Source: a virus | Taxonomy: Duplodnaviria > Caudoviricetes | Direction: 5' to 3' (one strand) | Length of the DNA: 64,000 nucleotides | IMG/VR virus record: IMGVR_UViG_3300012979_000031 | Coordinates: 1-64,000 of that record | In this document: piece by piece, positions 1-64,000 of the stretch | How the letters are laid out: each line of letters opens with the position of its first letter | Numbering within the stretch: the stretch's first letter is position 1 | Notes under the pieces: generated by a model | Seen by the model: only the letters and a program-made list of their open reading frames with translations | Database searches by the model: none | What the model was told of the DNA's origin: nothing | Program-made: the position numbers and the translations under genes

Positions 1-58
1 TGAACTCTGTATTATAAGAAAAAAAATAGAGGGAAATTATAAACCCTCTTTTCTTTTT

Positions 59-472
59 TTAATTCTTCAAGCTAAATTGTAGTTCGATCTGTTTATTTCT
101 TCTGCTTCTTTTAACAACTAGTAATAAATGTTCTCCTAGATAATAATTTTTAAAGTATCCATTATTTTCTGCTACACTATCTACTAGAACAAAATCTGAA
201 ATAATCTCTTTTACAAATTTCTCAGATATAGTATGATAGATAAGCCTAGTTATTTTATGTCTTCCGATTTGCTCTACAAAATACTCAGGATCGCCATTAG
301 AACATATATACTTCTTCTCACTACTACCATCAACTCTCACTGAATCTGTAATAGGCAATGGTGAAATATTTGTTTGAAAGTACTTATAAACATCTAGCTC
401 TCTACTAAAACCACTACTAGGTAATAATGAGATTAAGACTAGAATACACGTTTTAATGAATTTTTCAAGCAT
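59..472 (-). CDS. hypothetical protein with N-terminal signal-peptide-like segment
   Basis: 137-aa ORF; hydrophobic N-terminus; ends at terminator hairpin 29-50. Confidence 0.6.
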   Translation of the reverse strand: MLEKFIKTCILVLISLLPSSGFSRELDVYKYFQTNISPLPITDSVRVDGSSEKKYICSNGDPEYFVEQIGRHKITRLIYHTISEKFVKEIISDFVLVDSVAENNGYFKNYYLGEHLLLVVKRSRRNKQIELQFSLKN

Positions 473-568
473 CTTATAAATTTTTTAATTAAGTATCGAA
501 TAAGCGTGTACATTAGAAACATAATTAAGTATATTCCCATCCACACAATCCATAAATAGTTTGTTAAT

Positions 569-1210
569 CTAGTCATCAGTCTTTATAATTAATGTTCTAA
601 TTCTTGTACCAATAAAATTTCCTAGAATAGTAAGCCCTAAAATCCCTAGACCTACTAATATTGAAGATCCTTTAAAAATAATAGAAATCAATATCTGTGG
701 GAAATCTATTATAAAGTGATCTAAACCTACTGTCACTGTAAGGAAACTTGAGAAAACTATAATCCATCTTCTGTTTTTATCTTTCCTATAACCTGAAACG
801 CTCAAGTCTATTAGGAAGCCTGTTACAATTGATGAGATTATTATTTTTCCCCACCTCGGATCTTCTAGTGCTGTCGATAGTGGTAGTTCTGGTAAAAGAA
901 AATATCCCACCAGTGTAGCTAAACATAATCCGATAATATTACCAACCAGGATCTTGTTAATTAATAGCCTAAACATAACAGCATCTGGAGAAGGATAACC
1001 CATGAATGTAGTCATAAGCTTCGCCTCTCCGCTGATCCAATTAAAAACAGGTAAACCTAATTCAACTGTAGATAAAAACCCTAGTGAAATAATAATACTT
1101 CTGATAATTTCTTGATCTACTTCATTGACAAATAGACTGCATAAACCTATTAATAGTCCACCAAGTAAACTTTTTTCTAGGACATATTTCCCTTCTAGTA
1201 TCTCTAACAT
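569..1210 (-). CDS. divergent formate/nitrite transporter (FNT)-like membrane protein
   Basis: ~6 TM segments; KSLLGGLLIG, GNIIG, GLDHFI and GNFIG parallel the motifs of 61699..62391. Confidence 0.55.
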   Translation of the reverse strand: MLEILEGKYVLEKSLLGGLLIGLCSLFVNEVDQEIIRSIIISLGFLSTVELGLPVFNWISGEAKLMTTFMGYPSPDAVMFRLLINKILVGNIIGLCLATLVGYFLLPELPLSTALEDPRWGKIIISSIVTGFLIDLSVSGYRKDKNRRWIIVFSSFLTVTVGLDHFIIDFPQILISIIFKGSSILVGLGILGLTILGNFIGTRIRTLIIKTDD

Positions 1211-1245
1211 AGTTTTAATAATTTATCTTCTCCATATATAAGAAA

Positions 1246-1358
1246 AAGTTGCCTTCCTAATAATCTCACGACTACTAAGAAGGCTATATCCTAAATAAAT
1301 ATTATGAAAAAAGAATACTTAAAAAGTAAGCCCAATCTATCACAGACTAGACTTACTT
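1246..1358 (-). other. two tandem GUGA-loop hairpins with U tails (terminator or small-RNA units)
   Basis: Minus-strand stems with G:U pairs: AAGTAAGTCTAGTCT-GTGAT-AGATTGGGCTTACTT and GCCTTCTTAGTAGTC-GTGA-GATTATTAGGAAGGC. Confidence 0.55.
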
Positions 1359-1393
1359 AGAAAAATAACAATTAACAAACAATTTTAAACAAT

Positions 1394-1564
1394 TTATGAA
1401 AAACAAGTATTATCGTTTTCTCCTAAAGTTTCTTCCTCCTCGTTTTCATTGGATTCACTATCCTCTGTAATAAATCTTAGAGGTCTTCCTTTAGGTAATT
1501 CATTCATTCTAAGCTCCCCTGTTAGGTTAAGAGTAGAATATCTTTTATCTCTTAATATAATCAT
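1394..1564 (-). CDS. 56-aa protein with shared leader (MIILRDKRYS...)
   Basis: Translated by hand, below the ORF-track cutoff; perfect leader motif; CCTTAAATATAG promoter-like motif at 1635-1624. Confidence 0.65.
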   Translation of the reverse strand: MIILRDKRYSTLNLTGELRMNELPKGRPLRFITEDSESNENEEEETLGENDNTCFS

Positions 1565-1694
1565 CTGTTCAATTATTAGAATAGTGTTTTAAAAGTAAGT
1601 TTATTTATGGTGTTTTACTCACTCTATATTTAAGGAATGATGAAAAAAAATAAAGAGACTAGCCTTTCTCAAACTAGTCCCCTTACAGGTTTTA

Positions 1695-2765
1695 TCAGAT
1701 AAGTTGTTGTAGTATAGTCTGACTAATAAGATCTATAGCACCGTTAACATCTCTCCAATCACATGTTTCATTCTGTGTGTGCATGCTTAGATTAGGAATA
1801 GATACTAGGCACGTTTCACAATCTTTCGAATTCAACTGGATAGCGTCTGTATTTGTTCCTCCACATCTTGCAACGCCTCTTTGGAACTCTATGTCAATTT
1901 TATTAGCAGTCTGGACAAGAAGATTACAAAGTCTCATACTCTTATCCTGACCATACTCGATAACAGGACCAGAGCCGAGCTTAATATCACCATACTTAAC
2001 CTTACTTACCAAACCGCCATTAGTAGCAAAAGTAACGTCAATGTCTATACTAATGTCTGGGTTAATGTTATGTGCTGCTACAGTTGCTCCTCGTAATCCA
2101 CTTTCTTCCTGAGTACAAGCAGCAAAATACACAACAACATCACTATCCTCATCAATCTTACCATTCAACTCTTCGGCAACCTTAGCAACTACGTAAACTC
2201 CAATCTTGTCATCTAGAGCGTTACCTACAATCTTATTATCACCAAACTTAGAGATAACATTACGCTCGAAGACAACAAGAGATCCGGGGTGAACATAAAA
2301 TCTATCCTCAACATCAGCCTTAGAGTCAGCACCAATATCTAAACGAAGCTGCTCTATCTTACAAGCACTATCCGCCTCCTTTCCTTTACCGTCAATATGA
2401 ATAGGAGCTTTATGTACAATTCCCTTTATCCACTCTCCTTTATCATTTCTTACTCTAAGTTGAGCCCCTGGGAGAACTTTTTTATCAACTCCCGCCAGAT
2501 TTTGAAGAACAATCATACCGTCATCCTCAATCAATCCGACCATCATAGCAATTTCGTCGATGTGAGCTGAAATAAGGATCTTCGTTTTACCCTTACCCTC
2601 TTTTCCCAGACGATAGGCCGAATTACCAATCTTGTCTGAGTAAGCTGGTTCAATGTGGGCAAGTTCTTTCATTTTCTTGTCCCAAACTTCAGTAGCTTTA
2701 ACCTCATAAGAACTAGGACTATAAGCCATAAGTAAGTCCTCTAAGAATTTTAAATCTCTTTCCAT
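1695..2765 (-). CDS. M42 family (M20/M25/M40 clan) metallo-aminopeptidase
   Basis: SAHIDEI, ALDDKIG, QEESGLRGA, IDIDVT, GGTNTD and SMHT motifs. Confidence 0.9.
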   Translation of the reverse strand: MERDLKFLEDLLMAYSPSSYEVKATEVWDKKMKELAHIEPAYSDKIGNSAYRLGKEGKGKTKILISAHIDEIAMMVGLIEDDGMIVLQNLAGVDKKVLPGAQLRVRNDKGEWIKGIVHKAPIHIDGKGKEADSACKIEQLRLDIGADSKADVEDRFYVHPGSLVVFERNVISKFGDNKIVGNALDDKIGVYVVAKVAEELNGKIDEDSDVVVYFAACTQEESGLRGATVAAHNINPDISIDIDVTFATNGGLVSKVKYGDIKLGSGPVIEYGQDKSMRLCNLLVQTANKIDIEFQRGVARCGGTNTDAIQLNSKDCETCLVSIPNLSMHTQNETCDWRDVNGAIDLISQTILQQLI

Positions 2766-2806
2766 ATTTTTTTTTATTTTTAATCACTTATAAGAATTTC
2801 GGAGGT

Positions 2807-3730
2807 TTAGATAATTTTTCTAGAAAGTAGTTTATATCCATTTCTTGTTATAGCAGTTTCAAAATAATTAAAAATATCATGAACTCTACTATTTTTCGGA
2901 GTTTTTAGTTTTTCATAGATCTCACCAAACTTTGCTTTTATATCCTTTCCCTTCCATACTTCATCTAGGTGGAATATTTTATAAACCTCTCTCCTAATGT
3001 AGTAGTCTTGATTTTCTAGGATAACTGAATTTCCATCTATTCTCTCACTATCTTTATACTCTGGACAAACCGAAAACTTAAATCTATCAAATCCAGGCTG
3101 AAAATCAACACCAAAAAGCCTCAAGTTAGTTTTATACCATCTAGGAATAAACGGGAGAATTCTATCAACATCAAGAGTAGTAATATCTCTGAGGACTTCT
3201 ATTTTTTCTTGTCTAGAGGTTTTATTATAGAAGTTTATGATAAGATCCCTCTCATTCTTTCTCAGATCTAGGTAACTTTCTATAATCCTGTAATGTTTCT
3301 CATCGATCAGCAAAGATATCAGGTTGAATATATCACACTTATAGGTAATCTTCCTTAGAATATCATCTACAGTAAAATTTATCGTAAAATCATTATCTAA
3401 GAGCTCGAATTTCTTAAGGTTTTCTACAGCTTCCCTAAGTTCTTTCATAGCTTCTTCAACATCTCTCTTATATACGAAAGACTGTTTACTAGAAGACCTT
3501 GGATGTGAATTGATGATATGTAATACGTCCTCACAATACTTAAACTTTCCTTCTTCGGCTGATAATAAATCTTGATAAGGTCTAAGACAATCGTACAAGA
3601 CTTTAAGATCATCATTAGTCCAGTTTAATGTTGATAATAGTTCTAGATTCCCACTATACTTCTCTGAATCTAGATCTCGCCTTTCATTAGTAATATATAC
3701 AAAATTACCTTGTTTAAATACAAAAATCAT
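2807..3730 (-). CDS. hypothetical protein with the C-terminal domain shared with 11844, 13820 and 63672
   Basis: C-terminus F.L.E.W..KDIKAKFGEIY..L....NGYKL; start moved to MIFVFKQ because the promoter motif overlaps the upstream ATG. Confidence 0.6.
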   Translation of the reverse strand: MIFVFKQGNFVYITNERRDLDSEKYSGNLELLSTLNWTNDDLKVLYDCLRPYQDLLSAEEGKFKYCEDVLHIINSHPRSSSKQSFVYKRDVEEAMKELREAVENLKKFELLDNDFTINFTVDDILRKITYKCDIFNLISLLIDEKHYRIIESYLDLRKNERDLIINFYNKTSRQEKIEVLRDITTLDVDRILPFIPRWYKTNLRLFGVDFQPGFDRFKFSVCPEYKDSERIDGNSVILENQDYYIRREVYKIFHLDEVWKGKDIKAKFGEIYEKLKTPKNSRVHDIFNYFETAITRNGYKLLSRKII

Positions 3731-3800
3731 ACTGGTTATTGTTTTATTAATTTGTTTACTATACATTAATAAGACGATTACCTTATATAAAACGAAAATT

Positions 3801-5693
3801 ATGGAAAATTTTATAAATCATAAAGACCCTACGTTACCAATAGATACATCTTCTATAGAAATTAGAGATGCTTATGAAAAACTCAGTAATGATGAGAAGA
3901 TAATGGTAACTTGTAGGTTATTAGGAATGAATCATGTTCCGACTGACTTCAAGACTTTTTTATTTGATGACTACTTCTTAGGACAGGAAACAGGTTGTGG
4001 TAGTCGAATTTTTAAATATTGGTTAGATAAATTCCCTGAGATATTTCCAAATCAGATAACAACAAAAACACCTTACATATCTTTTACAGGGTGTATCGGT
4101 AGTGGAAAATCATTTATCTCTAAGATGATTGGACTTTATATGTATCACAGACTAGATTGTTGTAGTGATGTATATGCTTCTCTCGGTTTAGCAAAGTCAA
4201 GTAAAATAGCATTCGGTTTCTTTCATGCTTCTGCTGATACTGCCGAGAGAGACTTTGTTAGATCATATAAAGACGTCTTCGAATCTAGTCCTTATTTCAA
4301 AAACTTATACAATAATCCTCCTATTCGACTTATTGCATCAGGACCACAAAGTACAGGTTCGGTAATTGGTACGCAGCTTGTATTTTCTGTACTCTCTGAG
4401 GTTGGATTCTGGAAACCGGGGGATGCTATATCTAAGATTGGAGAGGTTCTTATACGTTATGAATCCCGTTTTAAAGATAAGAGACATCACTTTGGTATGG
4501 TTATTGCCGATTCTTCTGCTAAGGATTCTGATCATGGAGCTACACAAGAATTCGAAGATAGAGTACCTGCCGATGAACTCTTTAGAATATCACCCGCCCA
4601 TTGGGAAGTAAGACCTGAACTATATACGGAGTCTAAGGGAAAAACATTCGACTTCTTTATAGGTGATAGTAAACAACTCCCTAGAATGATTGAACCTGGA
4701 GAAGACCTGATTAAAGCTAATATAGATCTAGATAGAGTTATTCACGTCCCTGATGATAAACAAACTAGACTTAGATTCCAATCTGATCCGATCCGAAGTT
4801 TACAAGACCTGGCAGGAATTCCGTATAGTGGTAACTCTTTATTCTTTGGTGGAGATCTTAGTCATCTTCTTAAGTGTTCTAGTATTCGTAATTATGCACC
4901 AGAGGAAATTATTGTAGACTTTTATGATAAGACCGATAGTATATACTCTAAGGTTGAAACAATGCTTTATAGAGTCCCTAAACATACTAACCTATTTGTA
5001 CATTTCGATATTGGCCTAGTAAAAGATAAAACAGGGGTCTCTCTATGCTACTATAACGGAGAACAGGTAGATCCAAGCGGTGGAAAAGCTACATACCCTA
5101 AGTTTAAAGTTCCTCTGTGTTTTGTAGTAAGTAGAAAGAAAGGACAAGCAACTTCCTTAGACCACCTTTATCAATTCCTGAAAGACCTGATAAGCAATGG
5201 ATACTATGTTACTCTAAGTGCCGATTCCTTTTCTAGTGCAGGTATTTTCCAGAGTTGTGAGAGAGATGGAATTGAGTATAAGGCTATTTCAATTGATAAA
5301 ACGATGGATGCCGGTGTTGCTTTTAAAAATATAGTAAACACGGAGAGAATAGAACTACCTTATAATAATATTCTTCTTAGAGAGTGTAGTGAAATAAGGG
5401 TAGTAACTAATGGAAAAAATAATGAACATATAAAGCTAGACCACCCATTAACTTCAAGCTGTACAGAATTCGACTATACAGGACGTAGTGAAAAGAATCT
5501 ACCAGGTACTAAAGACTTATTTGATGCAGTCTGTGGTAGTGTATTTAGTTGTTTACGTAAGTATGGTGAATATATGGAAAATGGTGTTACGGGAGGTTTT
5601 GTGAAGAGTGTTAAAGCTCTAGGAACTATTACACAATCCGCTAGAGAACAAACACAGAAACAATTTCAACACATGATAGAAAATATATTCTAA
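3801..5693 (+). CDS. terL: terminase large subunit
   Basis: Walker A GCIGSGKS, Walker B VLSE, RNase H-like nuclease HFDIG...LDHP...KDLFDAV. Confidence 0.85.
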   Translation: MENFINHKDPTLPIDTSSIEIRDAYEKLSNDEKIMVTCRLLGMNHVPTDFKTFLFDDYFLGQETGCGSRIFKYWLDKFPEIFPNQITTKTPYISFTGCIGSGKSFISKMIGLYMYHRLDCCSDVYASLGLAKSSKIAFGFFHASADTAERDFVRSYKDVFESSPYFKNLYNNPPIRLIASGPQSTGSVIGTQLVFSVLSEVGFWKPGDAISKIGEVLIRYESRFKDKRHHFGMVIADSSAKDSDHGATQEFEDRVPADELFRISPAHWEVRPELYTESKGKTFDFFIGDSKQLPRMIEPGEDLIKANIDLDRVIHVPDDKQTRLRFQSDPIRSLQDLAGIPYSGNSLFFGGDLSHLLKCSSIRNYAPEEIIVDFYDKTDSIYSKVETMLYRVPKHTNLFVHFDIGLVKDKTGVSLCYYNGEQVDPSGGKATYPKFKVPLCFVVSRKKGQATSLDHLYQFLKDLISNGYYVTLSADSFSSAGIFQSCERDGIEYKAISIDKTMDAGVAFKNIVNTERIELPYNNILLRECSEIRVVTNGKNNEHIKLDHPLTSSCTEFDYTGRSEKNLPGTKDLFDAVCGSVFSCLRKYGEYMENGVTGGFVKSVKALGTITQSAREQTQKQFQHMIENIF

Positions 5694-6121
5694 TGGGAAG
5701 ATTTATATTGAAGAGAAAACTCTATAGTATGCCTTATGATCCGAAACCTAGAATTCAAGCTATAGAGGGTTGTCCTTTTGTAGATGAGGATTATGATACT
5801 GTAAACAATAGAAACATTAAGGTAGACGAGATTGCTATAACTAATCTATTCAAAAACCCAGTTAAGTATATTACCCCTGAAATCTATGAATATGAAAAAG
5901 AGTTTATTCAGAGTCAGGGTCTAGGTTTAAAAGATTATGAAGAGATTAGTTGTTGTAAGGTTGAAGTTAATGATACTAGAGATATTGAGTTCTGGGTTAA
6001 GCCTGTAGTGGGATCAAAGCTCTATAGAAAATACGGACCTACTTTTACTTGGCACCTAATAGGAAACCTTAGAGGAACTAGACCGCAAGTAGATGTCTTT
6101 GATGGATACGGAGAACTATAA
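5693..6121 (+). CDS. leader-bearing hypothetical protein (MGRFILKRKLYS)
   Basis: Translationally coupled to terL (TAATG); leader DNA identical to the one at 35511. Confidence 0.7.
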   Translation: MGRFILKRKLYSMPYDPKPRIQAIEGCPFVDEDYDTVNNRNIKVDEIAITNLFKNPVKYITPEIYEYEKEFIQSQGLGLKDYEEISCCKVEVNDTRDIEFWVKPVVGSKLYRKYGPTFTWHLIGNLRGTRPQVDVFDGYGEL

Positions 6122-6134
6122 ATCATAAAGAAAA

Positions 6135-6884
6135 ATGAAAGTAATCAGGTTAAAATACTTCAGTAAAAGAAAGAAAGAAGAAAAGGAAAACTATGTCCCC
6201 GGAATCGTTGGTGGAATAGGAGCTGCTGCTGGGATTGGTGGTACTATGGCAGGTGTAGAGAAGGTTGATAGAGAGAAAGGTATATCTAAACAACTGGACA
6301 CATTACTAGGTATCAAGAGAGATGATGAAACATTCTTGAATAAAATAAAAAGAAAATCATACGACGTTATCGGTGGTCCTAGGGTAGAAGATGAGGATGG
6401 TATTATTGGTTCTTTGAAAAATAAACTTAAGAGGAAATTCGCAGTAAAAGATCTTAGTACATTTAGAGGCTCTGATGAATTTATGAAACCTCTAGAACAA
6501 ACTATAAAGGAGTATGAAGATCAGGCTGAAGATTCTAAGAAAAGAGCTAAGAAAATTGAGAAGCAAGCTAAAAAGAATGCTGATAATGCTATAGGTCAGG
6601 CTGCTAAAAATAATGCTGACTACCTAAGAAATAATGCAGCTAATCTACTAGAGAGTGAAGAATATGTACAAGCTAAGGGAGAATTAGATAGATTAAAGAA
6701 GTTGCAGAGAAAAGGAAAGGTAGCTAGAGATTATACAGAAGCTATGAATTGGATGAGAAGTAACTGGAACAAAGGTGGTGTCTTAGGAAAAGCAAAAGTA
6801 GCTGCTATTCCGGTCAGTGCAGGAGCTGGAGTTGGTTACAGTATTCATAAACTAGCTAATAGAAAGAAAAACACAGAAAAGTGA
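6135..6884 (+). CDS. leader-bearing Gly-zipper/coiled-coil protein (MKVIRLKYFS)
   Basis: Two Gly-rich hydrophobic helices, WNKGGVLGKAKV module, basic tail. Confidence 0.7.
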   Translation: MKVIRLKYFSKRKKEEKENYVPGIVGGIGAAAGIGGTMAGVEKVDREKGISKQLDTLLGIKRDDETFLNKIKRKSYDVIGGPRVEDEDGIIGSLKNKLKRKFAVKDLSTFRGSDEFMKPLEQTIKEYEDQAEDSKKRAKKIEKQAKKNADNAIGQAAKNNADYLRNNAANLLESEEYVQAKGELDRLKKLQRKGKVARDYTEAMNWMRSNWNKGGVLGKAKVAAIPVSAGAGVGYSIHKLANRKKNTEK

Positions 6885-6885
6885 T

Positions 6886-6927
6886 AAAAAAGAGAAGGAT
6901 TTTTACGTCCCTCTCTTTCTTTTTTTT
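6886..6927. terminator. bidirectional intrinsic terminator
   Basis: AGAGAAGGA...TCCCTCTCT hairpin with A-run and T-run flanks between convergent genes. Confidence 0.7.
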
Positions 6928-8859
6928 CTAATTACTTATTTTCGTCGTCTTATCTTTCAAAACGGCAGTCTTTATTATTTTTGCTAATCTCTCTGGGAAA
7001 TTACTCAAGTCATTCTCCAAGTTAATAGAATTCTTAAAGCCCATTTTTTCACAAGCTGACTTAGAAATATAATCTATAGTAACTTGAACAACTTCGAAAT
7101 TATCTCTCTCTGCATTTTCAACAGCTTCTCTAACATCTTTCAATGCACTACTACCATCATAATCCATTGCAGCAGGTTGTCCATCACTAAGTATAAATAA
7201 TAGACACTTAGAACTTGTAAATTCCCTAACTTTCTTGGTCACTTCTCTAATTGCAGTACCATCTCTATTTTCTCTAAGAGGTCGTCTGCCAATACTACCT
7301 AAGAGATATTTATCAAGCTTCGATGTAGTTCTATCTTTATAGGTTCTAATAACAGTCTCACCTCTACTAATTACATCTGCTGTATGTCCATAAATATAAA
7401 GGTCAACTCCGGGGAGATTACCTAGGGCTTCGTTAATTAAGACTGCAGCTTGTCTCGCTATACCAATCTTTTCACCCCAATCCATACTTCCAGACTCATC
7501 CACTAATACGCAGACAGTTGTTCTATTTGTTACTACACTTCCCTTTCTTACGTATACATGTGGAACCCCCTGATAAGCCTCTACTAGTTTATTTGTATCT
7601 AGTAATCCGGATCTACAACCATGAATTACATACTCAAAGTTTTTATCAGTCAAACTCACTTGCTTCTTTATCGCTGGAACAAACTTAGAAACTTGTTCTT
7701 TATCACTCAAGTAAGTATTTTTTATTACATCATTTGATTTTATTTTTTCAAAAATCGAAGTCTTACTCATACCTACAGAAGCTGCTCCAGTCAATAAATC
7801 TCCAAGACGACTGTCTCTATCCGTTAATGCCGCATTTACTTTACTAGAGAATTCAGACCTTAAGACCTTAGTATCTGTCAAGGAAGAATAAACTCCCATG
7901 TTATTAGATAGTTTATGGATACAGTCAAATAGTTTAGCCTTATTAACATCGCTAAGCTGGGATAATACCTCATCTATAATTAAGAAGCAATTCCAACCCA
8001 TAAAACATGAATCTAAGGAAGTTTTTGGTGCTTTCCCTAGAATATCACGAATAGAGTCTAGAGCATTCCTGTATTCCTCTCCTATTACTAGGCTGGAATC
8101 AAATTTATCTGGAAAACTTATCAAAGATATCGCTCCTATAATAAAACCTCGAATTCCTTCCGGTAGTTTAGACGAAATAGTTTTTAATAGACCGTTATAC
8201 TTATAGTCATTTAGTTTTTCTATAAAGGTATACAATCCAGCTCTATCTTGAAGCAAGGAATTATTCACTCTAACATCTTCTATCAGATCTATTAGAGTAT
8301 TAATTAGTTTCCTAGAGTCATCACATTCACTACGCCACTCCTTTCCAATATCTTTCTTAAACTTCTTATAATGCTTTAGATCAGTAGTATATTTTAAGTG
8401 AGCTGCTTCATGAATACCATAACCACAAATAGTCAAAATTACATCATCCTCTGCAATTTCTTTATCATCTATTATATCCGTCGGAACAAATATAGTCTTA
8501 CCTTCCTTGAAATACTCTGGTCTAAGCACAACTTCAACCTTTTTCGGAAGATCTAGGATATCTATCAAGACCTTAGTGTCATTGATCGCTTTACTTAGTA
8601 GTTCATAGATTCTAACATCATCACTAAGACTTCTTCCGTGAAATGAGAACTTAGAAACACTCTCCATGAATCTATTCTTTCCCCATCCTAAGCTAGATGA
8701 TGTACTACTCTTGTAATAATAACTATCACTATCGTAGATTGAATCATAGCTATAAGATGGATAGGAATAGGAATAAGTAGAGTAAGAAGGTGTAGTTACT
8801 GTAGGTCTAGAAAATCCAGTCCCACTACTACTACCATGATCTTTAAAGAATTTTTTCAT
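6928..8859 (-). CDS. VWA-domain protein (CobT-like partner of MoxR ATPase)
   Basis: HEAAH metallopeptidase-like motif; MIDAS VLVDESGSM, ENRDG, ILSDGQP. Confidence 0.85.
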   Translation of the reverse strand: MKKFFKDHGSSSGTGFSRPTVTTPSYSTYSYSYPSYSYDSIYDSDSYYYKSSTSSSLGWGKNRFMESVSKFSFHGRSLSDDVRIYELLSKAINDTKVLIDILDLPKKVEVVLRPEYFKEGKTIFVPTDIIDDKEIAEDDVILTICGYGIHEAAHLKYTTDLKHYKKFKKDIGKEWRSECDDSRKLINTLIDLIEDVRVNNSLLQDRAGLYTFIEKLNDYKYNGLLKTISSKLPEGIRGFIIGAISLISFPDKFDSSLVIGEEYRNALDSIRDILGKAPKTSLDSCFMGWNCFLIIDEVLSQLSDVNKAKLFDCIHKLSNNMGVYSSLTDTKVLRSEFSSKVNAALTDRDSRLGDLLTGAASVGMSKTSIFEKIKSNDVIKNTYLSDKEQVSKFVPAIKKQVSLTDKNFEYVIHGCRSGLLDTNKLVEAYQGVPHVYVRKGSVVTNRTTVCVLVDESGSMDWGEKIGIARQAAVLINEALGNLPGVDLYIYGHTADVISRGETVIRTYKDRTTSKLDKYLLGSIGRRPLRENRDGTAIREVTKKVREFTSSKCLLFILSDGQPAAMDYDGSSALKDVREAVENAERDNFEVVQVTIDYISKSACEKMGFKNSINLENDLSNFPERLAKIIKTAVLKDKTTKISN

Positions 8860-8869
8860 AAAGTTTATA

Positions 8870-10090
8870 TTAATATGATGCAATAGCTTTAAATACTACA
8901 CTTCTCTCACCTTCAGTCTTTGTTCCTTCGAATAACGGTAGGTAAACTCTCTCTAGTGCATCTCCAAGTTTCCAACCATCTCGAATCAACTCAGCAACCA
9001 TTAATGACTCACGAATACTTAGACTCGTTGAAATCTGCTGCTTCATTGCTAAACTTCTAATGTTATTTGTAATCTTAACAATCAACTGAGAAGTAGCATT
9101 GTCAATACCACATCTAGTAGTCAATACATCAATCTCCTCATTTACAGGAATATATGTTAACTCTAGTGGCATAAATCGATTGAGAAGAGCTCTATCTATC
9201 GCATTTGTTCCAGTATACTCACAACCAATATTAGCTGTAGCAATAAAACAAACCTCTGGATGAACCTTAATCTCTCTACAATCTTCACTAGATGCTACTT
9301 CAATACTCAACTTTCTACGATCATCTAGACATGGAAATAGTACATTATTGGTTGCTAGTGGTGCACGTGATAATTCATCCAATAAAATTACACATGGCTC
9401 CTGAATAGCTTTCGTAAACTCCGCATAATCAAATACAGACTTTCCTCCTTCTAGTCTATGTACTCCAAGCAAACTAGATATAGGATCAATCATAGAACCC
9501 ATATCAAATACATACAACTTCTTTCCTAATCTATCACAAGCCTCTTTAACTGCAGTAGTCTTTCCAACACCACAAGGACCAATGATCATAGTATTAACAC
9601 TCTTCTTAATATTTCTAACAAGCAAGTTCCAATCTCCACTTGACATGTAAAATCCATCCTTCTTTGATGATGGAGCCTGTAGAGTAACATCACTAATCAA
9701 CTCATCCAAGAATGTAGAAACTTTAGCTTTAGGCGTTGTTGTTGATTTTGATTCCACCTCATCTACAAATGGACAACCCATCATTAGTCGTTTGTAGGCG
9801 TTCTGAACTTCTTCACTTGCAGATTCACCTAGTACACCATTAATGTTAACAGAATAATAGAAATTTCCTTCCTTACATCTCTTAGTGCACTTTAGTAGAT
9901 TGTCGTTGATAGCATAATAAATACTTCCCGCCGAAAGCTCACTAGCAATAGATTCAACGTCTTTTCCACCAATCTTGATAGTCTTTGTGCAGTCTATTCC
10001 TTCTTCACCTAAAGTCTGGCCTGGAAGTGCTACTAGTCTAATGTGCTTTCTCATCTGAACTGCCTTGAAAAAATAATAATTATTCTCCAT
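8870..10090 (-). CDS. MoxR/CobS-like AAA+ ATPase
   Basis: GPCGVGKT, ILLDELSR, IATAN, DRALLNRF. Confidence 0.9.
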   Translation of the reverse strand: MENNYYFFKAVQMRKHIRLVALPGQTLGEEGIDCTKTIKIGGKDVESIASELSAGSIYYAINDNLLKCTKRCKEGNFYYSVNINGVLGESASEEVQNAYKRLMMGCPFVDEVESKSTTTPKAKVSTFLDELISDVTLQAPSSKKDGFYMSSGDWNLLVRNIKKSVNTMIIGPCGVGKTTAVKEACDRLGKKLYVFDMGSMIDPISSLLGVHRLEGGKSVFDYAEFTKAIQEPCVILLDELSRAPLATNNVLFPCLDDRRKLSIEVASSEDCREIKVHPEVCFIATANIGCEYTGTNAIDRALLNRFMPLELTYIPVNEEIDVLTTRCGIDNATSQLIVKITNNIRSLAMKQQISTSLSIRESLMVAELIRDGWKLGDALERVYLPLFEGTKTEGERSVVFKAIASY

Positions 10091-10234
10091 TGTTTAAAAT
10101 TTTTATATAATTAGAAAAATAAAATTTAATTATCATTTAGTTATTTATTTTTATTTATCATCATCTAATTATAAGAAATTGGGCGGGTTGAAAAAAAAGA
10201 GAAAGACTATCCCTAATCTCTCTCTTTATCTTAT

Positions 10235-10780
10235 TTATTCTTTATTCTTTCTACCATCATATAACTTCTTGGCACCATACGTAGCTAGTAATCCCGCTCC
10301 CGCAACTGCACTACCCTTAAGTAATCCTCTACCAATACCCTTCTCTAGTACAAGATCTTTTCCAAGTACTTTCTCTCGATTACTTAAGTATCCTTTCTTT
10401 AATTCTTCTGTAGATTTCTTCAAAGTTTCTACTCCACTCTTGTTTTTCTCAATTAGGTTACGGATCTCTTGTGCATTATTCTCTCCTATACCCTTCAAAA
10501 TCTTATCCTTTCCTAATTTCTTCTCTAAAAACTCATACTCCTTCTTAGCTCTTTCTAGATTTTCTGTAGACTTATTGTAGGCTTGCTTGGATGATGTATA
10601 ACTCTCTCCACCCTTCTTATCTACATATTTCTCAAAAGACTTCTTACCTTGATTATAACCTACTCCAAGAGAACCTAATACTCCAGCACTCAAACCTAAA
10701 GCCTCTAATCCAGCTCTAGTATTACTCTTCTTGCCTTCCTCACTATTCTCTCCAAATACTTTTAATCTAAATTGTATCAT
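10235..10780 (-). CDS. leader-bearing Gly-zipper protein (MIQFRLKVFG)
   Basis: Two Gly-rich helices; YGAKKLYDGRKNKE tail. Confidence 0.7.
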   Translation of the reverse strand: MIQFRLKVFGENSEEGKKSNTRAGLEALGLSAGVLGSLGVGYNQGKKSFEKYVDKKGGESYTSSKQAYNKSTENLERAKKEYEFLEKKLGKDKILKGIGENNAQEIRNLIEKNKSGVETLKKSTEELKKGYLSNREKVLGKDLVLEKGIGRGLLKGSAVAGAGLLATYGAKKLYDGRKNKE

Positions 10781-10781
10781 A

Positions 10782-11324
10782 TTATATACTTTCTATAAAT
10801 TTAAAAACAATATCACTTCCTATTATACCTATTATTCCAAGCTCTTCCCAAAATATAATAGAATTGCTCTGAGAATATCCTAACCTACTTCCCTTTATTA
10901 CCAACCCAAGAACTAAACATACTCCTAAGATCGGTAATATCCACAATTTTCCTAGGCCGATGAGATAGAATAGGCAAATTAATATGGCTCCTGTAAATGA
11001 ACCTACTTTATGTATAACCAGATCTCGTTTACTCTCCTCTCCTGGAAAATAACTATAATACCCAGCTAAACTCAATCCCCCCAATCCGGCAGATGCTAAG
11101 ATAGGCCAAAAACTAAAATCTTGAAATGTATAGATGGTCGGAAAATAATAACTTAACCAACCCATTACACTACATATCGTTACTTGCCACCATCTATATC
11201 TCCCTGACCATTCTGCAGTTACTGATAAGCTCTGCGGAATTACTCTATATCTACACAAAAAACATATGATATACACTAAGAATGCAACTAACGATAATAA
11301 ACTGATTGAATGTAAAATTATCAT
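10782..11324 (-). CDS. multi-pass membrane protein
   Basis: 5-6 hydrophobic segments; start at MIILHS; canonical TATCTTTG (TAnnTTTG) at 11354-11347. Confidence 0.65.
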   Translation of the reverse strand: MIILHSISLLSLVAFLVYIICFLCRYRVIPQSLSVTAEWSGRYRWWQVTICSVMGWLSYYFPTIYTFQDFSFWPILASAGLGGLSLAGYYSYFPGEESKRDLVIHKVGSFTGAILICLFYLIGLGKLWILPILGVCLVLGLVIKGSRLGYSQSNSIIFWEELGIIGIIGSDIVFKFIESI

Positions 11325-11382
11325 AAAACTACTTTTTATTATCCTACAAAGATAGGAGATTTGTCTTATTTTTCGTCGCTGC

Positions 11383-11794
11383 GGGAGGCGTAGCGTCCTC
11401 CCATCTCCACTCCCGTCCCCAGGTCGCTCCGATGGTGAGAACTTGAACAAACCCCCGGAGGGTGTTTATTATTCCCCTTATATCTCTCTTATTATGTTTA
11501 TCCGAAGGATATCAATAATCAATGTTGACTTTAGGAAAGATTGATTATTAGAGAAAAAGAACACGCTTAAAACCACTTTAGGGGTTTTGAGAGGTGAAAA
11601 TTAAAGTGTCTAATTTTTTTTCTGGTATATCTTTTATTAGGTATGAGTAAATTCTGTCCATTAAATTAGACAATTTCGCTGATTTATTCCCATTAAACTC
11701 TTAATAATGATAAATAAATTTTTATAAAACAAAGAAATTATATGAACAGTAGCTAATCAATTATTACTTTACACTTAGGGACGCTTCGCCTCCC
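11383..11794. repeat. intergenic region bounded by 16-bp inverted repeats (putative origin or element end)
   Basis: GGGAGGCGTAGCGTCC (11383-11398) vs GGACGCTTCGCCTCCC (11779-11794), 15/16 complementary; internal inverted TGTCTAATTT/AAATTAGACA. Confidence 0.55.
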
Positions 11795-11843
11795 TTAGCG
11801 AGAAATTATTAGACATTTTAACAAAATTTAACAGTTTATCACA

Positions 11844-13823
11844 ATGAATAAAAGTAATATAAAGGTGCCGAGAGGCGTAAGATTTATGAGTGAGTGGAAG
11901 GACTTTGTTATTCCAGATTACCCATGTATCATTGATAAGAAAATCCCAGGTTGTGGTTTTACAGAGTATTGTCTAACCAATCCTGAAGACATTATTCTTT
12001 GTTCTCCAAGAAAAATATTATTAGAGAATAAAGAAGGACAGCATCTTAAAGAAGTTTTATACGTTAAGAATGAACTAGATCAAGATGAATCGGTAGATAA
12101 AGATCTAGAAAAGCTAACAAAAAGTTCTGTAAAGATTCCAACTAAAAGAGTAGATATAACTGCTGAAGAAAAAAGAATAAAAATAATTGAAACTTTAAAA
12201 TCTCAAATAAAAACCTATGTAGATCAATGTTATTGTGAGGGAAAACCTATAAAAATTCTAGTTACATATGATTCATTCAGATTAGTAAAAGAAACTCTTG
12301 GTAATCAGATAAAGAATTTTAGAATAGTTATAGACGAGTTTCAGAGTATTTTTACGGACTCTAGGTTTAAATCAGATACGGAACTTTCTTTTATGTGTCA
12401 CTTACATGGATTACAAAAAGTTAGTTTTATATCTGCTACACCTATGATAGAGAGATATCTGGAACAAGTTGATGAGTTTAAGAATCTTCCATACATTGAA
12501 CTAGATTGGGAAAGTGAGGATCCTTGTAGAGTACTTAAACCAGACTTGAAAGTAAGAACCTGTAGAAGTGTAAATGAACCTTCTTATGAAATTATTAATA
12601 AATATCTAAAGGGGGAGTTTGAAAGTGTTAGTTATAGGGATGAACAAGGAAATATACAAACTATTGAGTCTAAGGAAGTTTGTATATATGTAAATTCAGT
12701 AGTTAATATTATTGGAATTATAAAGAAGTGTGAATTAAAACCAGAACAGTGTAATATCTTAGTGGCTAATACTCCAGATAATAAAAAGAAATTAAAAAAG
12801 AGATTAGGAAAAAAGTGGGATATAGGTAAAGTTCCGTTAAAAGGTCAGCCTCATAAGATGTTCACTTTTTGCACAAGAACAGTTTACCTAGGAGCTGATT
12901 TCTACTCAACTAATGCTAGGACAGTTATACTAAGTGATGCAAGTGTTGAAACATTAGCCGTTGATATCTCTCTAGATCTTCCACAAATTCTAGGTAGACA
13001 AAGGTTAAATGAGAATCCTTGGAAAAATAGAGCTGAGTTTTATTATAAGATAGGAACTAAGAAACTGACACAAGATGAATTTAATGCTTATATCAATGTT
13101 AAGTTAAAAAAGACTGATGAATTATTAGAGATATATAATCTAGCTCCAGGAAAACACACGCTAACTGAGAAGTATAGAAAAGATACTATTGCCTCTAATT
13201 ATAAAGATGACTACGTAGCTATCAATGAACATTCTGGAAAAGATATGTTCCCAGTTTTTAATAACCTAGTAAAGATTGCAGAACAGAGAGCTTTTGATAT
13301 ACAGCAGATTGATTATAAAGACCGATTTACTGTCTTCAATACTTTAGTTAATCAAGGGTTGGTTGCAGAAGGTTCAAAGATAAAAAATTTCTTAGAAGAG
13401 TTTGAGGATAGGCAAAATTTTAATGACAAAATGAAATTCTTGTGTGAAAGTAAGGTTAACCTAAGTGAAGATGAGATGAATGTAGTATTAGATCAAGTAC
13501 CATTATCTTATAAAAATTATTTTCTATCTATTGGACCAGAACGTTGTAGAGCACTTGGGTATAATATTACAAAAATTAGAAAAGAGTTTGAAGATCTTTT
13601 TAAAGTTGGTGATCGATCTAGTAAAGTCTTTAGTGAATTTACGGTTGGAGAATCATATACAAGAAAAGAAATAAAAGAAAAACTTGGAAAAATATATTCA
13701 GATCTTGGAATAATGAAAGCTCCAAAAGCCACAGATCTAGAGGAGTTTTTCGAGATTAAAGTGTGTAAAATAAACGAAGGGAAAATAAGAGTTAATGGTT
13801 ATAAAATTGAAAAGAAGCTATGA
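11844..13823 (+). CDS. SF2 helicase-like protein with degenerate Walker A and C-terminal DNA-binding-like domain
   Basis: PGCGFT (motif I), IDEFQ (II), SATP (III), LGADFY, QILGRQR (VI). Confidence 0.65.
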   Translation: MNKSNIKVPRGVRFMSEWKDFVIPDYPCIIDKKIPGCGFTEYCLTNPEDIILCSPRKILLENKEGQHLKEVLYVKNELDQDESVDKDLEKLTKSSVKIPTKRVDITAEEKRIKIIETLKSQIKTYVDQCYCEGKPIKILVTYDSFRLVKETLGNQIKNFRIVIDEFQSIFTDSRFKSDTELSFMCHLHGLQKVSFISATPMIERYLEQVDEFKNLPYIELDWESEDPCRVLKPDLKVRTCRSVNEPSYEIINKYLKGEFESVSYRDEQGNIQTIESKEVCIYVNSVVNIIGIIKKCELKPEQCNILVANTPDNKKKLKKRLGKKWDIGKVPLKGQPHKMFTFCTRTVYLGADFYSTNARTVILSDASVETLAVDISLDLPQILGRQRLNENPWKNRAEFYYKIGTKKLTQDEFNAYINVKLKKTDELLEIYNLAPGKHTLTEKYRKDTIASNYKDDYVAINEHSGKDMFPVFNNLVKIAEQRAFDIQQIDYKDRFTVFNTLVNQGLVAEGSKIKNFLEEFEDRQNFNDKMKFLCESKVNLSEDEMNVVLDQVPLSYKNYFLSIGPERCRALGYNITKIRKEFEDLFKVGDRSSKVFSEFTVGESYTRKEIKEKLGKIYSDLGIMKAPKATDLEEFFEIKVCKINEGKIRVNGYKIEKKL

Positions 13824-14857
13824 TTTATTTAATTAAAAGTGTAGGAAGAGATAAGAATGATAATAAGATAAAGTCATTCTTAAAGATAGGCTATTCAGAG
13901 GATAAGGTGTTTAAAAATAGATTAAATAATTACTATCTTCATAATCCTCATTGTGACCTACTATATAAAATTCCAGGAGGTACACAAGATCAAGAGAAAT
14001 TACTACATTATAAGTTTAAAAATTACTTAGTATATAGAAAAGAGTGGTTTATCGATGATAGTGGAGAGATTATAGACTTTTTTAAAACCCACCCCACTGT
14101 AGAGTCATTAGAACAAGAATTTGGAACGGCTAAACCTACGTATTTCATTAGGGACATTACAGGAAAGGTAACAAAAGAATTTAAAGAGATTAAAGTTGGC
14201 ATAAAATCAATTCTTTGTAAGTTCTATAATCGTCAAGTAGTTCCAGAGAGTTTTAATATGAAAGAGTTACTTACATTATATAAAACTACTTCAGATAAGT
14301 ATATTAAGGAAATAGGTAGGACTATCTTCAGTATAGAGGATTTTAAGAAAAGTTTTACTGAAGGTAACCTAGATGATTGTTCAGTAGATATAGAAAATAG
14401 TGTAGTCTTAAATTTCTTAGAAGAGTTTGAAGAACAGCCAACCTTTTATTTTAAAATGAAGCTATTATGCGAAAGAAAGTTTAATAGTGAAGAGATTAGT
14501 ATTATCCTAGATCAAATTCCAATAAATTACAAATTCTATTATACAACTTTAGGCCCAGAAAGATGTAGAGCTAATGGTTATTGTAGTACTGTAATTGAAA
14601 AGGAGTATAAAAACTTATTTACAATTAAAGGCAGTATAGAGGATATCAATAATAAAATATATAGTGAATTTCTGGAAGGAGAAGTTTATACATTAAAGTC
14701 TATAAAGGAAAAATTAGCTGAAATCTACAAAGACTTTGGATTAACTATTACACCTAAAGCTGTTAATATTACTAAGTATTTCGAAATAAAGGATAGTAAA
14801 ATAACAATAAAAGGTAAAAGAGTTCATGCATTTAAGTTAGTAAAAAAGAAAGATTAA
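13820..14857 (+). CDS. T5orf172/GIY-YIG-like nuclease-domain protein with shared C-terminal domain
   Basis: MIYLIK..LKIGYS..RL..Y..HNP..EK.LH..F..EWF; C-terminal half resembles the end of 11844..13823. Confidence 0.65.
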   Translation: MIYLIKSVGRDKNDNKIKSFLKIGYSEDKVFKNRLNNYYLHNPHCDLLYKIPGGTQDQEKLLHYKFKNYLVYRKEWFIDDSGEIIDFFKTHPTVESLEQEFGTAKPTYFIRDITGKVTKEFKEIKVGIKSILCKFYNRQVVPESFNMKELLTLYKTTSDKYIKEIGRTIFSIEDFKKSFTEGNLDDCSVDIENSVVLNFLEEFEEQPTFYFKMKLLCERKFNSEEISIILDQIPINYKFYYTTLGPERCRANGYCSTVIEKEYKNLFTIKGSIEDINNKIYSEFLEGEVYTLKSIKEKLAEIYKDFGLTITPKAVNITKYFEIKDSKITIKGKRVHAFKLVKKKD

Positions 14858-14921
14858 GAAAAAAAAAGCAGGATAGATACCGACGTAATGTTAGTACCTA
14901 TCGCTGTTTATATTTTTTTTT

Positions 14922-15134
14922 TTAGTGTTTATTAGCGTGATATGCCCCTAAAGCAGCTTCCGCATCAGCCTTAGAATCATAATGAGCGTTCCAGAATTCA
15001 GGTTGAGATTGTTTATAGGAAATTATTCTCCAGCTTCCGTGTTTATCTTTCTGAATTACTCCTGACTTTTTACCTTCTTTAGCTATGTCTTCCGGAACCT
15101 TTTCTCTGAATGTCTTTAGTCTTAATATTATCAT
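14922..15134 (-). CDS. 70-aa leader-bearing protein (MIILRLKTFR)
   Basis: Start reassigned to the leader ATG; overlaps the end of the 731-aa ORF by 56 nt. Confidence 0.65.
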   Translation of the reverse strand: MIILRLKTFREKVPEDIAKEGKKSGVIQKDKHGSWRIISYKQSQPEFWNAHYDSKADAEAALGAYHANKH

Positions 15135-17274
15135 AGTGTTTTTCCAAGTTTCTGTAATATTCAAGGTCTTTCTTATTATCTCGTTTCTTTTTGATATAGT
15201 AAGTAGTTCCAGCAGCAGCACCTAAGCCAACAGGGTATTTAAGAACTTTTAATTTTCCGGTTATTCCAGGTCTTTCCCAGTTCTTATTAATCCAAGCTCC
15301 TGCATCTTCTATTCGATTTTCTAGTTGTTGTCTTCTATCTTTTCCGAATAGCCAATTACCGACTTTAGAATCTCTATATTTCTGGTAAGTTCTTTCTATC
15401 TTATCCAACCAATCAGAGTTCTTAGAATAATCACTTAAGACAGACATTCCAAGACCAGTACCGCCAGCAACCCCCAAGCCTGTAAGAATAGATTTTCCGA
15501 TAGGCTTTTTATTTTCTTCCTTCTCTAATCTCTTCTTTCTTGATTCGGCTTTATAAGTGATAGCATTAGTTTTACCTTCTGCGATATCTTTTTCTGTATT
15601 TCGTCTTGCATCGAGTCTAGATTTAGTATTTATATAAGCAGCTCTATCACCAGCCAAACCACCAGCAATAGCAGTAGCAATACCTCCACGAATAGCTGCA
15701 TCTTTTATAGCCTGATCTTTATAACCTGGAACTACAAAACCTATTCTCTCACCGGTTCTTAAAGCATTCTTAGCACCTCTAACCAAACCAGCCCCTACAC
15801 TAGCTACTTCACTTCCAGGGACAGCTCTTGATAATGCTCTAGTACTCGTATATCCCGTTAGACCTCTAAATAATACACTCTTTAACTTACTTAGGTCGAA
15901 TCTATAACGCTCTTTAGCCCACAATGCTCCAGCGGCAGTACCTAAAGCGGCTCCACTTACAGTACCAGTTAATCTACCGCTTCGTGTAGCATTCCTAAGT
16001 ATAGATTCATCTCCTTTTCCTTCCTGGTCTGCTTTATTTGCTGCTTTAGCTCCGATTCTACCTCCGACTGCACCACTAACTTGTCCGGCTGCAATATTTA
16101 GTGGGTTATTACTTCTGAAACCTAAGATAGAACCTCTGACTCTACTAGTTTCTGCACCGTTCGAAGATTCTATATTACTTAGGGCTATGATGTGTTTTTT
16201 ATTTTTACTTTCACCATCTACCTTAGCACCACCATTCATTATCTTAGAAGTAGCATAAGATCCACCTCCTAAAACAACTCCTGGGACCATAGCAGCACTA
16301 GCAACAACAGCTTTACCACCAAGACCTCTATTCCATCTAGCGGCCATCTTGGAACCTATCTTAGCAATCTTATTATATCTCCTAGTATCAATTCCGGTAA
16401 ATAATTCTTGGATACGCATTGCTTGTTTAGGTTTGCGTTCTGCCAATTTTATTAACCAGTCCGGGATAAAACGTCTTGTAATTTTAGCGGTTGGTCCGAA
16501 AACATTAGCAAGCCCTTTATCAATATAGGAGGCTCTTTTACTTGCATTGACTTCATCAGAGATTTCAGCTACTGCATCTATAACTTTTCTACTTCCCTTT
16601 AATACATTCCCTGGTAGTTTAGATATCTTAGCAGCACCGTATATTCCAGCGGCTCCTAGTCCAGTTCCAATCACTCCTCCGGCAATAGCTTTTTTCTTAG
16701 CATCATGACCTTGAGTGAATTTTCTACCCCTTACTAGTTCTTCCTGTCCCGGTGTAAACTCTTGATAATTATGAACTCCACCATTCTTTTTATCTTTGTT
16801 ATCATAGTAGTGTCTTAGAGCAACCTGTTTAACTCCTATAGCCCCTGGAAGAATAGATCCGACTGCTAGTACTTTACCTTTTCCTAAGACTCCTCCATGT
16901 TTCCAGTTTTTTCTAGTCCAATGAGAGGCTTCTGCTAATCTTCCTAGACCAGTTAATACAGTTTTACCAACCCCCGGAGCATATTTTATAGTTCTCTGAG
17001 TAATCTTGCCTAAAGTAGAGTTTGCGTTTTTTACTCCTAGTTTTTCTGTAAGATTAGTAGTTGGTTTAGTAGGGCTAGGGCTTATCTTTATCTTATTTTT
17101 TCTTTCTCTGAGGAACTTTGATAACTTTGCCGCTAATTTTACTCTATCATATCTACCAGCTCTATAAAGTCCATAACCAACTAATCCAGAGGTAGCTGCA
17201 GCATTACCTATCTTATAGCCTGATGACAGATACCTTTTTTCATCCTCTGTTTGTGTTGTATTATTTTTCTTCAT
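15079..17274 (-). CDS. 731-aa multi-module Gly-zipper basic protein (polyprotein-like)
   Basis: Many Gly/Ala-rich hydrophobic helices each followed by K/R-rich stretches; three W-x-x-G-x-x-G-K modules. Confidence 0.7.
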   Translation of the reverse strand: MKKNNTTQTEDEKRYLSSGYKIGNAAATSGLVGYGLYRAGRYDRVKLAAKLSKFLRERKNKIKISPSPTKPTTNLTEKLGVKNANSTLGKITQRTIKYAPGVGKTVLTGLGRLAEASHWTRKNWKHGGVLGKGKVLAVGSILPGAIGVKQVALRHYYDNKDKKNGGVHNYQEFTPGQEELVRGRKFTQGHDAKKKAIAGGVIGTGLGAAGIYGAAKISKLPGNVLKGSRKVIDAVAEISDEVNASKRASYIDKGLANVFGPTAKITRRFIPDWLIKLAERKPKQAMRIQELFTGIDTRRYNKIAKIGSKMAARWNRGLGGKAVVASAAMVPGVVLGGGSYATSKIMNGGAKVDGESKNKKHIIALSNIESSNGAETSRVRGSILGFRSNNPLNIAAGQVSGAVGGRIGAKAANKADQEGKGDESILRNATRSGRLTGTVSGAALGTAAGALWAKERYRFDLSKLKSVLFRGLTGYTSTRALSRAVPGSEVASVGAGLVRGAKNALRTGERIGFVVPGYKDQAIKDAAIRGGIATAIAGGLAGDRAAYINTKSRLDARRNTEKDIAEGKTNAITYKAESRKKRLEKEENKKPIGKSILTGLGVAGGTGLGMSVLSDYSKNSDWLDKIERTYQKYRDSKVGNWLFGKDRRQQLENRIEDAGAWINKNWERPGITGKLKVLKYPVGLGAAAGTTYYIKKKRDNKKDLEYYRNLEKHYDNIKTKDIQRKGSGRHS

Positions 17275-17275
17275 A

Positions 17276-18046
17276 TCATATTTCTCTTAGATTATTATTA
17301 ACATAGTTATTATGTTGACTTAGTTTAACAGCCCCCACTATACCTCCTACACCAGCAACTTTTACTAGTTTATCTTTGTGTTTTTCTATTGGAGTTAAGT
17401 TATGTTTTAGCTTAGGGTGTTCCACTAATTGTTCATTCTGGTATATATTATACAATCTATACCTTCTGTCTGTATAATATCTTTTAGCTCCGTTCTTTCT
17501 TATTTCAACTTGTTTAGATTTATTGAGTATATATTTATTTTTAGTTTCCTGATCTATTGCTGAGTTTTGAATTCTTTGAACAGCTTCCTTAAATTCTTTA
17601 TCAATTATTTCATGTTCTTTTTTAATCAGCTCCTGTATGTCTTCAAAAACTGCTTTCCTTTCCTGTTTTACTTTCTTAGCTAGATTACTTCTTCTTTTCT
17701 TCAGTACATATTTTTCGATCAGACTAAGACCTTCATAATCTTTTCTAGCAAAGGTTTTTTCTTTCCAGTTTTCGATATTTTCTTTAACGGTATCTATAGA
17801 GTCTCTCATCTTCTCTCTTCTACGTTTTTCTTTCTTAGCTATCCCCGCATTAATACCTGTCTTTATAGTTCCGATCAAGCTTTCTACAGACTTTTTATTC
17901 TTTTTCCAGTATTTTTTATTTTGTTCATAGCTATCAATAGTAAAATCAAGAGTACTATCATCAGCTAATACTGGATTAGTCAAGAATCCTCTAGCATTAT
18001 ATCCGGCTGGTCTACTAGAGTATATGTTTTGTCTTAATATTATCAT
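17276..18046 (-). CDS. leader-bearing basic protein with C-terminal Gly zipper (MIILRQNIYS)
   Basis: Leader, internal KTFA, VAGVGGIVGAV. Confidence 0.7.
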   Translation of the reverse strand: MIILRQNIYSSRPAGYNARGFLTNPVLADDSTLDFTIDSYEQNKKYWKKNKKSVESLIGTIKTGINAGIAKKEKRRREKMRDSIDTVKENIENWKEKTFARKDYEGLSLIEKYVLKKRRSNLAKKVKQERKAVFEDIQELIKKEHEIIDKEFKEAVQRIQNSAIDQETKNKYILNKSKQVEIRKNGAKRYYTDRRYRLYNIYQNEQLVEHPKLKHNLTPIEKHKDKLVKVAGVGGIVGAVKLSQHNNYVNNNLREI

Positions 18047-18072
18047 AGTATTATAGTATTATAGGTTTTTCT

Positions 18073-18130
18073 CTATTATAAGACGGGTGATATATTTTTA
18101 TTGTTTTTTATAAATGTTGCCTTACTTATG
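18073..18130. promoter_or_regulatory. divergent pair of CTTA-N4-T[GA]-type promoter motifs
   Basis: CTTATAATAG (-, 18082-18073) and CTTACTTATG (+, 18121-18130); same motif precedes about 17 transcription units. Confidence 0.6.
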
Positions 18131-18157
18131 ATTAACAAATAAAGGGAGGATTATAGT

Positions 18158-18850
18158 ATGAAGCTAGATAGTGTAAATCCGTTCGATGATCCAGAATTCA
18201 AGAGGTCAATACTAGAGAGTTCAGGGGTAGAAGAAGCAACAGTAATAGATAGTGAGAGTGATGATGATTTGAACCTAAAAGGAATAATCTCTTCTGCACC
18301 GTCTATTCCGAAAGCTGCGAAAAACTTAATATTAGACGCATCTTCATTAGCTAAGAATCAGAAAGAGCAGAAGGCTATAGAAATGAATAATGCCCTTAAT
18401 GATGTTTTCTCGAATTATAATAAAGAATATGGCACTAATTTACAGATAGACTTTACTAATTTATCAAAGACTTTAGTAAATGTGAGTGATCCGGAGACTA
18501 GGAAGACTTTAGAGCTTTATGTATCAGAGGTTTTTCGTACAATCCGACCTATCATATTACTACACTTGATTAATAAACTTGTACAGGCTATAGATTATGC
18601 TACACAGCCCGAGAGAATGTTTGATGCTAATTCTTTTACACCGGCAGATACGTTTTTGATAGTAGAGAAGTTAATGCTATATATAGATCAGCTTAACACT
18701 CTATATGAATCTACGGCTATCAAGGATTCAGATCAGATATTGAAGAAGATCAGTGAGAGTAAGAAGGATAGTACGATGGAAAGTGAAGAGAGTAAGAAGA
18801 CTGTTGAGGAGTTTTTAGCATTATTCAAGAGAGATAGTGGAATAAAGTAA
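18158..18850 (+). CDS. acidic helical protein, possibly terminase small subunit or other head-assembly factor
   Basis: First gene of the head operon, with promoter motif and GGAGG; function inferred from position only. Confidence 0.4.
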   Translation: MKLDSVNPFDDPEFKRSILESSGVEEATVIDSESDDDLNLKGIISSAPSIPKAAKNLILDASSLAKNQKEQKAIEMNNALNDVFSNYNKEYGTNLQIDFTNLSKTLVNVSDPETRKTLELYVSEVFRTIRPIILLHLINKLVQAIDYATQPERMFDANSFTPADTFLIVEKLMLYIDQLNTLYESTAIKDSDQILKKISESKKDSTMESEESKKTVEEFLALFKRDSGIK

Positions 18851-18855
18851 AGATT

Positions 18856-19281
18856 ATGACAACGTATATTTTAAAGAGAAAAGTTTTTGCAGACCTAGAT
18901 TTTAAAGATTTTTCCAAGTTCTTAGAGGAGGTAAAAGGTTATAAGAAAGGTAGTGATGGTAAGTTTGCAGATTGGAATACTTACAAGTCAGACCAGGGAT
19001 TAATCAAGGAATATGAGACTTGGAGAGAAGGTTTGAAGGCTAAGGCTAAAGAGACATTGAGTAAAGAAAATGAGGCTATTGCTAAGAATTCTTTATACAA
19101 TCGAGGAAAAGAATTAGCCAAGGATGTATGGGAGAAACATGGAAAGTCTATTAAGATCGGAGGCGGAGTTATTGCAGCTTCTGGACTTGGTTATGGAGCC
19201 TATAAGTATGTCAAGGGAAAAAATGCTGACAGACGAGAGAGAGAATTGAATGATAAACTAAGAAAACGAATTGTAGGATGA
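18856..19281 (+). CDS. leader-bearing Gly-zipper protein (MTTYILKRKVFA)
   Basis: Leader; IGGGVIAASGLGYG plus basic tail. Confidence 0.7.
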   Translation: MTTYILKRKVFADLDFKDFSKFLEEVKGYKKGSDGKFADWNTYKSDQGLIKEYETWREGLKAKAKETLSKENEAIAKNSLYNRGKELAKDVWEKHGKSIKIGGGVIAASGLGYGAYKYVKGKNADRRERELNDKLRKRIVG

Positions 19282-19787
19282 TTATAAAGAGAAAGAAAGT
19301 GACTAAGCTGATTGATAATGGAGATGGTTTAAGTCACGAAGAAAGTTTTGAGAAGAAAGCTCCTGATTATAATAGTTCTGGGTATTCATATTCAAGCTCT
19401 AGCACTAAGGTATTTACTGAAGCGGGAGGAGAAGAATCTAGTAATAAAGAGTTAATGAGAGGGCTTGGAGCAGCCGGTGCGGGAGCTGGACTAGGTTACG
19501 CTATTAAGACTGGATATAATAATAGAGTTAAGATAAAGACAGCCGAGGATATAGCTAAGATTGCACAAGAACAGCAAGAAAAGCTAGATAATAGATCTTG
19601 GATAAAGAAGAAACTAGGAATCGGAGAGCGTAAGATAGGTAAAGAATCAGCTCAGATATTACAAGAGAAAGGAAATCTAGTAAAGGGTCATTCATCAGCT
19701 AGAGGAGCGGCTATTGGTGGAGCTATTATCGGTGGACTTGGTTATGGAGTAAAGAAGTACCTGGATAATAAAAATAAACAAGGATGA
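19278..19787 (+). CDS. Gly-zipper protein with partial leader (MIIKRKK; internal TKVFT)
   Basis: Two Gly zippers, YGVKKYLDNKNK tail. Confidence 0.7.
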   Translation: MIIKRKKVTKLIDNGDGLSHEESFEKKAPDYNSSGYSYSSSSTKVFTEAGGEESSNKELMRGLGAAGAGAGLGYAIKTGYNNRVKIKTAEDIAKIAQEQQEKLDNRSWIKKKLGIGERKIGKESAQILQEKGNLVKGHSSARGAAIGGAIIGGLGYGVKKYLDNKNKQG

Positions 19788-20567
19788 TTATAAGATTGAA
19801 GAGATTCTCAGCTCCCCCCCCCCACTAGTAAAGAGGAAATAAGGAGACGAATCGAACAAAAGAAAAAATTACAGGAAGATAGAGATACTGTCAATCAGTA
19901 TAAGAATAATTATTCACAGGTTGATAGTAATATTGCTAATACTACTACAAATCTTGGAAAAGTTGGTTTAGCGGGTACTGCTTTATTGGCGGGTGGAAGT
20001 TTGATCGAAGGAGCTAGAGCAGGAAAAGGTGTAGTAGAAGTTGGAAAAGATCTTGGAGAATTAGCAAAACTTAGAAATGATCCGACAGTTAGAGCAGAGA
20101 TAAAGAAACTGATACAGGCTGGTGGAGATAGTATAGATAATAAGCTTGGTGGAATAGTTAAGTTAGGATTAGGAGATAGAGCAGTCGACCTAGTAAAGAA
20201 GGGTGAAGGCTTTTATAATAATACTAAGTTTTCTACAATAGACAGAGCACAGAAATATTGGGGATTCTTGAATAAGGGAGCAGATCTTAATCGTACTATC
20301 TTGAATAATGCTGGAGACTGGAGTGAACAGGGAATTAAGGAACTGAAAACTAAGCTAGGACCAGAGATTAGTGACAAGACGAAGCAGGTGATAGATAAAC
20401 TCCCTGGGTCTGTAAGAAAAACTGCAGATTCACTAACACACTTCAAGAATGCCAGAGCCTTAGGTAGGGGTGCATTAGCTCTAGGAGGTGTTGCTGGAGT
20501 AGCTTATTATCATGGAAAGTCTCTTCAGGATTATAGAACAAATGCCAGAAATGGTGGAAGAAGTTAA
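19784..20567 (+). pseudogene. leader-bearing Gly-zipper gene (MIIRLKRFSA) frameshifted at a C10 tract
   Basis: ATG 19784 overlaps the upstream TGA; C run 19814-19823; 9 C would give an open 260-aa frame joining ORF 19986..20567. Confidence 0.75.
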
Positions 20568-20584
20568 GGAAGGAGAGAAATATT

Positions 20585-21391
20585 ATGGAAGACTTAAAAT
20601 TAGGAAAGAAAGGGAAAGACCTAGAACTATTATGTAAGCTCTTAGGTGTTCCAGGGAGACTCGAATTTGATAGAAACCTGGATGAAGCAGTAAAGAGTTA
20701 TCAGAGAGTTAAGGGATTAGTAGTAGATGGATGGGTTGGTTATAATACATGGAAGTCGCTATTAATAGATTACAGAAATAAGGTTCACTCGGATAACAAG
20801 GATGGTTCAGGGATTAGTGACTTGGATTATGACCTGTTCTCCAATCTCCTAGGTATAGAGTCAGCGGTTCTCAAGGCAGTTCAGAAGGTAGAGACTGGAG
20901 GAAAAGGTGGATTCTGTAGTAATGGAAAGCCACAGATATTATTCGAAGGTCATGTATTTTGGAAAGAACTAGAGAAACTTGGAATATCCCCTGAGAAGTA
21001 TGGTTCTGCCTGGAGTAATGTTTTGTATAAGTCTTGGGATAGAACTAAGTATAAAGGTGGAACCGGAGAATGGGATAGATTAGAATTAGCCAAGAAGATA
21101 AATATTAACGCTGCTTATAAGTCTGCATCATGGGGTATGTATCAGATCATGGGAAATAATTATGCCAAGTGTGGATGTAAGACTATCGGAGAGTTTGTAG
21201 AGTTAATGAGTAAGGATAGTTTTTCTCAGTTCATCCTAGGTATAGAATTTTTAAAGAATACTGGAATGGTGAAGTACTTGAAAGCTAAGGATTGGGCTTC
21301 TTTTGCTAGAGTATACAATGGGAGTGGATATAAGCAGAACAAGTATGATGAGAAGCTAGAGAAAGCCTACAATCAGTATAAAACCACCTAA
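20585..21391 (+). CDS. endolysin: peptidoglycan-binding domain plus N-acetylmuramidase (DUF3380-like)
   Basis: AVKSYQ..GLVVDGWVG..TW; VETGG, ILFEGH, SASWGMYQIMG.N, FARVYNG. Confidence 0.9.
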   Translation: MEDLKLGKKGKDLELLCKLLGVPGRLEFDRNLDEAVKSYQRVKGLVVDGWVGYNTWKSLLIDYRNKVHSDNKDGSGISDLDYDLFSNLLGIESAVLKAVQKVETGGKGGFCSNGKPQILFEGHVFWKELEKLGISPEKYGSAWSNVLYKSWDRTKYKGGTGEWDRLELAKKININAAYKSASWGMYQIMGNNYAKCGCKTIGEFVELMSKDSFSQFILGIEFLKNTGMVKYLKAKDWASFARVYNGSGYKQNKYDEKLEKAYNQYKTT

Positions 21392-21446
21392 AAATAGTAT
21401 AGTTTTTTTCAAGAGGTTCTTATAGGTGAACAATAATAGAACAATT

Positions 21447-23174
21447 ATGAAAAAACCAGAAACTATATTTGAAAAAATGTTTGGCTCTTTTGCAGTAGGA
21501 AACTCTAGAGTACCAATCAGAAGTAATGTCTATAATAATGGAGGTAGAGGATATTCACCTATCGGGACTACAGCATCTAAGTTATTTTCATCAGATAGAA
21601 AGAGTCCAATCCTAGGTAATGCATCCCCTTCAAACTTATTATCTGGATTTTACGAAAGAATATCAGAGTTAAAGGGGTATCAGCTGGTAGATATTGCAAA
21701 ATTAGCTACAAACTTTTATGCAGATTATGTTGTAAATTTCTTAACTGATGATGGAAATGGTAGACAAATTCTTACAATCTTAGATCAGGATGGAAATAAC
21801 AATAATAATGCGACAGAGAGAATAAACAATATATTAACAAAGGATATAAATATTTTCTCTTATATAAAGATGCATATTCAGGACTACATATACTATGGAT
21901 CTTATTATAGTATGTTGAGTACTGACAGAAATGATACTGGACATATTACGTTTAAGGTGGAAGAAATAGTAGATCCAGTGTCTGTAGTAAGAAAATTAAA
22001 AAGAGATTTAAAGACTGGGGAGGTTAATGAAGTTTATCTGGCAAAAGGTGATGATGGAACTTTGTATGAGATTCCTGCAAATGAAGTTATCTATCTAGCT
22101 CAGAATAACTTAAGACTTTTGAATGACTTAGAGGAAGGTTGGAAAGAGAGAAGAAAAGAACAACAAAGAAATCCGAAACTAGGAAAAGATGGAGAAACTA
22201 ATCGCGATAAAGTTCTGAGGAAAGAGTCTTACTTTTCTAGTGAACCACTTCTTTATTCTTTAATATTAAAAATAAAGGAATTAATTATTAAAGAGCTTCT
22301 AGTTTCATTAATTTCACTAAGGGATTTATCTAGTGTTCAAATATTCCTTTTACAAGTAGATAAGTCAATTCCAATGGAGAGTGCTAATGAGTTATGTGCA
22401 AAGGCTACTAAACTAGCGAATAACACAAATGAACTAGCCTCTTTTCTAACTTCTCAATTTGATGCAGTTAGTTTTATTGAGAATACCTTAAGTCAGTCTG
22501 CTAAATTTGTTCCAGATTATAATTCTACGCTAGGTGGAAAGAATTCTATGTTACCTCTAGATAAATTATCAGATAAGTTATTAGAGATAATGCAGACCTT
22601 AGATCAATGTAGAGCAGGGATACTGTCTCCACTAGGTCTACCATCTAGTATTACTGACGTTCAGAGTGGAAATAAGTGGCAGATATTACAGCAATCAGAG
22701 CGAGCTAATAGTAGAGTTTCAATGTATATCTCAGGAATTAAGGACTCAGTTACAGCACTTGTTCAGAATATATACGAGAAGCTTTATGGAGAAAGACTTG
22801 ATTCATCTTTTATCAAGTTACATATATGTGAGAAGACCAGTGTAGAGTATAACAATCAGATTAATCAGTCAGATTCGATCAGTACGTTACTACAAGGAAT
22901 TCAAAATATATTACAAAACTCACTTCAAACCCTAGATCAGGCGATTCCATTTGTAGACCCTAGAGCTTGGTTGATTTATGTCCAGAATTTGATTAGAGAT
23001 ATAGATCCAAATACAGCGAATTTAATAACAGAGCAGACTATCAAGAATTATTTACAGGTTATTCAGGCTAAGTTTAATCAGCAGTGTATGGGAATTGATC
23101 TAGACCCTTCACAGATTCAACTTATTCCACCACTAGATAACGATAATCAAGGTGACAATAGTAAATTAAGATAA
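21447..23174 (+). CDS. portal protein (T4 gp20-like, divergent)
   Basis: ~575 aa upstream of protease/scaffold/MCP; DYIYYG and LSPLGLPSS portal-like segments. Confidence 0.65.
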   Translation: MKKPETIFEKMFGSFAVGNSRVPIRSNVYNNGGRGYSPIGTTASKLFSSDRKSPILGNASPSNLLSGFYERISELKGYQLVDIAKLATNFYADYVVNFLTDDGNGRQILTILDQDGNNNNNATERINNILTKDINIFSYIKMHIQDYIYYGSYYSMLSTDRNDTGHITFKVEEIVDPVSVVRKLKRDLKTGEVNEVYLAKGDDGTLYEIPANEVIYLAQNNLRLLNDLEEGWKERRKEQQRNPKLGKDGETNRDKVLRKESYFSSEPLLYSLILKIKELIIKELLVSLISLRDLSSVQIFLLQVDKSIPMESANELCAKATKLANNTNELASFLTSQFDAVSFIENTLSQSAKFVPDYNSTLGGKNSMLPLDKLSDKLLEIMQTLDQCRAGILSPLGLPSSITDVQSGNKWQILQQSERANSRVSMYISGIKDSVTALVQNIYEKLYGERLDSSFIKLHICEKTSVEYNNQINQSDSISTLLQGIQNILQNSLQTLDQAIPFVDPRAWLIYVQNLIRDIDPNTANLITEQTIKNYLQVIQAKFNQQCMGIDLDPSQIQLIPPLDNDNQGDNSKLR

Positions 23175-23178
23175 AATT

Positions 23179-23505
23179 ATGAGTGACGAACAGAGAAATC
23201 AAGAGAACGAAGAAATTGCTAGCAGACTAAAAGCTGGTGGTGGTGCTGTAGGTATTCTTGGCGGTACTGGTTGGGGTTCTGCAAAATTAGCGGAGCATCT
23301 AGATAAAAAGCAGAAGGAGATAGTTCGGAAAGGTGGAAAACCTCTAAAGTATATGGCTGAAAGAGGTCTAACTCCAGAGGAACTCGAGAGTATCGGTAAG
23401 ATGAAGAGTATAGCAAAGTATATGGCGCTCATTGGTGGTAGTGCTTATGCTGGAACCAAAGCTTACGAACACTTCAAGAATAAGAATAAAAAGAAAGAGG
23501 AGTAA
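23179..23505 (+). CDS. small Gly-zipper protein
   Basis: Two Gly-rich helices, AYEHFKNKNKK tail. Confidence 0.65.
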   Translation: MSDEQRNQENEEIASRLKAGGGAVGILGGTGWGSAKLAEHLDKKQKEIVRKGGKPLKYMAERGLTPEELESIGKMKSIAKYMALIGGSAYAGTKAYEHFKNKNKKKEE

Positions 23506-23891
23506 TGATAATCTTTAGACCTAAGCTTTTCGCAGTTGTTGGAAAACTTGGAGGACAAATTACACCTGCTATTGCTGCCGCTAATCAAAGGTCTCAGATG
23601 GCTTTACAGAGAACGAACCTAGTTACGCAAAGAAGTCAGCAACTAGAGGGCATGAAGCAGTCTAGGTTGAATACGTCCATGATGAGAATGGCACAACAGA
23701 ATTCTCTTCACCAGGCCAGAGCTAAACAAAGGCAAGGTATGCAAAACCAAAGATTAGCAGTACAGAAACAAATAGCTGCCGAAAGGAATCTAGTTAAACT
23801 TAAAGCTGCGGAAAAAGCGACTGCAGTAAAAAATGTTCAGCTATTCAAGAGACCTTCTGCAGTTGTTCCTCCTGTTCCTATGAAAAATTAG
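23505..23891 (+). CDS. leader-bearing Q/R-rich protein (MIIFRPKLFA)
   Basis: Leader; coupled TAATG start. Confidence 0.7.
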   Translation: MIIFRPKLFAVVGKLGGQITPAIAAANQRSQMALQRTNLVTQRSQQLEGMKQSRLNTSMMRMAQQNSLHQARAKQRQGMQNQRLAVQKQIAAERNLVKLKAAEKATAVKNVQLFKRPSAVVPPVPMKN

Positions 23892-23898
23892 ATAAGTC

Positions 23899-24000
23899 AT
23901 GGAAAAGCTAAAAGAAAAGACATTCACTACTGGTACGGAGAATACTCAAAGTGAAAATGAGAATGATAGAATATTTAACCCACTAAAACAGCAGGGTTAA
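23899..24000 (+). CDS. 33-aa ORF MEKLKEKTFT...
   Basis: Fills the operon gap; carries a KTFT motif; translated by hand. Confidence 0.4.
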   Translation: MEKLKEKTFTTGTENTQSENENDRIFNPLKQQG

Positions 24001-24038
24001 AACTAGAGAATAAAATAAAATAAATCAATTTAAATACA

Positions 24039-24866
24039 ATGAAAAATTATTTTGATAACGAAGATTTTTTTTCCGCTATTGAGGAAAGAGCTTTCAGTGC
24101 TGGTTATAATGCACGTTTGAATGAGAAGATGTATGCTGAGGAGGATAAGAAGGCCGCTGAAGGTGTTCTAGATAAGCTTAAGGGATACGGTAATAAGGCA
24201 AAGAACTACGGTAAGGAATTCTGGGAAGGTAATAACGCTACTAAATCTAAGTGGGGTAATCGTGCTATCGCTGGAACTACTGCTGTCGCTTCTGTAGCTA
24301 TCCCAACTGCACTTTATCTACGTAAGAAAGCAAAGAAGGCTGAAGAAGCTGCTGAGGCTCTTGAGGAGGCTGCTGAGGCACAGCGTGAGTATAGTGCTTA
24401 CTTAGCTAATCTTGAGGAGAGAATTTATTCTGAGGATGAGGATGCACTAGAGGAGGCTGTTGATATCGTTGAGAATGCATCTCCTGCTGATAAGAAGCGT
24501 CTTGCTATTGCTGGTGCTATCGGTGCTGGTTCTGTAGCTGGTATAGGTGGAGCTGCTTACGGTGTTAGTAAGGGTATTCAGAAGGCAGCTAGAAAGAAAA
24601 ATGCTCTTGTTAATGCTAGTTATGGTGATGAGGCATTCAATAAGGCTTCTAAAGCTAGAGATGAATTTATGAAAACTCGTTTGAAGAAGACAGCTGGATA
24701 CTTGAATGAAAAAGAGGAAGCTTTGGCTAAACTTTGGAAGAGTGGTAATGCTGGAAAGGCTAAGGTTATCGGTGCAAGTGCTGGTACTTTAGCTCTTGGT
24801 GCAAGTGCTGGAGTTGGTGCTAAGAAAGCTTACGACTACTACAAGAACAAGAAGAATAATGACTAA
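24039..24866 (+). CDS. probable abundant internal head protein with Gly zippers and repeated [KR]x[FY][SA] sites
   Basis: RAFSA, KMYAE, REYSA, RIYSE; GCT/GGT/AAG-rich codons similar to the MCP. Confidence 0.65.
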   Translation: MKNYFDNEDFFSAIEERAFSAGYNARLNEKMYAEEDKKAAEGVLDKLKGYGNKAKNYGKEFWEGNNATKSKWGNRAIAGTTAVASVAIPTALYLRKKAKKAEEAAEALEEAAEAQREYSAYLANLEERIYSEDEDALEEAVDIVENASPADKKRLAIAGAIGAGSVAGIGGAAYGVSKGIQKAARKKNALVNASYGDEAFNKASKARDEFMKTRLKKTAGYLNEKEEALAKLWKSGNAGKAKVIGASAGTLALGASAGVGAKKAYDYYKNKKNND

Positions 24867-25007
24867 TTTATAAATAGAGATAGGGAAGACTTGGTTTTTC
24901 CCTTCTCTATATGGGGAATTAATATATCACACCTCCACGTTGGTATTCCCTGGGCATAGGCAGAGATGATATAGAATTGATTAATAAAATTATAACAGAG
25001 GAAGTAT

Positions 25008-26240
25008 ATGAGATGTAAATGTAAAATACTCTCCGTGAATGGAGTCCCTGCCAGCGATGGTAGTATAGTTCCACTTAACGTGATGGAGGAGTATTTAAAG
25101 AGTGAGGATTGTCAGGAAGCTCTCAAAATGCATAAGATGGTTGGATCCTTAACACATCGTTGTAGATCTATCCAAGCTAATTTTCCAGAGTCTGCATCTA
25201 CACTTCAAAAAACAGTAGGTAAAGATGATTCACTTATCATTGTTGGTGAGAAAGCTCCAGCACCTACACACTATATTGAAGACTTGTTTATAGAGGATGG
25301 CTGGCTTTGGGGAATTATAAAGATCCTAGATGAGGCTGGTATGGATGATTATGCGATTCAGAATATTCGTAGACTCAAGGGAATGCTAAAGCAGGGAATT
25401 CTTCCAGGAGTTTCAGCAGTTATCGTTGGTTATTGGGATTCTAATTCTGGATCTGGTAATGATATTCTAAAGAAGTTTGTTGCTTGTAAGGGAATAGACT
25501 GTACATTAAATCCAAGTTGGAAGAAGGCAACTATTACAGAGGTCTTTGATGATAAGGAAGATATACGTGAATTTTCAGAAAAAGAAATCACAAACCTTAA
25601 TATTGAGGATTACAAATTTGATGGAGTTAAGGTAAAAGCTTTCAGTAATATTAACTCTCTTGATATAAATGTTCCAAAGTCTAGTAAGATTGATGGACAT
25701 TTTACTAAGTTGATTGCAAAGGTATTCTCGTCTAATGGAGTAGTTTCAGAAATTCCAGACAAGGAGGAGTGTGTAATGAAAGAGAAGACATACTCAGCAA
25801 TGACAGTCAACGAGAGAGTAAAGGTGGCTAAGTTATCTCCACGTGAAAGATTTAGAAGACTTATCCTAGATTACCGACAGGCTGTTAGATCTCAAGGAGG
25901 AGTAGATAAGATTGATGAAGAGACATTGAAGACTATGAAATCATTATTTGCTAGTGATGTTCTTAGTATTATGTCTGTAGTAACTCCATTAGTACTAGAG
26001 GGAAAGAACTTATTAACTCTATTGAATGCAGGAGCCCTAGGAGTAGAGGTGAGAAAGGCATGTCAAGCAATGTTCCTACCATATCGTCAAGCATTACAGG
26101 AAGTAGGTAAGACTGGTGCTATCAGTAAGAATAGATACACCAAGATTACTGAAGCATATACAGAATTTATCAAGGCATTGCAGAACTATGTTTTTGGTCC
26201 GAGTGTAGTAGAAGAGATTAACGAAGAGGAGGAGAATTAA
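25008..26240 (+). CDS. prohead core protease (gp21/assemblin-like) with C-terminal extension
   Basis: GSLTH (His), PGVS (Ser), IDCTLNPS (Asp); lies between portal and MCP. Confidence 0.75.
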   Translation: MRCKCKILSVNGVPASDGSIVPLNVMEEYLKSEDCQEALKMHKMVGSLTHRCRSIQANFPESASTLQKTVGKDDSLIIVGEKAPAPTHYIEDLFIEDGWLWGIIKILDEAGMDDYAIQNIRRLKGMLKQGILPGVSAVIVGYWDSNSGSGNDILKKFVACKGIDCTLNPSWKKATITEVFDDKEDIREFSEKEITNLNIEDYKFDGVKVKAFSNINSLDINVPKSSKIDGHFTKLIAKVFSSNGVVSEIPDKEECVMKEKTYSAMTVNERVKVAKLSPRERFRRLILDYRQAVRSQGGVDKIDEETLKTMKSLFASDVLSIMSVVTPLVLEGKNLLTLLNAGALGVEVRKACQAMFLPYRQALQEVGKTGAISKNRYTKITEAYTEFIKALQNYVFGPSVVEEINEEEEN

Positions 26241-27076
26241 TGAAGCAAAGAAGAAAGCTATTTTCAGAATCTGCACCTGTTCGTAGGAAATTATTCTCAC
26301 TAACAGATGGAGCTACAGTAAAGACATTAAAGTGTGCAGATTGTGGTTTTGAGATAGAGAGTAGAGCAACAACTACTAATATAAGATGCCCTAAGTGTGG
26401 TGGAATTCATTTTAATGTAGTAAGAAAAGTGGATTCTCCAGAGGTAAGTAATCCGGTATCAGAGAGAATTTCGCTATTTTCAGATAAAGGTAAAGAGGAT
26501 AGAGAGCTAGAATTCCAGAAAAGTTTTAGTGAGCCTAGTAATGACTTTGAGTTGAAATTGAAGAGATATTCAGGCAAGACAATTTTACTAGACTCTGCAG
26601 AGAAGATTTTTGGAGTACCAGCGGATGAGTTGATAGAGAAGCGTTATGCAAATGTTGATGGAGAAAACCTAAATATTTCATCAGATGCTTTTCTAAAGGC
26701 TAAGCTATTCTCAAAACTTATCGTATCAGTAACAAAAGTAATGGACCTTGACCCAGAGATTACATGTAGTTCGCATCCTGAGATAGATAAACTACGTGCC
26801 ATCAGAGGTTTAGAGGATTCAGGAGTTTTGTGTCCTAAGAGTATAGTAATGATTAAGAAGGCACATGGATTTGGCCCAGAACCTTTATCAAATTGGGCAG
26901 AGGATTCAGGTATACTTGGAGACTTGAGAGCTGAATTTGGAGGTTCTAGCATGGAGTACCCTTCTTTCAAGAGAACAATTGAAGAACGTTATCCAGATGC
27001 TCCTGAGGGTATCTTGGATCTTCTGAAGAAACACGGTATTATTCAGGTCAATGGTGATCGTGTGCATGTTTTATAA
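26240..27076 (+). CDS. Zn-ribbon head-associated protein
   Basis: CADC...CPKC; RKLFS x2, KSFS, KRYS, KLFS. Confidence 0.6.
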   Translation: MKQRRKLFSESAPVRRKLFSLTDGATVKTLKCADCGFEIESRATTTNIRCPKCGGIHFNVVRKVDSPEVSNPVSERISLFSDKGKEDRELEFQKSFSEPSNDFELKLKRYSGKTILLDSAEKIFGVPADELIEKRYANVDGENLNISSDAFLKAKLFSKLIVSVTKVMDLDPEITCSSHPEIDKLRAIRGLEDSGVLCPKSIVMIKKAHGFGPEPLSNWAEDSGILGDLRAEFGGSSMEYPSFKRTIEERYPDAPEGILDLLKKHGIIQVNGDRVHVL

Positions 27077-27108
27077 GATTTCAAATAAAAACAAAGTAAC
27101 AAAGAAGT

Positions 27109-29277
27109 ATGAAAAATACTATTACGACTAGATTTATGTCTAGACTCTTTTCTGCAACAGAGGAGGGTGATGAGGAATTAACGGCACAGGTAGCACAGGA
27201 TATCCAGGATGCTCAGAGAAATGGTGCTGTTGATACTGATGAAGTTAGATATGAGGATAATGGAGATGGCAGCGTCTCTGTTATTGATAAAGATAATGGT
27301 GAGGTAACAATCGCACAAGAGGCTGAAGATGGCAATTTTGACCTCTATGCTATGCCTACAGGAAATCTTGAGCAGTTCGTACATCCGGAAGGTGATGGTG
27401 TAACTCCTGGAATCCAGCAAGGTGTAGATGATGAGTGTGCATGGAGTCATCTTGAGACGGGTGTTATTTCTCCAAATGTTCCAGGTGGTGGTTTGAATCC
27501 GGTAGCTGGTTATGAGCCTACAGTTGAGGAGAATGCTTATGCTCCTTGTGATAGCTGTAGTGATGAGCGTGAGTTCAGTGTAGCAACTGATAATACTGCT
27601 GTACTTAGAATTTTTAATGATCAGGCTTATTGCGAGAGAGTTTTCTCAGAGGTAATTGAGACAGAGGAAACTGCGAATGTCGGAGATTTGAAGATTGAGA
27701 AAATTGATGATGATACAGTAGTAGTTACTTCAAAGTCAACTGGAGATCAGGCAAGAGTAACTTTAGACGGAGAAAACATGGAGATTGATGAATTAACAAC
27801 AAAGGATGGTGCTGACGAGAGAGAGTTCAGTGAGGAAGAGCAGTATGATGCAATTCACATTGTTGGAGTAGATCCAGTGAACCATGTAATCGTAGATGCA
27901 CCAGAGTATGATCCAGAATCTGCACAGGAACTAATGGAACAACTAGCTGCAGATGGCGTACAGGGTGTTGAAGCTTTCGATAATCCTGATGACGCTAGAG
28001 AATATGCTGCAAACTTACTAGAATCACTAGGTGCAGAAACAGAAGATGATATTGAGGAGCCAGTTCAAACAGAGTACTCAGATCACACTATTTTTGTAAC
28101 TAAGTTCTATTCAGCAGAGGCACAGACATCTTATATGGAGCGTTTATTCTCAGAGGTAGAAAATGGTATTGATGCTTCACAGAAAGATATCGAGTATGCT
28201 ATTGAGAACAGTGAGGAAGTTGAGAATGACACAGAAATCATTACTCCGGTAGATAGCGAGACTGCTGTAATTGAGGATAAGGAGACTGGAGAATTCACAA
28301 AGGTCACTCTAGATGGTGCAGAGCTTGATTGTAAGGCTATCTCAGAGGAGGAAGCTGAAGATCTAGTAGAGGATGTTCGTGTTGTAGAGGATGATGATGA
28401 GGATGAGGAAGATAGAGAGTTCTCAGAGGCCATCGATTACTACTTTGACGATGAAAGATATTTCTCTGACATTGTTGAGGATGAGGATCTAGAAGACCTT
28501 GAGTACAGTCTATTCTCAGAGATGGAGGATGAAGATATCTACACAAACGAGGAGCAAACTAAGTTCTTCTCAGAGAGCGAGGAATTAACAGCTTATCAGC
28601 AAAGACTATTCTCAGGTGAAGCAGACGAGAAAGAAATCGAGCACGCTATTGAGAATGGTGAGCAGATTGAGAATGACTCAGAGATTATTACTCCAGTAAA
28701 CGAGGATACTGCTATCATTGAGGATAAGGAGACAGGAGAGTTTACAAAGGCTATCCTAGATGATGAAACTATCGATGTAACTCCTATTAGCGAAGACGAG
28801 GCTGATCGATTGACTGACGGACTTCGTGTTTCAGAGGATGCAGAGGGCGAAGAAGATGAGAAAGAGTTTTCAGAGCTTGATTACCAGGATGTAAACCTTG
28901 GTGATGAGGTAATGGAGAAGTTCTTCGCAGAGTCTGTAGGTGGTCCAGTTGGTGGTGAAGTCGTTCCTCTATATGATGCAGAGGGTAATCCAGCTCCAAT
29001 CGGTATGGATGCACAGGGTAATGTAGTTCCTGTAGAAGATCCAGCACAGCAAGAGGGAGTAGCTCCTTCACTAGAGGTTATTGAGGATACAGCAGATCAG
29101 GCAGTTAACTTAATTCAGCAAGCTGCACAAGAGGCTGCAAATCAGATTCTTCAGGCAAAACAGGCACCAGTTCAAGGACAGGAGCAGGATTTGCAAGAGG
29201 CTCAGTTCTCAGAAGTAGAGGTTCTAGATGCTAACGGTGATACACTAGTTAGTTGGATGAATGCTAGCAAATTTTAA
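27109..29277 (+). CDS. highly acidic prohead scaffold/core protein with internal repeats
   Basis: D/E-rich, directly upstream of MCP; 11 [KR]x[FY]S sites. Confidence 0.7.
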   Translation: MKNTITTRFMSRLFSATEEGDEELTAQVAQDIQDAQRNGAVDTDEVRYEDNGDGSVSVIDKDNGEVTIAQEAEDGNFDLYAMPTGNLEQFVHPEGDGVTPGIQQGVDDECAWSHLETGVISPNVPGGGLNPVAGYEPTVEENAYAPCDSCSDEREFSVATDNTAVLRIFNDQAYCERVFSEVIETEETANVGDLKIEKIDDDTVVVTSKSTGDQARVTLDGENMEIDELTTKDGADEREFSEEEQYDAIHIVGVDPVNHVIVDAPEYDPESAQELMEQLAADGVQGVEAFDNPDDAREYAANLLESLGAETEDDIEEPVQTEYSDHTIFVTKFYSAEAQTSYMERLFSEVENGIDASQKDIEYAIENSEEVENDTEIITPVDSETAVIEDKETGEFTKVTLDGAELDCKAISEEEAEDLVEDVRVVEDDDEDEEDREFSEAIDYYFDDERYFSDIVEDEDLEDLEYSLFSEMEDEDIYTNEEQTKFFSESEELTAYQQRLFSGEADEKEIEHAIENGEQIENDSEIITPVNEDTAIIEDKETGEFTKAILDDETIDVTPISEDEADRLTDGLRVSEDAEGEEDEKEFSELDYQDVNLGDEVMEKFFAESVGGPVGGEVVPLYDAEGNPAPIGMDAQGNVVPVEDPAQQEGVAPSLEVIEDTADQAVNLIQQAAQEAANQILQAKQAPVQGQEQDLQEAQFSEVEVLDANGDTLVSWMNASKF

Positions 29278-29320
29278 GATAAACAAATATAAAATATAAT
29301 ATAATAAATTAATAAAGAAT

Positions 29321-30823
29321 ATGAATCAGTATTCAGAATATAGAAGTACGTACATGAACACTCCAGCTATGTCTGAGATGTTGTTACATGGTTCAGTATC
29401 TGTTGCAGATGCAAAGAACAGAGCAAACGAGTACGCTAAGATGTTCTCTCGTAATGATGAGATGATGGAAGGTGTTTACAATAGCCAGCCTTCTCTACTT
29501 GATAAAGCCTTCCCAGGTTATTACTCACAGAAGACTTTCTCTGGTTATTCAGAGACTCCACTATTGTCTACACAGTACTTTAATGCATCAGTAGCTTCTT
29601 ATGTTAGCTCTTTTGCAGGATTTATGTCTATTGAGCGTGACTTTGATCAGCCAAACGGTCTTTTCTACTGGTTTGACGTTCTAGGTGTAACTAACATGCG
29701 TTCAATCATTCCTAACCTTGGACCAGATAACTACCAGGATATTCAGACTATGGGTGGTTTCACAACTGAGATCTCTCCAAGTACAGATAATGCCGTTAAG
29801 GATTATCAGGTTATTACAGGTCGTAAGATCATCCCTGGTACAGTTCGTGTAAAGGTAGCTGATGGAAATAACTCATATGAGCTAGTTGATGATGGTAAGG
29901 GATCTCTAATGGCTATCGCTAACAAGATCACTTCTTCAGAGATTAACTACTTGACTGGTACTGTTAAGTTTACAGTAGTAGCTAACCCTGCTTCAACTGG
30001 TACTATCACAATCATCGGTAAGGAGGATACTACAGGTACTCCATGTAATACTAATGGTGCATCTAATTCTCACGCAAATGACAAGAGAGTTATCGCTAAG
30101 ATGCAGCAGACTGGTCTTAATACTGTACCTGATATGCTAGTTGCTGAGTATAACATCGCTTCTCTAGGTGCACTTAAGAAGGCTACTAACACAGATATGG
30201 CAACATTCTTGTTCACTAAGCTTCGTGAGTTGTATACTAAGTGTATTAACTACAAGTTGGTTTCTACTCTAGAGGAGGGTTACACAGGTGATACAATGGG
30301 AACTACTGCTAATGGATTCTCATTGGCTGCAGCAGCAATTTCAGGTCAGTTCTATGATTATCGTTCACGCGTTGACTTGTTCGATGCATTCTTGATCGAT
30401 GTTGAGGCTGCTCTTGCTCAGAAGGCTGTTAAGGGTGTAAACATCACTGCATTCGTTGCTGGTGCTAAGGCTTCAAATCATTTCCAGAAGGGTGGTATGA
30501 TTGGTAAGTTCGAGAAGAATACTAAGATCTCTTACATCAATGACCTTATCGGTTGGTATGATGGTATTCCAGTACTTCGTTCTACAGATATTAATGAGAA
30601 CGAGGCTGATGGTTCAGATGCAGTATTCTACGCTATCCACAAGACTCCAGACGGTCAGATGGCTCCTTTGGCACGTGGTATCTACATGCCATTGACTGAT
30701 ACTCCAACAATCGGTAACTATGCTAACCCTACTCAGATGGCTGCAGGTATCTACTATCAGGAAGGTACTAAGATGCTAGCTCCAGAGTTGGTACAGCGTG
30801 TTGCTTTCAAGTCAGGTATCTAA
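29321..30823 (+). CDS. major capsid protein (T4 gp23-like, HK97 fold)
   Basis: DQPNGLFY, LVAEYNIA, YMPL..NPTQMAAG resemble gp23 motifs; highly biased codons; followed by a terminator. Confidence 0.8.
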   Translation: MNQYSEYRSTYMNTPAMSEMLLHGSVSVADAKNRANEYAKMFSRNDEMMEGVYNSQPSLLDKAFPGYYSQKTFSGYSETPLLSTQYFNASVASYVSSFAGFMSIERDFDQPNGLFYWFDVLGVTNMRSIIPNLGPDNYQDIQTMGGFTTEISPSTDNAVKDYQVITGRKIIPGTVRVKVADGNNSYELVDDGKGSLMAIANKITSSEINYLTGTVKFTVVANPASTGTITIIGKEDTTGTPCNTNGASNSHANDKRVIAKMQQTGLNTVPDMLVAEYNIASLGALKKATNTDMATFLFTKLRELYTKCINYKLVSTLEEGYTGDTMGTTANGFSLAAAAISGQFYDYRSRVDLFDAFLIDVEAALAQKAVKGVNITAFVAGAKASNHFQKGGMIGKFEKNTKISYINDLIGWYDGIPVLRSTDINENEADGSDAVFYAIHKTPDGQMAPLARGIYMPLTDTPTIGNYANPTQMAAGIYYQEGTKMLAPELVQRVAFKSGI

Positions 30824-30873
30824 TAAATTCTTTGAGTTGTAAAAACTCCTTAAGTAAAAAAGAATAAAAATAA

Positions 30874-30916
30874 AGAGGGAATCAATTACACATCTAGTAG
30901 TTGGTTTCCTCTTTTT
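30874..30916 (+). terminator. intrinsic terminator after MCP
   Basis: AGAGGGAATCAA...TTGGTTTCCTCT followed by T-run. Confidence 0.7.
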
Positions 30917-30943
30917 AATTTAAGATAATGATAATAATAATAC

Positions 30944-31171
30944 ATGGCTAGATTTATTTTAAAACGTAAGATTTTCTTTGTTGGACTTGGAAACCTGGCC
31001 AACGCTGCTACAGGTATGAAAGGTGCTCAACAATTAACTTCTGCTGGAAAAGCCTGGGAAGCAACTAAAGGAATAACTAAGTTAGGCATTGCTGGAACTG
31101 CTGTAGCTGCTCCTATTATTGCTGCTAAAGGGGCGTATGATATTGCAACTGGAAAACCTTTAGAAAGTTAA
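30944..31171 (+). CDS. leader-bearing small hydrophobic protein (MARFILKRKIFF)
   Basis: Leader; LGIAGTAVAAP helix. Confidence 0.7.
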   Translation: MARFILKRKIFFVGLGNLANAATGMKGAQQLTSAGKAWEATKGITKLGIAGTAVAAPIIAAKGAYDIATGKPLES

Positions 31172-31175
31172 AAAG

Positions 31176-31754
31176 ATGATTATAGTAAGACAAAAACAAT
31201 TTGATGAAGAAGAAAGTAGTACTGGTTCTAAAATTTTAAAAGGAACACTAGGAGTTGCTGGAACTGTTGGTGCTTTCTACGGTGCTCGAAAAGGTATGCT
31301 AGGTAATACTATTCAGATGGGAGCTAATAAACTCTACGGACAAGCTGGTGTTCAGTTGCAAAGACTAGGTAATACAGTTGCAGGTGGCTGGAAAGGAGGC
31401 GGTAATTTCCTTGCTAAACGTGGAAATAATATGGTAGAGTCTGCTTCTAAGGAATACGGAATCGCTAATGCACAGAAAAATTTAATCCAAGAGGGTATGA
31501 GCAAGGATCAAGTAGTCGGAGCAATTAATAAAGGTAAATCACAACTCAGAAATGATCTCTACAAAGATTATGGTGGTAGAAGTGGATTTAGAACACAACA
31601 GAATAATATAGACTATAAAAATATGTACGACTCCCAGAAAGCAATTAAGAAACCTGTAACCCCTACTCCTGTAACTAGTGGTGATTCTATAACTACAGCT
31701 AATAACCACGTACCTACAGTTGATCAATTAAAAGGTGGTTTAAGACTAGCATAA
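31176..31754 (+). CDS. leader-bearing Gly-rich protein (MIIVRQKQFD)
   Basis: Leader; GTLGVAGTVGAFYG. Confidence 0.7.
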   Translation: MIIVRQKQFDEEESSTGSKILKGTLGVAGTVGAFYGARKGMLGNTIQMGANKLYGQAGVQLQRLGNTVAGGWKGGGNFLAKRGNNMVESASKEYGIANAQKNLIQEGMSKDQVVGAINKGKSQLRNDLYKDYGGRSGFRTQQNNIDYKNMYDSQKAIKKPVTPTPVTSGDSITTANNHVPTVDQLKGGLRLA

Positions 31755-31765
31755 AAATAATAATA

Positions 31766-32839
31766 ATGAAAGAGTTTATATATAGAGGTCTAGTATTAAG
31801 TACTAACTGTAAATACTTTAATGTAGTGAAAGGCATTAGTGATTCAGTTGTTGAAGATAATACGACGTCTACATTAACTTTATCATTTACAGAAGGTAGT
31901 ACAACAGACTCATTTTCGGAATTAACAGGTACACCTAAGATTGGAAAGTCACAGGAACTGGAACCTCTCGGAGTACCAATGAAACTTTCTGATCAAATAT
32001 TAACACTGAATGGCCTGAAGTTAAGAAAAAAGACTATAGATTCTCATGTGATTAATATAGTAATAGTTAGTGATTGTGAGTCTAGAGTAAGTCAAGATTA
32101 CTGGCATACAACTATAGTAGTTTCAAAGAATGATGCTAATAATCCAGAATTCGCCCAATACTTATTCTATTCTGGAAACTTAAAATTCTTACAACCAGTC
32201 GGACCTATGCCAGATTGTTGGGAGATTAGAAACTTTCCAAAGATAATAATAGGAGATACTAGCTTAACATTAACATCAACCAGTACAGAGGTTTTTCAGC
32301 TTAGAAGGACTTATGATGATTATGTAATACGAGCCATAGACTATCAAGAACAAGCTATATCAGAGTTTAGAAGAATACTTGATGGATATGGATTAGAGCT
32401 AGTAAGACAAAATAAAGAAACTACATTGAAAAAGACATCTTATGTAGTTTATCAGTTCTCTCAAACCCCAACTAAGATCAATCACCCATATTACGATGAA
32501 GTTGGTAGAAGAGTTATTTCACACAAGCTACCAGTCAACTTTTCATTACATACTACAGATATGGTTATGTTCTTTGATTTTAAAAATAAGTATACAAACC
32601 TAGATCTATTAACTAATTTCTGTGAGTATAAGACCTATGATAAGTATGGGAAAAGATGGACTGCTGCTATAAAATGGGGAGGAATCACAGAGGACTTTAA
32701 TCATCAATACCAATCAGATGATAATTCTAATTTTGCATTTCAGTGTCAGTTTATGTGTGAAATACATTTTTATGAAGTATTTGATGATAGATATGATGTG
32801 TTGAGAGAAATAGAACAATCGATTGAAGCAGAAGGATGA
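31766..32839 (+). CDS. virion structural protein, possibly neck or tail terminator
   Basis: Position between capsid and sheath; beta-rich C-terminus; no decisive motif. Confidence 0.4.
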   Translation: MKEFIYRGLVLSTNCKYFNVVKGISDSVVEDNTTSTLTLSFTEGSTTDSFSELTGTPKIGKSQELEPLGVPMKLSDQILTLNGLKLRKKTIDSHVINIVIVSDCESRVSQDYWHTTIVVSKNDANNPEFAQYLFYSGNLKFLQPVGPMPDCWEIRNFPKIIIGDTSLTLTSTSTEVFQLRRTYDDYVIRAIDYQEQAISEFRRILDGYGLELVRQNKETTLKKTSYVVYQFSQTPTKINHPYYDEVGRRVISHKLPVNFSLHTTDMVMFFDFKNKYTNLDLLTNFCEYKTYDKYGKRWTAAIKWGGITEDFNHQYQSDDNSNFAFQCQFMCEIHFYEVFDDRYDVLREIEQSIEAEG

Positions 32840-33207
32840 TTTCATTTAGACAGAAGAAAACTTTGATACAAAATATGATGCCAAAGGCGATGGAGTATCT
32901 AGAGGGAGAAAATATTCCATTTAACCGTATTAAGAAGGAGGATGCAGATAGAGTATCTTCTGTAAATAGTAAGGCAATGGTTCTTGTATCATTTATTAAG
33001 AACGAACATGGAAATTATGAAATCCAAGTTCAAGATAAGAAGCTTTATAGTTACACAGTCAAGTTGCTCAAGGAAATCTTTAGAATGAATATTAAAGAAG
33101 TAGATGAGAAGAATAGAACTATAACTGCAGAATGTAACTATGAAGGAATTATACTAGATATTATAGATATACTAGGAAGAAAATATAATCTATCACTAGT
33201 TTGTTAA
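32836..33207 (+). CDS. leader-bearing protein (MISFRQKK)
   Basis: Partial leader; coupled start. Confidence 0.65.
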   Translation: MISFRQKKTLIQNMMPKAMEYLEGENIPFNRIKKEDADRVSSVNSKAMVLVSFIKNEHGNYEIQVQDKKLYSYTVKLLKEIFRMNIKEVDEKNRTITAECNYEGIILDIIDILGRKYNLSLVC

Positions 33208-33212
33208 ACCTT

Positions 33213-33890
33213 ATGATACAGTTTAGACAAAAAGAGTATACGGAACATGACGTTATGAGATTACTCTACGTCGAGCTTAAGAAAGATGGATTCTGGAGAG
33301 ATCGAGTAAAGGTAATTAATAGAAGTTCAATAATTCCGGTACTCAGAGGAAATAATATTTTAATAGAGCGCTTTGTTATATCTACTAATTTATTTAGTAA
33401 AGATAAATATAGATTATATATCAAGATTGGAGCACAAGCAAAATTACCTGATGAAGTTAGATTACCAGAGATTATACGACAAAGAAAAGTTCTAAATACA
33501 AAACTAAATTTTAGAGCTGCTGGTGGACCTTTCTTTCAGAATGAATTTAGCGAAACTGAAGAGGACATATTGTTACGTGAAAAGTTGTTTGGAAATAATA
33601 AGAAGAATAAAGGCGGAAATAACAACAATAATAACAACGGTAACAATAATAATAATAGTCAGGCTGCATCTCCTTCTGTATATGCTGAGGTTTCAAATAC
33701 TACACCTGGTGCTGATATTGAGTATGATATCAGATATCTCCTAGGTGAAGCCGTAAAGTATGATAAAAAAGACAGATCTTTGGTTCTTGAGTTTGACGGT
33801 CCTAAAGAGGATGCTATCAGAAGTATTAAAGAAGCTCTAAATATTCTCCCTTTCGGATTAGAATATAACATTTATTTACTAGATGTATGA
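33213..33890 (+). CDS. leader-bearing protein (MIQFRQKEYT) with poly-Asn linker
   Basis: Start reassigned to the leader ATG; internal KLFG. Confidence 0.65.
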   Translation: MIQFRQKEYTEHDVMRLLYVELKKDGFWRDRVKVINRSSIIPVLRGNNILIERFVISTNLFSKDKYRLYIKIGAQAKLPDEVRLPEIIRQRKVLNTKLNFRAAGGPFFQNEFSETEEDILLREKLFGNNKKNKGGNNNNNNNGNNNNNSQAASPSVYAEVSNTTPGADIEYDIRYLLGEAVKYDKKDRSLVLEFDGPKEDAIRSIKEALNILPFGLEYNIYLLDV

Positions 33891-34126
33891 TGTTGACTTT
33901 AAAAAGAACTCTTCAAAATCCTATCAAGAAGAAACCGACTACTATGAATACTGGCGGAGGAATTGTTGGATTTAATAAAACTAGAAACTATGACCAGGAT
34001 TTTAATAGACTGGGGAAATTAGAGACTACACGCCAATTAAGTCAAGTAGGAGAGTTGCAGAAGGAAATGAAGAAGTTAAGTACGGAATTAAATGAGGGAA
34101 GAAGAGGAAAATGGCTAGATACATAA
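33887..34126 (+). CDS. small basic protein
   Basis: 79 aa, coupled; weak leader MMLTLKR. Confidence 0.55.
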   Translation: MMLTLKRTLQNPIKKKPTTMNTGGGIVGFNKTRNYDQDFNRLGKLETTRQLSQVGELQKEMKKLSTELNEGRRGKWLDT

Positions 34127-34425
34127 TAAAAAGAAAATTAAAGCAGTTTGGTGTTATATCAGAAACTGGTGCGGGACTTGTTAATGGACTGGGAGCTGGT
34201 GTAGAGACTGCGGGTGATGCTGTAAAAAGTAAAGCTGGACAAACTGCTGGTGGTATAGCTTCTGCAATGAATTTTGGAAGTGCTGTAGGTGGAATGTTAG
34301 GCGGAGGACCTTTAGGAATGTTAGCTGGTTATGCTGGTACTTATTTAGCAGGTAGAGCAGCAGCTAATGCAGTAGGAAGTGGTCTACAATCTATGGGTCA
34401 GAGCATGCAAAATGTTCAGGGTTAA
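34111..34425 (+). CDS. leader-bearing Gly-zipper protein (MARYIIKRKLKQFG)
   Basis: Extremely Gly/Ala-rich. Confidence 0.7.
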   Translation: MARYIIKRKLKQFGVISETGAGLVNGLGAGVETAGDAVKSKAGQTAGGIASAMNFGSAVGGMLGGGPLGMLAGYAGTYLAGRAAANAVGSGLQSMGQSMQNVQG

Positions 34426-34430
34426 AGGTT

Positions 34431-35513
34431 ATGATAAAATTTAGAGAAAAGATATTTTTTGTTCAAGGATTAATGGCAGTAGGCTCAATAGCATCTCTTC
34501 CTATGATGGCAATGCAGATGTCTCAAGGTTCTGAACAAGCTGAAATGGCAGAAAAACAAAATGCCGAAAACATAAAAGCCATGAACTCTCAAACAGCAGC
34601 CATTAACCGTCTTGCTAAAGCTAATCCAGGAATGGGAACTCAGGTAGGACAGATTAAGGCAGGTAGATTCAGTGATACTAAGGAGGTAGGTAGAAGAAAA
34701 TTATTTGCTGCCGCTGGAGGAATGGGAGTATTATCTAAGTCATGGCAAACTGCTAAAAATCTATGGAAAGAGAACCCAAAGATAGCAGAACAGGTTAAGA
34801 TGGGTGTTGGTATTGGTGCAACACTAGGAGCTGGAAAGTATATTGTCGGAAAGATGATCTCTAATGATGCTAAGAATAGTGGAATTGACTTGAACGCTGC
34901 TACACAAATGAATAAGGATATGCAACAAAAGGCTTATTCAGCAGAAGTAGTTAATCAAGTAGCACAACAGGGAGCCGAGAATACAACACAAAAGACCGCT
35001 GGTAATTTTCTAGGTAAGGCTAAGAAATTTGCTGGAGGACAGTTACTTAATGTTGGTTTTGCCGGATTTGAAGGAGTTAGTAATTGGGGAACTTGGAAAG
35101 CTGAGAAAGAAGCATTACAAGGTATGACTAGACAGACTAATTCATTTCAGAGACAGAAGGCTTACTCTATACTACAGAAAGAGTTTGGCGTAGGAACATT
35201 CTTTGCCAGAGCTGCTAAAAAGACTACTAATGGACTTGGTAGTTTCTTAGGTGTAGGTAACTCAAAGACAATGGCAAATGTAGGTAAGAAGTTGAGTAAG
35301 ACTGCTGGAGAAAATAATATTCAGAAAACTGTTGGAGATTTCATGACTAACCATAAGTATGCATCTACAGCCCTAGGTGTTGGAGCTGGTATTGGTGTTG
35401 CTTTTCCATTAGGTGAGAAGATTGGTAGTACGGCTGTTGAAGTTCCTACTAAAGCCATGGATAAGAGTGCATATGATTGGGAAAATTATCAAAATTCAAA
35501 AGTACAGTCGTAA
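34431..35513 (+). CDS. leader-bearing multi-module protein (MIKFREKIFF)
   Basis: Internal KLFA, KAYS x2 and KEFG sites separating Gly-rich helices. Confidence 0.7.
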   Translation: MIKFREKIFFVQGLMAVGSIASLPMMAMQMSQGSEQAEMAEKQNAENIKAMNSQTAAINRLAKANPGMGTQVGQIKAGRFSDTKEVGRRKLFAAAGGMGVLSKSWQTAKNLWKENPKIAEQVKMGVGIGATLGAGKYIVGKMISNDAKNSGIDLNAATQMNKDMQQKAYSAEVVNQVAQQGAENTTQKTAGNFLGKAKKFAGGQLLNVGFAGFEGVSNWGTWKAEKEALQGMTRQTNSFQRQKAYSILQKEFGVGTFFARAAKKTTNGLGSFLGVGNSKTMANVGKKLSKTAGENNIQKTVGDFMTNHKYASTALGVGAGIGVAFPLGEKIGSTAVEVPTKAMDKSAYDWENYQNSKVQS

Positions 35514-35944
35514 TGGGAAGATTTATATTGAAGAGAAAACTTTATACTGTTTATGATGAGACTGATTCACTAAAGAGAATGAAGGACTCAGATATACTAG
35601 CACAACAGAAAAAGGAAGCCCCCGGTCTAGGTAATGTAGCTCAATCGGCAATTACTGGAGCGGTAGCAGGTGCAGGAGCTCTGGGAGTAGCTGGAACTAT
35701 CAAGAATACAGTCAACGGTGGAGGTTTCAAAGGTGCATGGAAAGGATTTAAAGGTGGAGCTGGAACAGGTGCAATCTTAGGTGGACTAGGAGCTGGAGCT
35801 TACGCAATGTACAAGAGAAGTAAACAGGTTGAGGATAATAGTTTCTACAATAAAAGACTTGATTATGCAAAGAAACAAGCTTTACGTAGAGAGAAGATTG
35901 ATTGGAAAAATAATATGACCCAGCGTGATGGGTATTCTTATTAA
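35513..35944 (+). CDS. leader-bearing Gly-zipper protein (MGRFILKRKLYT)
   Basis: Start reassigned to the TAATG-coupled ATG. Confidence 0.7.
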   Translation: MGRFILKRKLYTVYDETDSLKRMKDSDILAQQKKEAPGLGNVAQSAITGAVAGAGALGVAGTIKNTVNGGGFKGAWKGFKGGAGTGAILGGLGAGAYAMYKRSKQVEDNSFYNKRLDYAKKQALRREKIDWKNNMTQRDGYSY

Positions 35945-35952
35945 TTTATAAA

Positions 35953-36684
35953 ATGGTTAAATTTAGATTAAAGAACTTTTCTATTCAGGATGGCGGATAT
36001 AAAGGCGGAAAGTATCAACCAGTAAAAGCTAACTATGCTAAAGGTGCAGGTTTAGGAGCTAGTGTTGGTGCCATTGCAGGAGTTTTGAGTGGAATGAACA
36101 AAGGAAATACAGTTGGAGGAGCAGCTCTTGGTTTAGCGGCTGGAGCAGGTATTGGAGCATTTATATCATGGATGAGAGAGAAGTGTGATCAGTCAATTTT
36201 TAATAGAGGAGAGGCTATTAGTGCTAACTCTTTCACCTTAATGCAGATACTTGAGGATAACTATACAAACTATGATCCAGATAATGAGGAGATTAATGTA
36301 TCAAGAACTCAGACAGATGATCAAGGAAATACTGTAACTGTAGCAAAGAAAACTACTAGATCAAATAAAACAGGTGTTGTAGCTAAAGGTAGTTTGTATA
36401 CAGTAAACCAAGATCCGAATAAATGTACAATATCTGCTTACTATAGTGCGGGAGTTCTAGTACTTTATGTTAATCGTCCGAAGAATCATGAGCTTAGTTT
36501 CTTGAATAAAATATTAGATAAGTATTGCTATAGCTACAAGAATGCGGATTATACAGCAACACAAATTAGAAATAATGTATATGAAGTAGAGGTAGCTATT
36601 GTGGCTGGAACTGAAACTGATATTTGTGAACAGCTAGTTGATTCTGGTTTCTGTTTGAACATTATGACTACTAATAAATTCTAA
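35953..36684 (+). CDS. leader + Gly-zipper 2TM + globular domain (MVKFRLKNFS)
   Basis: Likely paralog of 36973 and 41904. Confidence 0.7.
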   Translation: MVKFRLKNFSIQDGGYKGGKYQPVKANYAKGAGLGASVGAIAGVLSGMNKGNTVGGAALGLAAGAGIGAFISWMREKCDQSIFNRGEAISANSFTLMQILEDNYTNYDPDNEEINVSRTQTDDQGNTVTVAKKTTRSNKTGVVAKGSLYTVNQDPNKCTISAYYSAGVLVLYVNRPKNHELSFLNKILDKYCYSYKNADYTATQIRNNVYEVEVAIVAGTETDICEQLVDSGFCLNIMTTNKF

Positions 36685-36687
36685 CTT

Positions 36688-36972
36688 ATGTTAATACTTA
36701 GACAAAGAAGTTTCGGAAGGAAAGAACAGATTGGAAAATTCTTGAAAGAGTCTCCAGTGATGCCAGCTACTGCATTAGGTCTAAGTGCTACTAGTGTTTA
36801 TTTATCAGCTACTCGAAACAAACAGCTAAAAGAACAGAATCAGAAACAACTTGAAGCTTTGAAAGACTTGACTAGATCACTAAATAAAGTTGACAGAACA
36901 ATATCTAGTGCTAGCAATGATAACCTAGAAGAAGCTGCTAAAAATAAGAAACGTAAATATTCTATATTTTAA
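36688..36972 (+). CDS. leader-bearing small protein (MLILRQRSFG)
   Basis: Leader, hydrophobic helix, coiled coil. Confidence 0.7.
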   Translation: MLILRQRSFGRKEQIGKFLKESPVMPATALGLSATSVYLSATRNKQLKEQNQKQLEALKDLTRSLNKVDRTISSASNDNLEEAAKNKKRKYSIF

Positions 36973-37617
36973 ATGATAAAGTTTAGACAAAAAGATTTCG
37001 GATTTACTGATTCTGCTATTAGTGGTAGTGTAGCAGGTTGGCACTTAGGAGGTGCTGTAGGTGGATTAACTAGACTAGATGCTCCTGCAAAGTTGTTAGG
37101 AATGTCTAAAGGCCTAGAAGGTTATGGACCCGGACAGAGGATGCTTGCGGGAGCTATTACTGGTGCTGTCATTGGTGCATCTCTTGGAATTCTTGCAGAG
37201 GGGATCAAGAAAATCTCTACTAATATAAACAGAAGAAATACAGTAGATAATAGACTGTTAAAAGTTGTTGTTGAAAATCTTCAGAAACAAGGATTCAAAG
37301 AAGGAGAAAAGTTCACAAGAGATCCAAAAACAGCTAGTGAGTTAAGAATAAAGATCTGTATTTCTGTAGCTAGAGTTAATGGTGATCTTAGGCTTCTTGT
37401 AAATACTATTAAGGATCCTAAGTTGAAAGATTTATCTGAAACTATGATATCTCGTCTACCTAATTCTAGTGTAGTGAGACAGGACATGAAAGATAAGTTT
37501 AATGAGATATCAATCACTTCTATTTCAGATTCTTCAGCGGATTCTGGATTAATTACTGGAATTGCTGAGTACTTTATAAGAAATGGTTATCCAGTATACT
37601 TAGTAGAAGTGGGTTAA
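36973..37617 (+). CDS. leader + Gly-zipper 2TM + globular domain (MIKFRQKDFG)
   Basis: GAITGAVIGASLG. Confidence 0.7.
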   Translation: MIKFRQKDFGFTDSAISGSVAGWHLGGAVGGLTRLDAPAKLLGMSKGLEGYGPGQRMLAGAITGAVIGASLGILAEGIKKISTNINRRNTVDNRLLKVVVENLQKQGFKEGEKFTRDPKTASELRIKICISVARVNGDLRLLVNTIKDPKLKDLSETMISRLPNSSVVRQDMKDKFNEISITSISDSSADSGLITGIAEYFIRNGYPVYLVEVG

Positions 37618-37645
37618 AATAAACAAATAAATATTTTAAAATAAT

Positions 37646-39991
37646 ATGGCACAATGGAATGAAACTCTTGAGCCTTATATTAAAGTTCAGGAGGAAGTTA
37701 AAACCGCTACTCTAAATCCAACTACAGGTGAGGATTTAATTGTTGGATGTGTTATTTTCGCAGATGCAGGTCCTTCCGTTCCTACACTAATTAGAGGTCA
37801 GAAGGAGTTTAAGTCAGTTTTTGCATCACAAGAAATTACTGAAGATTATATAAACAGCCTGAATAAACTATATGATTGCGGTGAGAAGGGAGATAAAACA
37901 CTTCCAAGTACACTCTGGACTAATGCTTACCGCCTGGCTGGATCTAATACATTACTAGTTGTTCGTGCTGGTAAAAGTAAAGGAGTTAATTTTGTAAAGT
38001 CGGTAGAGAAGAATGATTTTAGTACATATCTTCTTAAGGACGGTGCAGTATTGAAGAAAGTAGAACCATTTAAGATTGTTGTAGATTTCGATGGAGACTC
38101 AGCTGCTCATTCTACAGATGGTTGGTCAGTTAATATTGAAGGTGTAGGTATCATTGGTAATAGAGTAACAGATAATGGTTCTCAATATGATATTCCTGCT
38201 AATAACCTTCCAGAACTAGTAAAGATTCTTAATGAAACTTCTGTATTCTTCTCTCCATCATACAAGTTCTATTCAGATGTTGAAGCTACAGATGCTAATG
38301 AGGTTCCAGCAAGTTCTAGTGAGATTCGTTCTGTAAAATTTGATGAAGTATATCTTGCTAATACTATTCTAGATACAACAGATGAAAGATGCCCTAACGG
38401 AACTTGTTATCTTGTATTCTGTGAGCCTGATTTCAATGAGCCAGATCAGCAAGTTATTAATGAGTTCTTACAAAATAAATCAGGTTTACTAGATGCGAAT
38501 ACAATAGCTAATTTCGATGCCCCAGAGTTTTATGCAATCAATAATTATAATACTGCTTCAGAACTTAGAGTTAGAATTCGTAGATTTAATCATGATGCAG
38601 TAAATACTAATAACATTGGTACATTAACTCAGCTTACTTCTACAGGTCCTTCAGCAGTTGTTCCAGTGAAGGAGGTTCTAGATACATTTACTAAGGGAGG
38701 TACATCAGAGGTTAGTGATTCAGTTAAGAAAAGAGATTTCTTCGAAGTAGCTATCTATGACCCTTCTATATCTAGTGAGGTATTATTCTTCAACATTGGT
38801 AACATTAGCGGTCGTGGAGATGTAACAGTTGATGAGTTTAATAGCCAGATGAGCATGATTGGATTCAACTTACCTAAGGATCTTCATGACTTGGATCTAA
38901 ACTACTCTGGATATGATGCGGATGAGGCTACTTGGGAACTTCTTGTTGATGGACTACCTGCAGGAAAACAAGCTAGTTTCGTTAAGTCAAGCTTTGAGGA
39001 ACTAAATAAGGTAGATAAGACTACTTGGATTGTTGGCGAGACTATTGCTTACGTTGATGGAAATTACTACCTATACGTAACTAATGGTGAGGATCAGATT
39101 TACTGTGACCTTAAGATTGATCCAACAGTTTATAAGATTCTAATGGCTAATGATACTGATCTATTGAATGCTGTTGATCTACTAGAGGAGGATGAGGTTT
39201 ATGTTACAGAAGGTTTGTCAGATCTTGGAAATACTAACGCTTCATTCCAATCTTATGCAGCAAACTTAGCAATCAATGGAAACTACTTCTACCCTATTAG
39301 TACTGTAAACTCTACTAACTACATGACTATTGGCAACTCTATTTCTAAGATTAGCCAGAACTCTTACAAACTATATGCATCTTCTCCTTGGGATCTTGAC
39401 ACTAGTACTCTTGGATGGCCTTGTTACATTTCTCCTAGTGTTCTTTATTGGGAGGCTGTATCAAGAAATCGTAGAAATAATGAAGAGTTCCGTGGAGTTC
39501 TTGGTCAGCAGGGTGGTTTAGTTCAGTATCAGTCTCCTGTAGTTGAGTTTAATAAGAAGACTAGACAGCTACTATTAACAAAGAAAGTAAATACAGCTAC
39601 ATGGGATATTCAGACAAGCAGCTGGATAATGAATGATAACTATACTAAGCAGTCTGAAAATACAATTCTTAGTGATGATGGAAATTCAAGACTACATCTA
39701 AGAATCTCAAAATCTATTCCAGTAATTCTAAAGCAGTTTATTGGAAGAAAGATTACAGATAAGTTGTGTGATGATATTGAGTATACTATCAAATACTTCT
39801 TCCAGACTACAATTCAAAGTTACTCATATACTGTAGATGATTATCAAGTATTCTGTGACTATGATGAAGCTTTGGCACGTCAGAATAAAGTAAAGGTAGT
39901 TATTAATGTAAGATATCATAGAACAGCTAAGTATATCAATGTAATTAACAGAGCATTCGATGTTGGTATGAGTATCGATTCTGCAGAGTAA
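37646..39991 (+). CDS. tail sheath protein
   Basis: EPYIKVQE..GPS.PTLI N-terminus; C-terminal NSRL..I...F.G...L...I...V.V.I......YINV. Confidence 0.8.
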   Translation: MAQWNETLEPYIKVQEEVKTATLNPTTGEDLIVGCVIFADAGPSVPTLIRGQKEFKSVFASQEITEDYINSLNKLYDCGEKGDKTLPSTLWTNAYRLAGSNTLLVVRAGKSKGVNFVKSVEKNDFSTYLLKDGAVLKKVEPFKIVVDFDGDSAAHSTDGWSVNIEGVGIIGNRVTDNGSQYDIPANNLPELVKILNETSVFFSPSYKFYSDVEATDANEVPASSSEIRSVKFDEVYLANTILDTTDERCPNGTCYLVFCEPDFNEPDQQVINEFLQNKSGLLDANTIANFDAPEFYAINNYNTASELRVRIRRFNHDAVNTNNIGTLTQLTSTGPSAVVPVKEVLDTFTKGGTSEVSDSVKKRDFFEVAIYDPSISSEVLFFNIGNISGRGDVTVDEFNSQMSMIGFNLPKDLHDLDLNYSGYDADEATWELLVDGLPAGKQASFVKSSFEELNKVDKTTWIVGETIAYVDGNYYLYVTNGEDQIYCDLKIDPTVYKILMANDTDLLNAVDLLEEDEVYVTEGLSDLGNTNASFQSYAANLAINGNYFYPISTVNSTNYMTIGNSISKISQNSYKLYASSPWDLDTSTLGWPCYISPSVLYWEAVSRNRRNNEEFRGVLGQQGGLVQYQSPVVEFNKKTRQLLLTKKVNTATWDIQTSSWIMNDNYTKQSENTILSDDGNSRLHLRISKSIPVILKQFIGRKITDKLCDDIEYTIKYFFQTTIQSYSYTVDDYQVFCDYDEALARQNKVKVVINVRYHRTAKYINVINRAFDVGMSIDSAE

Positions 39992-40000
39992 TAAAAGATA

Positions 40001-40031
40001 AGAGAGGGACGTAAAAATCCTTCTCTTCTTT
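40001..40031 (+). terminator. intrinsic terminator, exact reverse complement of the 6891-6916 core
   Basis: AGAGAGGGACGTAAAAATCCTTCTCT. Confidence 0.7.
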
Positions 40032-40049
40032 ATTAAACTTTTAGAAATT

Positions 40050-40781
40050 ATGGAGAAAACATTATTAACTGACCTTAAGAAAAAAATATTTATAAGATCT
40101 GCCTTAATAGCTGTAGGTTCGCTAGATGAGATACTAGGGATGAATGATTACTTGTCGGCTGATGAAATCTTACTAGAAATTATAAAAGAAGCTTTAAGAG
40201 AATTTGAAGAGACTAATCCACTAATTCTTGAGATGAAACTAAACAAGGAACAGATGTCAACTTGTTATGGTATGGAAGGATTCTATGAGATTAAGTCAAA
40301 CTTCACTTTATTCCTAGACTGTATGATTTCAGAGGATCAGATAGTACTTGTCCCTAATAGTATGCCAATGTGGAGAAACCTAGGCTCTTATCCAGTAGCA
40401 GGTGGTTATAGTTATTTCTCAGAGTATAGAAGACCTTACATATTCTTAGGTGATCTACCCTCGAATGATCAATTTTATCTGAGAGGAATATGTAGTAGAC
40501 CTATTATTCCAGATTTTTTACCGGACAAAACTTTCAACCCAGAGAGCAATAAAGCAGCAATATACTGGATGAATATTGAAGAAGGTGCTAGAGCTAATTA
40601 TTTCCTAGATCTATGTTTATGCCACTTACTTGATTATATTCGCCAGCTTAAATCTAGTGTACAATTACCAGGAATGTCTATAGATGTTTTTGGTAACGTA
40701 GATTCTGCTTATCAAGAACTTAGAGCTAGAGCTGATCAGGAAAGATTACAATCGGGTTGGTATGGAGATTTATTAATATGA
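40050..40781 (+). CDS. neck/head-tail adaptor-like protein
   Basis: C-terminal VQLPG..ID......YQEL..R resembles T4 gp13; position in the structural module. Confidence 0.5.
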   Translation: MEKTLLTDLKKKIFIRSALIAVGSLDEILGMNDYLSADEILLEIIKEALREFEETNPLILEMKLNKEQMSTCYGMEGFYEIKSNFTLFLDCMISEDQIVLVPNSMPMWRNLGSYPVAGGYSYFSEYRRPYIFLGDLPSNDQFYLRGICSRPIIPDFLPDKTFNPESNKAAIYWMNIEEGARANYFLDLCLCHLLDYIRQLKSSVQLPGMSIDVFGNVDSAYQELRARADQERLQSGWYGDLLI

Positions 40782-41196
40782 TAATACAATACTGAGGCAA
40801 AAACAATATATATCTCTCCCCTCTTTTTCTTTCCCTAAGCCAAATTTAGTAAGTAATATAGGAGAGTCTGTATCAAGTAACATTTACGCTATGAGACAGA
40901 ATGTAGCAGATGCGGCACTTGGAAGAACAGGCTTAAGACTTAAATTAAAACCGACTCAAGTTCAAGCAGCAGAAAGTATGTTAGTTAATAATACAGGACA
41001 AGCAGCGTTAAATGCAGGTGAAAAATTTGCTTATAAACTTGGAGGAGATTCTTTACAAAATACCTATAATAATACAATTAAACCTATGGCTAATAGTACT
41101 GGGTTGAATAATGTTAGTATAAGAGGTGTAGGAAACTCTATGATTGGTATTGGAGGTTCGAGTGGAGATGAAATGATAGGAAACTTTTTAATGTAG
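40778..41196 (+). pseudogene. leader-bearing gene (MIILRQKQY) disrupted by a 5-bp AATAC duplication
   Basis: ATG ATA ATA CAA TAC TGA; removing one AATAC gives MIILRQKQYISL... in frame with ORF 40891..41196. Confidence 0.7.
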
Positions 41197-41311
41197 TATA
41201 TAGAAAGAGAGGGATTTTATAACCTTCTCTTTTTATTTTTCTCTTACCCCGATTGATTTAGGAAAAATAATAGCTTGAACCTTATTTATGATATAATATT
41301 AATGAAACTCT

Positions 41312-41896
41312 ATGATTATATTAAGAAATAAGATGTTTGTCAGCCTAGATAATATATGGAATGATAAAAAAGCACCAAAAAGGACTTTTATCAATAAACT
41401 AAAGCTGACTGCAAAGAATGGACTGAATAACTTAGGGGTAGCGAAAAAGAAAATTTTTAATCCGACCAAGCCCCTAACCCTAGAAGATAAAAGAGGAATT
41501 ATAAAGGAAACTAATTCAAGTCTAGACTATATAAAGAATCTTGGAACTAAACCTACAGAAACTCTTGCAAAATCTGGAGCTAGTATTGTAAAAGAAACTT
41601 TAGAGTCTCCTATTCAAAATTCTATAACAAAAGGAGTAGGATCCATTGGCGTTATAACTACTGGAAATCCTTTAGCTTATAGTCCAGGAGCAGAAACTGT
41701 AGTAAAAGAGACAATAAACGGAGTTCCAGTACTAAAGAAAACAATAGGAGCTGTAGATAATGTGGTAGGTTCTAAGAAATTGGCTAGTAAGATAAATCCA
41801 GAGGCAATAGGTAAAGCTGCTTCTGTTGTTGATAATACTGCTAAAACTGGAATAAAAGGTGGACTTAATTTAGTAAAGAGAATTTTTAAACGATAA
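41312..41896 (+). CDS. leader-bearing basic protein (MIILRNKMFV)
   Basis: Own promoter motif CTTATTTATG at 41281. Confidence 0.7.
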   Translation: MIILRNKMFVSLDNIWNDKKAPKRTFINKLKLTAKNGLNNLGVAKKKIFNPTKPLTLEDKRGIIKETNSSLDYIKNLGTKPTETLAKSGASIVKETLESPIQNSITKGVGSIGVITTGNPLAYSPGAETVVKETINGVPVLKKTIGAVDNVVGSKKLASKINPEAIGKAASVVDNTAKTGIKGGLNLVKRIFKR

Positions 41897-41903
41897 GAAG
41901 TAC

Positions 41904-43175
41904 ATGGGAAAGAGTTATAGAATAAAAAGAAAAAATTTTACAATACCTGAAGGACATTTTACAGGACAGAAAGATATGGAAGAAATACCTAGTCTGTTAA
42001 GTAATGTAGGAAAAGGAGTTATGTATGGATCAGGTATTGGTGCAGGTGTTGGAGCTATAGTCGGACACTTTAATAATGATTCTACTACACTAGGCGGAGC
42101 TATAGATGGCAGTATACAGGGAGCTAAAGTTGGTCTTGCCTCCGGTGTTATGTTAAAGTTCTTCCAAAATTATATGCACAAGCCAATGAAATCTATAAAG
42201 TTCCAAGAAGTAGATCGAGGAATTCGTAGACAGTTTGGTATGTATAGAGTTTCTGGATTATCGGTAGGAGATTCTATTGATAACCGAATGACTATGGATG
42301 AAAAATTTAGCTTCAATGATAGAAATGTAGCTGACTATAAGATTAATATTGCTATTCAAAATGACAGTGTTACTATGTATACTTTCGGAATGGATAATAA
42401 AGAGCTTGACTTGTGTTCTAGTATTCTTGATTTCTATGCACAAAAGTATTTCGGAGTTAACTATAGTTCTAAGCTAATAAATAAAACAGTTAATTCTTAC
42501 AGTATAGATATTACTTTTACAAACTATAATGTAATTACTAACTTTATCATGGAACTTTCTCAGAGATTGCAGACTAAGATTAACTTGATGAATGAGAAAG
42601 CTATTATTCCAGGGAGACTTAGTGATGCAGCGTCTAGTATAGGAGGAGACCAGAAAAATTTTAGTATACCCGAGCTATCAAAAAGTGATGTAGCCAAGAT
42701 ACTCGGGAAAACAGGACAACATATAATAAGTGAGTCTAAGGGTGGCTGCGGATGGAGAAAACTAGGAACTGCTGCATTTATAGGTCTGATTTCTAATACA
42801 CTAGAGAAGATAACTAGCATAGAATCAGCGAAGTACGGATTAAAAAAGCCTAGAAGTGAATATGGTAACTCATTCCTTGGAAAAGAGCTAAAGAAACTAC
42901 ATTACGTCGAGAATACATCATATACAGTTGGAGATGTTGAGGCTTCTGATAATATTGCACTAGTTAATGGAAGATTTATAGTTACTACATACACTGGAAG
43001 CGAGAATCAGAAGAAAATAGATGAATGTTTCTATAATCCATATCAAATGAAAATTAATAAGAGTAACACAGGAGGAGCTACAGTCTATTCTTATGTTATA
43101 GATTCTATTAGCGAATTCGAACTCTTGATTAATAAGCTATTCTCAACTAAAATAAAATTTAACGTATTTATATGA
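41904..43175 (+). CDS. leader + Gly-zipper 2TM + globular domains (MGKSYRIKRKNFT)
   Basis: Internal KNFS splits two modules; NFTIPEGHF resembles NFSIQDGGY of 35953. Confidence 0.7.
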   Translation: MGKSYRIKRKNFTIPEGHFTGQKDMEEIPSLLSNVGKGVMYGSGIGAGVGAIVGHFNNDSTTLGGAIDGSIQGAKVGLASGVMLKFFQNYMHKPMKSIKFQEVDRGIRRQFGMYRVSGLSVGDSIDNRMTMDEKFSFNDRNVADYKINIAIQNDSVTMYTFGMDNKELDLCSSILDFYAQKYFGVNYSSKLINKTVNSYSIDITFTNYNVITNFIMELSQRLQTKINLMNEKAIIPGRLSDAASSIGGDQKNFSIPELSKSDVAKILGKTGQHIISESKGGCGWRKLGTAAFIGLISNTLEKITSIESAKYGLKKPRSEYGNSFLGKELKKLHYVENTSYTVGDVEASDNIALVNGRFIVTTYTGSENQKKIDECFYNPYQMKINKSNTGGATVYSYVIDSISEFELLINKLFSTKIKFNVFI

Positions 43176-43513
43176 TTATTCTTAGAAATAATAAAAATAA
43201 TAGTCCATTTGAGAAGAAACTTGAAGGACAGAAAATTCTAGATTATGAAATATCTGAAGAAATTCCAAAAAATAATATAAGTGTAACCAAAGACTTAGGG
43301 AATTTCAAAGTATTTTTTCCAATCGATTATGAATTTGACCAATATGAAATTTCAGATACTATCAGATTGTCTCAGCCTGATGTAAGGACGAATGCAGAGC
43401 AAGAGTATGATATTATTACTCTATCTACTAATAAGCCAATCAAAGAGACTACATTCTTTAAAGTTCTGAAAAAGATTATTGAAATTGAAGGATTTGTTAC
43501 AATAATTGAATAA
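43172..43513 (+). CDS. protein with partial leader (MIILRNNK)
   Basis: Coupled start. Confidence 0.6.
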   Translation: MIILRNNKNNSPFEKKLEGQKILDYEISEEIPKNNISVTKDLGNFKVFFPIDYEFDQYEISDTIRLSQPDVRTNAEQEYDIITLSTNKPIKETTFFKVLKKIIEIEGFVTIIE

Positions 43514-43518
43514 GGTAT

Positions 43519-43956
43519 ATGTCAGCAGAAAATATGGCCTCTAAAACACTAGATAAGGCTAATCAACTCTATACTATCGGTGCTAAGAATATAAAGTTCT
43601 TGAAAACAGTTAAGGGTACTGATTTTGTTGTTTTACGTCCAAAGGATAACAGTAAATGGAAAAATGTCTTTGGAGGTTCGTATTCTTCCGACAGTACTCT
43701 AGAAAATGATTATGAACAGTTTACAACTACGCTAATTCTCGAACTAAGTGATATGAGAGACGTCTGGAATAGAAACCGTGATATTATTCAAACTATTACA
43801 GATGACGACTCTCTTCAGGTTGGTGATGAACTTCAGTATACAAGAGATAAAATAACCTATAGATTTAAAATTATTCAGAAAAGCTCATTCTCTGAAGCAG
43901 CTAAAGTTATTTTCCAGTATACACTTTCTAGCATAGTTGAAACACTTGATGAATAA
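43519..43956 (+). CDS. putative head-closure/neck protein
   Basis: LQVGD.L.Y....YRFKI stopper-like beta pattern; positional. Confidence 0.4.
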   Translation: MSAENMASKTLDKANQLYTIGAKNIKFLKTVKGTDFVVLRPKDNSKWKNVFGGSYSSDSTLENDYEQFTTTLILELSDMRDVWNRNRDIIQTITDDDSLQVGDELQYTRDKITYRFKIIQKSSFSEAAKVIFQYTLSSIVETLDE

Positions 43957-43961
43957 TAACT

Positions 43962-46900
43962 ATGGCAGACATTTTAAAACAAAATAAAATTCCAGGGAGG
44001 GAACAATTAACTAGACCGTCTGAAATTAGTGCTCTGTCTAAGTATCTTGGAAATATAAAGAAAATACAAGACGAACATACTAAGCTAGATGATAGAATCC
44101 TAGAAGTAAAAGGTCGTGGTGATAAAGCTTATTTTCCAGAACTTAATTCCCTTGATGATTCAGTAGAAATTCTAGAAAATACAGGATCTGCAATTTTACT
44201 TGATGATTCTAGGACTTCAATCCCTGGTAATATTCAAGATAAAATAAAGCTAAATGAAACCGTAATAAAAAACAATATCCCTAATCTTATCGAGGGTTTG
44301 GATGATAGAGTTTCATTAGCCCCAGGAGAAATACCAGAACTTAATTCCCTTGATAACACAGTAATAAAAAATGAGGGTGACTTAAAGAAACTAGAAACCC
44401 TTGATGACTCTGTTACTAAGATACATGTTGAAAATAAAGTTACTGGCCTAGATAATACAGTAATAAAACAACACCCAGAGAATACTATTAAAGAACTTGA
44501 TGACTCTGTAGAAAATCTAGAAGTAAAAAATTTAATAAGCAAACTGGATAATTCTGTTCCCGGACTCAATGTTAATTCTAAGGTACAGTCATTACGAGAT
44601 TCTGTAGAAAAACTAGAAGTACAAGAGAAAGTTTCCGGATTAGAGAAAGAAGTTGTTAAGGGAAATTTTGAGAATAAGGCAGAGGAGTTAAATAATAAGG
44701 TTGAGAGAATTCAGGTTGATGATAATATTGACCTAGATAATACCGTAGAAAATCTTTATATTGAAAATCCTATAGAAAGCTTGGGGGATATAGTTATTAA
44801 GAGATCTAGTAACTTTAACTCCGACATTGATAGCTTGGAGAATACAGTTATAAAGAGGTCTAGTAACTTTAACTCTGACGTTGATAGCTTGGAGAATACG
44901 GTTATAAAGAGGTCTAGTAATTTTAACTTTGATATTGAAGGCCTAGATTCTAGTATTTCTAAGTTAAGTGTCCAGGAACCTATTGATGATCTTGATAATT
45001 CTATAAAAAAGCTAGAAGTCAATGGAACAGTAGATAGCCTAGAGAAATTTAGAATAGAACTAGAAAATACTCCACAAATTACTGAGCTTAATAATGATAT
45101 AGACAGTCTTGATATTGATGGAAAGATAGATAAGATTATTGAAGGGCTTAGAGGTGATGATGATGTTTCAGAATTAGAGGTTGTTTCCAAAGTAGATGAA
45201 TTAATTACTAAGATTCTGAGACTACCAATGGATAAAAAGTTTTCAGAAGCTAAGAAGGCGCTAATAGATGCAGAACGTGAAGGACAACCTATAGATAAAG
45301 CTTTTAATATTGTCATGAAGATGTTGGACGACTACAGAGATAATAGTAGTTCTCCTTGGGTTGTAGATAAAATTAAAAGTATTCTAACCGATGCAATCTT
45401 TAGTTCACCAATAGATAGACCTTTCTCCGGTTATGATTCAACTACAAGAGAGAGATATTCAGTACTTATAAAGAAACTGGAGGAAGCAGTAAATATAGCT
45501 GAAGTATCTTTATGGGAATCTTCTGGAACACGAAATAGAATTAGTCAGGTAGGAGAATTTAAGAAAACTAGAAAAAGAGACGAAGATGATATTGAGATAG
45601 TTCCTTCTTATACATTACCTAATCACAGACTTCCAAAGATAGGCAAAGATTCAACTGTTAATAGTGTACTTTCAGATTTAACGTCGGGAAGCTTATCTGT
45701 TAATGGAATGGATTATGCTCGCTTTAGTATTGAGAAAGGTTTGAAGGATGTAAGAGGTAGTTTAAAGATGCACATACTAAAAGAATCTCTACGTGCAGTT
45801 AATTATCTTAGAGACCTCGGTGAACGTACTCTTGGAATTAACCCGGGTAGACTTCCTGGAACACCTGTAGATGATTCTTCCGTAACTAGTGTAGCAAGAT
45901 CTATTGTAAAAACTTTAAAGAATACAACAGTTCTTCTCAATGATACTAACGCTCTTCATTCAAAACTTAGAAACTCAATAATATCAATAGTAGACCTCTC
46001 ATTGTCGAAGAATAGACCAAAGACTGTTACTACTAAGAGTGGAAAAGTTGAGAAAGTACCTACTAAGAATTATCAAGCGGCTAATAATAGAAAAAGAAAA
46101 ATAGATAATGATAGCCTAGCAATAACATATAAACTACTATCTAATATAAAGTCTGATTTTGATCCAACATTACAGTCAGTAGAAATAGTAGATAGCGATT
46201 ATATAAATTTTGCTAGAAACTATATGTACTCTGAGGGAATTCAAACTACTTTAATGGATCTTTGTAATATAAGTAGTAGTGATATCCCATCAAGTTTTGA
46301 AGAGCTACAAAAAATACTTAGAGAAAGTCCGTATATAACAACCCCAGGTAAATTTGGCAATACTAGTTATAGCGAAAATAGAGCACAGACACTTGCAGTT
46401 ACTAATTATTGGGAAATCTTACTAGAGCCTTTTGTTAACAATGAGATGAATGGAGGCTTTAGTTATTTACCAGCAATTCAAGAGATCAACCTAATAAACC
46501 AGAAGAAACATGGAGTGAATACAGGTTATAATGCTTGGATACCTTTTACTGGTTTTGATATGACTCTTAGTAAATTAAATACAAAGTCTGTCGGGTTGTA
46601 TGATGGAGAAATAGTTTATCCAATATCTTCAGAATTAACAAATGAACTAAGGATAACTATTGCAGATGATATTTATAAGTCATGGAATTGGTACTTTAAA
46701 ACAGTTTCCGATGTTTCTGTTTATAGTTCAGTACCTCACAATAAATATTACTATACCGGACAATCACTAAAATACCCTATTGCTCCAACGTATGTAGATA
46801 AAACTTGTCCTTGTGTAGCTTTATATAAGAACATTACATTTAGGATTAGAATATTTATCATGACACCTCAATACTCTACTATAAAATCTTTTGATCTACT

Positions 46901-47222
46901 TTGTGTATTGAAAGATTGGACAGAGAATTATGTTGGAGATGTTGATACAGGTGGAAGTGGTGATATTAATTTGTCATTTAGTGTTGTAGGTGAGAATCCA
47001 GATAAATATGTTCCACCAGTTAACTTAATAGAGGTGACAAGCAGAGGTCTAGGTAATTCAGAAGATAGACCAGAGGATGATATAGCTACTGAAAAAGATG
47101 TAAATTTAGTAGAAGTAGACTCTAGAGAAAGTGCTTACCTACAAAACGATAAAAGAGTACCTGAGAATACCATTACAGGACCTTCAACCTTAGAGGGAAC
47201 TGATGGAGTAATAGAATTATAA
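43962..47222 (+). CDS. large protein: L-D-x-x-V repeat region plus C-terminal tail-tube-like domain
   Basis: ~17-20-aa degenerate repeats; C-terminal ELRITIADD..WNWY..IRIFI..INLSFSV resembles gp19/gp54. Confidence 0.55.
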   Translation: MADILKQNKIPGREQLTRPSEISALSKYLGNIKKIQDEHTKLDDRILEVKGRGDKAYFPELNSLDDSVEILENTGSAILLDDSRTSIPGNIQDKIKLNETVIKNNIPNLIEGLDDRVSLAPGEIPELNSLDNTVIKNEGDLKKLETLDDSVTKIHVENKVTGLDNTVIKQHPENTIKELDDSVENLEVKNLISKLDNSVPGLNVNSKVQSLRDSVEKLEVQEKVSGLEKEVVKGNFENKAEELNNKVERIQVDDNIDLDNTVENLYIENPIESLGDIVIKRSSNFNSDIDSLENTVIKRSSNFNSDVDSLENTVIKRSSNFNFDIEGLDSSISKLSVQEPIDDLDNSIKKLEVNGTVDSLEKFRIELENTPQITELNNDIDSLDIDGKIDKIIEGLRGDDDVSELEVVSKVDELITKILRLPMDKKFSEAKKALIDAEREGQPIDKAFNIVMKMLDDYRDNSSSPWVVDKIKSILTDAIFSSPIDRPFSGYDSTTRERYSVLIKKLEEAVNIAEVSLWESSGTRNRISQVGEFKKTRKRDEDDIEIVPSYTLPNHRLPKIGKDSTVNSVLSDLTSGSLSVNGMDYARFSIEKGLKDVRGSLKMHILKESLRAVNYLRDLGERTLGINPGRLPGTPVDDSSVTSVARSIVKTLKNTTVLLNDTNALHSKLRNSIISIVDLSLSKNRPKTVTTKSGKVEKVPTKNYQAANNRKRKIDNDSLAITYKLLSNIKSDFDPTLQSVEIVDSDYINFARNYMYSEGIQTTLMDLCNISSSDIPSSFEELQKILRESPYITTPGKFGNTSYSENRAQTLAVTNYWEILLEPFVNNEMNGGFSYLPAIQEINLINQKKHGVNTGYNAWIPFTGFDMTLSKLNTKSVGLYDGEIVYPISSELTNELRITIADDIYKSWNWYFKTVSDVSVYSSVPHNKYYYTGQSLKYPIAPTYVDKTCPCVALYKNITFRIRIFIMTPQYSTIKSFDLLCVLKDWTENYVGDVDTGGSGDINLSFSVVGENPDKYVPPVNLIEVTSRGLGNSEDRPEDDIATEKDVNLVEVDSRESAYLQNDKRVPENTITGPSTLEGTDGVIEL
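44778..44939 (+). repeat. 3 x 54-bp in-frame tandem repeat (SLENTVIKRSSNFNSDVD)
   Basis: Units at 44778, 44832 and 44886. Confidence 0.85.
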
Positions 47223-47233
47223 AATATAGAGAA

Positions 47234-50200
47234 ATGTTTATAAGATTAGGAAATACAAAAATAAACTATCGAGATGCAAAGCCTGAAAAGTATATGTTGT
47301 TTGCTGAGGTAGTTAATTCTCCACTATCTTATGAAACTCCAATTCTAGTTAATAGTATATCAGAGCTTAATGCATTATTCTCTAAAGATTTCGATGATTA
47401 TATTTACCTGAAGAGATTACTAGAGACTTACGGGAATATTGGACTTTACTTATTTAAACCATTTTCCCCTCATAAATCTCAAAGTGTACTAGAGAGTGAT
47501 GAGTACCTAGATTATAGCGGGTTTACAAAGATTAAGCCTTATGATATATTCGTCCCAGATAAAAGTTATATAGGTTACTTTGAAGAATGGAAATCAAATC
47601 CAGACTTAGTTATTGAGGTATTTATAGATGAAAATGACCTGGGAAAAGGAATTTCTTATAAAAAGCTTGTAGGAGATTCTTGGGTAACAGTAGATAAACC
47701 AAGCGCTGGATTAATTTTCAAAGGTGAACCAATAGTAGATAAAAAATTAAGCGAATTCAAAACCCTTCGTGATTCTGATGAGGTATGTATAGTACTAGGA
47801 GAGGATGTTTGGGTATATTGCGAGGGTTTTGGGTTTGTCTTAGAGTCTGAATTACCACAAAACTTAGCTGGTATAAAAGATTCTGAGTCACTTGATAATA
47901 GAAGCACAATTTTTATTCCAAGTACTCCAGAGATAGATTACATTCACCCTGAGTATAGAACTGGTAAAGGTTTAGGTGTATATTCTTTTTCAGATCTCCC
48001 CGATATTCCGAGAACTAGTATAAATCCGGAAAGAATTAGAGAAGGTTATGAAACTCTAGCATTAAGATTACATGTTTCAGAGGAGCTTAGTTCTGATAAT
48101 AATAGCGTATTTAGTTTCCTTAGAATTGGAGATAATGGAACTCGTGTAACTTATTCATTCAGTACATCACTCAAACCTGCCGGAATATCAGAGAATGAAA
48201 CTTTTATCACTCTCGGTTCTACTACAAACTTGATAGAAGAGGTTGAAAACTACTTTGCTGGAAATCAATACATAACTACATTCAGAGATAATTCAGACCT
48301 AATTTTATGTGGTAGACTGGTTGATCTTGGTTATAATACTTTCAATGGATTAAGCTTAGAGCCAGATTATACTATTACACAGTCCATCATATATAAATCA
48401 TGTGAGAATATCCCAGGAATTCAAGCTTGGAGTAAAACTATTGGTGGAACTTCAGAACTAGATGATGATGGAGTAATTAAAGTTCAGATAGAGCATGTTG
48501 AGAATTATGAATATCTTATTATAATTTCTAGATATGACTATACAGAAACTTTTCAGGGTAGTATAAAAAATATAACAGGCTTAGATAGACTTGATTATAT
48601 AGTTAGTAAAAATTCTAAACTACTTTACCTCAAACTCACTGGAAACTTGGAAGAAATAAAAACTGGCGAATTCTACTTATCTAGAGGAACCTACTTAAAA
48701 GATTATCATAGAGAAGATTGGATGAATTCTCTGAAGATAATGTTTAATGAAAATTCTAGTAAAAATGTAAGAGCTGATTTTCTTCTTATTCCTAATATTC
48801 AAAACTACGTACCAAAGACTATAGATAAAAATTACAACTATTACAAGGAGTATGAAACTATCTTAAAGTATTGTAGAGCAAATTGTATTCAGGCTTTAAT
48901 TCAAAATAGTCCTAGTGAGAATAGGTTCATAGAGATTAGTGAAGATCCTGAATCAGTTAATTTCGAAAAGGGAACTATATACTATGTCCCTGGAGAAAAT
49001 GTAGATGATTACTTGAACGAGTATAATGAGCTTTCTGTAGATACTGGAATACACTTAAGATATAATGAGAAAATTCAAGAGTGTAGTTATAATGGTAGTA
49101 CAGTAAGGTCCGTAGTATTTTCAGAGAATTGTTCAGGTCAGGAAGTAACTTACGTCGAACCGATTACCTTAGATGCTAGTAATGAATCTTGGTGTACTGT
49201 AAATCAAAAAACTGGAGCTGTAACATTTAAGGAGAATAAAGGAGATATAAGAGCAGTTATTATTACAGCCAGCTATATTAAAGACGGCGTTACCTGGAAA
49301 TATGATCATTTTGCAGTTCAGAAAGGAAAGACTGGCGGAAATAACCTAGACTTGGAACAGGAATTCGTTTATACTATACAAAAATCTAATGGTGGTGTAG
49401 CTAGATTACGTCCTTTTAATATTCCTGGGGTAGGTCAAGCTAGTTCTAGTAATCTTGTTTATTGTGGTATTGAAGGAAATAAGCCTGAGTGGTGTGAAAT
49501 TGACTCTAAGGGAAATGTAACTTTCTCTGAGAATCAAGATGAATATCCAAGATCAGTACTAGTTAAGGCAAGATGGAAAGTAGGAGAGGAATATTACGAT
49601 TGGATAACTATAGCAACTCAATGGGGAACAAGAGGTGAGACAGGCAAGTATCCACGTTTATCGGGAGTTTCTTCTTGTTATATACCTATTTCTAGTACAG
49701 GAGGATCAGATACACCAAGAAACGGATGGACATTCTACAGCTCTCAATATAATTATTCTTCAGTTGATAGGAAAACTATGACCTTTGAATTAGCTAGTAA
49801 TGTATCTAATCCTGGGTGGAAAGATTTCTTTAAAGATGGATATATATTACAGTTTAGAAATTTATCCAAGTATCAGCAGGTTATTAGAGTTCCAAAGAGA
49901 GATACTACAACGCTAGGTAATGACTGTTTGATTCAGGAGTACGTAGTAAGTCCAGGGAAATCAATAGTATTAAAAGTAAGTCACCCAGAGAGAAAAATAT
50001 TCGAGTGGGAAAAAATTCAAGTAAATAGTGGATATTGGATTTTAGGAGAGAATGGAGAACTAGAAAAGGTACACGATACAGCGACGATAGATACAGCAGT
50101 TAGTGGAGGAGATTTTATCTACAACTATATAAAGGATAATTCTAGCTGGTTACTATATTTCTATGGCTCTATTTATACGAGAACCTATGGAATAAAATAT

Positions 50201-50686
50201 CCTGGTTATTGTATATTTATAGATGGACTCATGACTGGTAATTATTCGGGAAGTGTTGATAATATTCTCTATAATACACCAGTTGAAAATCCATACTCAA
50301 CCGAACCAATAGAAGCATTACTAGAAAAGTATAGAAGTAACTACTTAGTATTTAATGGGCAGAAATATTACTATAAAAAATACTTAGAGTCTCCAAATAA
50401 AAACTTCTCATTATTCTTAAGATTTATAATGGGAAAAGTAACGAGGGAGTTATTTAAGAAGAAAAGTGAGTTAATAGGAGAAAAGACTGTAGGAAGAATA
50501 AAGCAAGCTGTAACAGACATACTAGGGAAGATTGGAAATAGTTTTAGTATAGTTGATAAAATCGAGTTAGCTAATTTCAGTACAGATCTTGAGAATAACA
50601 CATTAAATATTGAAGTACTTACAGCAGTTAAAACGTTGTTAGATAAAGATATAGTACTTAACATAACTTTAAATTTAAATAAATAA
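47234..50686 (+). CDS. second sheath-like protein with two BACON-like inserted repeats
   Basis: TPILVNSISELNALF start and sheath-like C-terminus; WCTV...VTFKEN...R.V.I.A repeated. Confidence 0.55.
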   Translation: MFIRLGNTKINYRDAKPEKYMLFAEVVNSPLSYETPILVNSISELNALFSKDFDDYIYLKRLLETYGNIGLYLFKPFSPHKSQSVLESDEYLDYSGFTKIKPYDIFVPDKSYIGYFEEWKSNPDLVIEVFIDENDLGKGISYKKLVGDSWVTVDKPSAGLIFKGEPIVDKKLSEFKTLRDSDEVCIVLGEDVWVYCEGFGFVLESELPQNLAGIKDSESLDNRSTIFIPSTPEIDYIHPEYRTGKGLGVYSFSDLPDIPRTSINPERIREGYETLALRLHVSEELSSDNNSVFSFLRIGDNGTRVTYSFSTSLKPAGISENETFITLGSTTNLIEEVENYFAGNQYITTFRDNSDLILCGRLVDLGYNTFNGLSLEPDYTITQSIIYKSCENIPGIQAWSKTIGGTSELDDDGVIKVQIEHVENYEYLIIISRYDYTETFQGSIKNITGLDRLDYIVSKNSKLLYLKLTGNLEEIKTGEFYLSRGTYLKDYHREDWMNSLKIMFNENSSKNVRADFLLIPNIQNYVPKTIDKNYNYYKEYETILKYCRANCIQALIQNSPSENRFIEISEDPESVNFEKGTIYYVPGENVDDYLNEYNELSVDTGIHLRYNEKIQECSYNGSTVRSVVFSENCSGQEVTYVEPITLDASNESWCTVNQKTGAVTFKENKGDIRAVIITASYIKDGVTWKYDHFAVQKGKTGGNNLDLEQEFVYTIQKSNGGVARLRPFNIPGVGQASSSNLVYCGIEGNKPEWCEIDSKGNVTFSENQDEYPRSVLVKARWKVGEEYYDWITIATQWGTRGETGKYPRLSGVSSCYIPISSTGGSDTPRNGWTFYSSQYNYSSVDRKTMTFELASNVSNPGWKDFFKDGYILQFRNLSKYQQVIRVPKRDTTTLGNDCLIQEYVVSPGKSIVLKVSHPERKIFEWEKIQVNSGYWILGENGELEKVHDTATIDTAVSGGDFIYNYIKDNSSWLLYFYGSIYTRTYGIKYPGYCIFIDGLMTGNYSGSVDNILYNTPVENPYSTEPIEALLEKYRSNYLVFNGQKYYYKKYLESPNKNFSLFLRFIMGKVTRELFKKKSELIGEKTVGRIKQAVTDILGKIGNSFSIVDKIELANFSTDLENNTLNIEVLTAVKTLLDKDIVLNITLNLNK

Positions 50687-51285
50687 TGGCAGATATTAAT
50701 AAGTTAGTGCCTCAACTTGTGAGAAGCGGCAATGGTTATATGAGTTATGTAGATTACATGAATTCATATAGAGAGGATAATAAAGAGTTCCTAACAGAAG
50801 ATAAGTGGCATTTTGAGTTTATTAATGCTCCAAAGATTGTCTATTTCCCAGGAAGCGATCTTTTTAATAGACGTTTGCAGAATGTTAATGTAAGTGTTAG
50901 CGGCTCTGTTAATGGATTTGAGAAGAGAATGCGTGGAAACTTTACTATCATTCAGAAAACAGGACAGGATACTTCAGGTTCTTTGTCTCTTGGATTTATA
51001 GATCGTGAGGACCAGGCTATTTCTTATTTTGTTGATGATTGGAAACAGAAAATTGCAGATCGTGATACAAAATACTCTTTCAGAAAGGATGACTTGGTAG
51101 CAGATTGTAGATTGATACTTCTTAACTCAGGACGTCAGCCAGTTCGTACACTTACTTTCTGGAACTGTATAATTGATGATGCAAGTCTAGATGAGAATGG
51201 TGTAGAGAGTGATGGTTCAGATAGATCAGATATTCAGTTATCAATGAGATTTGAGCATTACAGCAGAGATTTTGATAACCTATAA
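50686..51285 (+). CDS. tail tube protein (gp19-like)
   Basis: 199 aa; LSLGF.D.E...W.......LILL......TLTFWNC...IQLSMRF; followed by a terminator. Confidence 0.7.
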   Translation: MADINKLVPQLVRSGNGYMSYVDYMNSYREDNKEFLTEDKWHFEFINAPKIVYFPGSDLFNRRLQNVNVSVSGSVNGFEKRMRGNFTIIQKTGQDTSGSLSLGFIDREDQAISYFVDDWKQKIADRDTKYSFRKDDLVADCRLILLNSGRQPVRTLTFWNCIIDDASLDENGVESDGSDRSDIQLSMRFEHYSRDFDNL

Positions 51286-51385
51286 TAAAGATAAGGGGCT
51301 TTATAAAACGGAGCCTCTTCTTTTTTGTTCTTTCTTAGATTCTACCCTTATCTTTGATAGAAAATAAAATTAAATTTAAAATATT

Positions 51386-52129
51386 ATGGAAATACTAACT
51401 ACACAATTACCAAGTGGAGGTTATAAATACCCTTTCACAACTGTAAATATTTCTCCAATGAATTTTTTACAGATTACAAAATACCTAGAGAATTGTCCTA
51501 AAGATCCTCTAGAAAAATACTTATATGATATTAGATTATTAAAACAAGAAGATCCTAGAATTGAAGATTGTTATGTAATGGACCTAGATTTTCTTATATT
51601 CCTAAAGAAGCTTATTACAGTTAGTGATGATCTTACTTATACTATATCAGCTAAATGTCCAGGTTGTGGAAAAATATTAAAGAAGAAGATTAGTCTAGAA
51701 AATGATATCCACTTCAAACAGATAGATTCTAAAATTATGGAAGGAGCTCAGATTAGATTAGGAGATAGATCTTATGATACGATAGTTCCTACTGTAAAAG
51801 ATCTAGAGGAAGTAATGGGTATGTACATCAGATATAGAAAAATTACAGACATTAGATTAATAAAGACAATTTCACTGATAAAGAATTTCAAAATAGCAGC
51901 TAATCAGATTGAAAAAGACGTTCTTGAAGCAACACATTCAGATATTACTTTGTTACTTGCTTTACAGGAATTATATTTTGATAGATTAGAGGGAGTTGAG
52001 TTAAGTTGTTCATGTAATAAAGAAGGAAGGGGGAGTATGACAGTAAGCGTTGATTCACTTATTGTCGATTTCTTTCGAGACATCCTTAACAACTGCCCGA
52101 TTAATGAGTCTAAAATTTTATTTAAATAA
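51386..52129 (+). CDS. baseplate hub assembly protein (T4 gp26-like)
   Basis: LPSGG, D.DFLIFL, CPGC, C.C...DFF. Confidence 0.7.
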   Translation: MEILTTQLPSGGYKYPFTTVNISPMNFLQITKYLENCPKDPLEKYLYDIRLLKQEDPRIEDCYVMDLDFLIFLKKLITVSDDLTYTISAKCPGCGKILKKKISLENDIHFKQIDSKIMEGAQIRLGDRSYDTIVPTVKDLEEVMGMYIRYRKITDIRLIKTISLIKNFKIAANQIEKDVLEATHSDITLLLALQELYFDRLEGVELSCSCNKEGRGSMTVSVDSLIVDFFRDILNNCPINESKILFK

Positions 52130-52343
52130 GATTCTAAAATGTGATAATATCGAACATTACTCTTTAAGAACATTAGAAGAGCTGAAGAGTTGTTATGATG
52201 ATTTTATAAAGAAAACTGGAAGTGATCCTGATTTTCCTACTCTACCTATGAATTCTGATGGATCTTTAAACATTGGAGCAGATAAATTGTCTGGTGATAG
52301 CTTAGAAGATGCGGGTATGAGTCAAGATAAAGGATTACTATAA
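52104..52343 (+). CDS. small baseplate-hub assembly protein (T4-like gp51-type)
   Basis: HYSLRTLEEL; lies between hub protein and tape measure. Confidence 0.45.
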   Translation: MSLKFYLNKILKCDNIEHYSLRTLEELKSCYDDFIKKTGSDPDFPTLPMNSDGSLNIGADKLSGDSLEDAGMSQDKGLL

Positions 52344-52354
52344 CTTAATTAAAA

Positions 52355-55300
52355 ATGGCAGATAAGAGTTTAGACCGAGATACACGAAGAATTGATCAAG
52401 CTAGGGTACAGAAGGGCAGAGAACTTGAAATGATGCAGCAAGCTCAAAATCAATTCTTAGCTATTCAGGCAGAAAGAAAACAAAACCTGACAGAACAGAG
52501 AAATATTATGGGTATGGAACAACAGCATAATATGAGTTTAATGCAGGGTGCTCAAATTGCTGCAAGTGGAAGTAATGACCCGGGGATACCTCAAACTGTT
52601 GATCCACGTACACAAGCAGTAATGAATAAGTATGGAATGGGTCGTCCTAGGTTCCAAAAATCCTCTCAACATACACAACAGGTTACTAAACAAAATGTAG
52701 TTATAAACAATACTACGAACAATAATACAACTAATAACGTAAATGCTGGAGGATATGGAGGACCTGTACAAGGAAGAGCATTATCCTTTAGAAATACTGG
52801 AAACGAAAGTACTGAAAAATTTAAAGTATGGCTAACTAATTCCTACGCACGTCAACAACAACAAGCCGCTATACGTAACAGAGAATATGAAAAACGTGAA
52901 GATTCTTTAGTTCGTAGTAGTAATAAAATGATGAGGAAACTAGAAGGTATTGGCAAAACTATGGGTAAATTATTAGACCCTAGGAGAATTGGAAATACAA
53001 TAGTAGACCCTCTTAAGATGCTTTTTACTTTCATGGGATTTCACCTATTTATTAAGAACTGGGGAATCTTGATGAATATAATGAGAAAAGCTGAATCATT
53101 TTTTACTGGAGTTGCAACAAAACTTGGTTTTAGTATAGATGACGGCAAAGTCTCACTAAATAAAGATAAACTAGTTAGTGCAACAGATAAAAAGTTTGGT
53201 TGGTTTGGTACACAGATGATTAAAGCCTTCGGTGGTAATCCTAGTAGGGGTGAATCCATTGGAGATGTTCTTAAGTGGACAATCATTGGAGACAGTCAAC
53301 ACTATGGTCTCTGGGAACAAATAAAAGACTATCTTAATGACAAGTTTGATGAGAGAAGTGAAGCAATCAAATCCTTACAAAGACCGGATCTATCTAAGTA
53401 TATAAATGGAACTCAGGTTGATTTTGTTGGTGCAGGTAGTGAGCTTATTAAATACCTAAGTGATGTTCTTGCAGTTTCTATTACAGGATCCAGAGCTTTA
53501 GCTAAAATGACCTTAGAAAAAACTCAAGCTGAAGACATAAAAAAATATGAAGGCTTTGGAAATTATAAGGTAGTAAATTCTGATAATTCTAACATAACAG
53601 ATAATAGTCAAAACCTTAAGAACAATCTAAGAGCGCAAGGATCAGTTTTCAGTAAGACTAATGTTTCTTTTCAGCCTAGAAATACATTAGATGGAGCTAA
53701 ACATTCAGAATTTTTCTCAGACGTTCAACTTAGACATCTTAAAGCGGCAGGTCTTACTCCACTACTTGATGAGAAAGGTACAGAGGTTGGAGCTACTTCC
53801 TACTACATGGGCATTAAAGATAAATATGGTCGAGATACAGATGAACAAGGACTTAGATTTAGATTTAAAGATGAGAATGGTACTATCTACGCCATTGGAA
53901 TGCATAAAGACGGAAGATGGCATGAAAATGGATTAGTAATAGATGACCCAAGATATCAGTTTAGTGGAAAAGATTGGTACTCGGGTGGATTGATAACTTA
54001 CACTGGAGAATCAAGAAATGTAGTAAATAAAACTAGATTATCGGCAGGAGAAATAGAAGATGGAAAACTAAAGAGTAAATCTGCCTTCTTTAAACAGTGG
54101 AATGATGAAGTTACGGAAGCTCAAAATAAAAACTCTGGTGATGTCATGAAGTTTATCTGGGGTATGGATAGAATTAAAGCCTACGTAGATAAAATGGAAA
54201 ACAATGACTACTTACCTATTCCAGAAGACGCTTTAAAATCCGTACTAGCTCTAGATGATGAAACTATTGCGAATTATAAAAGTGAAAATATCCTAGTTCA
54301 AAAAGTATTTCTATCAGTTCGAAGAAATATGAGTATAGGGGAAATGTGTTCTATAAGTGGTAAACCAAACCCAATGCAGACAGGAGCTACAACCTATATT
54401 AATACTATGATCAGAAATAAAAGCACAATGTTAGCTATTTATGATTATGGTAAGGCTCTAACAAAGGATATGTCTGCTGTATGGAATGTTCTTTTCCCAG
54501 ACGAAACTATTTATAATAGTGCAAGAGCCGCTGGAGCTGGTAATTTTGTAGCACGTTATTTAAGTATGCTTCCTCTTTCAACTGTCGGAACTATTATAAA
54601 AAGAAATCCCGCATTAAGTGGATTAGTTGATTACAGTCTAGCAAAAAATCTAGGTCTTGAAGGAGTTCCTACAGTAATAGCAGATACAATTCCAGAGGAA
54701 GATTTTCAAAAGTTAAAAGCACTTGATGAAAGAGCTCTAAAGGATAAAAGAATTAACGCTAGAGTATTTAATGTAAGCTTAATAGATGCTGTTACTGGAA
54801 ACTTAACTAATGACAGAAGAAAATCCGAAATTAGATTATGGGCTATCAAGGCTGGAGCTCTAAGAAAGATTTTAAAGAATATTGGAGTTGATGATAGCAT
54901 ATGGAATTCTAAGACAGATGATGAAGTAGCTGAAAGTAAAGAAGAAGATGCTGCTCATAAAACCGCTAATTGGTTACAGAGAAAATTGTGGGGTAATACT
55001 GAGTTTGATGCTAGAAAAGACTTCCCTGAATTACAATTATCTACTACAGCAGCTAATACTGAAATATACGATAAAGAAAAACGTAATAAGAGAAGAAGAG
55101 CTGAGAAAAGAGCTGACCAAGAAACAGAGTATGATAGAATCAGAACAGCAGCAGAGATTGATGAAACTACAGCTAAGAGTTATAACCTAGAGGGATTATT
55201 ACCTCCTAATGCTGGACAAGAATCAAAAATAGCTTATATTAAGAATGAATTAAGCAGAGCTGGTATTACTGATAAAGATACTCAAAATGCAATCATCGGT

Positions 55301-56416
55301 AATCTACTTTCTGAATCTGGATTAAAAGAATATAGTGCAGAAATAATCACTGACAAAAAGACTGGTCAAAAAGTAATAAGAGGAGAAGGAATAGCACAGT
55401 GGACTTCACAAGATAGGAAAAAGTCTGTCTTAGATTACATTAATAAAATCAGAAAAGACAATGGTGAACCTCCTGTAAGTAAAATTTCAGATGCTACTTT
55501 CGAACAACAAGTATCAGCCCTATTATATAACTCTACGGATGGCTTAAAAAATTCTAAGTTAGGAAGAAAGACCCTAGATAATATGGGAAAACAGTCAGAT
55601 CTTAGAGGAAAAACAATAGCTTACATGGATACTTGGGAAAAATCTTGGGCTAGTGGAAGTTTTGAAAAGAAATTCCCAGATGCACCTTCAGGACCTAAAG
55701 CTAAATCTAGAAATGATGAATCCTTACGAAGAACTAGACACTCTGAAACAGCTTCCCTAGTAGATGGTGGAGAAGGTTCTTTATTAGCTAGAGGTGTAGG
55801 AGCAATAGCAGAAGGAGCTACTGGATTGATTAATAAAACTATCGGTGGTATAAATTATCTCATTGACTCGGAGGGTGGTGCTTATATCAAAAATGCGATT
55901 ACGGGTGCTATAGAGAAAACAGGAAAAACTGTAGATGAGTTGAAAGCAAGAATCCCTAAAGTAACTACAAGACGATACAATGTAGGAGACCTTGGACCAG
56001 AATTCAATAACTATGAGTATTATCTTCAAAATTCAGGTCAACTTCCAGGGGGTCTAAGCCCAGCACAATGGGAGGAGGCTGTACACACTAGAACTGGTTT
56101 TTATCCTAATGTATTAACTGATATTAGTGGTAGATTCAATTCCATTTCTCCATCAGATGTTGTATTCGCTAAAGGATCTGATAGTACGATAAGAGGCGAA
56201 GCTGCTACTCTAGAGGCTATATCTAAAATTAAGTTTGGAGCTAGTAAGATGGAAGAGGAAGCTAAGAAAAAGAAAGAAGAGGAAGAAAATAGAAATAAAG
56301 AAAATAGTCTCCACCTGGCTGAAATTGCTGTTAATACTAAGATTATGGGCAATACTTGGGCTAGAATGGTTGACTCTCTTCGCGGTGCTTCTGATACCCC
56401 TATTAAAACGAATTAA
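52355..56416 (+). CDS. tape-measure-like protein with phage tail lysozyme domain
   Basis: 1353 aa; AIIGNLLSESGL...GIAQWT (Phage_lysozyme2-like). Confidence 0.7.
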   Translation: MADKSLDRDTRRIDQARVQKGRELEMMQQAQNQFLAIQAERKQNLTEQRNIMGMEQQHNMSLMQGAQIAASGSNDPGIPQTVDPRTQAVMNKYGMGRPRFQKSSQHTQQVTKQNVVINNTTNNNTTNNVNAGGYGGPVQGRALSFRNTGNESTEKFKVWLTNSYARQQQQAAIRNREYEKREDSLVRSSNKMMRKLEGIGKTMGKLLDPRRIGNTIVDPLKMLFTFMGFHLFIKNWGILMNIMRKAESFFTGVATKLGFSIDDGKVSLNKDKLVSATDKKFGWFGTQMIKAFGGNPSRGESIGDVLKWTIIGDSQHYGLWEQIKDYLNDKFDERSEAIKSLQRPDLSKYINGTQVDFVGAGSELIKYLSDVLAVSITGSRALAKMTLEKTQAEDIKKYEGFGNYKVVNSDNSNITDNSQNLKNNLRAQGSVFSKTNVSFQPRNTLDGAKHSEFFSDVQLRHLKAAGLTPLLDEKGTEVGATSYYMGIKDKYGRDTDEQGLRFRFKDENGTIYAIGMHKDGRWHENGLVIDDPRYQFSGKDWYSGGLITYTGESRNVVNKTRLSAGEIEDGKLKSKSAFFKQWNDEVTEAQNKNSGDVMKFIWGMDRIKAYVDKMENNDYLPIPEDALKSVLALDDETIANYKSENILVQKVFLSVRRNMSIGEMCSISGKPNPMQTGATTYINTMIRNKSTMLAIYDYGKALTKDMSAVWNVLFPDETIYNSARAAGAGNFVARYLSMLPLSTVGTIIKRNPALSGLVDYSLAKNLGLEGVPTVIADTIPEEDFQKLKALDERALKDKRINARVFNVSLIDAVTGNLTNDRRKSEIRLWAIKAGALRKILKNIGVDDSIWNSKTDDEVAESKEEDAAHKTANWLQRKLWGNTEFDARKDFPELQLSTTAANTEIYDKEKRNKRRRAEKRADQETEYDRIRTAAEIDETTAKSYNLEGLLPPNAGQESKIAYIKNELSRAGITDKDTQNAIIGNLLSESGLKEYSAEIITDKKTGQKVIRGEGIAQWTSQDRKKSVLDYINKIRKDNGEPPVSKISDATFEQQVSALLYNSTDGLKNSKLGRKTLDNMGKQSDLRGKTIAYMDTWEKSWASGSFEKKFPDAPSGPKAKSRNDESLRRTRHSETASLVDGGEGSLLARGVGAIAEGATGLINKTIGGINYLIDSEGGAYIKNAITGAIEKTGKTVDELKARIPKVTTRRYNVGDLGPEFNNYEYYLQNSGQLPGGLSPAQWEEAVHTRTGFYPNVLTDISGRFNSISPSDVVFAKGSDSTIRGEAATLEAISKIKFGASKMEEEAKKKKEEEENRNKENSLHLAEIAVNTKIMGNTWARMVDSLRGASDTPIKTN

Positions 56417-56421
56417 TAATT

Positions 56422-57915
56422 ATGGCAAATTTTACAACAGGAACAGGTTATAATAAGACTTACACTGATAGAAATAGACCGTTCTCTGGGTGGTATTATG
56501 ATGATCAACAGAATATCTTCAATACTTCAAGACTACTTACTGTTTCTCTTCATGCTAATTCAGTTCCAGTTACTGCAGAAGAGACGACTGAAATAACTGA
56601 TGGAAAAGAGACAGTCAAAAGAAGTAAGAGTAAGTTAATGTGGTATCATCATAATAACTCTGCCCTACGTTCCGGAAGTGCTCTACTCCGCTATCCTTAT
56701 GGTAAACTAGATAGAGATGATTCTGCTAGTTTTAATAAAGGCATAGTAGGTAAAGAAGCAGTTAGTGGATATTTTATTGAGCCCTTATGTACTTGTTTTA
56801 CTAATGAAGACTTTAATATAACTGTAAGCAATAATTATCAACAGGCAGGTGGTGATATGGTTGAACAAACTTGGAATAGTATAAAACCTATCGCCCCAGC
56901 CATTGATAAGATGATAAGAATGGGAGATATGGCAGTTAAAAAGCTAGAAAGTGAAAGTAAGAGTGCTAATAATGGCCCTATAATGTCTGCCCTGACTGAT
57001 TGGCTTTATAGAGGTGGAAATACTATTCAAGGCTTTCTTAGTGAGACTGGTGGTGTAATGTCGGAATACTTAAATAAATCTCTAGTTTTGAATGGTGCTA
57101 GATTTTCTTACTACGGTGGAACTAACTTAGCTTTTAATACCCTAGGAATGAAGTTTACAATATTTCCCAAGTGGTATATAAATAGTGAAGGTAATGCAGT
57201 ATTAAGATCAGTAGTTGAGCAAGTAAATGATATCCTTCCGTATGTAGTTGGTCAGTACTCTGATTGGTCACTTCCAGCGGCTATACTAGGAGATCACGTT
57301 GATGGTGTCTTAGGTTGGATGACTGCTCCTGGTGATTTTAGAATGAACGGTAGTGACGTTGATATTGTACAGAAAGGAACACTAAAACTAAAAATAGGTG
57401 CTCAGTATTCTCTAACTAATCTTGTCATTGAATCTGCTTCTTTCAACTTCTCTAAACAAATGGTAAAGAATCCAGCGGCTAATTATGACTATGCTAATGG
57501 AAGTGATGCTACGTTTGGATTTGATAATAAGAACTTTACGGATACTAATAAATCTGTAGGAGCGTTATCACCATTATATTGCGAGGTAAACTTACAACTT
57601 CGACCTATCACTAAATATACAAGTCAAATGCTAGAAAGGTTTATTAGCGGTACTTATAATAGATACGATATGGACCTTGTTAATGGCGAATATAATAAAA
57701 ACTTGTATAATGGTAAGAAAGATATGGAAGAGAGGTATATGACTAATCAACCTGCTGAACAATTCGTTAAACTACAACAACAGTCGGATTTCCAAAACTT
57801 CTATAATTCTCTTACTCCTGACGTAATTGATGATGAACCAGATCTTAGTTACCCAGAAGGAGGAATTGATAATGTAAGCGCAGGTGATAATGAAACAGGT
57901 ACTTACTTTACTTAA
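56422..57915 (+). CDS. baseplate tail-tube cap/initiator (gp48/gp54-like)
   Basis: MKFTIFP..LKIG...LVIESASFNF..P.YCEVNLQL. Confidence 0.5.
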   Translation: MANFTTGTGYNKTYTDRNRPFSGWYYDDQQNIFNTSRLLTVSLHANSVPVTAEETTEITDGKETVKRSKSKLMWYHHNNSALRSGSALLRYPYGKLDRDDSASFNKGIVGKEAVSGYFIEPLCTCFTNEDFNITVSNNYQQAGGDMVEQTWNSIKPIAPAIDKMIRMGDMAVKKLESESKSANNGPIMSALTDWLYRGGNTIQGFLSETGGVMSEYLNKSLVLNGARFSYYGGTNLAFNTLGMKFTIFPKWYINSEGNAVLRSVVEQVNDILPYVVGQYSDWSLPAAILGDHVDGVLGWMTAPGDFRMNGSDVDIVQKGTLKLKIGAQYSLTNLVIESASFNFSKQMVKNPAANYDYANGSDATFGFDNKNFTDTNKSVGALSPLYCEVNLQLRPITKYTSQMLERFISGTYNRYDMDLVNGEYNKNLYNGKKDMEERYMTNQPAEQFVKLQQQSDFQNFYNSLTPDVIDDEPDLSYPEGGIDNVSAGDNETGTYFT

Positions 57916-57920
57916 TTACT

Positions 57921-58223
57921 ATGTTTAAACAAAATAAACTAATAAACACTAATAAAACAGAATTGGCTAACTTTATAGAAGGTCAAGATATATTCAATTC
58001 ATTACTAATATCTGAAATGAATAGACCTGGAATTATGAAGACTATCTATACGGTCACTACTGATTATAGACCTGACTTGGTAGCTCTTGAATTCTATGGC
58101 TCTGAAAATTATCTAGGAATTCTTCTATTACAAACTAGCCCTTCTCTTAGTGTTTTCAAAAAAGGTACTCAACTGAAATTACTACCTAAAGAAACAATTG
58201 ATGAAATAATAACTAGACTATGA
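57921..58223 (+). CDS. LysM-like baseplate wedge protein (gp53/tail X-like)
   Basis: YRPDLVALEFYGS...G..LKL. Confidence 0.7.
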   Translation: MFKQNKLINTNKTELANFIEGQDIFNSLLISEMNRPGIMKTIYTVTTDYRPDLVALEFYGSENYLGILLLQTSPSLSVFKKGTQLKLLPKETIDEIITRL

Positions 58224-59314
58224 GTAACAATATTAGTGGTGATGTAAACGGAATTTCTGTATATTTTAAACCTTGGACTACAGAACATTATTTTAGTATA
58301 TCCGTTCTTAAAATTCATGAAGAGCTTGGAGGTGAAATAGCAGGAGGTTATATGAAATTAATTCTACATGATGTTTCTGATGTAGAGTCTGTAAAATTAG
58401 TAACCGAACTAGATACAGGCACTATTGAGATATCTTATAACTACAATAATACTCCTGTCCTGAGAATTCCTGTATATATCACTACTAAAAGTTACTTCAA
58501 AAATTTCCTAGAGATTAAATTCCTTTGTACTTCTAGGGGTAATGATGACTTCCTTGTAAAACTAACTTCTCAAACCTATACCGGAATTGAAGAAGCTATT
58601 AGTACATATTTTCCAGAACCAGATACAGACATAGATCCTATTACAGACTTAGAGAAAATCAGAATTCAACAAATAAATGAAACTGGTATAGACTTCTGTA
58701 ATAGACTGGCCACCGGTTGGAATTCATCTACTGTCTTTGGTTATAATGCTGAAGGTAATATAATCATTAGAGATGTATCCGATCCAGGGAAAACTAAAGC
58801 AAAAGTAATCCTGGGAAAAACTAGAAGATTTAAAGAGGCACCTATTCTATCTAGGACTCCTCTACTTGATACTGAACCTATTAATCCTTGGGAAAAAGAA
58901 AGTAAAGATATTGATTATAACCTCACCAGAAAAGACTACTCTGATGTAATACCTGTAAACCTAGAGTCTAATGTGTATAGAGAGTCTTATAACATTTTCT
59001 CTAAACAATACTCCCCCTTGATGGCTGCTTATTCTACTAATCTCAGACTACTTAAATCTAAATTCTATTCTGAAGGTGAATTAGTGGCTCTAAGTTATCC
59101 TCAATATAGACTAGGGGATATCGTAGAACTAACTTATGAGGGTGGTGATGTAAAGAAATCTGATAAAGAAAATGAACCTATACTCTATACTAAGAATTAC
59201 TTGGTAGCTAGCTGGAACTTTTTCTGGGTAGGAGCAGGAGCAGAGGGTGAAACTGATAAAAATGGTGCTCCCTTCTCTGTGATCTCAGACTTATATGGAC
59301 TAGATAAATATTAA
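58220..59314 (+). CDS. baseplate hub protein (gp27/gpD-like)
   Basis: IQQINET.IDFCNRLA, YRLGDIVEL; synteny. Confidence 0.55.
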   Translation: MSNNISGDVNGISVYFKPWTTEHYFSISVLKIHEELGGEIAGGYMKLILHDVSDVESVKLVTELDTGTIEISYNYNNTPVLRIPVYITTKSYFKNFLEIKFLCTSRGNDDFLVKLTSQTYTGIEEAISTYFPEPDTDIDPITDLEKIRIQQINETGIDFCNRLATGWNSSTVFGYNAEGNIIIRDVSDPGKTKAKVILGKTRRFKEAPILSRTPLLDTEPINPWEKESKDIDYNLTRKDYSDVIPVNLESNVYRESYNIFSKQYSPLMAAYSTNLRLLKSKFYSEGELVALSYPQYRLGDIVELTYEGGDVKKSDKENEPILYTKNYLVASWNFFWVGAGAEGETDKNGAPFSVISDLYGLDKY

Positions 59315-59319
59315 AACTT

Positions 59320-59943
59320 ATGAATAACAATTACTATCTTGGTATCGTGGTTGCTGTAGATAATCACGAACTACTAACTAAAAGCAAAGAACATAGAGAA
59401 ATTATAGCAGATGTTCCCGGGGTTATTGAAGGAATCTTAGCTTATCCTAAAAGTTCTGAGCTAGATGAACCTAAAGTCGGAGACCCTGTTATCTTGGAAT
59501 GCTTAGACCCTATTCACAATTCCTACTTCACTTACTATAAATTAAAAGAAAATAATTTTATAGGTATTCGTGCAGCCGGGAAAATGATTAGTATAACTCC
59601 TGATAACATAACTATTGGAATATTTGATAAAGATACTTCCTACTCCGATGATGAAATTCCAGAATCTAAGACTACAATTAAAATAGACTCTGAAGGAAAT
59701 ATAGAAGTGGTTTCAGAAAATAATATTCACGTAACTTCTAATAATAATATAAACATAGAGTCTAAGGGTAATATAAGTATAGACGCTGGAAATAATGAGG
59801 TATCACTGAAAAATATAAGCTCACTAAAAACAGCAGGAGGCCAATCGATTGCTAATGGAACTGGCGGTTTTTGTGGTATACCTATTTGTCCTTTTACTGG
59901 AGCTGCTCACGTATCTAATGAAATAACAGGAATACATGAATGA
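59320..59943 (+). CDS. baseplate central spike (gp5/gpV-like OB fold plus beta-helix)
   Basis: GIVVAVD..EPKVGDPV; I.I....NI.I repeats; C-terminal CPFTG..H. Confidence 0.65.
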   Translation: MNNNYYLGIVVAVDNHELLTKSKEHREIIADVPGVIEGILAYPKSSELDEPKVGDPVILECLDPIHNSYFTYYKLKENNFIGIRAAGKMISITPDNITIGIFDKDTSYSDDEIPESKTTIKIDSEGNIEVVSENNIHVTSNNNINIESKGNISIDAGNNEVSLKNISSLKTAGGQSIANGTGGFCGIPICPFTGAAHVSNEITGIHE

Positions 59944-60565
59944 ACTAACTAAGGCTACTACTATACTGGGAATGAACCTGGAAAATGCTTGTAAGTGGTT
60001 GGATAAGGTAGAACAGAATACTTACTACTCCCTAATGAAAAATTTTAGAGATACTATTGCTGACTACTTGAGGGATTACGTAGAGTACACAGCAACTTTC
60101 AATGGTAATATAACTTCTACTACACCTCCAACACCACTGGTCCAGGTTCCACTACAAAAAGGCAAATTATCTACTGACCTGATGAAAACCCTACCTCCAC
60201 CAGTTTGCTCTATGTATTCAATCGAGAGTGGGGAAGATGGTCTTAGTCAATGGATAACCTGGATGACTAGTGTGTATGCTCAAATAACTTCTGGAACTTT
60301 TATACTCGGAACTAACTTTCAACCAACTTCTATGACTACTCCGATGGGTAATTTTCCTGCCTTTACATCTTTAAGTCTAGGCTGGAGTAGAGATGATTTA
60401 TTAGGCGCTCTGGAAAATAAACAAAGCATTTTCGATACAATAGCTGGTAATATAATATCTGACTTGAAGAGAAGTATAACAATTCCTTCTTATCCAAGTT
60501 CAGGGACTATAAGCATGCAACCAGTCTTAGGAACAGATACTATAACTACGTTTATCTATCCTTGA
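59936..60565 (+). CDS. baseplate-associated hypothetical protein
   Basis: Coupled to the spike gene; followed by terminator 60577-60610. Confidence 0.5.
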   Translation: MNELTKATTILGMNLENACKWLDKVEQNTYYSLMKNFRDTIADYLRDYVEYTATFNGNITSTTPPTPLVQVPLQKGKLSTDLMKTLPPPVCSMYSIESGEDGLSQWITWMTSVYAQITSGTFILGTNFQPTSMTTPMGNFPAFTSLSLGWSRDDLLGALENKQSIFDTIAGNIISDLKRSITIPSYPSSGTISMQPVLGTDTITTFIYP

Positions 60566-60619
60566 AAAAAAAATAAAGAGAGGGAACACTATATCCTTCT
60601 CTTCTTTTTTACTAATTTA

Positions 60620-60690
60620 CAGAAAAAAAATAAAGCCAATCCATCACAGACTAGCTTTATTCATTACCACAATTTCGATTTTGACATTTT
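60620..60690 (-). ncRNA. candidate ~65-nt small RNA ending in the same GUGAU-loop hairpin
   Basis: Promoter motif CTTATATATG 60701-60692; hairpin AAAGCTAGTCT-GTGAT-GGATTGGCTTT plus U-run; no ORF longer than 7 aa. Confidence 0.4.
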
Positions 60691-60720
60691 ACATATATAA
60701 GGAATCTAGGGGAAGAGATG

Positions 60721-61035
60721 TTATGCCTGTCCCCATTTATTTAGTTCTGCATAATCTGAGCCTGGTAAGAACTGAATATTACTCTTTAGATTACCTATCA
60801 AGTCATCAATAGATTTAAATAAATTATCCCTAGTTATAGTTATCTTGGCTTCTGATTTTACACCACTACTATTACTATAACTATACTTCACCTGATAAAC
60901 TTCATCTGCAGACTTAATATCACTCTCATTTTTCCACAGCTTAATCTCTATATAAGTTACTTCTCCTTGCACAATCTTTTCATCTGCTAGAAAAAATACC
61001 TCACTTCCAATATCAAACTTAGTCTCTAGTATCAT
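60721..61035 (-). CDS. hypothetical protein
   Basis: 104-aa ORF; TKFDIG.EVFF. Confidence 0.55.
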   Translation of the reverse strand: MILETKFDIGSEVFFLADEKIVQGEVTYIEIKLWKNESDIKSADEVYQVKYSYSNSSGVKSEAKITITRDNLFKSIDDLIGNLKSNIQFLPGSDYAELNKWGQA

Positions 61036-61046
61036 AACTTAAAAAA

Positions 61047-61592
61047 TTAATATTTATTAAACTTAATAGGCTTCTTTACTCCATTATTATCCAAGGATTT
61101 AAATACTCTAAGTACTAATCCTAACTCCTCTATTATAGCATCAGTAACTTTCTCCTTAGCTTTCTTGTTTGTCTTAGCTAGCTTTGATAAGAAACGAGTC
61201 TTTCCTAGGAATGGAGTTAATTCTCGATACCCTAAAATCTTATCTAGTAACTTTATAAATTCCTCTTTATCAAGCTCAATAGATTTTTCTCTCGAATTAA
61301 ACATCTTAGCCCACACCGCTTTTACTATCTTCTTAGATTTCTCCTCCCAGAACAAACCTAATAATCTATTTAACGAAACCGCAACTCCAGGGACACCATA
61401 CTTATTTAATTGTAGTAATAGGATCTTTCGAACTTCCTTGTACTTCACTGTGATGGTAATAGGATCTTCAGGTTTCAGCTTCTCTATCCAGTTAAAGAAG
61501 AATATATTTCCCTCTATCTCAGAAAGCGCTTCTCCTTTACTGATCTTCTTATTAATGTTCTTCAATGACCTTTTCTTTGCATCAGATTTCAT
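61047..61592 (-). CDS. basic hypothetical protein
   Basis: 181-aa ORF with upstream promoter motif. Confidence 0.55.
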   Translation of the reverse strand: MKSDAKKRSLKNINKKISKGEALSEIEGNIFFFNWIEKLKPEDPITITVKYKEVRKILLLQLNKYGVPGVAVSLNRLLGLFWEEKSKKIVKAVWAKMFNSREKSIELDKEEFIKLLDKILGYRELTPFLGKTRFLSKLAKTNKKAKEKVTDAIIEELGLVLRVFKSLDNNGVKKPIKFNKY

Positions 61593-61698
61593 AGTAATAA
61601 TTATTTTAATCTACATTTATAAGATTAATCTAGCCTATGATCAGTGAATTCAAGAAAAAAAAAAGAAGACCTATCTCTAAGCCTTCTCTTTCTATTTT

Positions 61699-62391
61699 CT
61701 ATTCCACTTCTTTGTACACTACTCTTCTCATATTACAACCTATAAAGTTACCTATGATAGAAGAAATCCAAATTAAAACCGGAGCATTATACCAATTGTC
61801 ACCTGCCTTTATCATATAATTTTCTAGATATTGTAACCCTGGTATATAATCTGGTGCTCCTATAAACGGTGATGCTGCCATTGCATAATAAGTCTTAATG
61901 TCATAGAAGAAACCTAATGCATAGTAAAAACAATCTGCAATACTATGATAGAATCCACATAAAATAAATGCAGGAACTCCAAGTAATACCGGAACTACAT
62001 TTCCGGTCTTCTTATATGCATAAACTATACAATCAATAATAACTCCACACATCACGGCCTTTGAAATTGCCTCTAATACTGTAGTTGAGTATCTTGTCTC
62101 TAAGGTCTTCCTCAAACTCTCACCTACAACATCTGAAATAACTGGAATAGAACAAATACCTGCCGTAATAATACAGCCAATGAAATTACCTACTAGGATA
62201 ACTCCAAAGAGCTTTCCTAACTCACTTTTTAGGTCTACTGTTCCCGCTTTTACTGTGAATAGATTAGCGGAAAACATACATACTAAGACTAGCCCTAAAC
62301 TAAATCCTAGAGCTCCAATCACGCCTCCTACATTAAGATATACGAAACTCGCTATCCCAATAAAGAACCCTGCTAAAATAGAATTTCTCAT
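61699..62391 (-). CDS. formate/nitrite transporter (FNT) family channel
   Basis: SILAG.FIG, FSLGL, NLFT, GNFIG, F..CGFYHSIAD, GNFIG. Confidence 0.85.
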   Translation of the reverse strand: MRNSILAGFFIGIASFVYLNVGGVIGALGFSLGLVLVCMFSANLFTVKAGTVDLKSELGKLFGVILVGNFIGCIITAGICSIPVISDVVGESLRKTLETRYSTTVLEAISKAVMCGVIIDCIVYAYKKTGNVVPVLLGVPAFILCGFYHSIADCFYYALGFFYDIKTYYAMAASPFIGAPDYIPGLQYLENYMIKAGDNWYNAPVLIWISSIIGNFIGCNMRRVVYKEVE

Positions 62392-62418
62392 TTTTATTTG
62401 TTTTAAATGTTATTATTT

Positions 62419-63612
62419 CTATATATAAGGGTTTTCTGACTTATTAATTTTATAGATAGTGTAGTTAGAAATAAGATATAGAATAGCTAGGACATAAAAT
62501 AGAGTATTATATCCAAGCTCTAGTCTATTTACAATTATATTAGACAAGGAATTACCACACAATCCAGCCACACCCCAAGCAGATAAAGCAAGACCGTGAA
62601 CGATACTTAATTTTTTTACTCCGTAAGTGTCTGCAATAATAGGAGGAAGTGAAGAGAAACCACCACCATAACCTAGATTGATGATAAGAATAAGAGCTAA
62701 GATAATAGAAGCGTTCCCTAGATTACCTAATACACAAATTATAGTACAGAGTGTTAAGAATGTTGTATAAGTTAGAGTTTTGTTTTTCAGGTAATCAGAC
62801 CAAGTTGCAAAACCTATTCTTCCTATAGTATTAGACAGGGCGGATAATGAGCTAACAATTCCCGCAGAGATAAGGATACTATATTCTGCTACTATATTTT
62901 TCTCGAATGATATAATAGCTAGACCACAAGTAATATTAAGGAAGAAAGCGAACCACAGTTTTAGGAATACCTTATCAGTTTTTACAAATTCTACCACATT
63001 AAAATCTTCTTTCAAGTGTATATCTTCGCTCTCCGGTTTCTTGATGAGTAGAGTTGCCGTAAGAATAGAAACAGCTCCAATACCAGAAATAGTTAAGATA
63101 GTACAGTAAGTAGAGGTATTAACTAGTAGGTATTCGATCATTGGGGAGAAAATAACTTTAGACAATCCAAACCCGGCAATAGCGATACCTGCAGCTAGTC
63201 CTTTATTATCTTTAAACCAGAGCATAAGAGTTTTAACTGGAGTAAGATAACCAATCCCTAGACCTATACCCATTACTACTCCATAGCCTATAATAAAGAG
63301 TGAGGCAAGCTTAGTATCGATCCCTAGAGCTGCAATCCCCAGGCCGGAACAGAAGAATATACCAGAAACGAGAGCAGATAGTGTAACGTTTTTCTCTACG
63401 AACTTACTACAAAAAGCTGCAGACATACCTAAGAAGAAGATAGCCAGTGAAAATGCAACCTCAATATCAGAAGTCTTAACACCAAGGTCACCAGCCACAC
63501 TATCTTTAAGGAGTGACCAACAATAAACGCTACCGATACATACATGAATTAACAAAGCTGGGATTGCACCACAGATCCATTTGTTTTCTTTTTTGTTTAA
63601 TAGTTTTATCAT
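62419..63612 (-). CDS. OFA-family (oxalate:formate antiporter-like) MFS transporter
   Basis: GSVYCWS, GIGLGIGY.TP, WF...GLAAG, YGGGFS, HGL.LSAW; ~12 TM. Confidence 0.85.
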   Translation of the reverse strand: MIKLLNKKENKWICGAIPALLIHVCIGSVYCWSLLKDSVAGDLGVKTSDIEVAFSLAIFFLGMSAAFCSKFVEKNVTLSALVSGIFFCSGLGIAALGIDTKLASLFIIGYGVVMGIGLGIGYLTPVKTLMLWFKDNKGLAAGIAIAGFGLSKVIFSPMIEYLLVNTSTYCTILTISGIGAVSILTATLLIKKPESEDIHLKEDFNVVEFVKTDKVFLKLWFAFFLNITCGLAIISFEKNIVAEYSILISAGIVSSLSALSNTIGRIGFATWSDYLKNKTLTYTTFLTLCTIICVLGNLGNASIILALILIINLGYGGGFSSLPPIIADTYGVKKLSIVHGLALSAWGVAGLCGNSLSNIIVNRLELGYNTLFYVLAILYLISNYTIYKINKSENPYI

Positions 63613-63671
63613 AATATTTTAAATTTAATTAATCGTATATAAGGGTTTCAAGAATTCTATACCTTCTTTCT

Positions 63672-64000
63672 TTATAACTTTTCTAATATTCTTACACCCT
63701 CTATTTGTTTACCTTCTACTGATTTTGTAGCTCTCTTTGTTTTTAAATATTTATCTAGTTCTGATGCCTTTGGACAAGCTTTATAACCAAGATTACTATA
63801 GATTTCTCCTAATAATTTTTTCACGTCCTTGTTAGAATAAAACTCACCTACCTGAAAAGTATTGTAGATGTTATTAAGTAAGGCTTCTTCATCTACCTTC
63901 ACCTCTTCTTTCTTTTTTTTCTTCCTTTTCTTTCTTCAATTTTCTTACCTTCACTTTTATAACTCCATTCTTAATATCTTCGTACTCTCTTCTAATATCC
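63672..64000 (-). pseudogene. 3' end of another shared-C-terminal-domain family gene, apparently frameshifted at an A8 run
   Basis: Upstream frame DIRREYEDI matches family KIRKEFEDL; removing one base of T8 (63913-63920) joins it to ORF 63672..63902. Confidence 0.5.

Follow-up and report, generated by a model that had tools for sequence, protein, structure and literature searches.

Genes with a common leader peptide

The window analysed here is a 64,000-nt stretch of a 94.8-kb contig from an uncultured giant (jumbo) phage, found in cattle and sheep guts. About two dozen of its small, mostly unrelated proteins start with a common leader of 9-11 residues, which ends in [KR]-x-[FY]↓[SAGT] (the arrow marks the predicted cut) and has two main forms, whose strict patterns are M-I-x-[LF]-R-x-K-x-[FY] (type A) and M-[AG]-x-[FY]-x-L-K-R-K-x-[FY] (type B). 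Type A leaders open genes on the minus strand at 1394-1564 (MIILRDKRY↓S, 56 aa), 10235-10780 (MIQFRLKVF↓G, 181 aa), 14922-15134 (MIILRLKTF↓R, 70 aa) and 17276-18046 (MIILRQNIY↓S, 256 aa), and on the plus strand at 6135-6884 (MKVIRLKYF↓S, 249 aa), 23505-23891 (MIIFRPKLF↓A, 128 aa, pI 12), 31176-31754 (MIIVRQKQF↓D, 192 aa, three internal sites), 33213-33890 (MIQFRQKEY↓T, 225 aa, with an internal site at P1 126 in a variable, disordered linker), 34431-35513 (MIKFREKIF↓F, 360 aa, with five internal sites among Gly/Ala-rich stretches), 35953-36684 (MVKFRLKNF↓S, 243 aa), 36688-36972 (MLILRQRSF↓G, 94 aa), 36973-37617 (MIKFRQKDF↓G, 214 aa) and 41312-41896 (MIILRNKMF↓V, 194 aa). The type B genes, all on the plus strand, lie at 5693-6121 (MGRFILKRKLY↓S, 142 aa), 18856-19281 (MTTYILKRKVF↓A, 141 aa), 30944-31171 (MARFILKRKIF↓F, 75 aa), 34111-34425 (MARYIIKRKLKQF↓G, 104 aa), 35513-35944 (MGRFILKRKLY↓T, 143 aa) and 41904-43175 (MGKSYRIKRKNF↓T, 423 aa, with four internal sites including QKNF↓S at P1 253).

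For all 21 starts listed as type A or as type B, the residues are those that the initial annotation had given. Its count of about 25 leaders falls to 20 that are intact and complete (19 plus a short one at 26240), with two more frameshifted and four degenerate. One of the frameshifted pair, MIIRLKRF↓S at 19784-20567 (+), meets a stop after 14 codons at a run of ten C (19814-19823), and reading can continue in the following frame into 19986-20567; at 19814 one C is left out (C9) in contigs from two other public runs, which places the leader in frame with 19986-20567. The other is a leader-like ..ILRQKQY↓I at 40778-41196 (+), which shares its frame with an ORF ending at 41196; the ATG at 40778 is shifted by one base relative to both, and the "repaired" MIILRQKQY proposed earlier is a guess. 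Of the starts that had been called partial, the one at 26240 has a proper leader of short form, MKQRRKLF↓S (another such form is MKIKRF↓S), and the remaining four, all on the plus strand, lack Phe/Tyr and retain the N-terminal half: 19278-19787 (MIIKRKKVT, 169 aa), 32836-33207 (MISFRQKKT, 123 aa), 33887-34126 (MMLTLKRTL, 79 aa) and 43172-43513 (MIILRNNKNN, 113 aa). Across 16 distinct N-termini of 32836 orthologues MIxF[RK]x[KR] is kept and position 9 is Phe or Tyr in some only; most orthologues of 33887 read ..KRF↓S or ..NKQY↓S.

The strict patterns match 19 of the 86 predicted gene starts of the 94.8-kb contig, as against 1 of 414 internal Met residues. Among 2761 six-frame ATGs there are 26 matches, which include 20 of the listed starts, and shuffling residues 2-15 in 2000 trials gave a mean of 0.5 matches and a maximum of 4. 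Across the wider family, Ile 2 is found in 44 of 49 type A leaders and Leu or Phe 4 in 39 (otherwise Ile, Tyr or Val), and conserved residues are variously encoded: Phe 9 by TTC (18) and TTT (18), Ile 2 by ATA (24) and ATT (19), and Ser 10 by TCT, AGT and TCA. Such synonymous spread at conserved residues shows that the peptide, and not the DNA that encodes it, is under selection. The earlier view of the leader as a signal at the level of the peptide, borne by many proteins of unrelated sequence, is supported. The bodies are indeed mostly unrelated in that no pair of leader proteins in the window matches at E<1e-3 by blastp, but family-wide linkage makes 35953, 36688 and 36973 distant paralogues. 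Leaders of type A and of type B are both found within one body family. In the clade as a whole, a leader is present on 221 of the 812 distinct proteins encoded near the head genes, and these carriers make up about 61 BLAST families.

The leader keeps to the surroundings of the head genes and, as first noted, is missing from tail, lysis and metabolic genes: we found none at 43.5-94.8 kb, where the tail-type genes lie, or on the endolysin, M42 peptidase, AAA+ and VWA genes. Several leader genes sit between the capsid gene and that of the tail sheath (37646-39991, +, without a leader and given for context), the usual place of neck proteins, which we counted against a head-loading reading. A 353-kb relative with a complete genome has the leader on 24 of its 502 genes, 23 of them on a single strand within 251.6-293.8 kb, a 42-kb stretch surrounding the head genes.

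The leader-end motif in head proteins and the prohead protease

The motif that closes the leader recurs inside the head proteins. Internal [RK]-x-[FY][SAG] sites number 34 in the head module against 5.2 expected, 17 against 6.9 at 30.9-43.6 kb, and 26 against 28.3 at 43.5-95 kb; in the 353-kb relative only the 260-280 kb bin is enriched (40 seen, 11.6 expected). Besides the leader, the motif marks the scaffold, the N-terminus of the capsid protein and the linker of the protease. The Glu-type cleavage motif [LIV]-x-E was considered and set aside on the motif statistics, as the head proteins are enriched for [KR]-x-[FY] instead.

All genes of the module discussed here are on the plus strand, with the protease, scaffold and capsid protein genes in that order. 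The candidate portal (21426-23174, 582 aa) is named by its position only, the gene order being that of Cobetia phage Carin-5; it has no sequence match to solved portals, and KMF↓G, GY↓S and KLF↓S fall within its first 54 residues. A 275-aa protein (24039-24866) has seven predicted sites and is probably cut into peptides. The Zn-ribbon protein (26240-27076, 278 aa), which has the short leader MKQRRKLF↓S noted above, has another site at residue 19 and a further five beyond these two. The scaffold-like protein (27109-29277, 722 aa) is 28% Asp+Glu and 5% Lys+Arg and contains 13 [KR]-x-[FY]↓[SA] sites; its orthologues have 12-17 each despite Lys+Arg of only 5-7%, with Arg or Lys two residues ahead of most of their Phe/Tyr-Ser pairs. 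In the major capsid protein (29321-30823, 500 aa), KMF↓S (P1 42) and KTF↓S (P1 73) are invariant in seven orthologues, and the latter directly precedes the conserved body.

The putative enzyme for these sites is the 410-aa prohead protease at 25008-26240, with a gp21-like domain at about residues 1-183, a linker and a helical C-terminal domain. Its AlphaFold model is of moderate confidence (pLDDT 65), and the top three Foldseek matches of that model are T4 gp21 (5jbl; probability 1.0, TM 0.63 on the target). A weak hhalign alignment (E 0.003) places the invariant His50 on gp21 His85 and Ser136 (PGVSA) on the Ser of gp21 PGVSS. The fold of this phage-encoded protease is, by its model, that of T4 gp21. 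The Pfam profile Peptidase_S77 (PF03420) gave no match to the protein at E<=0.1 or in the genomes at E<=10; with no match to this or to the Gp23 profile, the phage is not T4-like by sequence. The linker has sites with P1 at 189, 212, 240 and 262, two of the four in segments that are disordered in the model, and distant relatives of the protease (E 1e-29 to 1e-48) retain K-x-[FY]↓S in their linkers. From this distribution of sites, the gp21-fold protease of the clade appears to cut after Phe/Tyr rather than Glu. No member of the clade was found in culture; Carin-5, whose capsid protein is the nearest cultured relative, served as a negative control and has the gene order of the clade, yet its portal and scaffold are without such sites.

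A probable head-loading propeptide and its alternatives

A gp21-fold protease and a motif common to the leader, scaffold, capsid N-terminus and linker make up the architecture of the T4 capsid-targeting sequence (CTS). We think it likely, with some reserve, that the leader is a CTS-type propeptide clipped by the phage's own gp21-fold protease with an aromatic-P1 specificity; cleavage, packaging, address and ejection are all steps that we infer. The end of the leader (basic P3, Phe/Tyr P1, then a small residue) would be the recognition site of this protease. Leader proteins would enter the core of the prohead along with the very acidic, multi-site scaffold, would be trimmed once the protease is activated and would remain in the head with the DNA, and their bodies would be ejected at infection. 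The last step is plausible since many of the bodies are basic proteins with apolar stretches rich in Gly and Ala. The initial annotation had read the leader as a capsid-targeting signal and an independent equivalent of that of T4. The first part gains from the peptide-level signal, the clustering in the head region, the common motif and the gp21 fold, but the independence is doubtful: given that fold and the aligned His and Ser, a diverged T4-type relative with altered specificity is more likely than an independent origin.

Judging from the conservation of the leader, its N-terminal half (Met, Ile 2, Leu/Phe 4, Arg 5) probably serves as the address, and by analogy with T4 the processing part is probably Lys 7 with Phe/Tyr 9. 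A contrasting view, which we consider unlikely, is that there is no address: the leader would be a minimal propeptide with an extended P6-P1 protease site, its removal would merely activate or release the protein or make a new Ser/Gly/Ala N-terminus, and the bodies would bring about head entry. The short leaders fit this view, as do the full core [LF]-R-[QE]-K-x-F-G that is occasionally present in internal linkers and M-K-I-F↓S directly after the Met in a distant clade. There, behind one protease relative, several small genes in succession begin with MKIFSTEKL[LF]; because this tag differs, the N-terminal half of the leader is not universal. Some internal sites in the linkers of 33213 orthologues copy the whole leader core (e.g. 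FRQKEFG), which means that the P6-P1 pattern may be an extended protease site and not an address. However, the leader logo holds extra information at P9-P4 that is absent from 702 internal site contexts, and the 32836 family retains the N-terminal half even without an aromatic P1, a hint of an address apart from cleavage. Moreover, each of some 60 body families, unrelated to one another, would have to reach the head by a route of its own.

Other explanations were sought outside the phage's own head protease. The ribosomal protein L27 has a leader with the motif MLxx(D/N)LQ(F/L)F'A(S/H)KK that is cut by Prp, and the capsid and scaffold proteins of Staphylococcus phage 80alpha are processed by this host enzyme (PMC9405229). 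The phage leader could mimic the L27 extension and be a substrate of the same cysteine protease of the host, with cleavage after Phe: each has nine residues, a P1 Phe and a small P1'. We regard this as very improbable: P3 is Lys/Arg and not Gln, P2 is variable and not Phe/Leu, P1' is mainly Ser, and the phage has a gp21-fold protease with the same sites in its linker, which 80alpha lacks. The Prp profile PF04327 had no match in five clade genomes, and membership in the L27 motif itself was rejected, the leader agreeing with it in length and Phe P1 only. There is a similarly slim chance that the proteins are directed to the host membrane, the basic leader being the positively charged beginning of a signal peptide or signal-anchor. 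A hydrophobic stretch does directly follow the leader in 23505, 30944 and 34431, and many bodies have Gly/Ala-rich apolar runs, but polar or acidic sequence follows most leaders (e.g. 1564, 10780, 31176, 33213 and 41312), no leader has a lipobox Cys, and it would be left unexplained why the scaffold, capsid protein and protease have the motif too. A Sec or lipoprotein signal was discarded on the same polar or acidic sequence and absent lipobox. It is scarcely credible that the peptide is a by-product of a nucleic-acid element such as a translation-initiation element, promoter or recombination box. Leader codons are AT-rich and the Shine-Dalgarno sequence is weak or absent at most of the genes; against this, conserved residues vary in synonymous and six-fold codons, which shows selection on the peptide, swaps are conservative (F/Y, L/F, K/R), the motif recurs inside proteins, and the DNA upstream of leader genes is not conserved.

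Taking the CTS-type propeptide as our working model, we can tentatively sketch a wider scenario, which seems to us possible though short of probable. In a large clade of 330-400-kb uncultured phages from ruminant and other guts, and in their distant relatives, the head protease would have been re-tuned from Glu to a basic P3 and aromatic P1. A two-part tag, a clip site joined to a hydrophobic-basic address that binds the hyper-acidic scaffold or the C-terminal domain of the protease, would load more than 20 interchangeable proteins per head, many of them membrane-active Gly-zipper proteins, for delivery to the host.

Relation to known head-processing systems

The nearest parallel is the T4 CTS, in which residues 4 and 7 are the targeting determinants and residues 8 and 10 serve processing, with Asp 10 stopping cutting and not targeting (PMC9026906). 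Both systems have an N-terminal peptide of about ten residues on proteins that are unrelated in all else, often basic and evolving fast; in both the peptide ends in a head-protease site, predicted for the clade from sequence, with the same P3-x-P1 spacing; in both the site recurs in the scaffold, the capsid-protein N-terminus and a protease of gp21 fold; and the hint of distinct address and processing halves extends the likeness (PMC9026906; PMC3012670). They differ in that the clade site is [KR]-x-[FY]↓[SAGT] and that of T4 [LIV]-x-E↓, in that the clade leader is basic and hydrophobic whereas the T4 peptide is acidic, and in scale, the clade having about 60 body families and each of its genomes about 20-25 carriers, compared with a handful of carriers in T4.

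The phages phiKZ (protease gp175), SPN3US (gp245) and 201phi2-1 are jumbo myoviruses like those described here. In these giant phages, as predicted for the clade, a gp21-related protease removes its own C-terminal part during head maturation, and a short motif is the processing site of many head and ejection proteins, long propeptides being cut several times; in SPN3US only nine substrates were found and 42 head proteins were uncut (PMC10052503). Unlike the predicted clade enzyme, these proteases cut after Glu, and the propeptides, of 20-254 residues, have no common tag (PMC10052503). L27 and the 80alpha proteins share with the clade a nine-residue N-terminal extension with Phe before a small residue, but the motif is another, and there a host cysteine protease acts on two phage substrates only, in place of a phage serine-type protease of gp21 fold. 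Set against these systems, the leader is probably an enlarged version of the T4 signal to load into the head and then be clipped off, with a different cut-site chemistry.

Distribution of the leader

Under strict patterns, a common N-terminal leader (type A, M-I-x-[LF]-R-x-K-x-[FY]; type B, M-[AG]-x-[FY]-x-L-K-R-K-x-[FY]) was found at 19 of the 86 gene starts of the contig and at only 1 of its 414 internal methionines. About 6 other ATGs fit among the 2761 of the six frames, and shuffling residues 2-15 gave a mean of 0.5 matches and a maximum of 4 in 2000 trials. Re-reading confirmed all of the type A and type B starts given in the initial annotation. The leader is absent from 43.5-94.8 kb and from the endolysin, M42 peptidase, AAA+, VWA and sheath genes. 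Among the leaders it had called partial, that at 26240 is in fact a proper short leader, MKQRRKLF↓S (the arrow marks the predicted cut point), and the other four all lack the aromatic residue. At 40778, where a repaired leader had been suggested, the sequence '..ILRQKQY' is indeed present but the ATG lies one base out of frame with it. The leader gene at 19784 is broken in the window by a stop at a run of ten cytosines; the contigs of two other runs have nine there, so that the leader and 19986-20567 share one reading frame. This homopolymer (19814-19823), which separates the leader from the downstream ORF and with C9 would leave a single 261-codon gene, reflects either a mistake in assembly or a tract that is prone to slippage and possibly phase-variable.

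The window makes up the first 64 kb of a viral contig of 94.8 kb, for which CheckV estimates 25% completeness. An identical capsid protein sequence is present on a 326-kb contig, and relatives with capsid proteins 63-70% and proteases 42-77% identical are found on contigs that measure 330-400 kb; one relative, of 353 kb and with terminal repeats, is complete. This complete relative served as a genome-wide control: 24 of its 502 genes carry the leader, 23 of them within 251.6-293.8 kb on a single strand. Across the related loci, the leader occurs on 221 of 812 distinct proteins, as compared with 40 of 4108 internal methionines. The phage has a tail sheath gene (37646-39991) and is therefore a myovirus, and its head genes were found in 17 public runs, which come from at least 12 studies and are labeled as metagenomes of bovine, sheep or rumen origin or simply of gut. 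Megablast and tblastn searches of GenBank phages returned no relative except the 24%-identical capsid protein of Cobetia phage Carin-5.

A predicted cut-site motif in head proteins and a gp21-like protease

Within proteins, enrichment of [RK]-x-[FY] with S, A or G as the next residue is confined to the neighborhood of the head genes, with 34 occurrences observed and 5.2 expected in 21.4-30.9 kb, 17 and 6.9 in 30.9-43.6 kb, 26 and 28.3 in 43.5-95 kb, and 12 and 14.5 in 1-20.5 kb. In the 353-kb relative, internal sites are likewise enriched in the 260-280 kb bin only (40 observed, 11.6 expected). The scaffold-like protein (27109-29277; 722 aa) contains 28% Asp+Glu and 5% Lys+Arg, yet has 13 sites (REFSE, RLFSE and others); its orthologues have 12-17 each, with Arg or Lys two residues ahead of most Phe/Tyr-Ser pairs. 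The capsid protein (29321-30823) has two sites that do not vary among seven orthologues, KMF↓S and KTF↓S, the latter immediately N-terminal to the conserved body; T4-type capsid proteins are matured at the corresponding position, just ahead of the conserved body. The same motif was found in all 71 related loci and in distant relatives of the protease. In Carin-5 the genes follow the same order, but the portal and scaffold have none of these sites. Separately, the head-module gene 24039-24866, whose protein has seven predicted cut sites, contains a hypervariable segment (24542-24732) in which the contigs of two runs have exchanged about 150-190 bases for 109-138 others.

The protease (25008-26240) had no match in Pfam or PHROG, and sequence searches of solved structures with it and with the portal candidate (21426-23174) found none either. 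For an AlphaFold model built from six orthologues (pLDDT 65), Foldseek ranked T4 gp21, the prohead protease (5jbl), in the first three places, with a probability of 1.0 and a TM of 0.63 on the target; unrelated helical bundles matching the C-terminal domain came next. A weak profile alignment to gp21 (E 0.003) places the invariant His50 (GSLTHR) on His85 and Ser136 (PGVSA) on PGVSS; His85 and Ser140 are reportedly the catalytic residues of gp21. The linker between the gp21-like and helical C-terminal domains holds four conserved sites (P1 at 189, 212, 240 and 262), as would be expected for self-release, and SPN3US gp245 similarly removes its own C-terminal part (PMC10052503). Among more than 200 protease relatives, those matching at E 1e-29 to 1e-48 still have K-x-[FY]↓S directly after the protease domain. 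A complex prediction pairing the protease domain (1-190) with the leader plus N-domain (1-95) of the 33213 family gave no answer (score 0.02) and counts neither for nor against such a pairing.

Two further features of this gene are worth recording. In a subclade with 335-400-kb contigs, it is broken up into 2-4 ORFs that lie in different frames and are separated by about 200 bases (locus L024:10001-11615, also L027, L038 and L070), with a 482-aa ORF just upstream; a search of the split gene for group I introns and Rfam intron families found no match, and only a tRNA at 8302-8374 nearby. The helical C-terminal domain (about 260-410) also stands apart from the protease, joined to other N-terminal parts in many proteins of 250-730 aa (P0204, P0215, P0243 and others), and may represent a common module for docking to the head core.

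Carrier proteins, and whether the leader is an address or a clip site

The carrier bodies, described as mostly unrelated in the initial annotation, show no blastp similarity to one another in the window and fall into about 61 BLAST families across the related loci, one of which includes both type A and type B leaders. Searches of Pfam and PHROGs with 20 leader proteins gave nothing above threshold, only faint Gly-zipper and T7_gp14 hints. No fold match was found for 33213, a conserved leader protein (Foldseek E>0.3), its best VIA Z of 5.8 corresponding to no more than a generic alpha/beta arrangement. Many carriers are basic, with a pI of 9-10 and apolar stretches rich in Gly/Ala. We regard all carriers as candidate ejected proteins that would act in host takeover, in anti-defence or as channels. 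Those at 33213, 34431, 41904 and 31176 have additional sites in variable, disordered linkers, which suggests that such carriers may be cut into pieces.

Other genes of the region deserve mention. A phage-encoded M42-family aminopeptidase (1695-2765, minus strand; Pfam E 2e-62), unusual for a phage, lies among the leader genes and might trim or degrade released peptides. A MoxR/CbbQ-like AAA+ ATPase (8870-10090, minus) adjoins a CobT-type VWA-domain protein (6928-8883, minus), and the two look like a chaperone-type pair. A two-gene module, in which a protein of about 660-676 aa precedes a T5orf172/MUG113-type (GIY-YIG-like) protein, is present in two copies (11844-14857, plus; contig 63889-66773, minus) with similar N-termini (MIYLIKSVGRD.. 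and MVYLIESEGRN..). The gene at 569-1210 (minus) shows weak similarity to formate/nitrite transporters (FNT), at 27 bits and under the Pfam cut-off, and the initial annotation placed a second FNT-like gene at 61699-62391.

Whether the peptide or the DNA is under selection was examined in 49 different type A leaders, collected from the window and from seven loci related to it. Among these, Phe 9 is TTC in 18 and TTT in 18, Ile 2 is ATA in 24 and ATT in 19, Ser 10 is TCT, AGT or TCA, and Leu 4 is CTA, CTT or TTA. Since synonymous codons are used freely at conserved residues, the swaps are conservative (F/Y, L/F, K/R) and no conservation was found in the DNA upstream of leader genes, selection acts on the peptide; the codon usage rules out an element at the DNA or RNA level. 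Signals of the Sec or lipoprotein type were also considered and rejected, and a signal anchor would fit just the few leaders that precede hydrophobic stretches. Processing of the Prp/L27 type resembles the leader in length and in Phe at P1 but not in motif; moreover, the phage has its own protease and no Prp gene was found in five genomes of the clade.

There remains the question of whether the leader is an address or simply a clip site. From P9 to P4 (Met, Ile, x, Leu/Phe, Arg/Lys, Gln/Arg) its logo holds information that is absent from 702 internal site contexts, and members of the 32836 family have retained MIxF[RK]x[KR] in 16 different N-termini, with an aromatic residue at position 9 in some only, both of which argue for an address. 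They parallel the T4 capsid-targeting sequence (CTS), in which residues 4 and 7 serve targeting and residues 8 and 10 processing, and in which Asp at 10 stops cutting but not targeting (PMC9026906). Against an address, the whole leader core is copied in some internal linkers (for example FRQKEFG), short leaders such as MKIKRF↓S occur, and a distant clade has a different tag, MKIFSTEKL[LF]. In a distant phage (locus L103:3390-6561), about eight small genes follow the related protease and start with MKIFSTEKL[LF], MKVYSTEKLF, MRVFSTKTLY or MNKLFS..., a tag that differs but is built on the same K-x-[FY] theme. Weighing these points, we consider that the leader is probably a propeptide cleaved at the protease site, and would lean slightly towards the full CTS-like reading, address included.

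Comparison with the T4 capsid-targeting sequence

The architecture of the leader system is that of the T4 CTS; beyond the sequence statistics and the fold, the CTS-like reading is a prediction throughout. We found no paper that describes such a leader system. What is new is the predicted specificity of a gp21-fold protease for a basic P3 and an aromatic P1, the combination of a basic tag with a hyper-acidic scaffold, and the scale, with 20-25 carriers per genome. To our knowledge, the binding partner of the T4 CTS has yet to be settled. In T4, the internal proteins and the core protein gp22 co-purify (PMC9026906). The leader system would show that the P1 specificity of gp21-type proteases can change, and it would offer an easy way to predict, from sequence, which proteins hundreds of uncultured jumbo phages of the gut package, as well as a possible independent loading tag for engineered capsids. 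With its basic tag, predicted aromatic cut site and very acidic scaffold, the leader would be a second, chemically different natural version of the T4 CTS, and comparing the two would tell address from clip site.

Follow-up and report, generated by a model that had tools for sequence, protein, structure and literature searches.

A prohead protease with a predicted Lys/Arg-x-Phe/Tyr cleavage code in an uncultured huge phage

The head proteins of an uncultured huge phage of animal guts are probably processed by a gp21-like prohead protease that has been re-specified to a basic residue at P3, an aromatic residue at P1 and a small residue at P1'. The window analysed here (the whole stretch of viral DNA, 64,000 nucleotides, positions 1 to 64,000 of IMG/VR record IMGVR_UViG_3300012979_000031) is best explained, from its sequence, as including the genes with which a huge, uncultured myovirus assembles its head. 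From the pattern of sites, we infer the cleavage itself, this protease as the enzyme and a bond right after the aromatic residue. The code would call for Lys or Arg at P3 and Phe or Tyr at P1, with P2 free, P1' small (Ser in most cases) and a weak preference for acidic residues at P2'. With H50 and S136 as catalytic residues, the protease would free itself inside the prohead at four sites in a disordered linker. The acidic scaffold would be cut into about 14 small pieces, the portal N-terminus and two neighbouring core proteins would be processed, and the capsid protein would lose 73 residues, giving a mature start at Ser74. Finally, a leader of 7-14 residues would be clipped from around 20 further proteins, making them head-loaded cargo, as with the T4 capsid-targeting sequence.

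The gene order is portal-like protein, small proteins, protease, 278-aa protein, acidic scaffold-like protein and major capsid protein (MCP), which parallels T4 genes 20-67-68-21-22-23. The features are the following, all on the + strand.

21426..23174, +: portal-like protein of 582 aa with three sites in its first 55 residues (from site placement and look-alikes)
23505..23891, +: small protein with a 9-residue N-terminal leader ending K-x-F, then Ala (leader family)
24039..24866, +: Gly/Ala-rich putative head/core protein of 275 aa, predicted to be processed, with 3 strict (6 loose) sites
25008..25547, +: catalytic domain of the prohead protease, aa 1-180, with invariant H50, H88 and S136
25566..25796, +: disordered protease linker (aa 187-263) with four sites, predicted to be self-processing sites
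25806..26240, +: C-terminal helical domain of the protease, aa 267-410 (helices 267-396 in the model)
26240..27076, +: putative zinc-ribbon protein of 278 aa with a short leader at its N-terminus and 5 strict (7 loose) sites, a candidate second core/scaffold protein
27109..29277, +: acidic scaffold-like protein of 722 aa with 11 strict (13 loose) sites (from position, composition and look-alikes)
29321..29539, +: MCP propeptide, aa 1-73, with sites at aa 40-43 and 71-74 (from conserved motif columns)
29540..30823, +: predicted mature MCP, probably T4 gp23-like, with a putative HK97 fold and insertion domain (from look-alikes and a weak model)
30944..31754, +: two small leader-tagged proteins directly downstream of the MCP (shared leader)

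Across the nine genes from 21426 to 32839, Pfam and PHROGs gave no family besides a weak PHROG for the MCP and a sub-threshold zinc ribbon in the gene at 26240. The names "portal" (21426..23174) and "scaffold" (27109..29277) are suggested by position, composition and language-model look-alikes.

A strict site was defined as [KR]-x-[FY]-S, and the head set as the five adjacent genes from 24039 to 30823. Pooled over these genes, there are 25 strict sites against approximately 1.2 expected, and none of 500 shuffles was as high. Shuffling gene by gene, 0.13 to 0.3 sites are expected per gene. After removing the first 16 aa of every protein, the head genes have 23 sites against 1.02 expected, an enrichment of about 23x. 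On the contrary, the non-virion arms of the record have the motif at 1.0x and 0.9x, and the remainder of the 94.8-kb record is at background level; some tail-region proteins show a small excess. The sites named in the initial annotation are all present at the genes it gave, namely 11 in the scaffold-like gene, five in the gene at 26240, three in the gene at 24039, four in the protease C-terminal tail, two at the MCP N-terminus (aa 40 and 71), just ahead of the conserved body, and a Gly-type site at the portal N-terminus.

An unbiased scan of exact gapped patterns placed R.FS (p 4.6e-14), FSE and K.FS at the top ranks. In the head genes, the third motif position is predicted by the other two in 62-76% of cases, against 7-10% in the background and 10-14% elsewhere in the record. 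Shifted or altered registers of the motif gave 0 to 4 matches. No two of the 25 sites share a 12-nt word; Lys and Arg codons are mixed, Ser codons come from both families, and the flanks of the scaffold sites have at most 25% identity among themselves. Shuffles, register tests, distinct codons and unrelated flanks led us to reject chance, composition, a DNA word and internal duplication as the source of the motif.

The scaffold-like protein, located between protease and MCP as T4 gp22 is, contains 28% D+E and 5% K+R, and 13 of its 36 K/R residues occupy the P3 of a site. Its 11 sites compare with 0.13 expected, its predicted fragments measure 13-142 aa, and each of the orthologs from relatives contains 10-13 sites. 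The code may be looser than stated, since the basic P3 is missing at a few of the scaffold's conserved F/Y-Ser positions. In the case of 26240..27076, five sites are found against 0.3 expected, and seven are kept in six relatives through K/R and F/Y swaps; its zinc-ribbon Pfam matches are weak and below cut-offs. The protein at 24039..24866 has three sites against 0.18 expected (0 of 300 shuffles as high) and lies between portal and protease, the position of T4 gp67/gp68.

The portal-like protein has its Gly-type site at aa 17 and further sites at aa 41 and 52. All three are kept in the ortholog from locus L003, the sole usable relative for this N-terminus. ORFs of loci L005 and L006 were rejected as portal orthologs, being non-homologous and resembling a Walker-A ATPase. 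Among the Atlas look-alikes of this protein, some clusters are 85% Portal_T4, which we take as a lead only.

The initial annotation had called the product of 25008..26240 a prohead protease with the Ser of a "GVS" motif (S136), and its modelled structure agrees. The AF2 model of the catalytic domain is confident, and its best Foldseek match in the PDB is T4 gp21 (5jbl, E 1.4e-5, probability 1.00, TM on target 0.64). Three 5jbl chains come first, followed by herpesvirus proteases (EBV, PrV, HCMV and KSHV listed), so the fold is that of gp21 and assemblin. In BFVD there are 127 matches at E<=1e-3, and many among the best 50 are annotated as prohead protease. The hhalign alignment pairs H50 with gp21 H85 and S136 with gp21 S140, with similar local motifs around both; the gp21 catalytic residues are indeed H85 and S140 (PMC12991175). 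H50, H88 and S136 are invariant across 21 homologs. In terms of sequence, the relation is faint: hhalign of the protease against gp21 is weak overall (probability 10%, E 0.003), no Pfam family was found at E<=0.01 and no PHROG at E<=0.001, and a profile search of PDB sequences with the protease alignment found nothing. On the modelled structure, the protein is related to gp21 by fold and is not a member of its sequence family.

The four strict sites of the linker start at aa 187, 210, 238 and 260, and pLDDT is below 50 over most of its length (segments 183-213, 229-232 and 238-265). The motif columns have a top-residue frequency of 0.89 on average, compared with 0.56 in other linker columns, and their residue-class conservation is 95-100%. 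Among full-length relatives with a locatable domain end, 26 of 26 have from 2 to 5 or more sites within 120 aa past the domain. The four tail sites are conserved in relatives. The C-terminal helical domain, which is a stand-alone protein in some relatives, is probably a scaffold or core attachment module that the linker cuts would set free.

As for the MCP, K40, F42, F73 and S74 are invariant across 22 sequences, with S43 and K71 nearly so. The motif columns of the propeptide score 0.98, against 0.71 in the rest of it. The alignment shows gaps and variation ahead of the second site and strong conservation past it. Since the conserved body begins directly past this site, the mature N-terminus is predicted at Ser74 (nt 29540), in line with the start proposed earlier. 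The Atlas look-alike clusters of the MCP have PF07068 Gp23 in 22-40% of members. The AF2 model has low confidence (pLDDT 53); its best match is the phage P1 head (E 5e-5, Z 9.5), and it also matches T4 gp24 (Z 8.5), T4 gp23 (Z 8.0) and many capsid proteins. We read this as a fold-level match only, and the propeptide boundary was placed without the model. The MCP has no direct Pfam match, and a profile search of PDB sequences with its alignment gave nothing meaningful. There is one weak PHROG match, to a family of unknown function.

Enrichment and conservation alone fall short of proving proteolysis, and capsid-targeting leaders need some binding partner, so the motif could in principle be an uncleaved docking motif that contacts the portal, a chaperone or the inside of the capsid. 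We regard this as quite unlikely. Four conserved copies lie in the protease's own disordered linker (in the 21-sequence alignment), and such copies are also found in 31 distant representatives and in all 26 full-length relatives with a placeable domain end. Another copy sits exactly at the boundary of MCP propeptide and body, and the scaffold sites recur every 13-142 aa. This layout of linker, MCP boundary and scaffold fits known protease substrates better than a binding motif, and we keep to processing by the gp21-like protease.

A shared leader ending in the motif had also been proposed, and it is borne out. It consists of 7-14 residues ending K/R-x-F/Y and is found on about 20 ORFs of the window, in otherwise unrelated proteins. 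Counting the window plus six loci, 101 ORFs have it. After the K/R-x-F/Y, the next residue varies (S, G, A, T, F, D, N, V or I). The leaders show no resemblance to the L27 extension.

These leaders bear on what the motif is and where it would be cut. A basic residue three positions before Ser recalls basophilic kinase motifs, and a Ser-modification site of the R/K-x-x-S type might be considered. We find this hardly credible and reject it because the Ser is dispensable in leaders, which keep K/R and F/Y but often replace the Ser by G, A, F, D, N, V or I; the invariant aromatic and the placement at the propeptide boundary would also be left without explanation. A cut by the same protease at another bond, either after Ser (with P4 basic and P2 aromatic) or before the aromatic, is unlikely, although less so than the other alternatives. 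The Ser is strongly constrained internally, following the aromatic in 147 of 185 loose internal sites, and from sequence, the bond after F/Y and the next bond along cannot be told apart as the place of the cut. However, leaders always end K/R-x-F/Y while the following residue varies, Ser is the P1' favoured by SPN3US gp245 (PMC10052503), and the conserved MCP body starts at Ser; for these reasons we place the predicted cut after the aromatic. The resulting P3/P1 spacing with a Ser-favouring P1' is also the recognition pattern of the studied homologs (PMC10052503).

The enrichment recurs in eight related loci (MCPs 63-70% identical) and in three distant ones, and the motif persists in distant members of the protease family, the 31 representatives included. 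In linker and propeptide alike, conservation falls on the motif columns. In tblastn against 50,697 phage records (INPHARED), three queries (MCP, sheath-like protein and a distant relative of the protease) had 0 matches, so no cultured relative is available.

Some other enzyme could cut these sites, either a host protease or another phage peptidase. A precedent with aromatic P1 and short N-terminal leaders is Prp, a cysteine protease of the host, which in Staphylococcus phage 80alpha cleaves after Phe near the N-terminus of capsid and scaffold proteins. The record also has an M42 aminopeptidase-like gene at 1695..2765. We consider this very unlikely. Across clusters at 50% identity, the motif goes with the gp21-like family by way of the linker of the protease itself, and the sites are mostly internal, with few at the N-terminus. 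No Prp gene was found in the viral record, which is a genome fragment, and M42 enzymes are aminopeptidases, not endopeptidases. The gp21-like protease is the enzyme that we favour.

T4 gp21 and SPN3US gp245 cleave after Glu (PMC10052503, PMC12991175), with Ser as the P1' preference of gp245 (PMC10052503). In the head genes studied here, neither type of Glu motif is enriched, with 29 [LI]-x-E against 27.5 expected and 53 [ASG]-x-E against 50.1. A Glu-type code, of either the T4 or the phiKZ type, was rejected on these counts. The same method applied to T4 head genes recovered L.E and I.E, at only about 3x. In their placement, the sites of this phage follow those of T4 and SPN3US, where the protease itself, the scaffold, the N-terminus of the MCP and the leaders are the places of cleavage (PMC10052503, PMC12991175). 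In the literature, we found no description of an aromatic-P1 prohead protease, none of the protease of this phage group and no virion proteomics. The aromatic-P1, basic-P3 code, which the initial annotation had offered as an inference, is supported by enrichment, conservation, protease fold and Glu motifs at expectation, and so is the difference between this predicted code and the published gp21-type Glu code.

We lean somewhat towards a broader reading, in which an entire, abundant clade of uncultured huge gut/rumen phages, with at least 234 protease clusters at 50% identity on contigs of up to approximately 408 kb, would have switched the T4-type code from Glu to Phe/Tyr with Lys/Arg at P3, its substrates co-evolving. 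If so, scaffold, capsid propeptide, protease linker, polyprotein junctions and cargo leaders would all follow the new code, and one could list from sequence all the proteins that these phages load into the head, process and presumably inject. A member with aromatic P1 and basic P3 would show that S1 and S3 pockets can be re-specified along with dozens of substrates. Since the code is sharp (about 23x), it may be used as a sequence-only label, marking the head-built, processed and probably ejected proteins of an uncultured phage of around 350-400 kb. Both cutting code and packaged proteins are thus probably readable from sequence alone, and the predicted mature termini are exact and checkable in existing metaproteomes. 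Furthermore, host CBASS sensors are reported to read prohead-protease specificity via bait loops (PMC12991175). Under the switch, the protease would escape, or select for, host sensors tuned to its specificity, such as the CBASS activation loops for gp21, and with another code, the hosts would be expected to have other bait sequences. A protease with a four-residue motif and aromatic P1 may also be a useful reagent.

Among known systems, T4 gp21 (MEROPS S77, 5jbl) is the closest, being the best fold match in the PDB with an aligned catalytic His/Ser pair. The order of portal, small core proteins, protease, acidic scaffold and MCP is shared with T4, as is the site layout, with self-sites, scaffold, MCP N-terminus and short leaders ending in a site. 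Leader tags and the T4 capsid-targeting sequence are both short shared N-terminal peptides that end in a protease site, a predicted one in the leader tags. The differences lie in the code, which is aliphatic-x-Glu (I/L-x-E) for gp21 and, as predicted, basic-x-aromatic then Ser here, and in its enrichment (about 3x in T4 and 23x here). The protein here is twice as long, with an added linker and C-terminal helical domain, and has no Pfam match, whereas gp21 belongs to Peptidase_S77.

In the case of phiKZ gp175 and SPN3US gp245, the likeness is to giant myoviruses in which many head and ejection proteins are processed and whose proteases show C-terminal self-cleavage, P3 and P1 recognition and a Ser-favouring P1' (PMC10052503). 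Their code is A/S/G-x-E, with Glu at P1, and they have no detectable sequence similarity to the protease described here.

Herpesvirus assemblin (MEROPS S21) has the same fold class according to Foldseek. This Ser protease cuts before a Ser (P1') and frees itself from a C-terminal part that binds the scaffold. On the other hand, it is an enzyme of eukaryotic viruses and cuts (V/L)-x-Ala|Ser at its M and R sites, with Ala at P1 and no basic P3.

Lastly, in the host Prp/80alpha system, P1 is likewise aromatic, the residue past the cut is small and the N-terminal leader is short. Prp is, however, a host cysteine protease acting only on N-terminal L27-like leaders, while the phage described here has mostly internal sites and a serine protease that itself carries them.

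The head genes of the window carry a short motif, K/R-x-F/Y-S, far more often than their composition predicts. All sites claimed in the initial annotation are present in the translated ORFs. Sites are called strict when they read [KR]-x-[FY]-S and loose when another small residue is admitted in the last position:

21426..23174, + strand: portal-like protein; 3 loose or strict sites within its first 55 residues
24039..24866, + strand: small head-region protein; 3 strict sites
25008..26240, + strand: protease candidate; 4 strict sites (aa 187, 210, 238 and 260)
26240..27076, + strand: 278-aa protein; 5 strict sites
27109..29277, + strand: 722-aa acidic scaffold-like protein; 11 strict sites
29321 onwards: major capsid protein (MCP); 2 strict sites (aa 40 and 71)

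Composition-preserving shuffles give only 0.13-0.3 expected sites per gene. Pooled, the head genes have 25 sites against 1.2 expected, a count reached in 0 of 500 shuffles. The scaffold-like protein has 36 K/R residues in all, 13 of them at P3 of a site. For regional counts, residues 1-16 of every protein were dropped to exclude leaders, the short shared N-terminal tags, and this leaves 23 head-gene sites against 1.02 expected. Elsewhere, with leaders likewise excluded, the ratio is 1.0x in the left arm, 0.9x beyond 60.6 kb and 2.4x in the remaining virion region. One tail-region protein (58220-59314, + strand) has three K-x-Y-S sites inside 46 residues (aa 238-284), with 0.38 expected, and may be another processed protein or a chance case.

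An unbiased scan of exact gapped patterns returned R.FS (p 4.6e-14), FSE and K.FS at the top. The third motif position is predicted from the other two in 62-76% of cases, against 7-10% in the background and 10-14% in the rest of the record. Changed spacing, reversed order, an aliphatic for the aromatic residue, or an acidic for the basic one, yield 0-4 matches each. The 25 sites are written in 25 different 12-nt words, in which four codons serve for Lys/Arg and both families of Ser codons occur. Between the flanks of scaffold sites, identity does not exceed 25%. A DNA motif or a product of duplication is ruled out by this mixture of codons and words and by the dissimilar flanks, and chance or artefact is excluded by the shuffle, register, codon and flank controls taken together. 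Two further F/Y-Ser positions without a basic P3 (aa ~321-324 and ~698-701) are kept in the scaffold-like protein and its orthologs in the related loci L001-L008; these may be secondary sites under a looser code.

In terms of gene identity, all nine genes between 21426 and 32839 lack Pfam matches above cut-off and informative PHROG matches, and searching the INPHARED phage collection with the MCP, the sheath and a distant protease relative returned no matching record, so the head-gene names needed testing. In the AlphaFold model of the protease candidate, aa 1-180 form a confidently modelled domain; a disordered linker with all four sites follows, and the C-terminal part is a helical domain. 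Its best Foldseek PDB matches are three T4 gp21 chains (5jbl; E 1.4e-5, TM 0.64 on target), followed by herpesvirus proteases, and BFVD gave 127 matches at E<=1e-3, many of the top 50 listed being annotated as prohead protease. The profile-sequence alignment to gp21, weak as a whole (E 0.003), pairs H50 with H85 and S136 with S140 within similar local motifs, and H85/S140 is the pair mutated to obtain catalytically dead gp21 (PMC12991175). The proposal of a prohead protease with a GVS serine is thereby strengthened, gp21 being the top fold match and S136 lying opposite its S140. Two features of the family are lacking, a curated HMM match and, as judged from motif enrichment, Glu specificity; at the level of the modelled fold, 25008..26240 groups with gp21 and the assemblins.

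The neighbouring genes are in agreement with a head module. Language-model look-alikes of the MCP fall in clusters partly annotated Gp23, and its structural model, although poor (pLDDT 53), matches the phage P1 head, T4 gp24, gp23 and many other HK97-fold capsids. For the portal-like protein, Portal_T4 look-alikes offer a lead only. The gene order (portal-like, small proteins, protease, 278-aa protein, acidic protein, MCP) matches T4 genes 20-67-68-21-22-23. Directly upstream of the portal-like gene, an unusual position, lies an endolysin-like gene (20585-21391, + strand; N-acetylmuramidase and PG_binding_1). In two related loci, an ORF of 620-640 aa that contains a Walker-A-like motif lies upstream of small tagged genes (L005:32-1963, L006:1307-3172). 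These ORFs are not homologous to the portal-like protein, and were rejected as its counterparts; they may encode a terminase-type ATPase.

The same pattern recurs in eight related IMG/VR loci with MCP identity of 63-70%. Their scaffold orthologs have 10-13 strict sites against 0.1-0.2 expected, with 4-5 in the gene next to the scaffold, 3-4 in the protease and 2 in the MCP. Among 21 aligned proteases (50-83% identity), the linker is variable except for the motif columns, with a mean top-residue frequency of 0.89 versus 0.56 in its other columns, and K210, F212, S213, K238, S241 and K260 are invariant. Across 22 MCPs, K40, F42, F73 and S74 never vary. Upstream of the second site their alignment has gaps and variable columns, and from the Ser on conservation is strong.

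An exhaustive profile search extends the protease family to 234 clusters at 50% identity. Distant full-length relatives (E 1e-26 to 1e-50) have 2-9 loose sites, mostly right past the catalytic domain; where the domain end could be placed, 26 of 26 show 2 to 5+ sites over the following 120 residues. At three loci of distant members, neighbouring genes share the same code. Since the motif follows the 25008..26240 family through its own linker, cutting by a host protease or a second protease is unlikely. Split forms were also found (P0300, P0301, P0344, P0350 and the P0258-P0265 group), in which stand-alone catalytic domains of ~165 aa end right past the domain, and separate proteins combine the linker sites with the helical C-terminal domain; short contigs may have produced some of these as fragments. 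Relatives P0243, P0252, P0253 and P0287 have K/R-L-F-S at residues 6-9, in the modelled first beta-strand, where the window protease has Leu in the aromatic position. This may be the remnant of a leader or, alternatively, a structural element.

T4 gp21 and SPN3US gp245 process their own tail, a site-peppered scaffold, the MCP N-terminus, the portal and head-internal leaders (PMC10052503, PMC12991175). Site placement here copies that substrate pattern, and for this reason we read K/R-x-F/Y-S as the probable cleavage code of the 25008..26240 protease. The [KR]-x-[FY] code of the initial annotation is backed by enrichment, conservation and placement, from which we infer cleavage itself. A docking motif without cleavage is compatible with the enrichment but fits poorly with the placement of sites at the MCP boundary and in the disordered linker of the protease itself.

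As for the scissile bond, all 101 leaders from the window and six loci end in K/R-x-F/Y, and the next residue is S, G, A, T, F, D, N, V or I. Serine modification, another reading of the motif, is unlikely since leaders dispense with the Ser. SPN3US gp245 recognizes P3 and P1 and prefers Ser at P1' (PMC10052503). Because the leaders end at the aromatic residue with a variable next residue, by analogy with gp245, and because the conserved MCP body begins at Ser, the bond would lie directly after F/Y; less probably, the cut may instead fall at another bond of the same motif. With cleavage after F/Y, self-processing would leave a protease domain of ~189 aa and a C-terminal piece of 148 aa, the scaffold would be cut into pieces of 13-142 aa, and the mature MCP would have 427 aa starting at Ser74, whose codon begins at nt 29540. 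The latter agrees with the earlier placement of the mature start near SGYSETP, as the conserved body begins at Ser74, the termini being sequence predictions. An M42 glutamyl-aminopeptidase-like gene (1695-2765, - strand; Pfam E 2.4e-62) is present in this phage record; its product could trim fresh N-termini after endoproteolysis, or be an unrelated auxiliary gene.

The window is the opening 64 kb of an IMG/VR virus record of 94.8 kb, GC 32-40%. With ~25% CheckV completeness and homologs of the protease and capsid protein on contigs of 325-408 kb, the record represents part of the genome of a huge, uncultured phage. A PHROG tail-sheath match on 37646..39991 (E 1.4e-4) suggests a myovirus. A weak BACON-domain match, under the cut-off (E 7.7e-5), in a 1150-aa tail-region protein (47234-50686, + strand) is a hint of a host in the Bacteroidota; genomes of the Bacteroides-infecting Jug phages measure 360-402 kb (PMC12880540), a likeness in size alone. 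Furthermore, a MoxR-type AAA+ ATPase gene (AAA_5, CbbQ_C) adjoins one whose product carries a CobT-like VWA domain (6928-10090, - strand), a predicted MoxR-VWA chaperone-like pair of the phage. Directly past the tail module, on the opposite strand, an MFS transporter gene (62419-63612, - strand; Pfam E 5e-27) is either unusual phage cargo or points to DNA of host origin.

These head genes show no excess of Glu-type codes. Run on T4 head genes, the same pattern discovery returns L.E and I.E at only ~3x, and compared with this textbook case the present signal is much sharper. A prohead protease with an aromatic P1 and a basic P3 did not turn up in our literature search, which does not prove that none exists. 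The proposed system would otherwise work in the same way as T4/phiKZ-type maturation, and its code, statistically strong and known here from sequence and models, would be a variant within that type.
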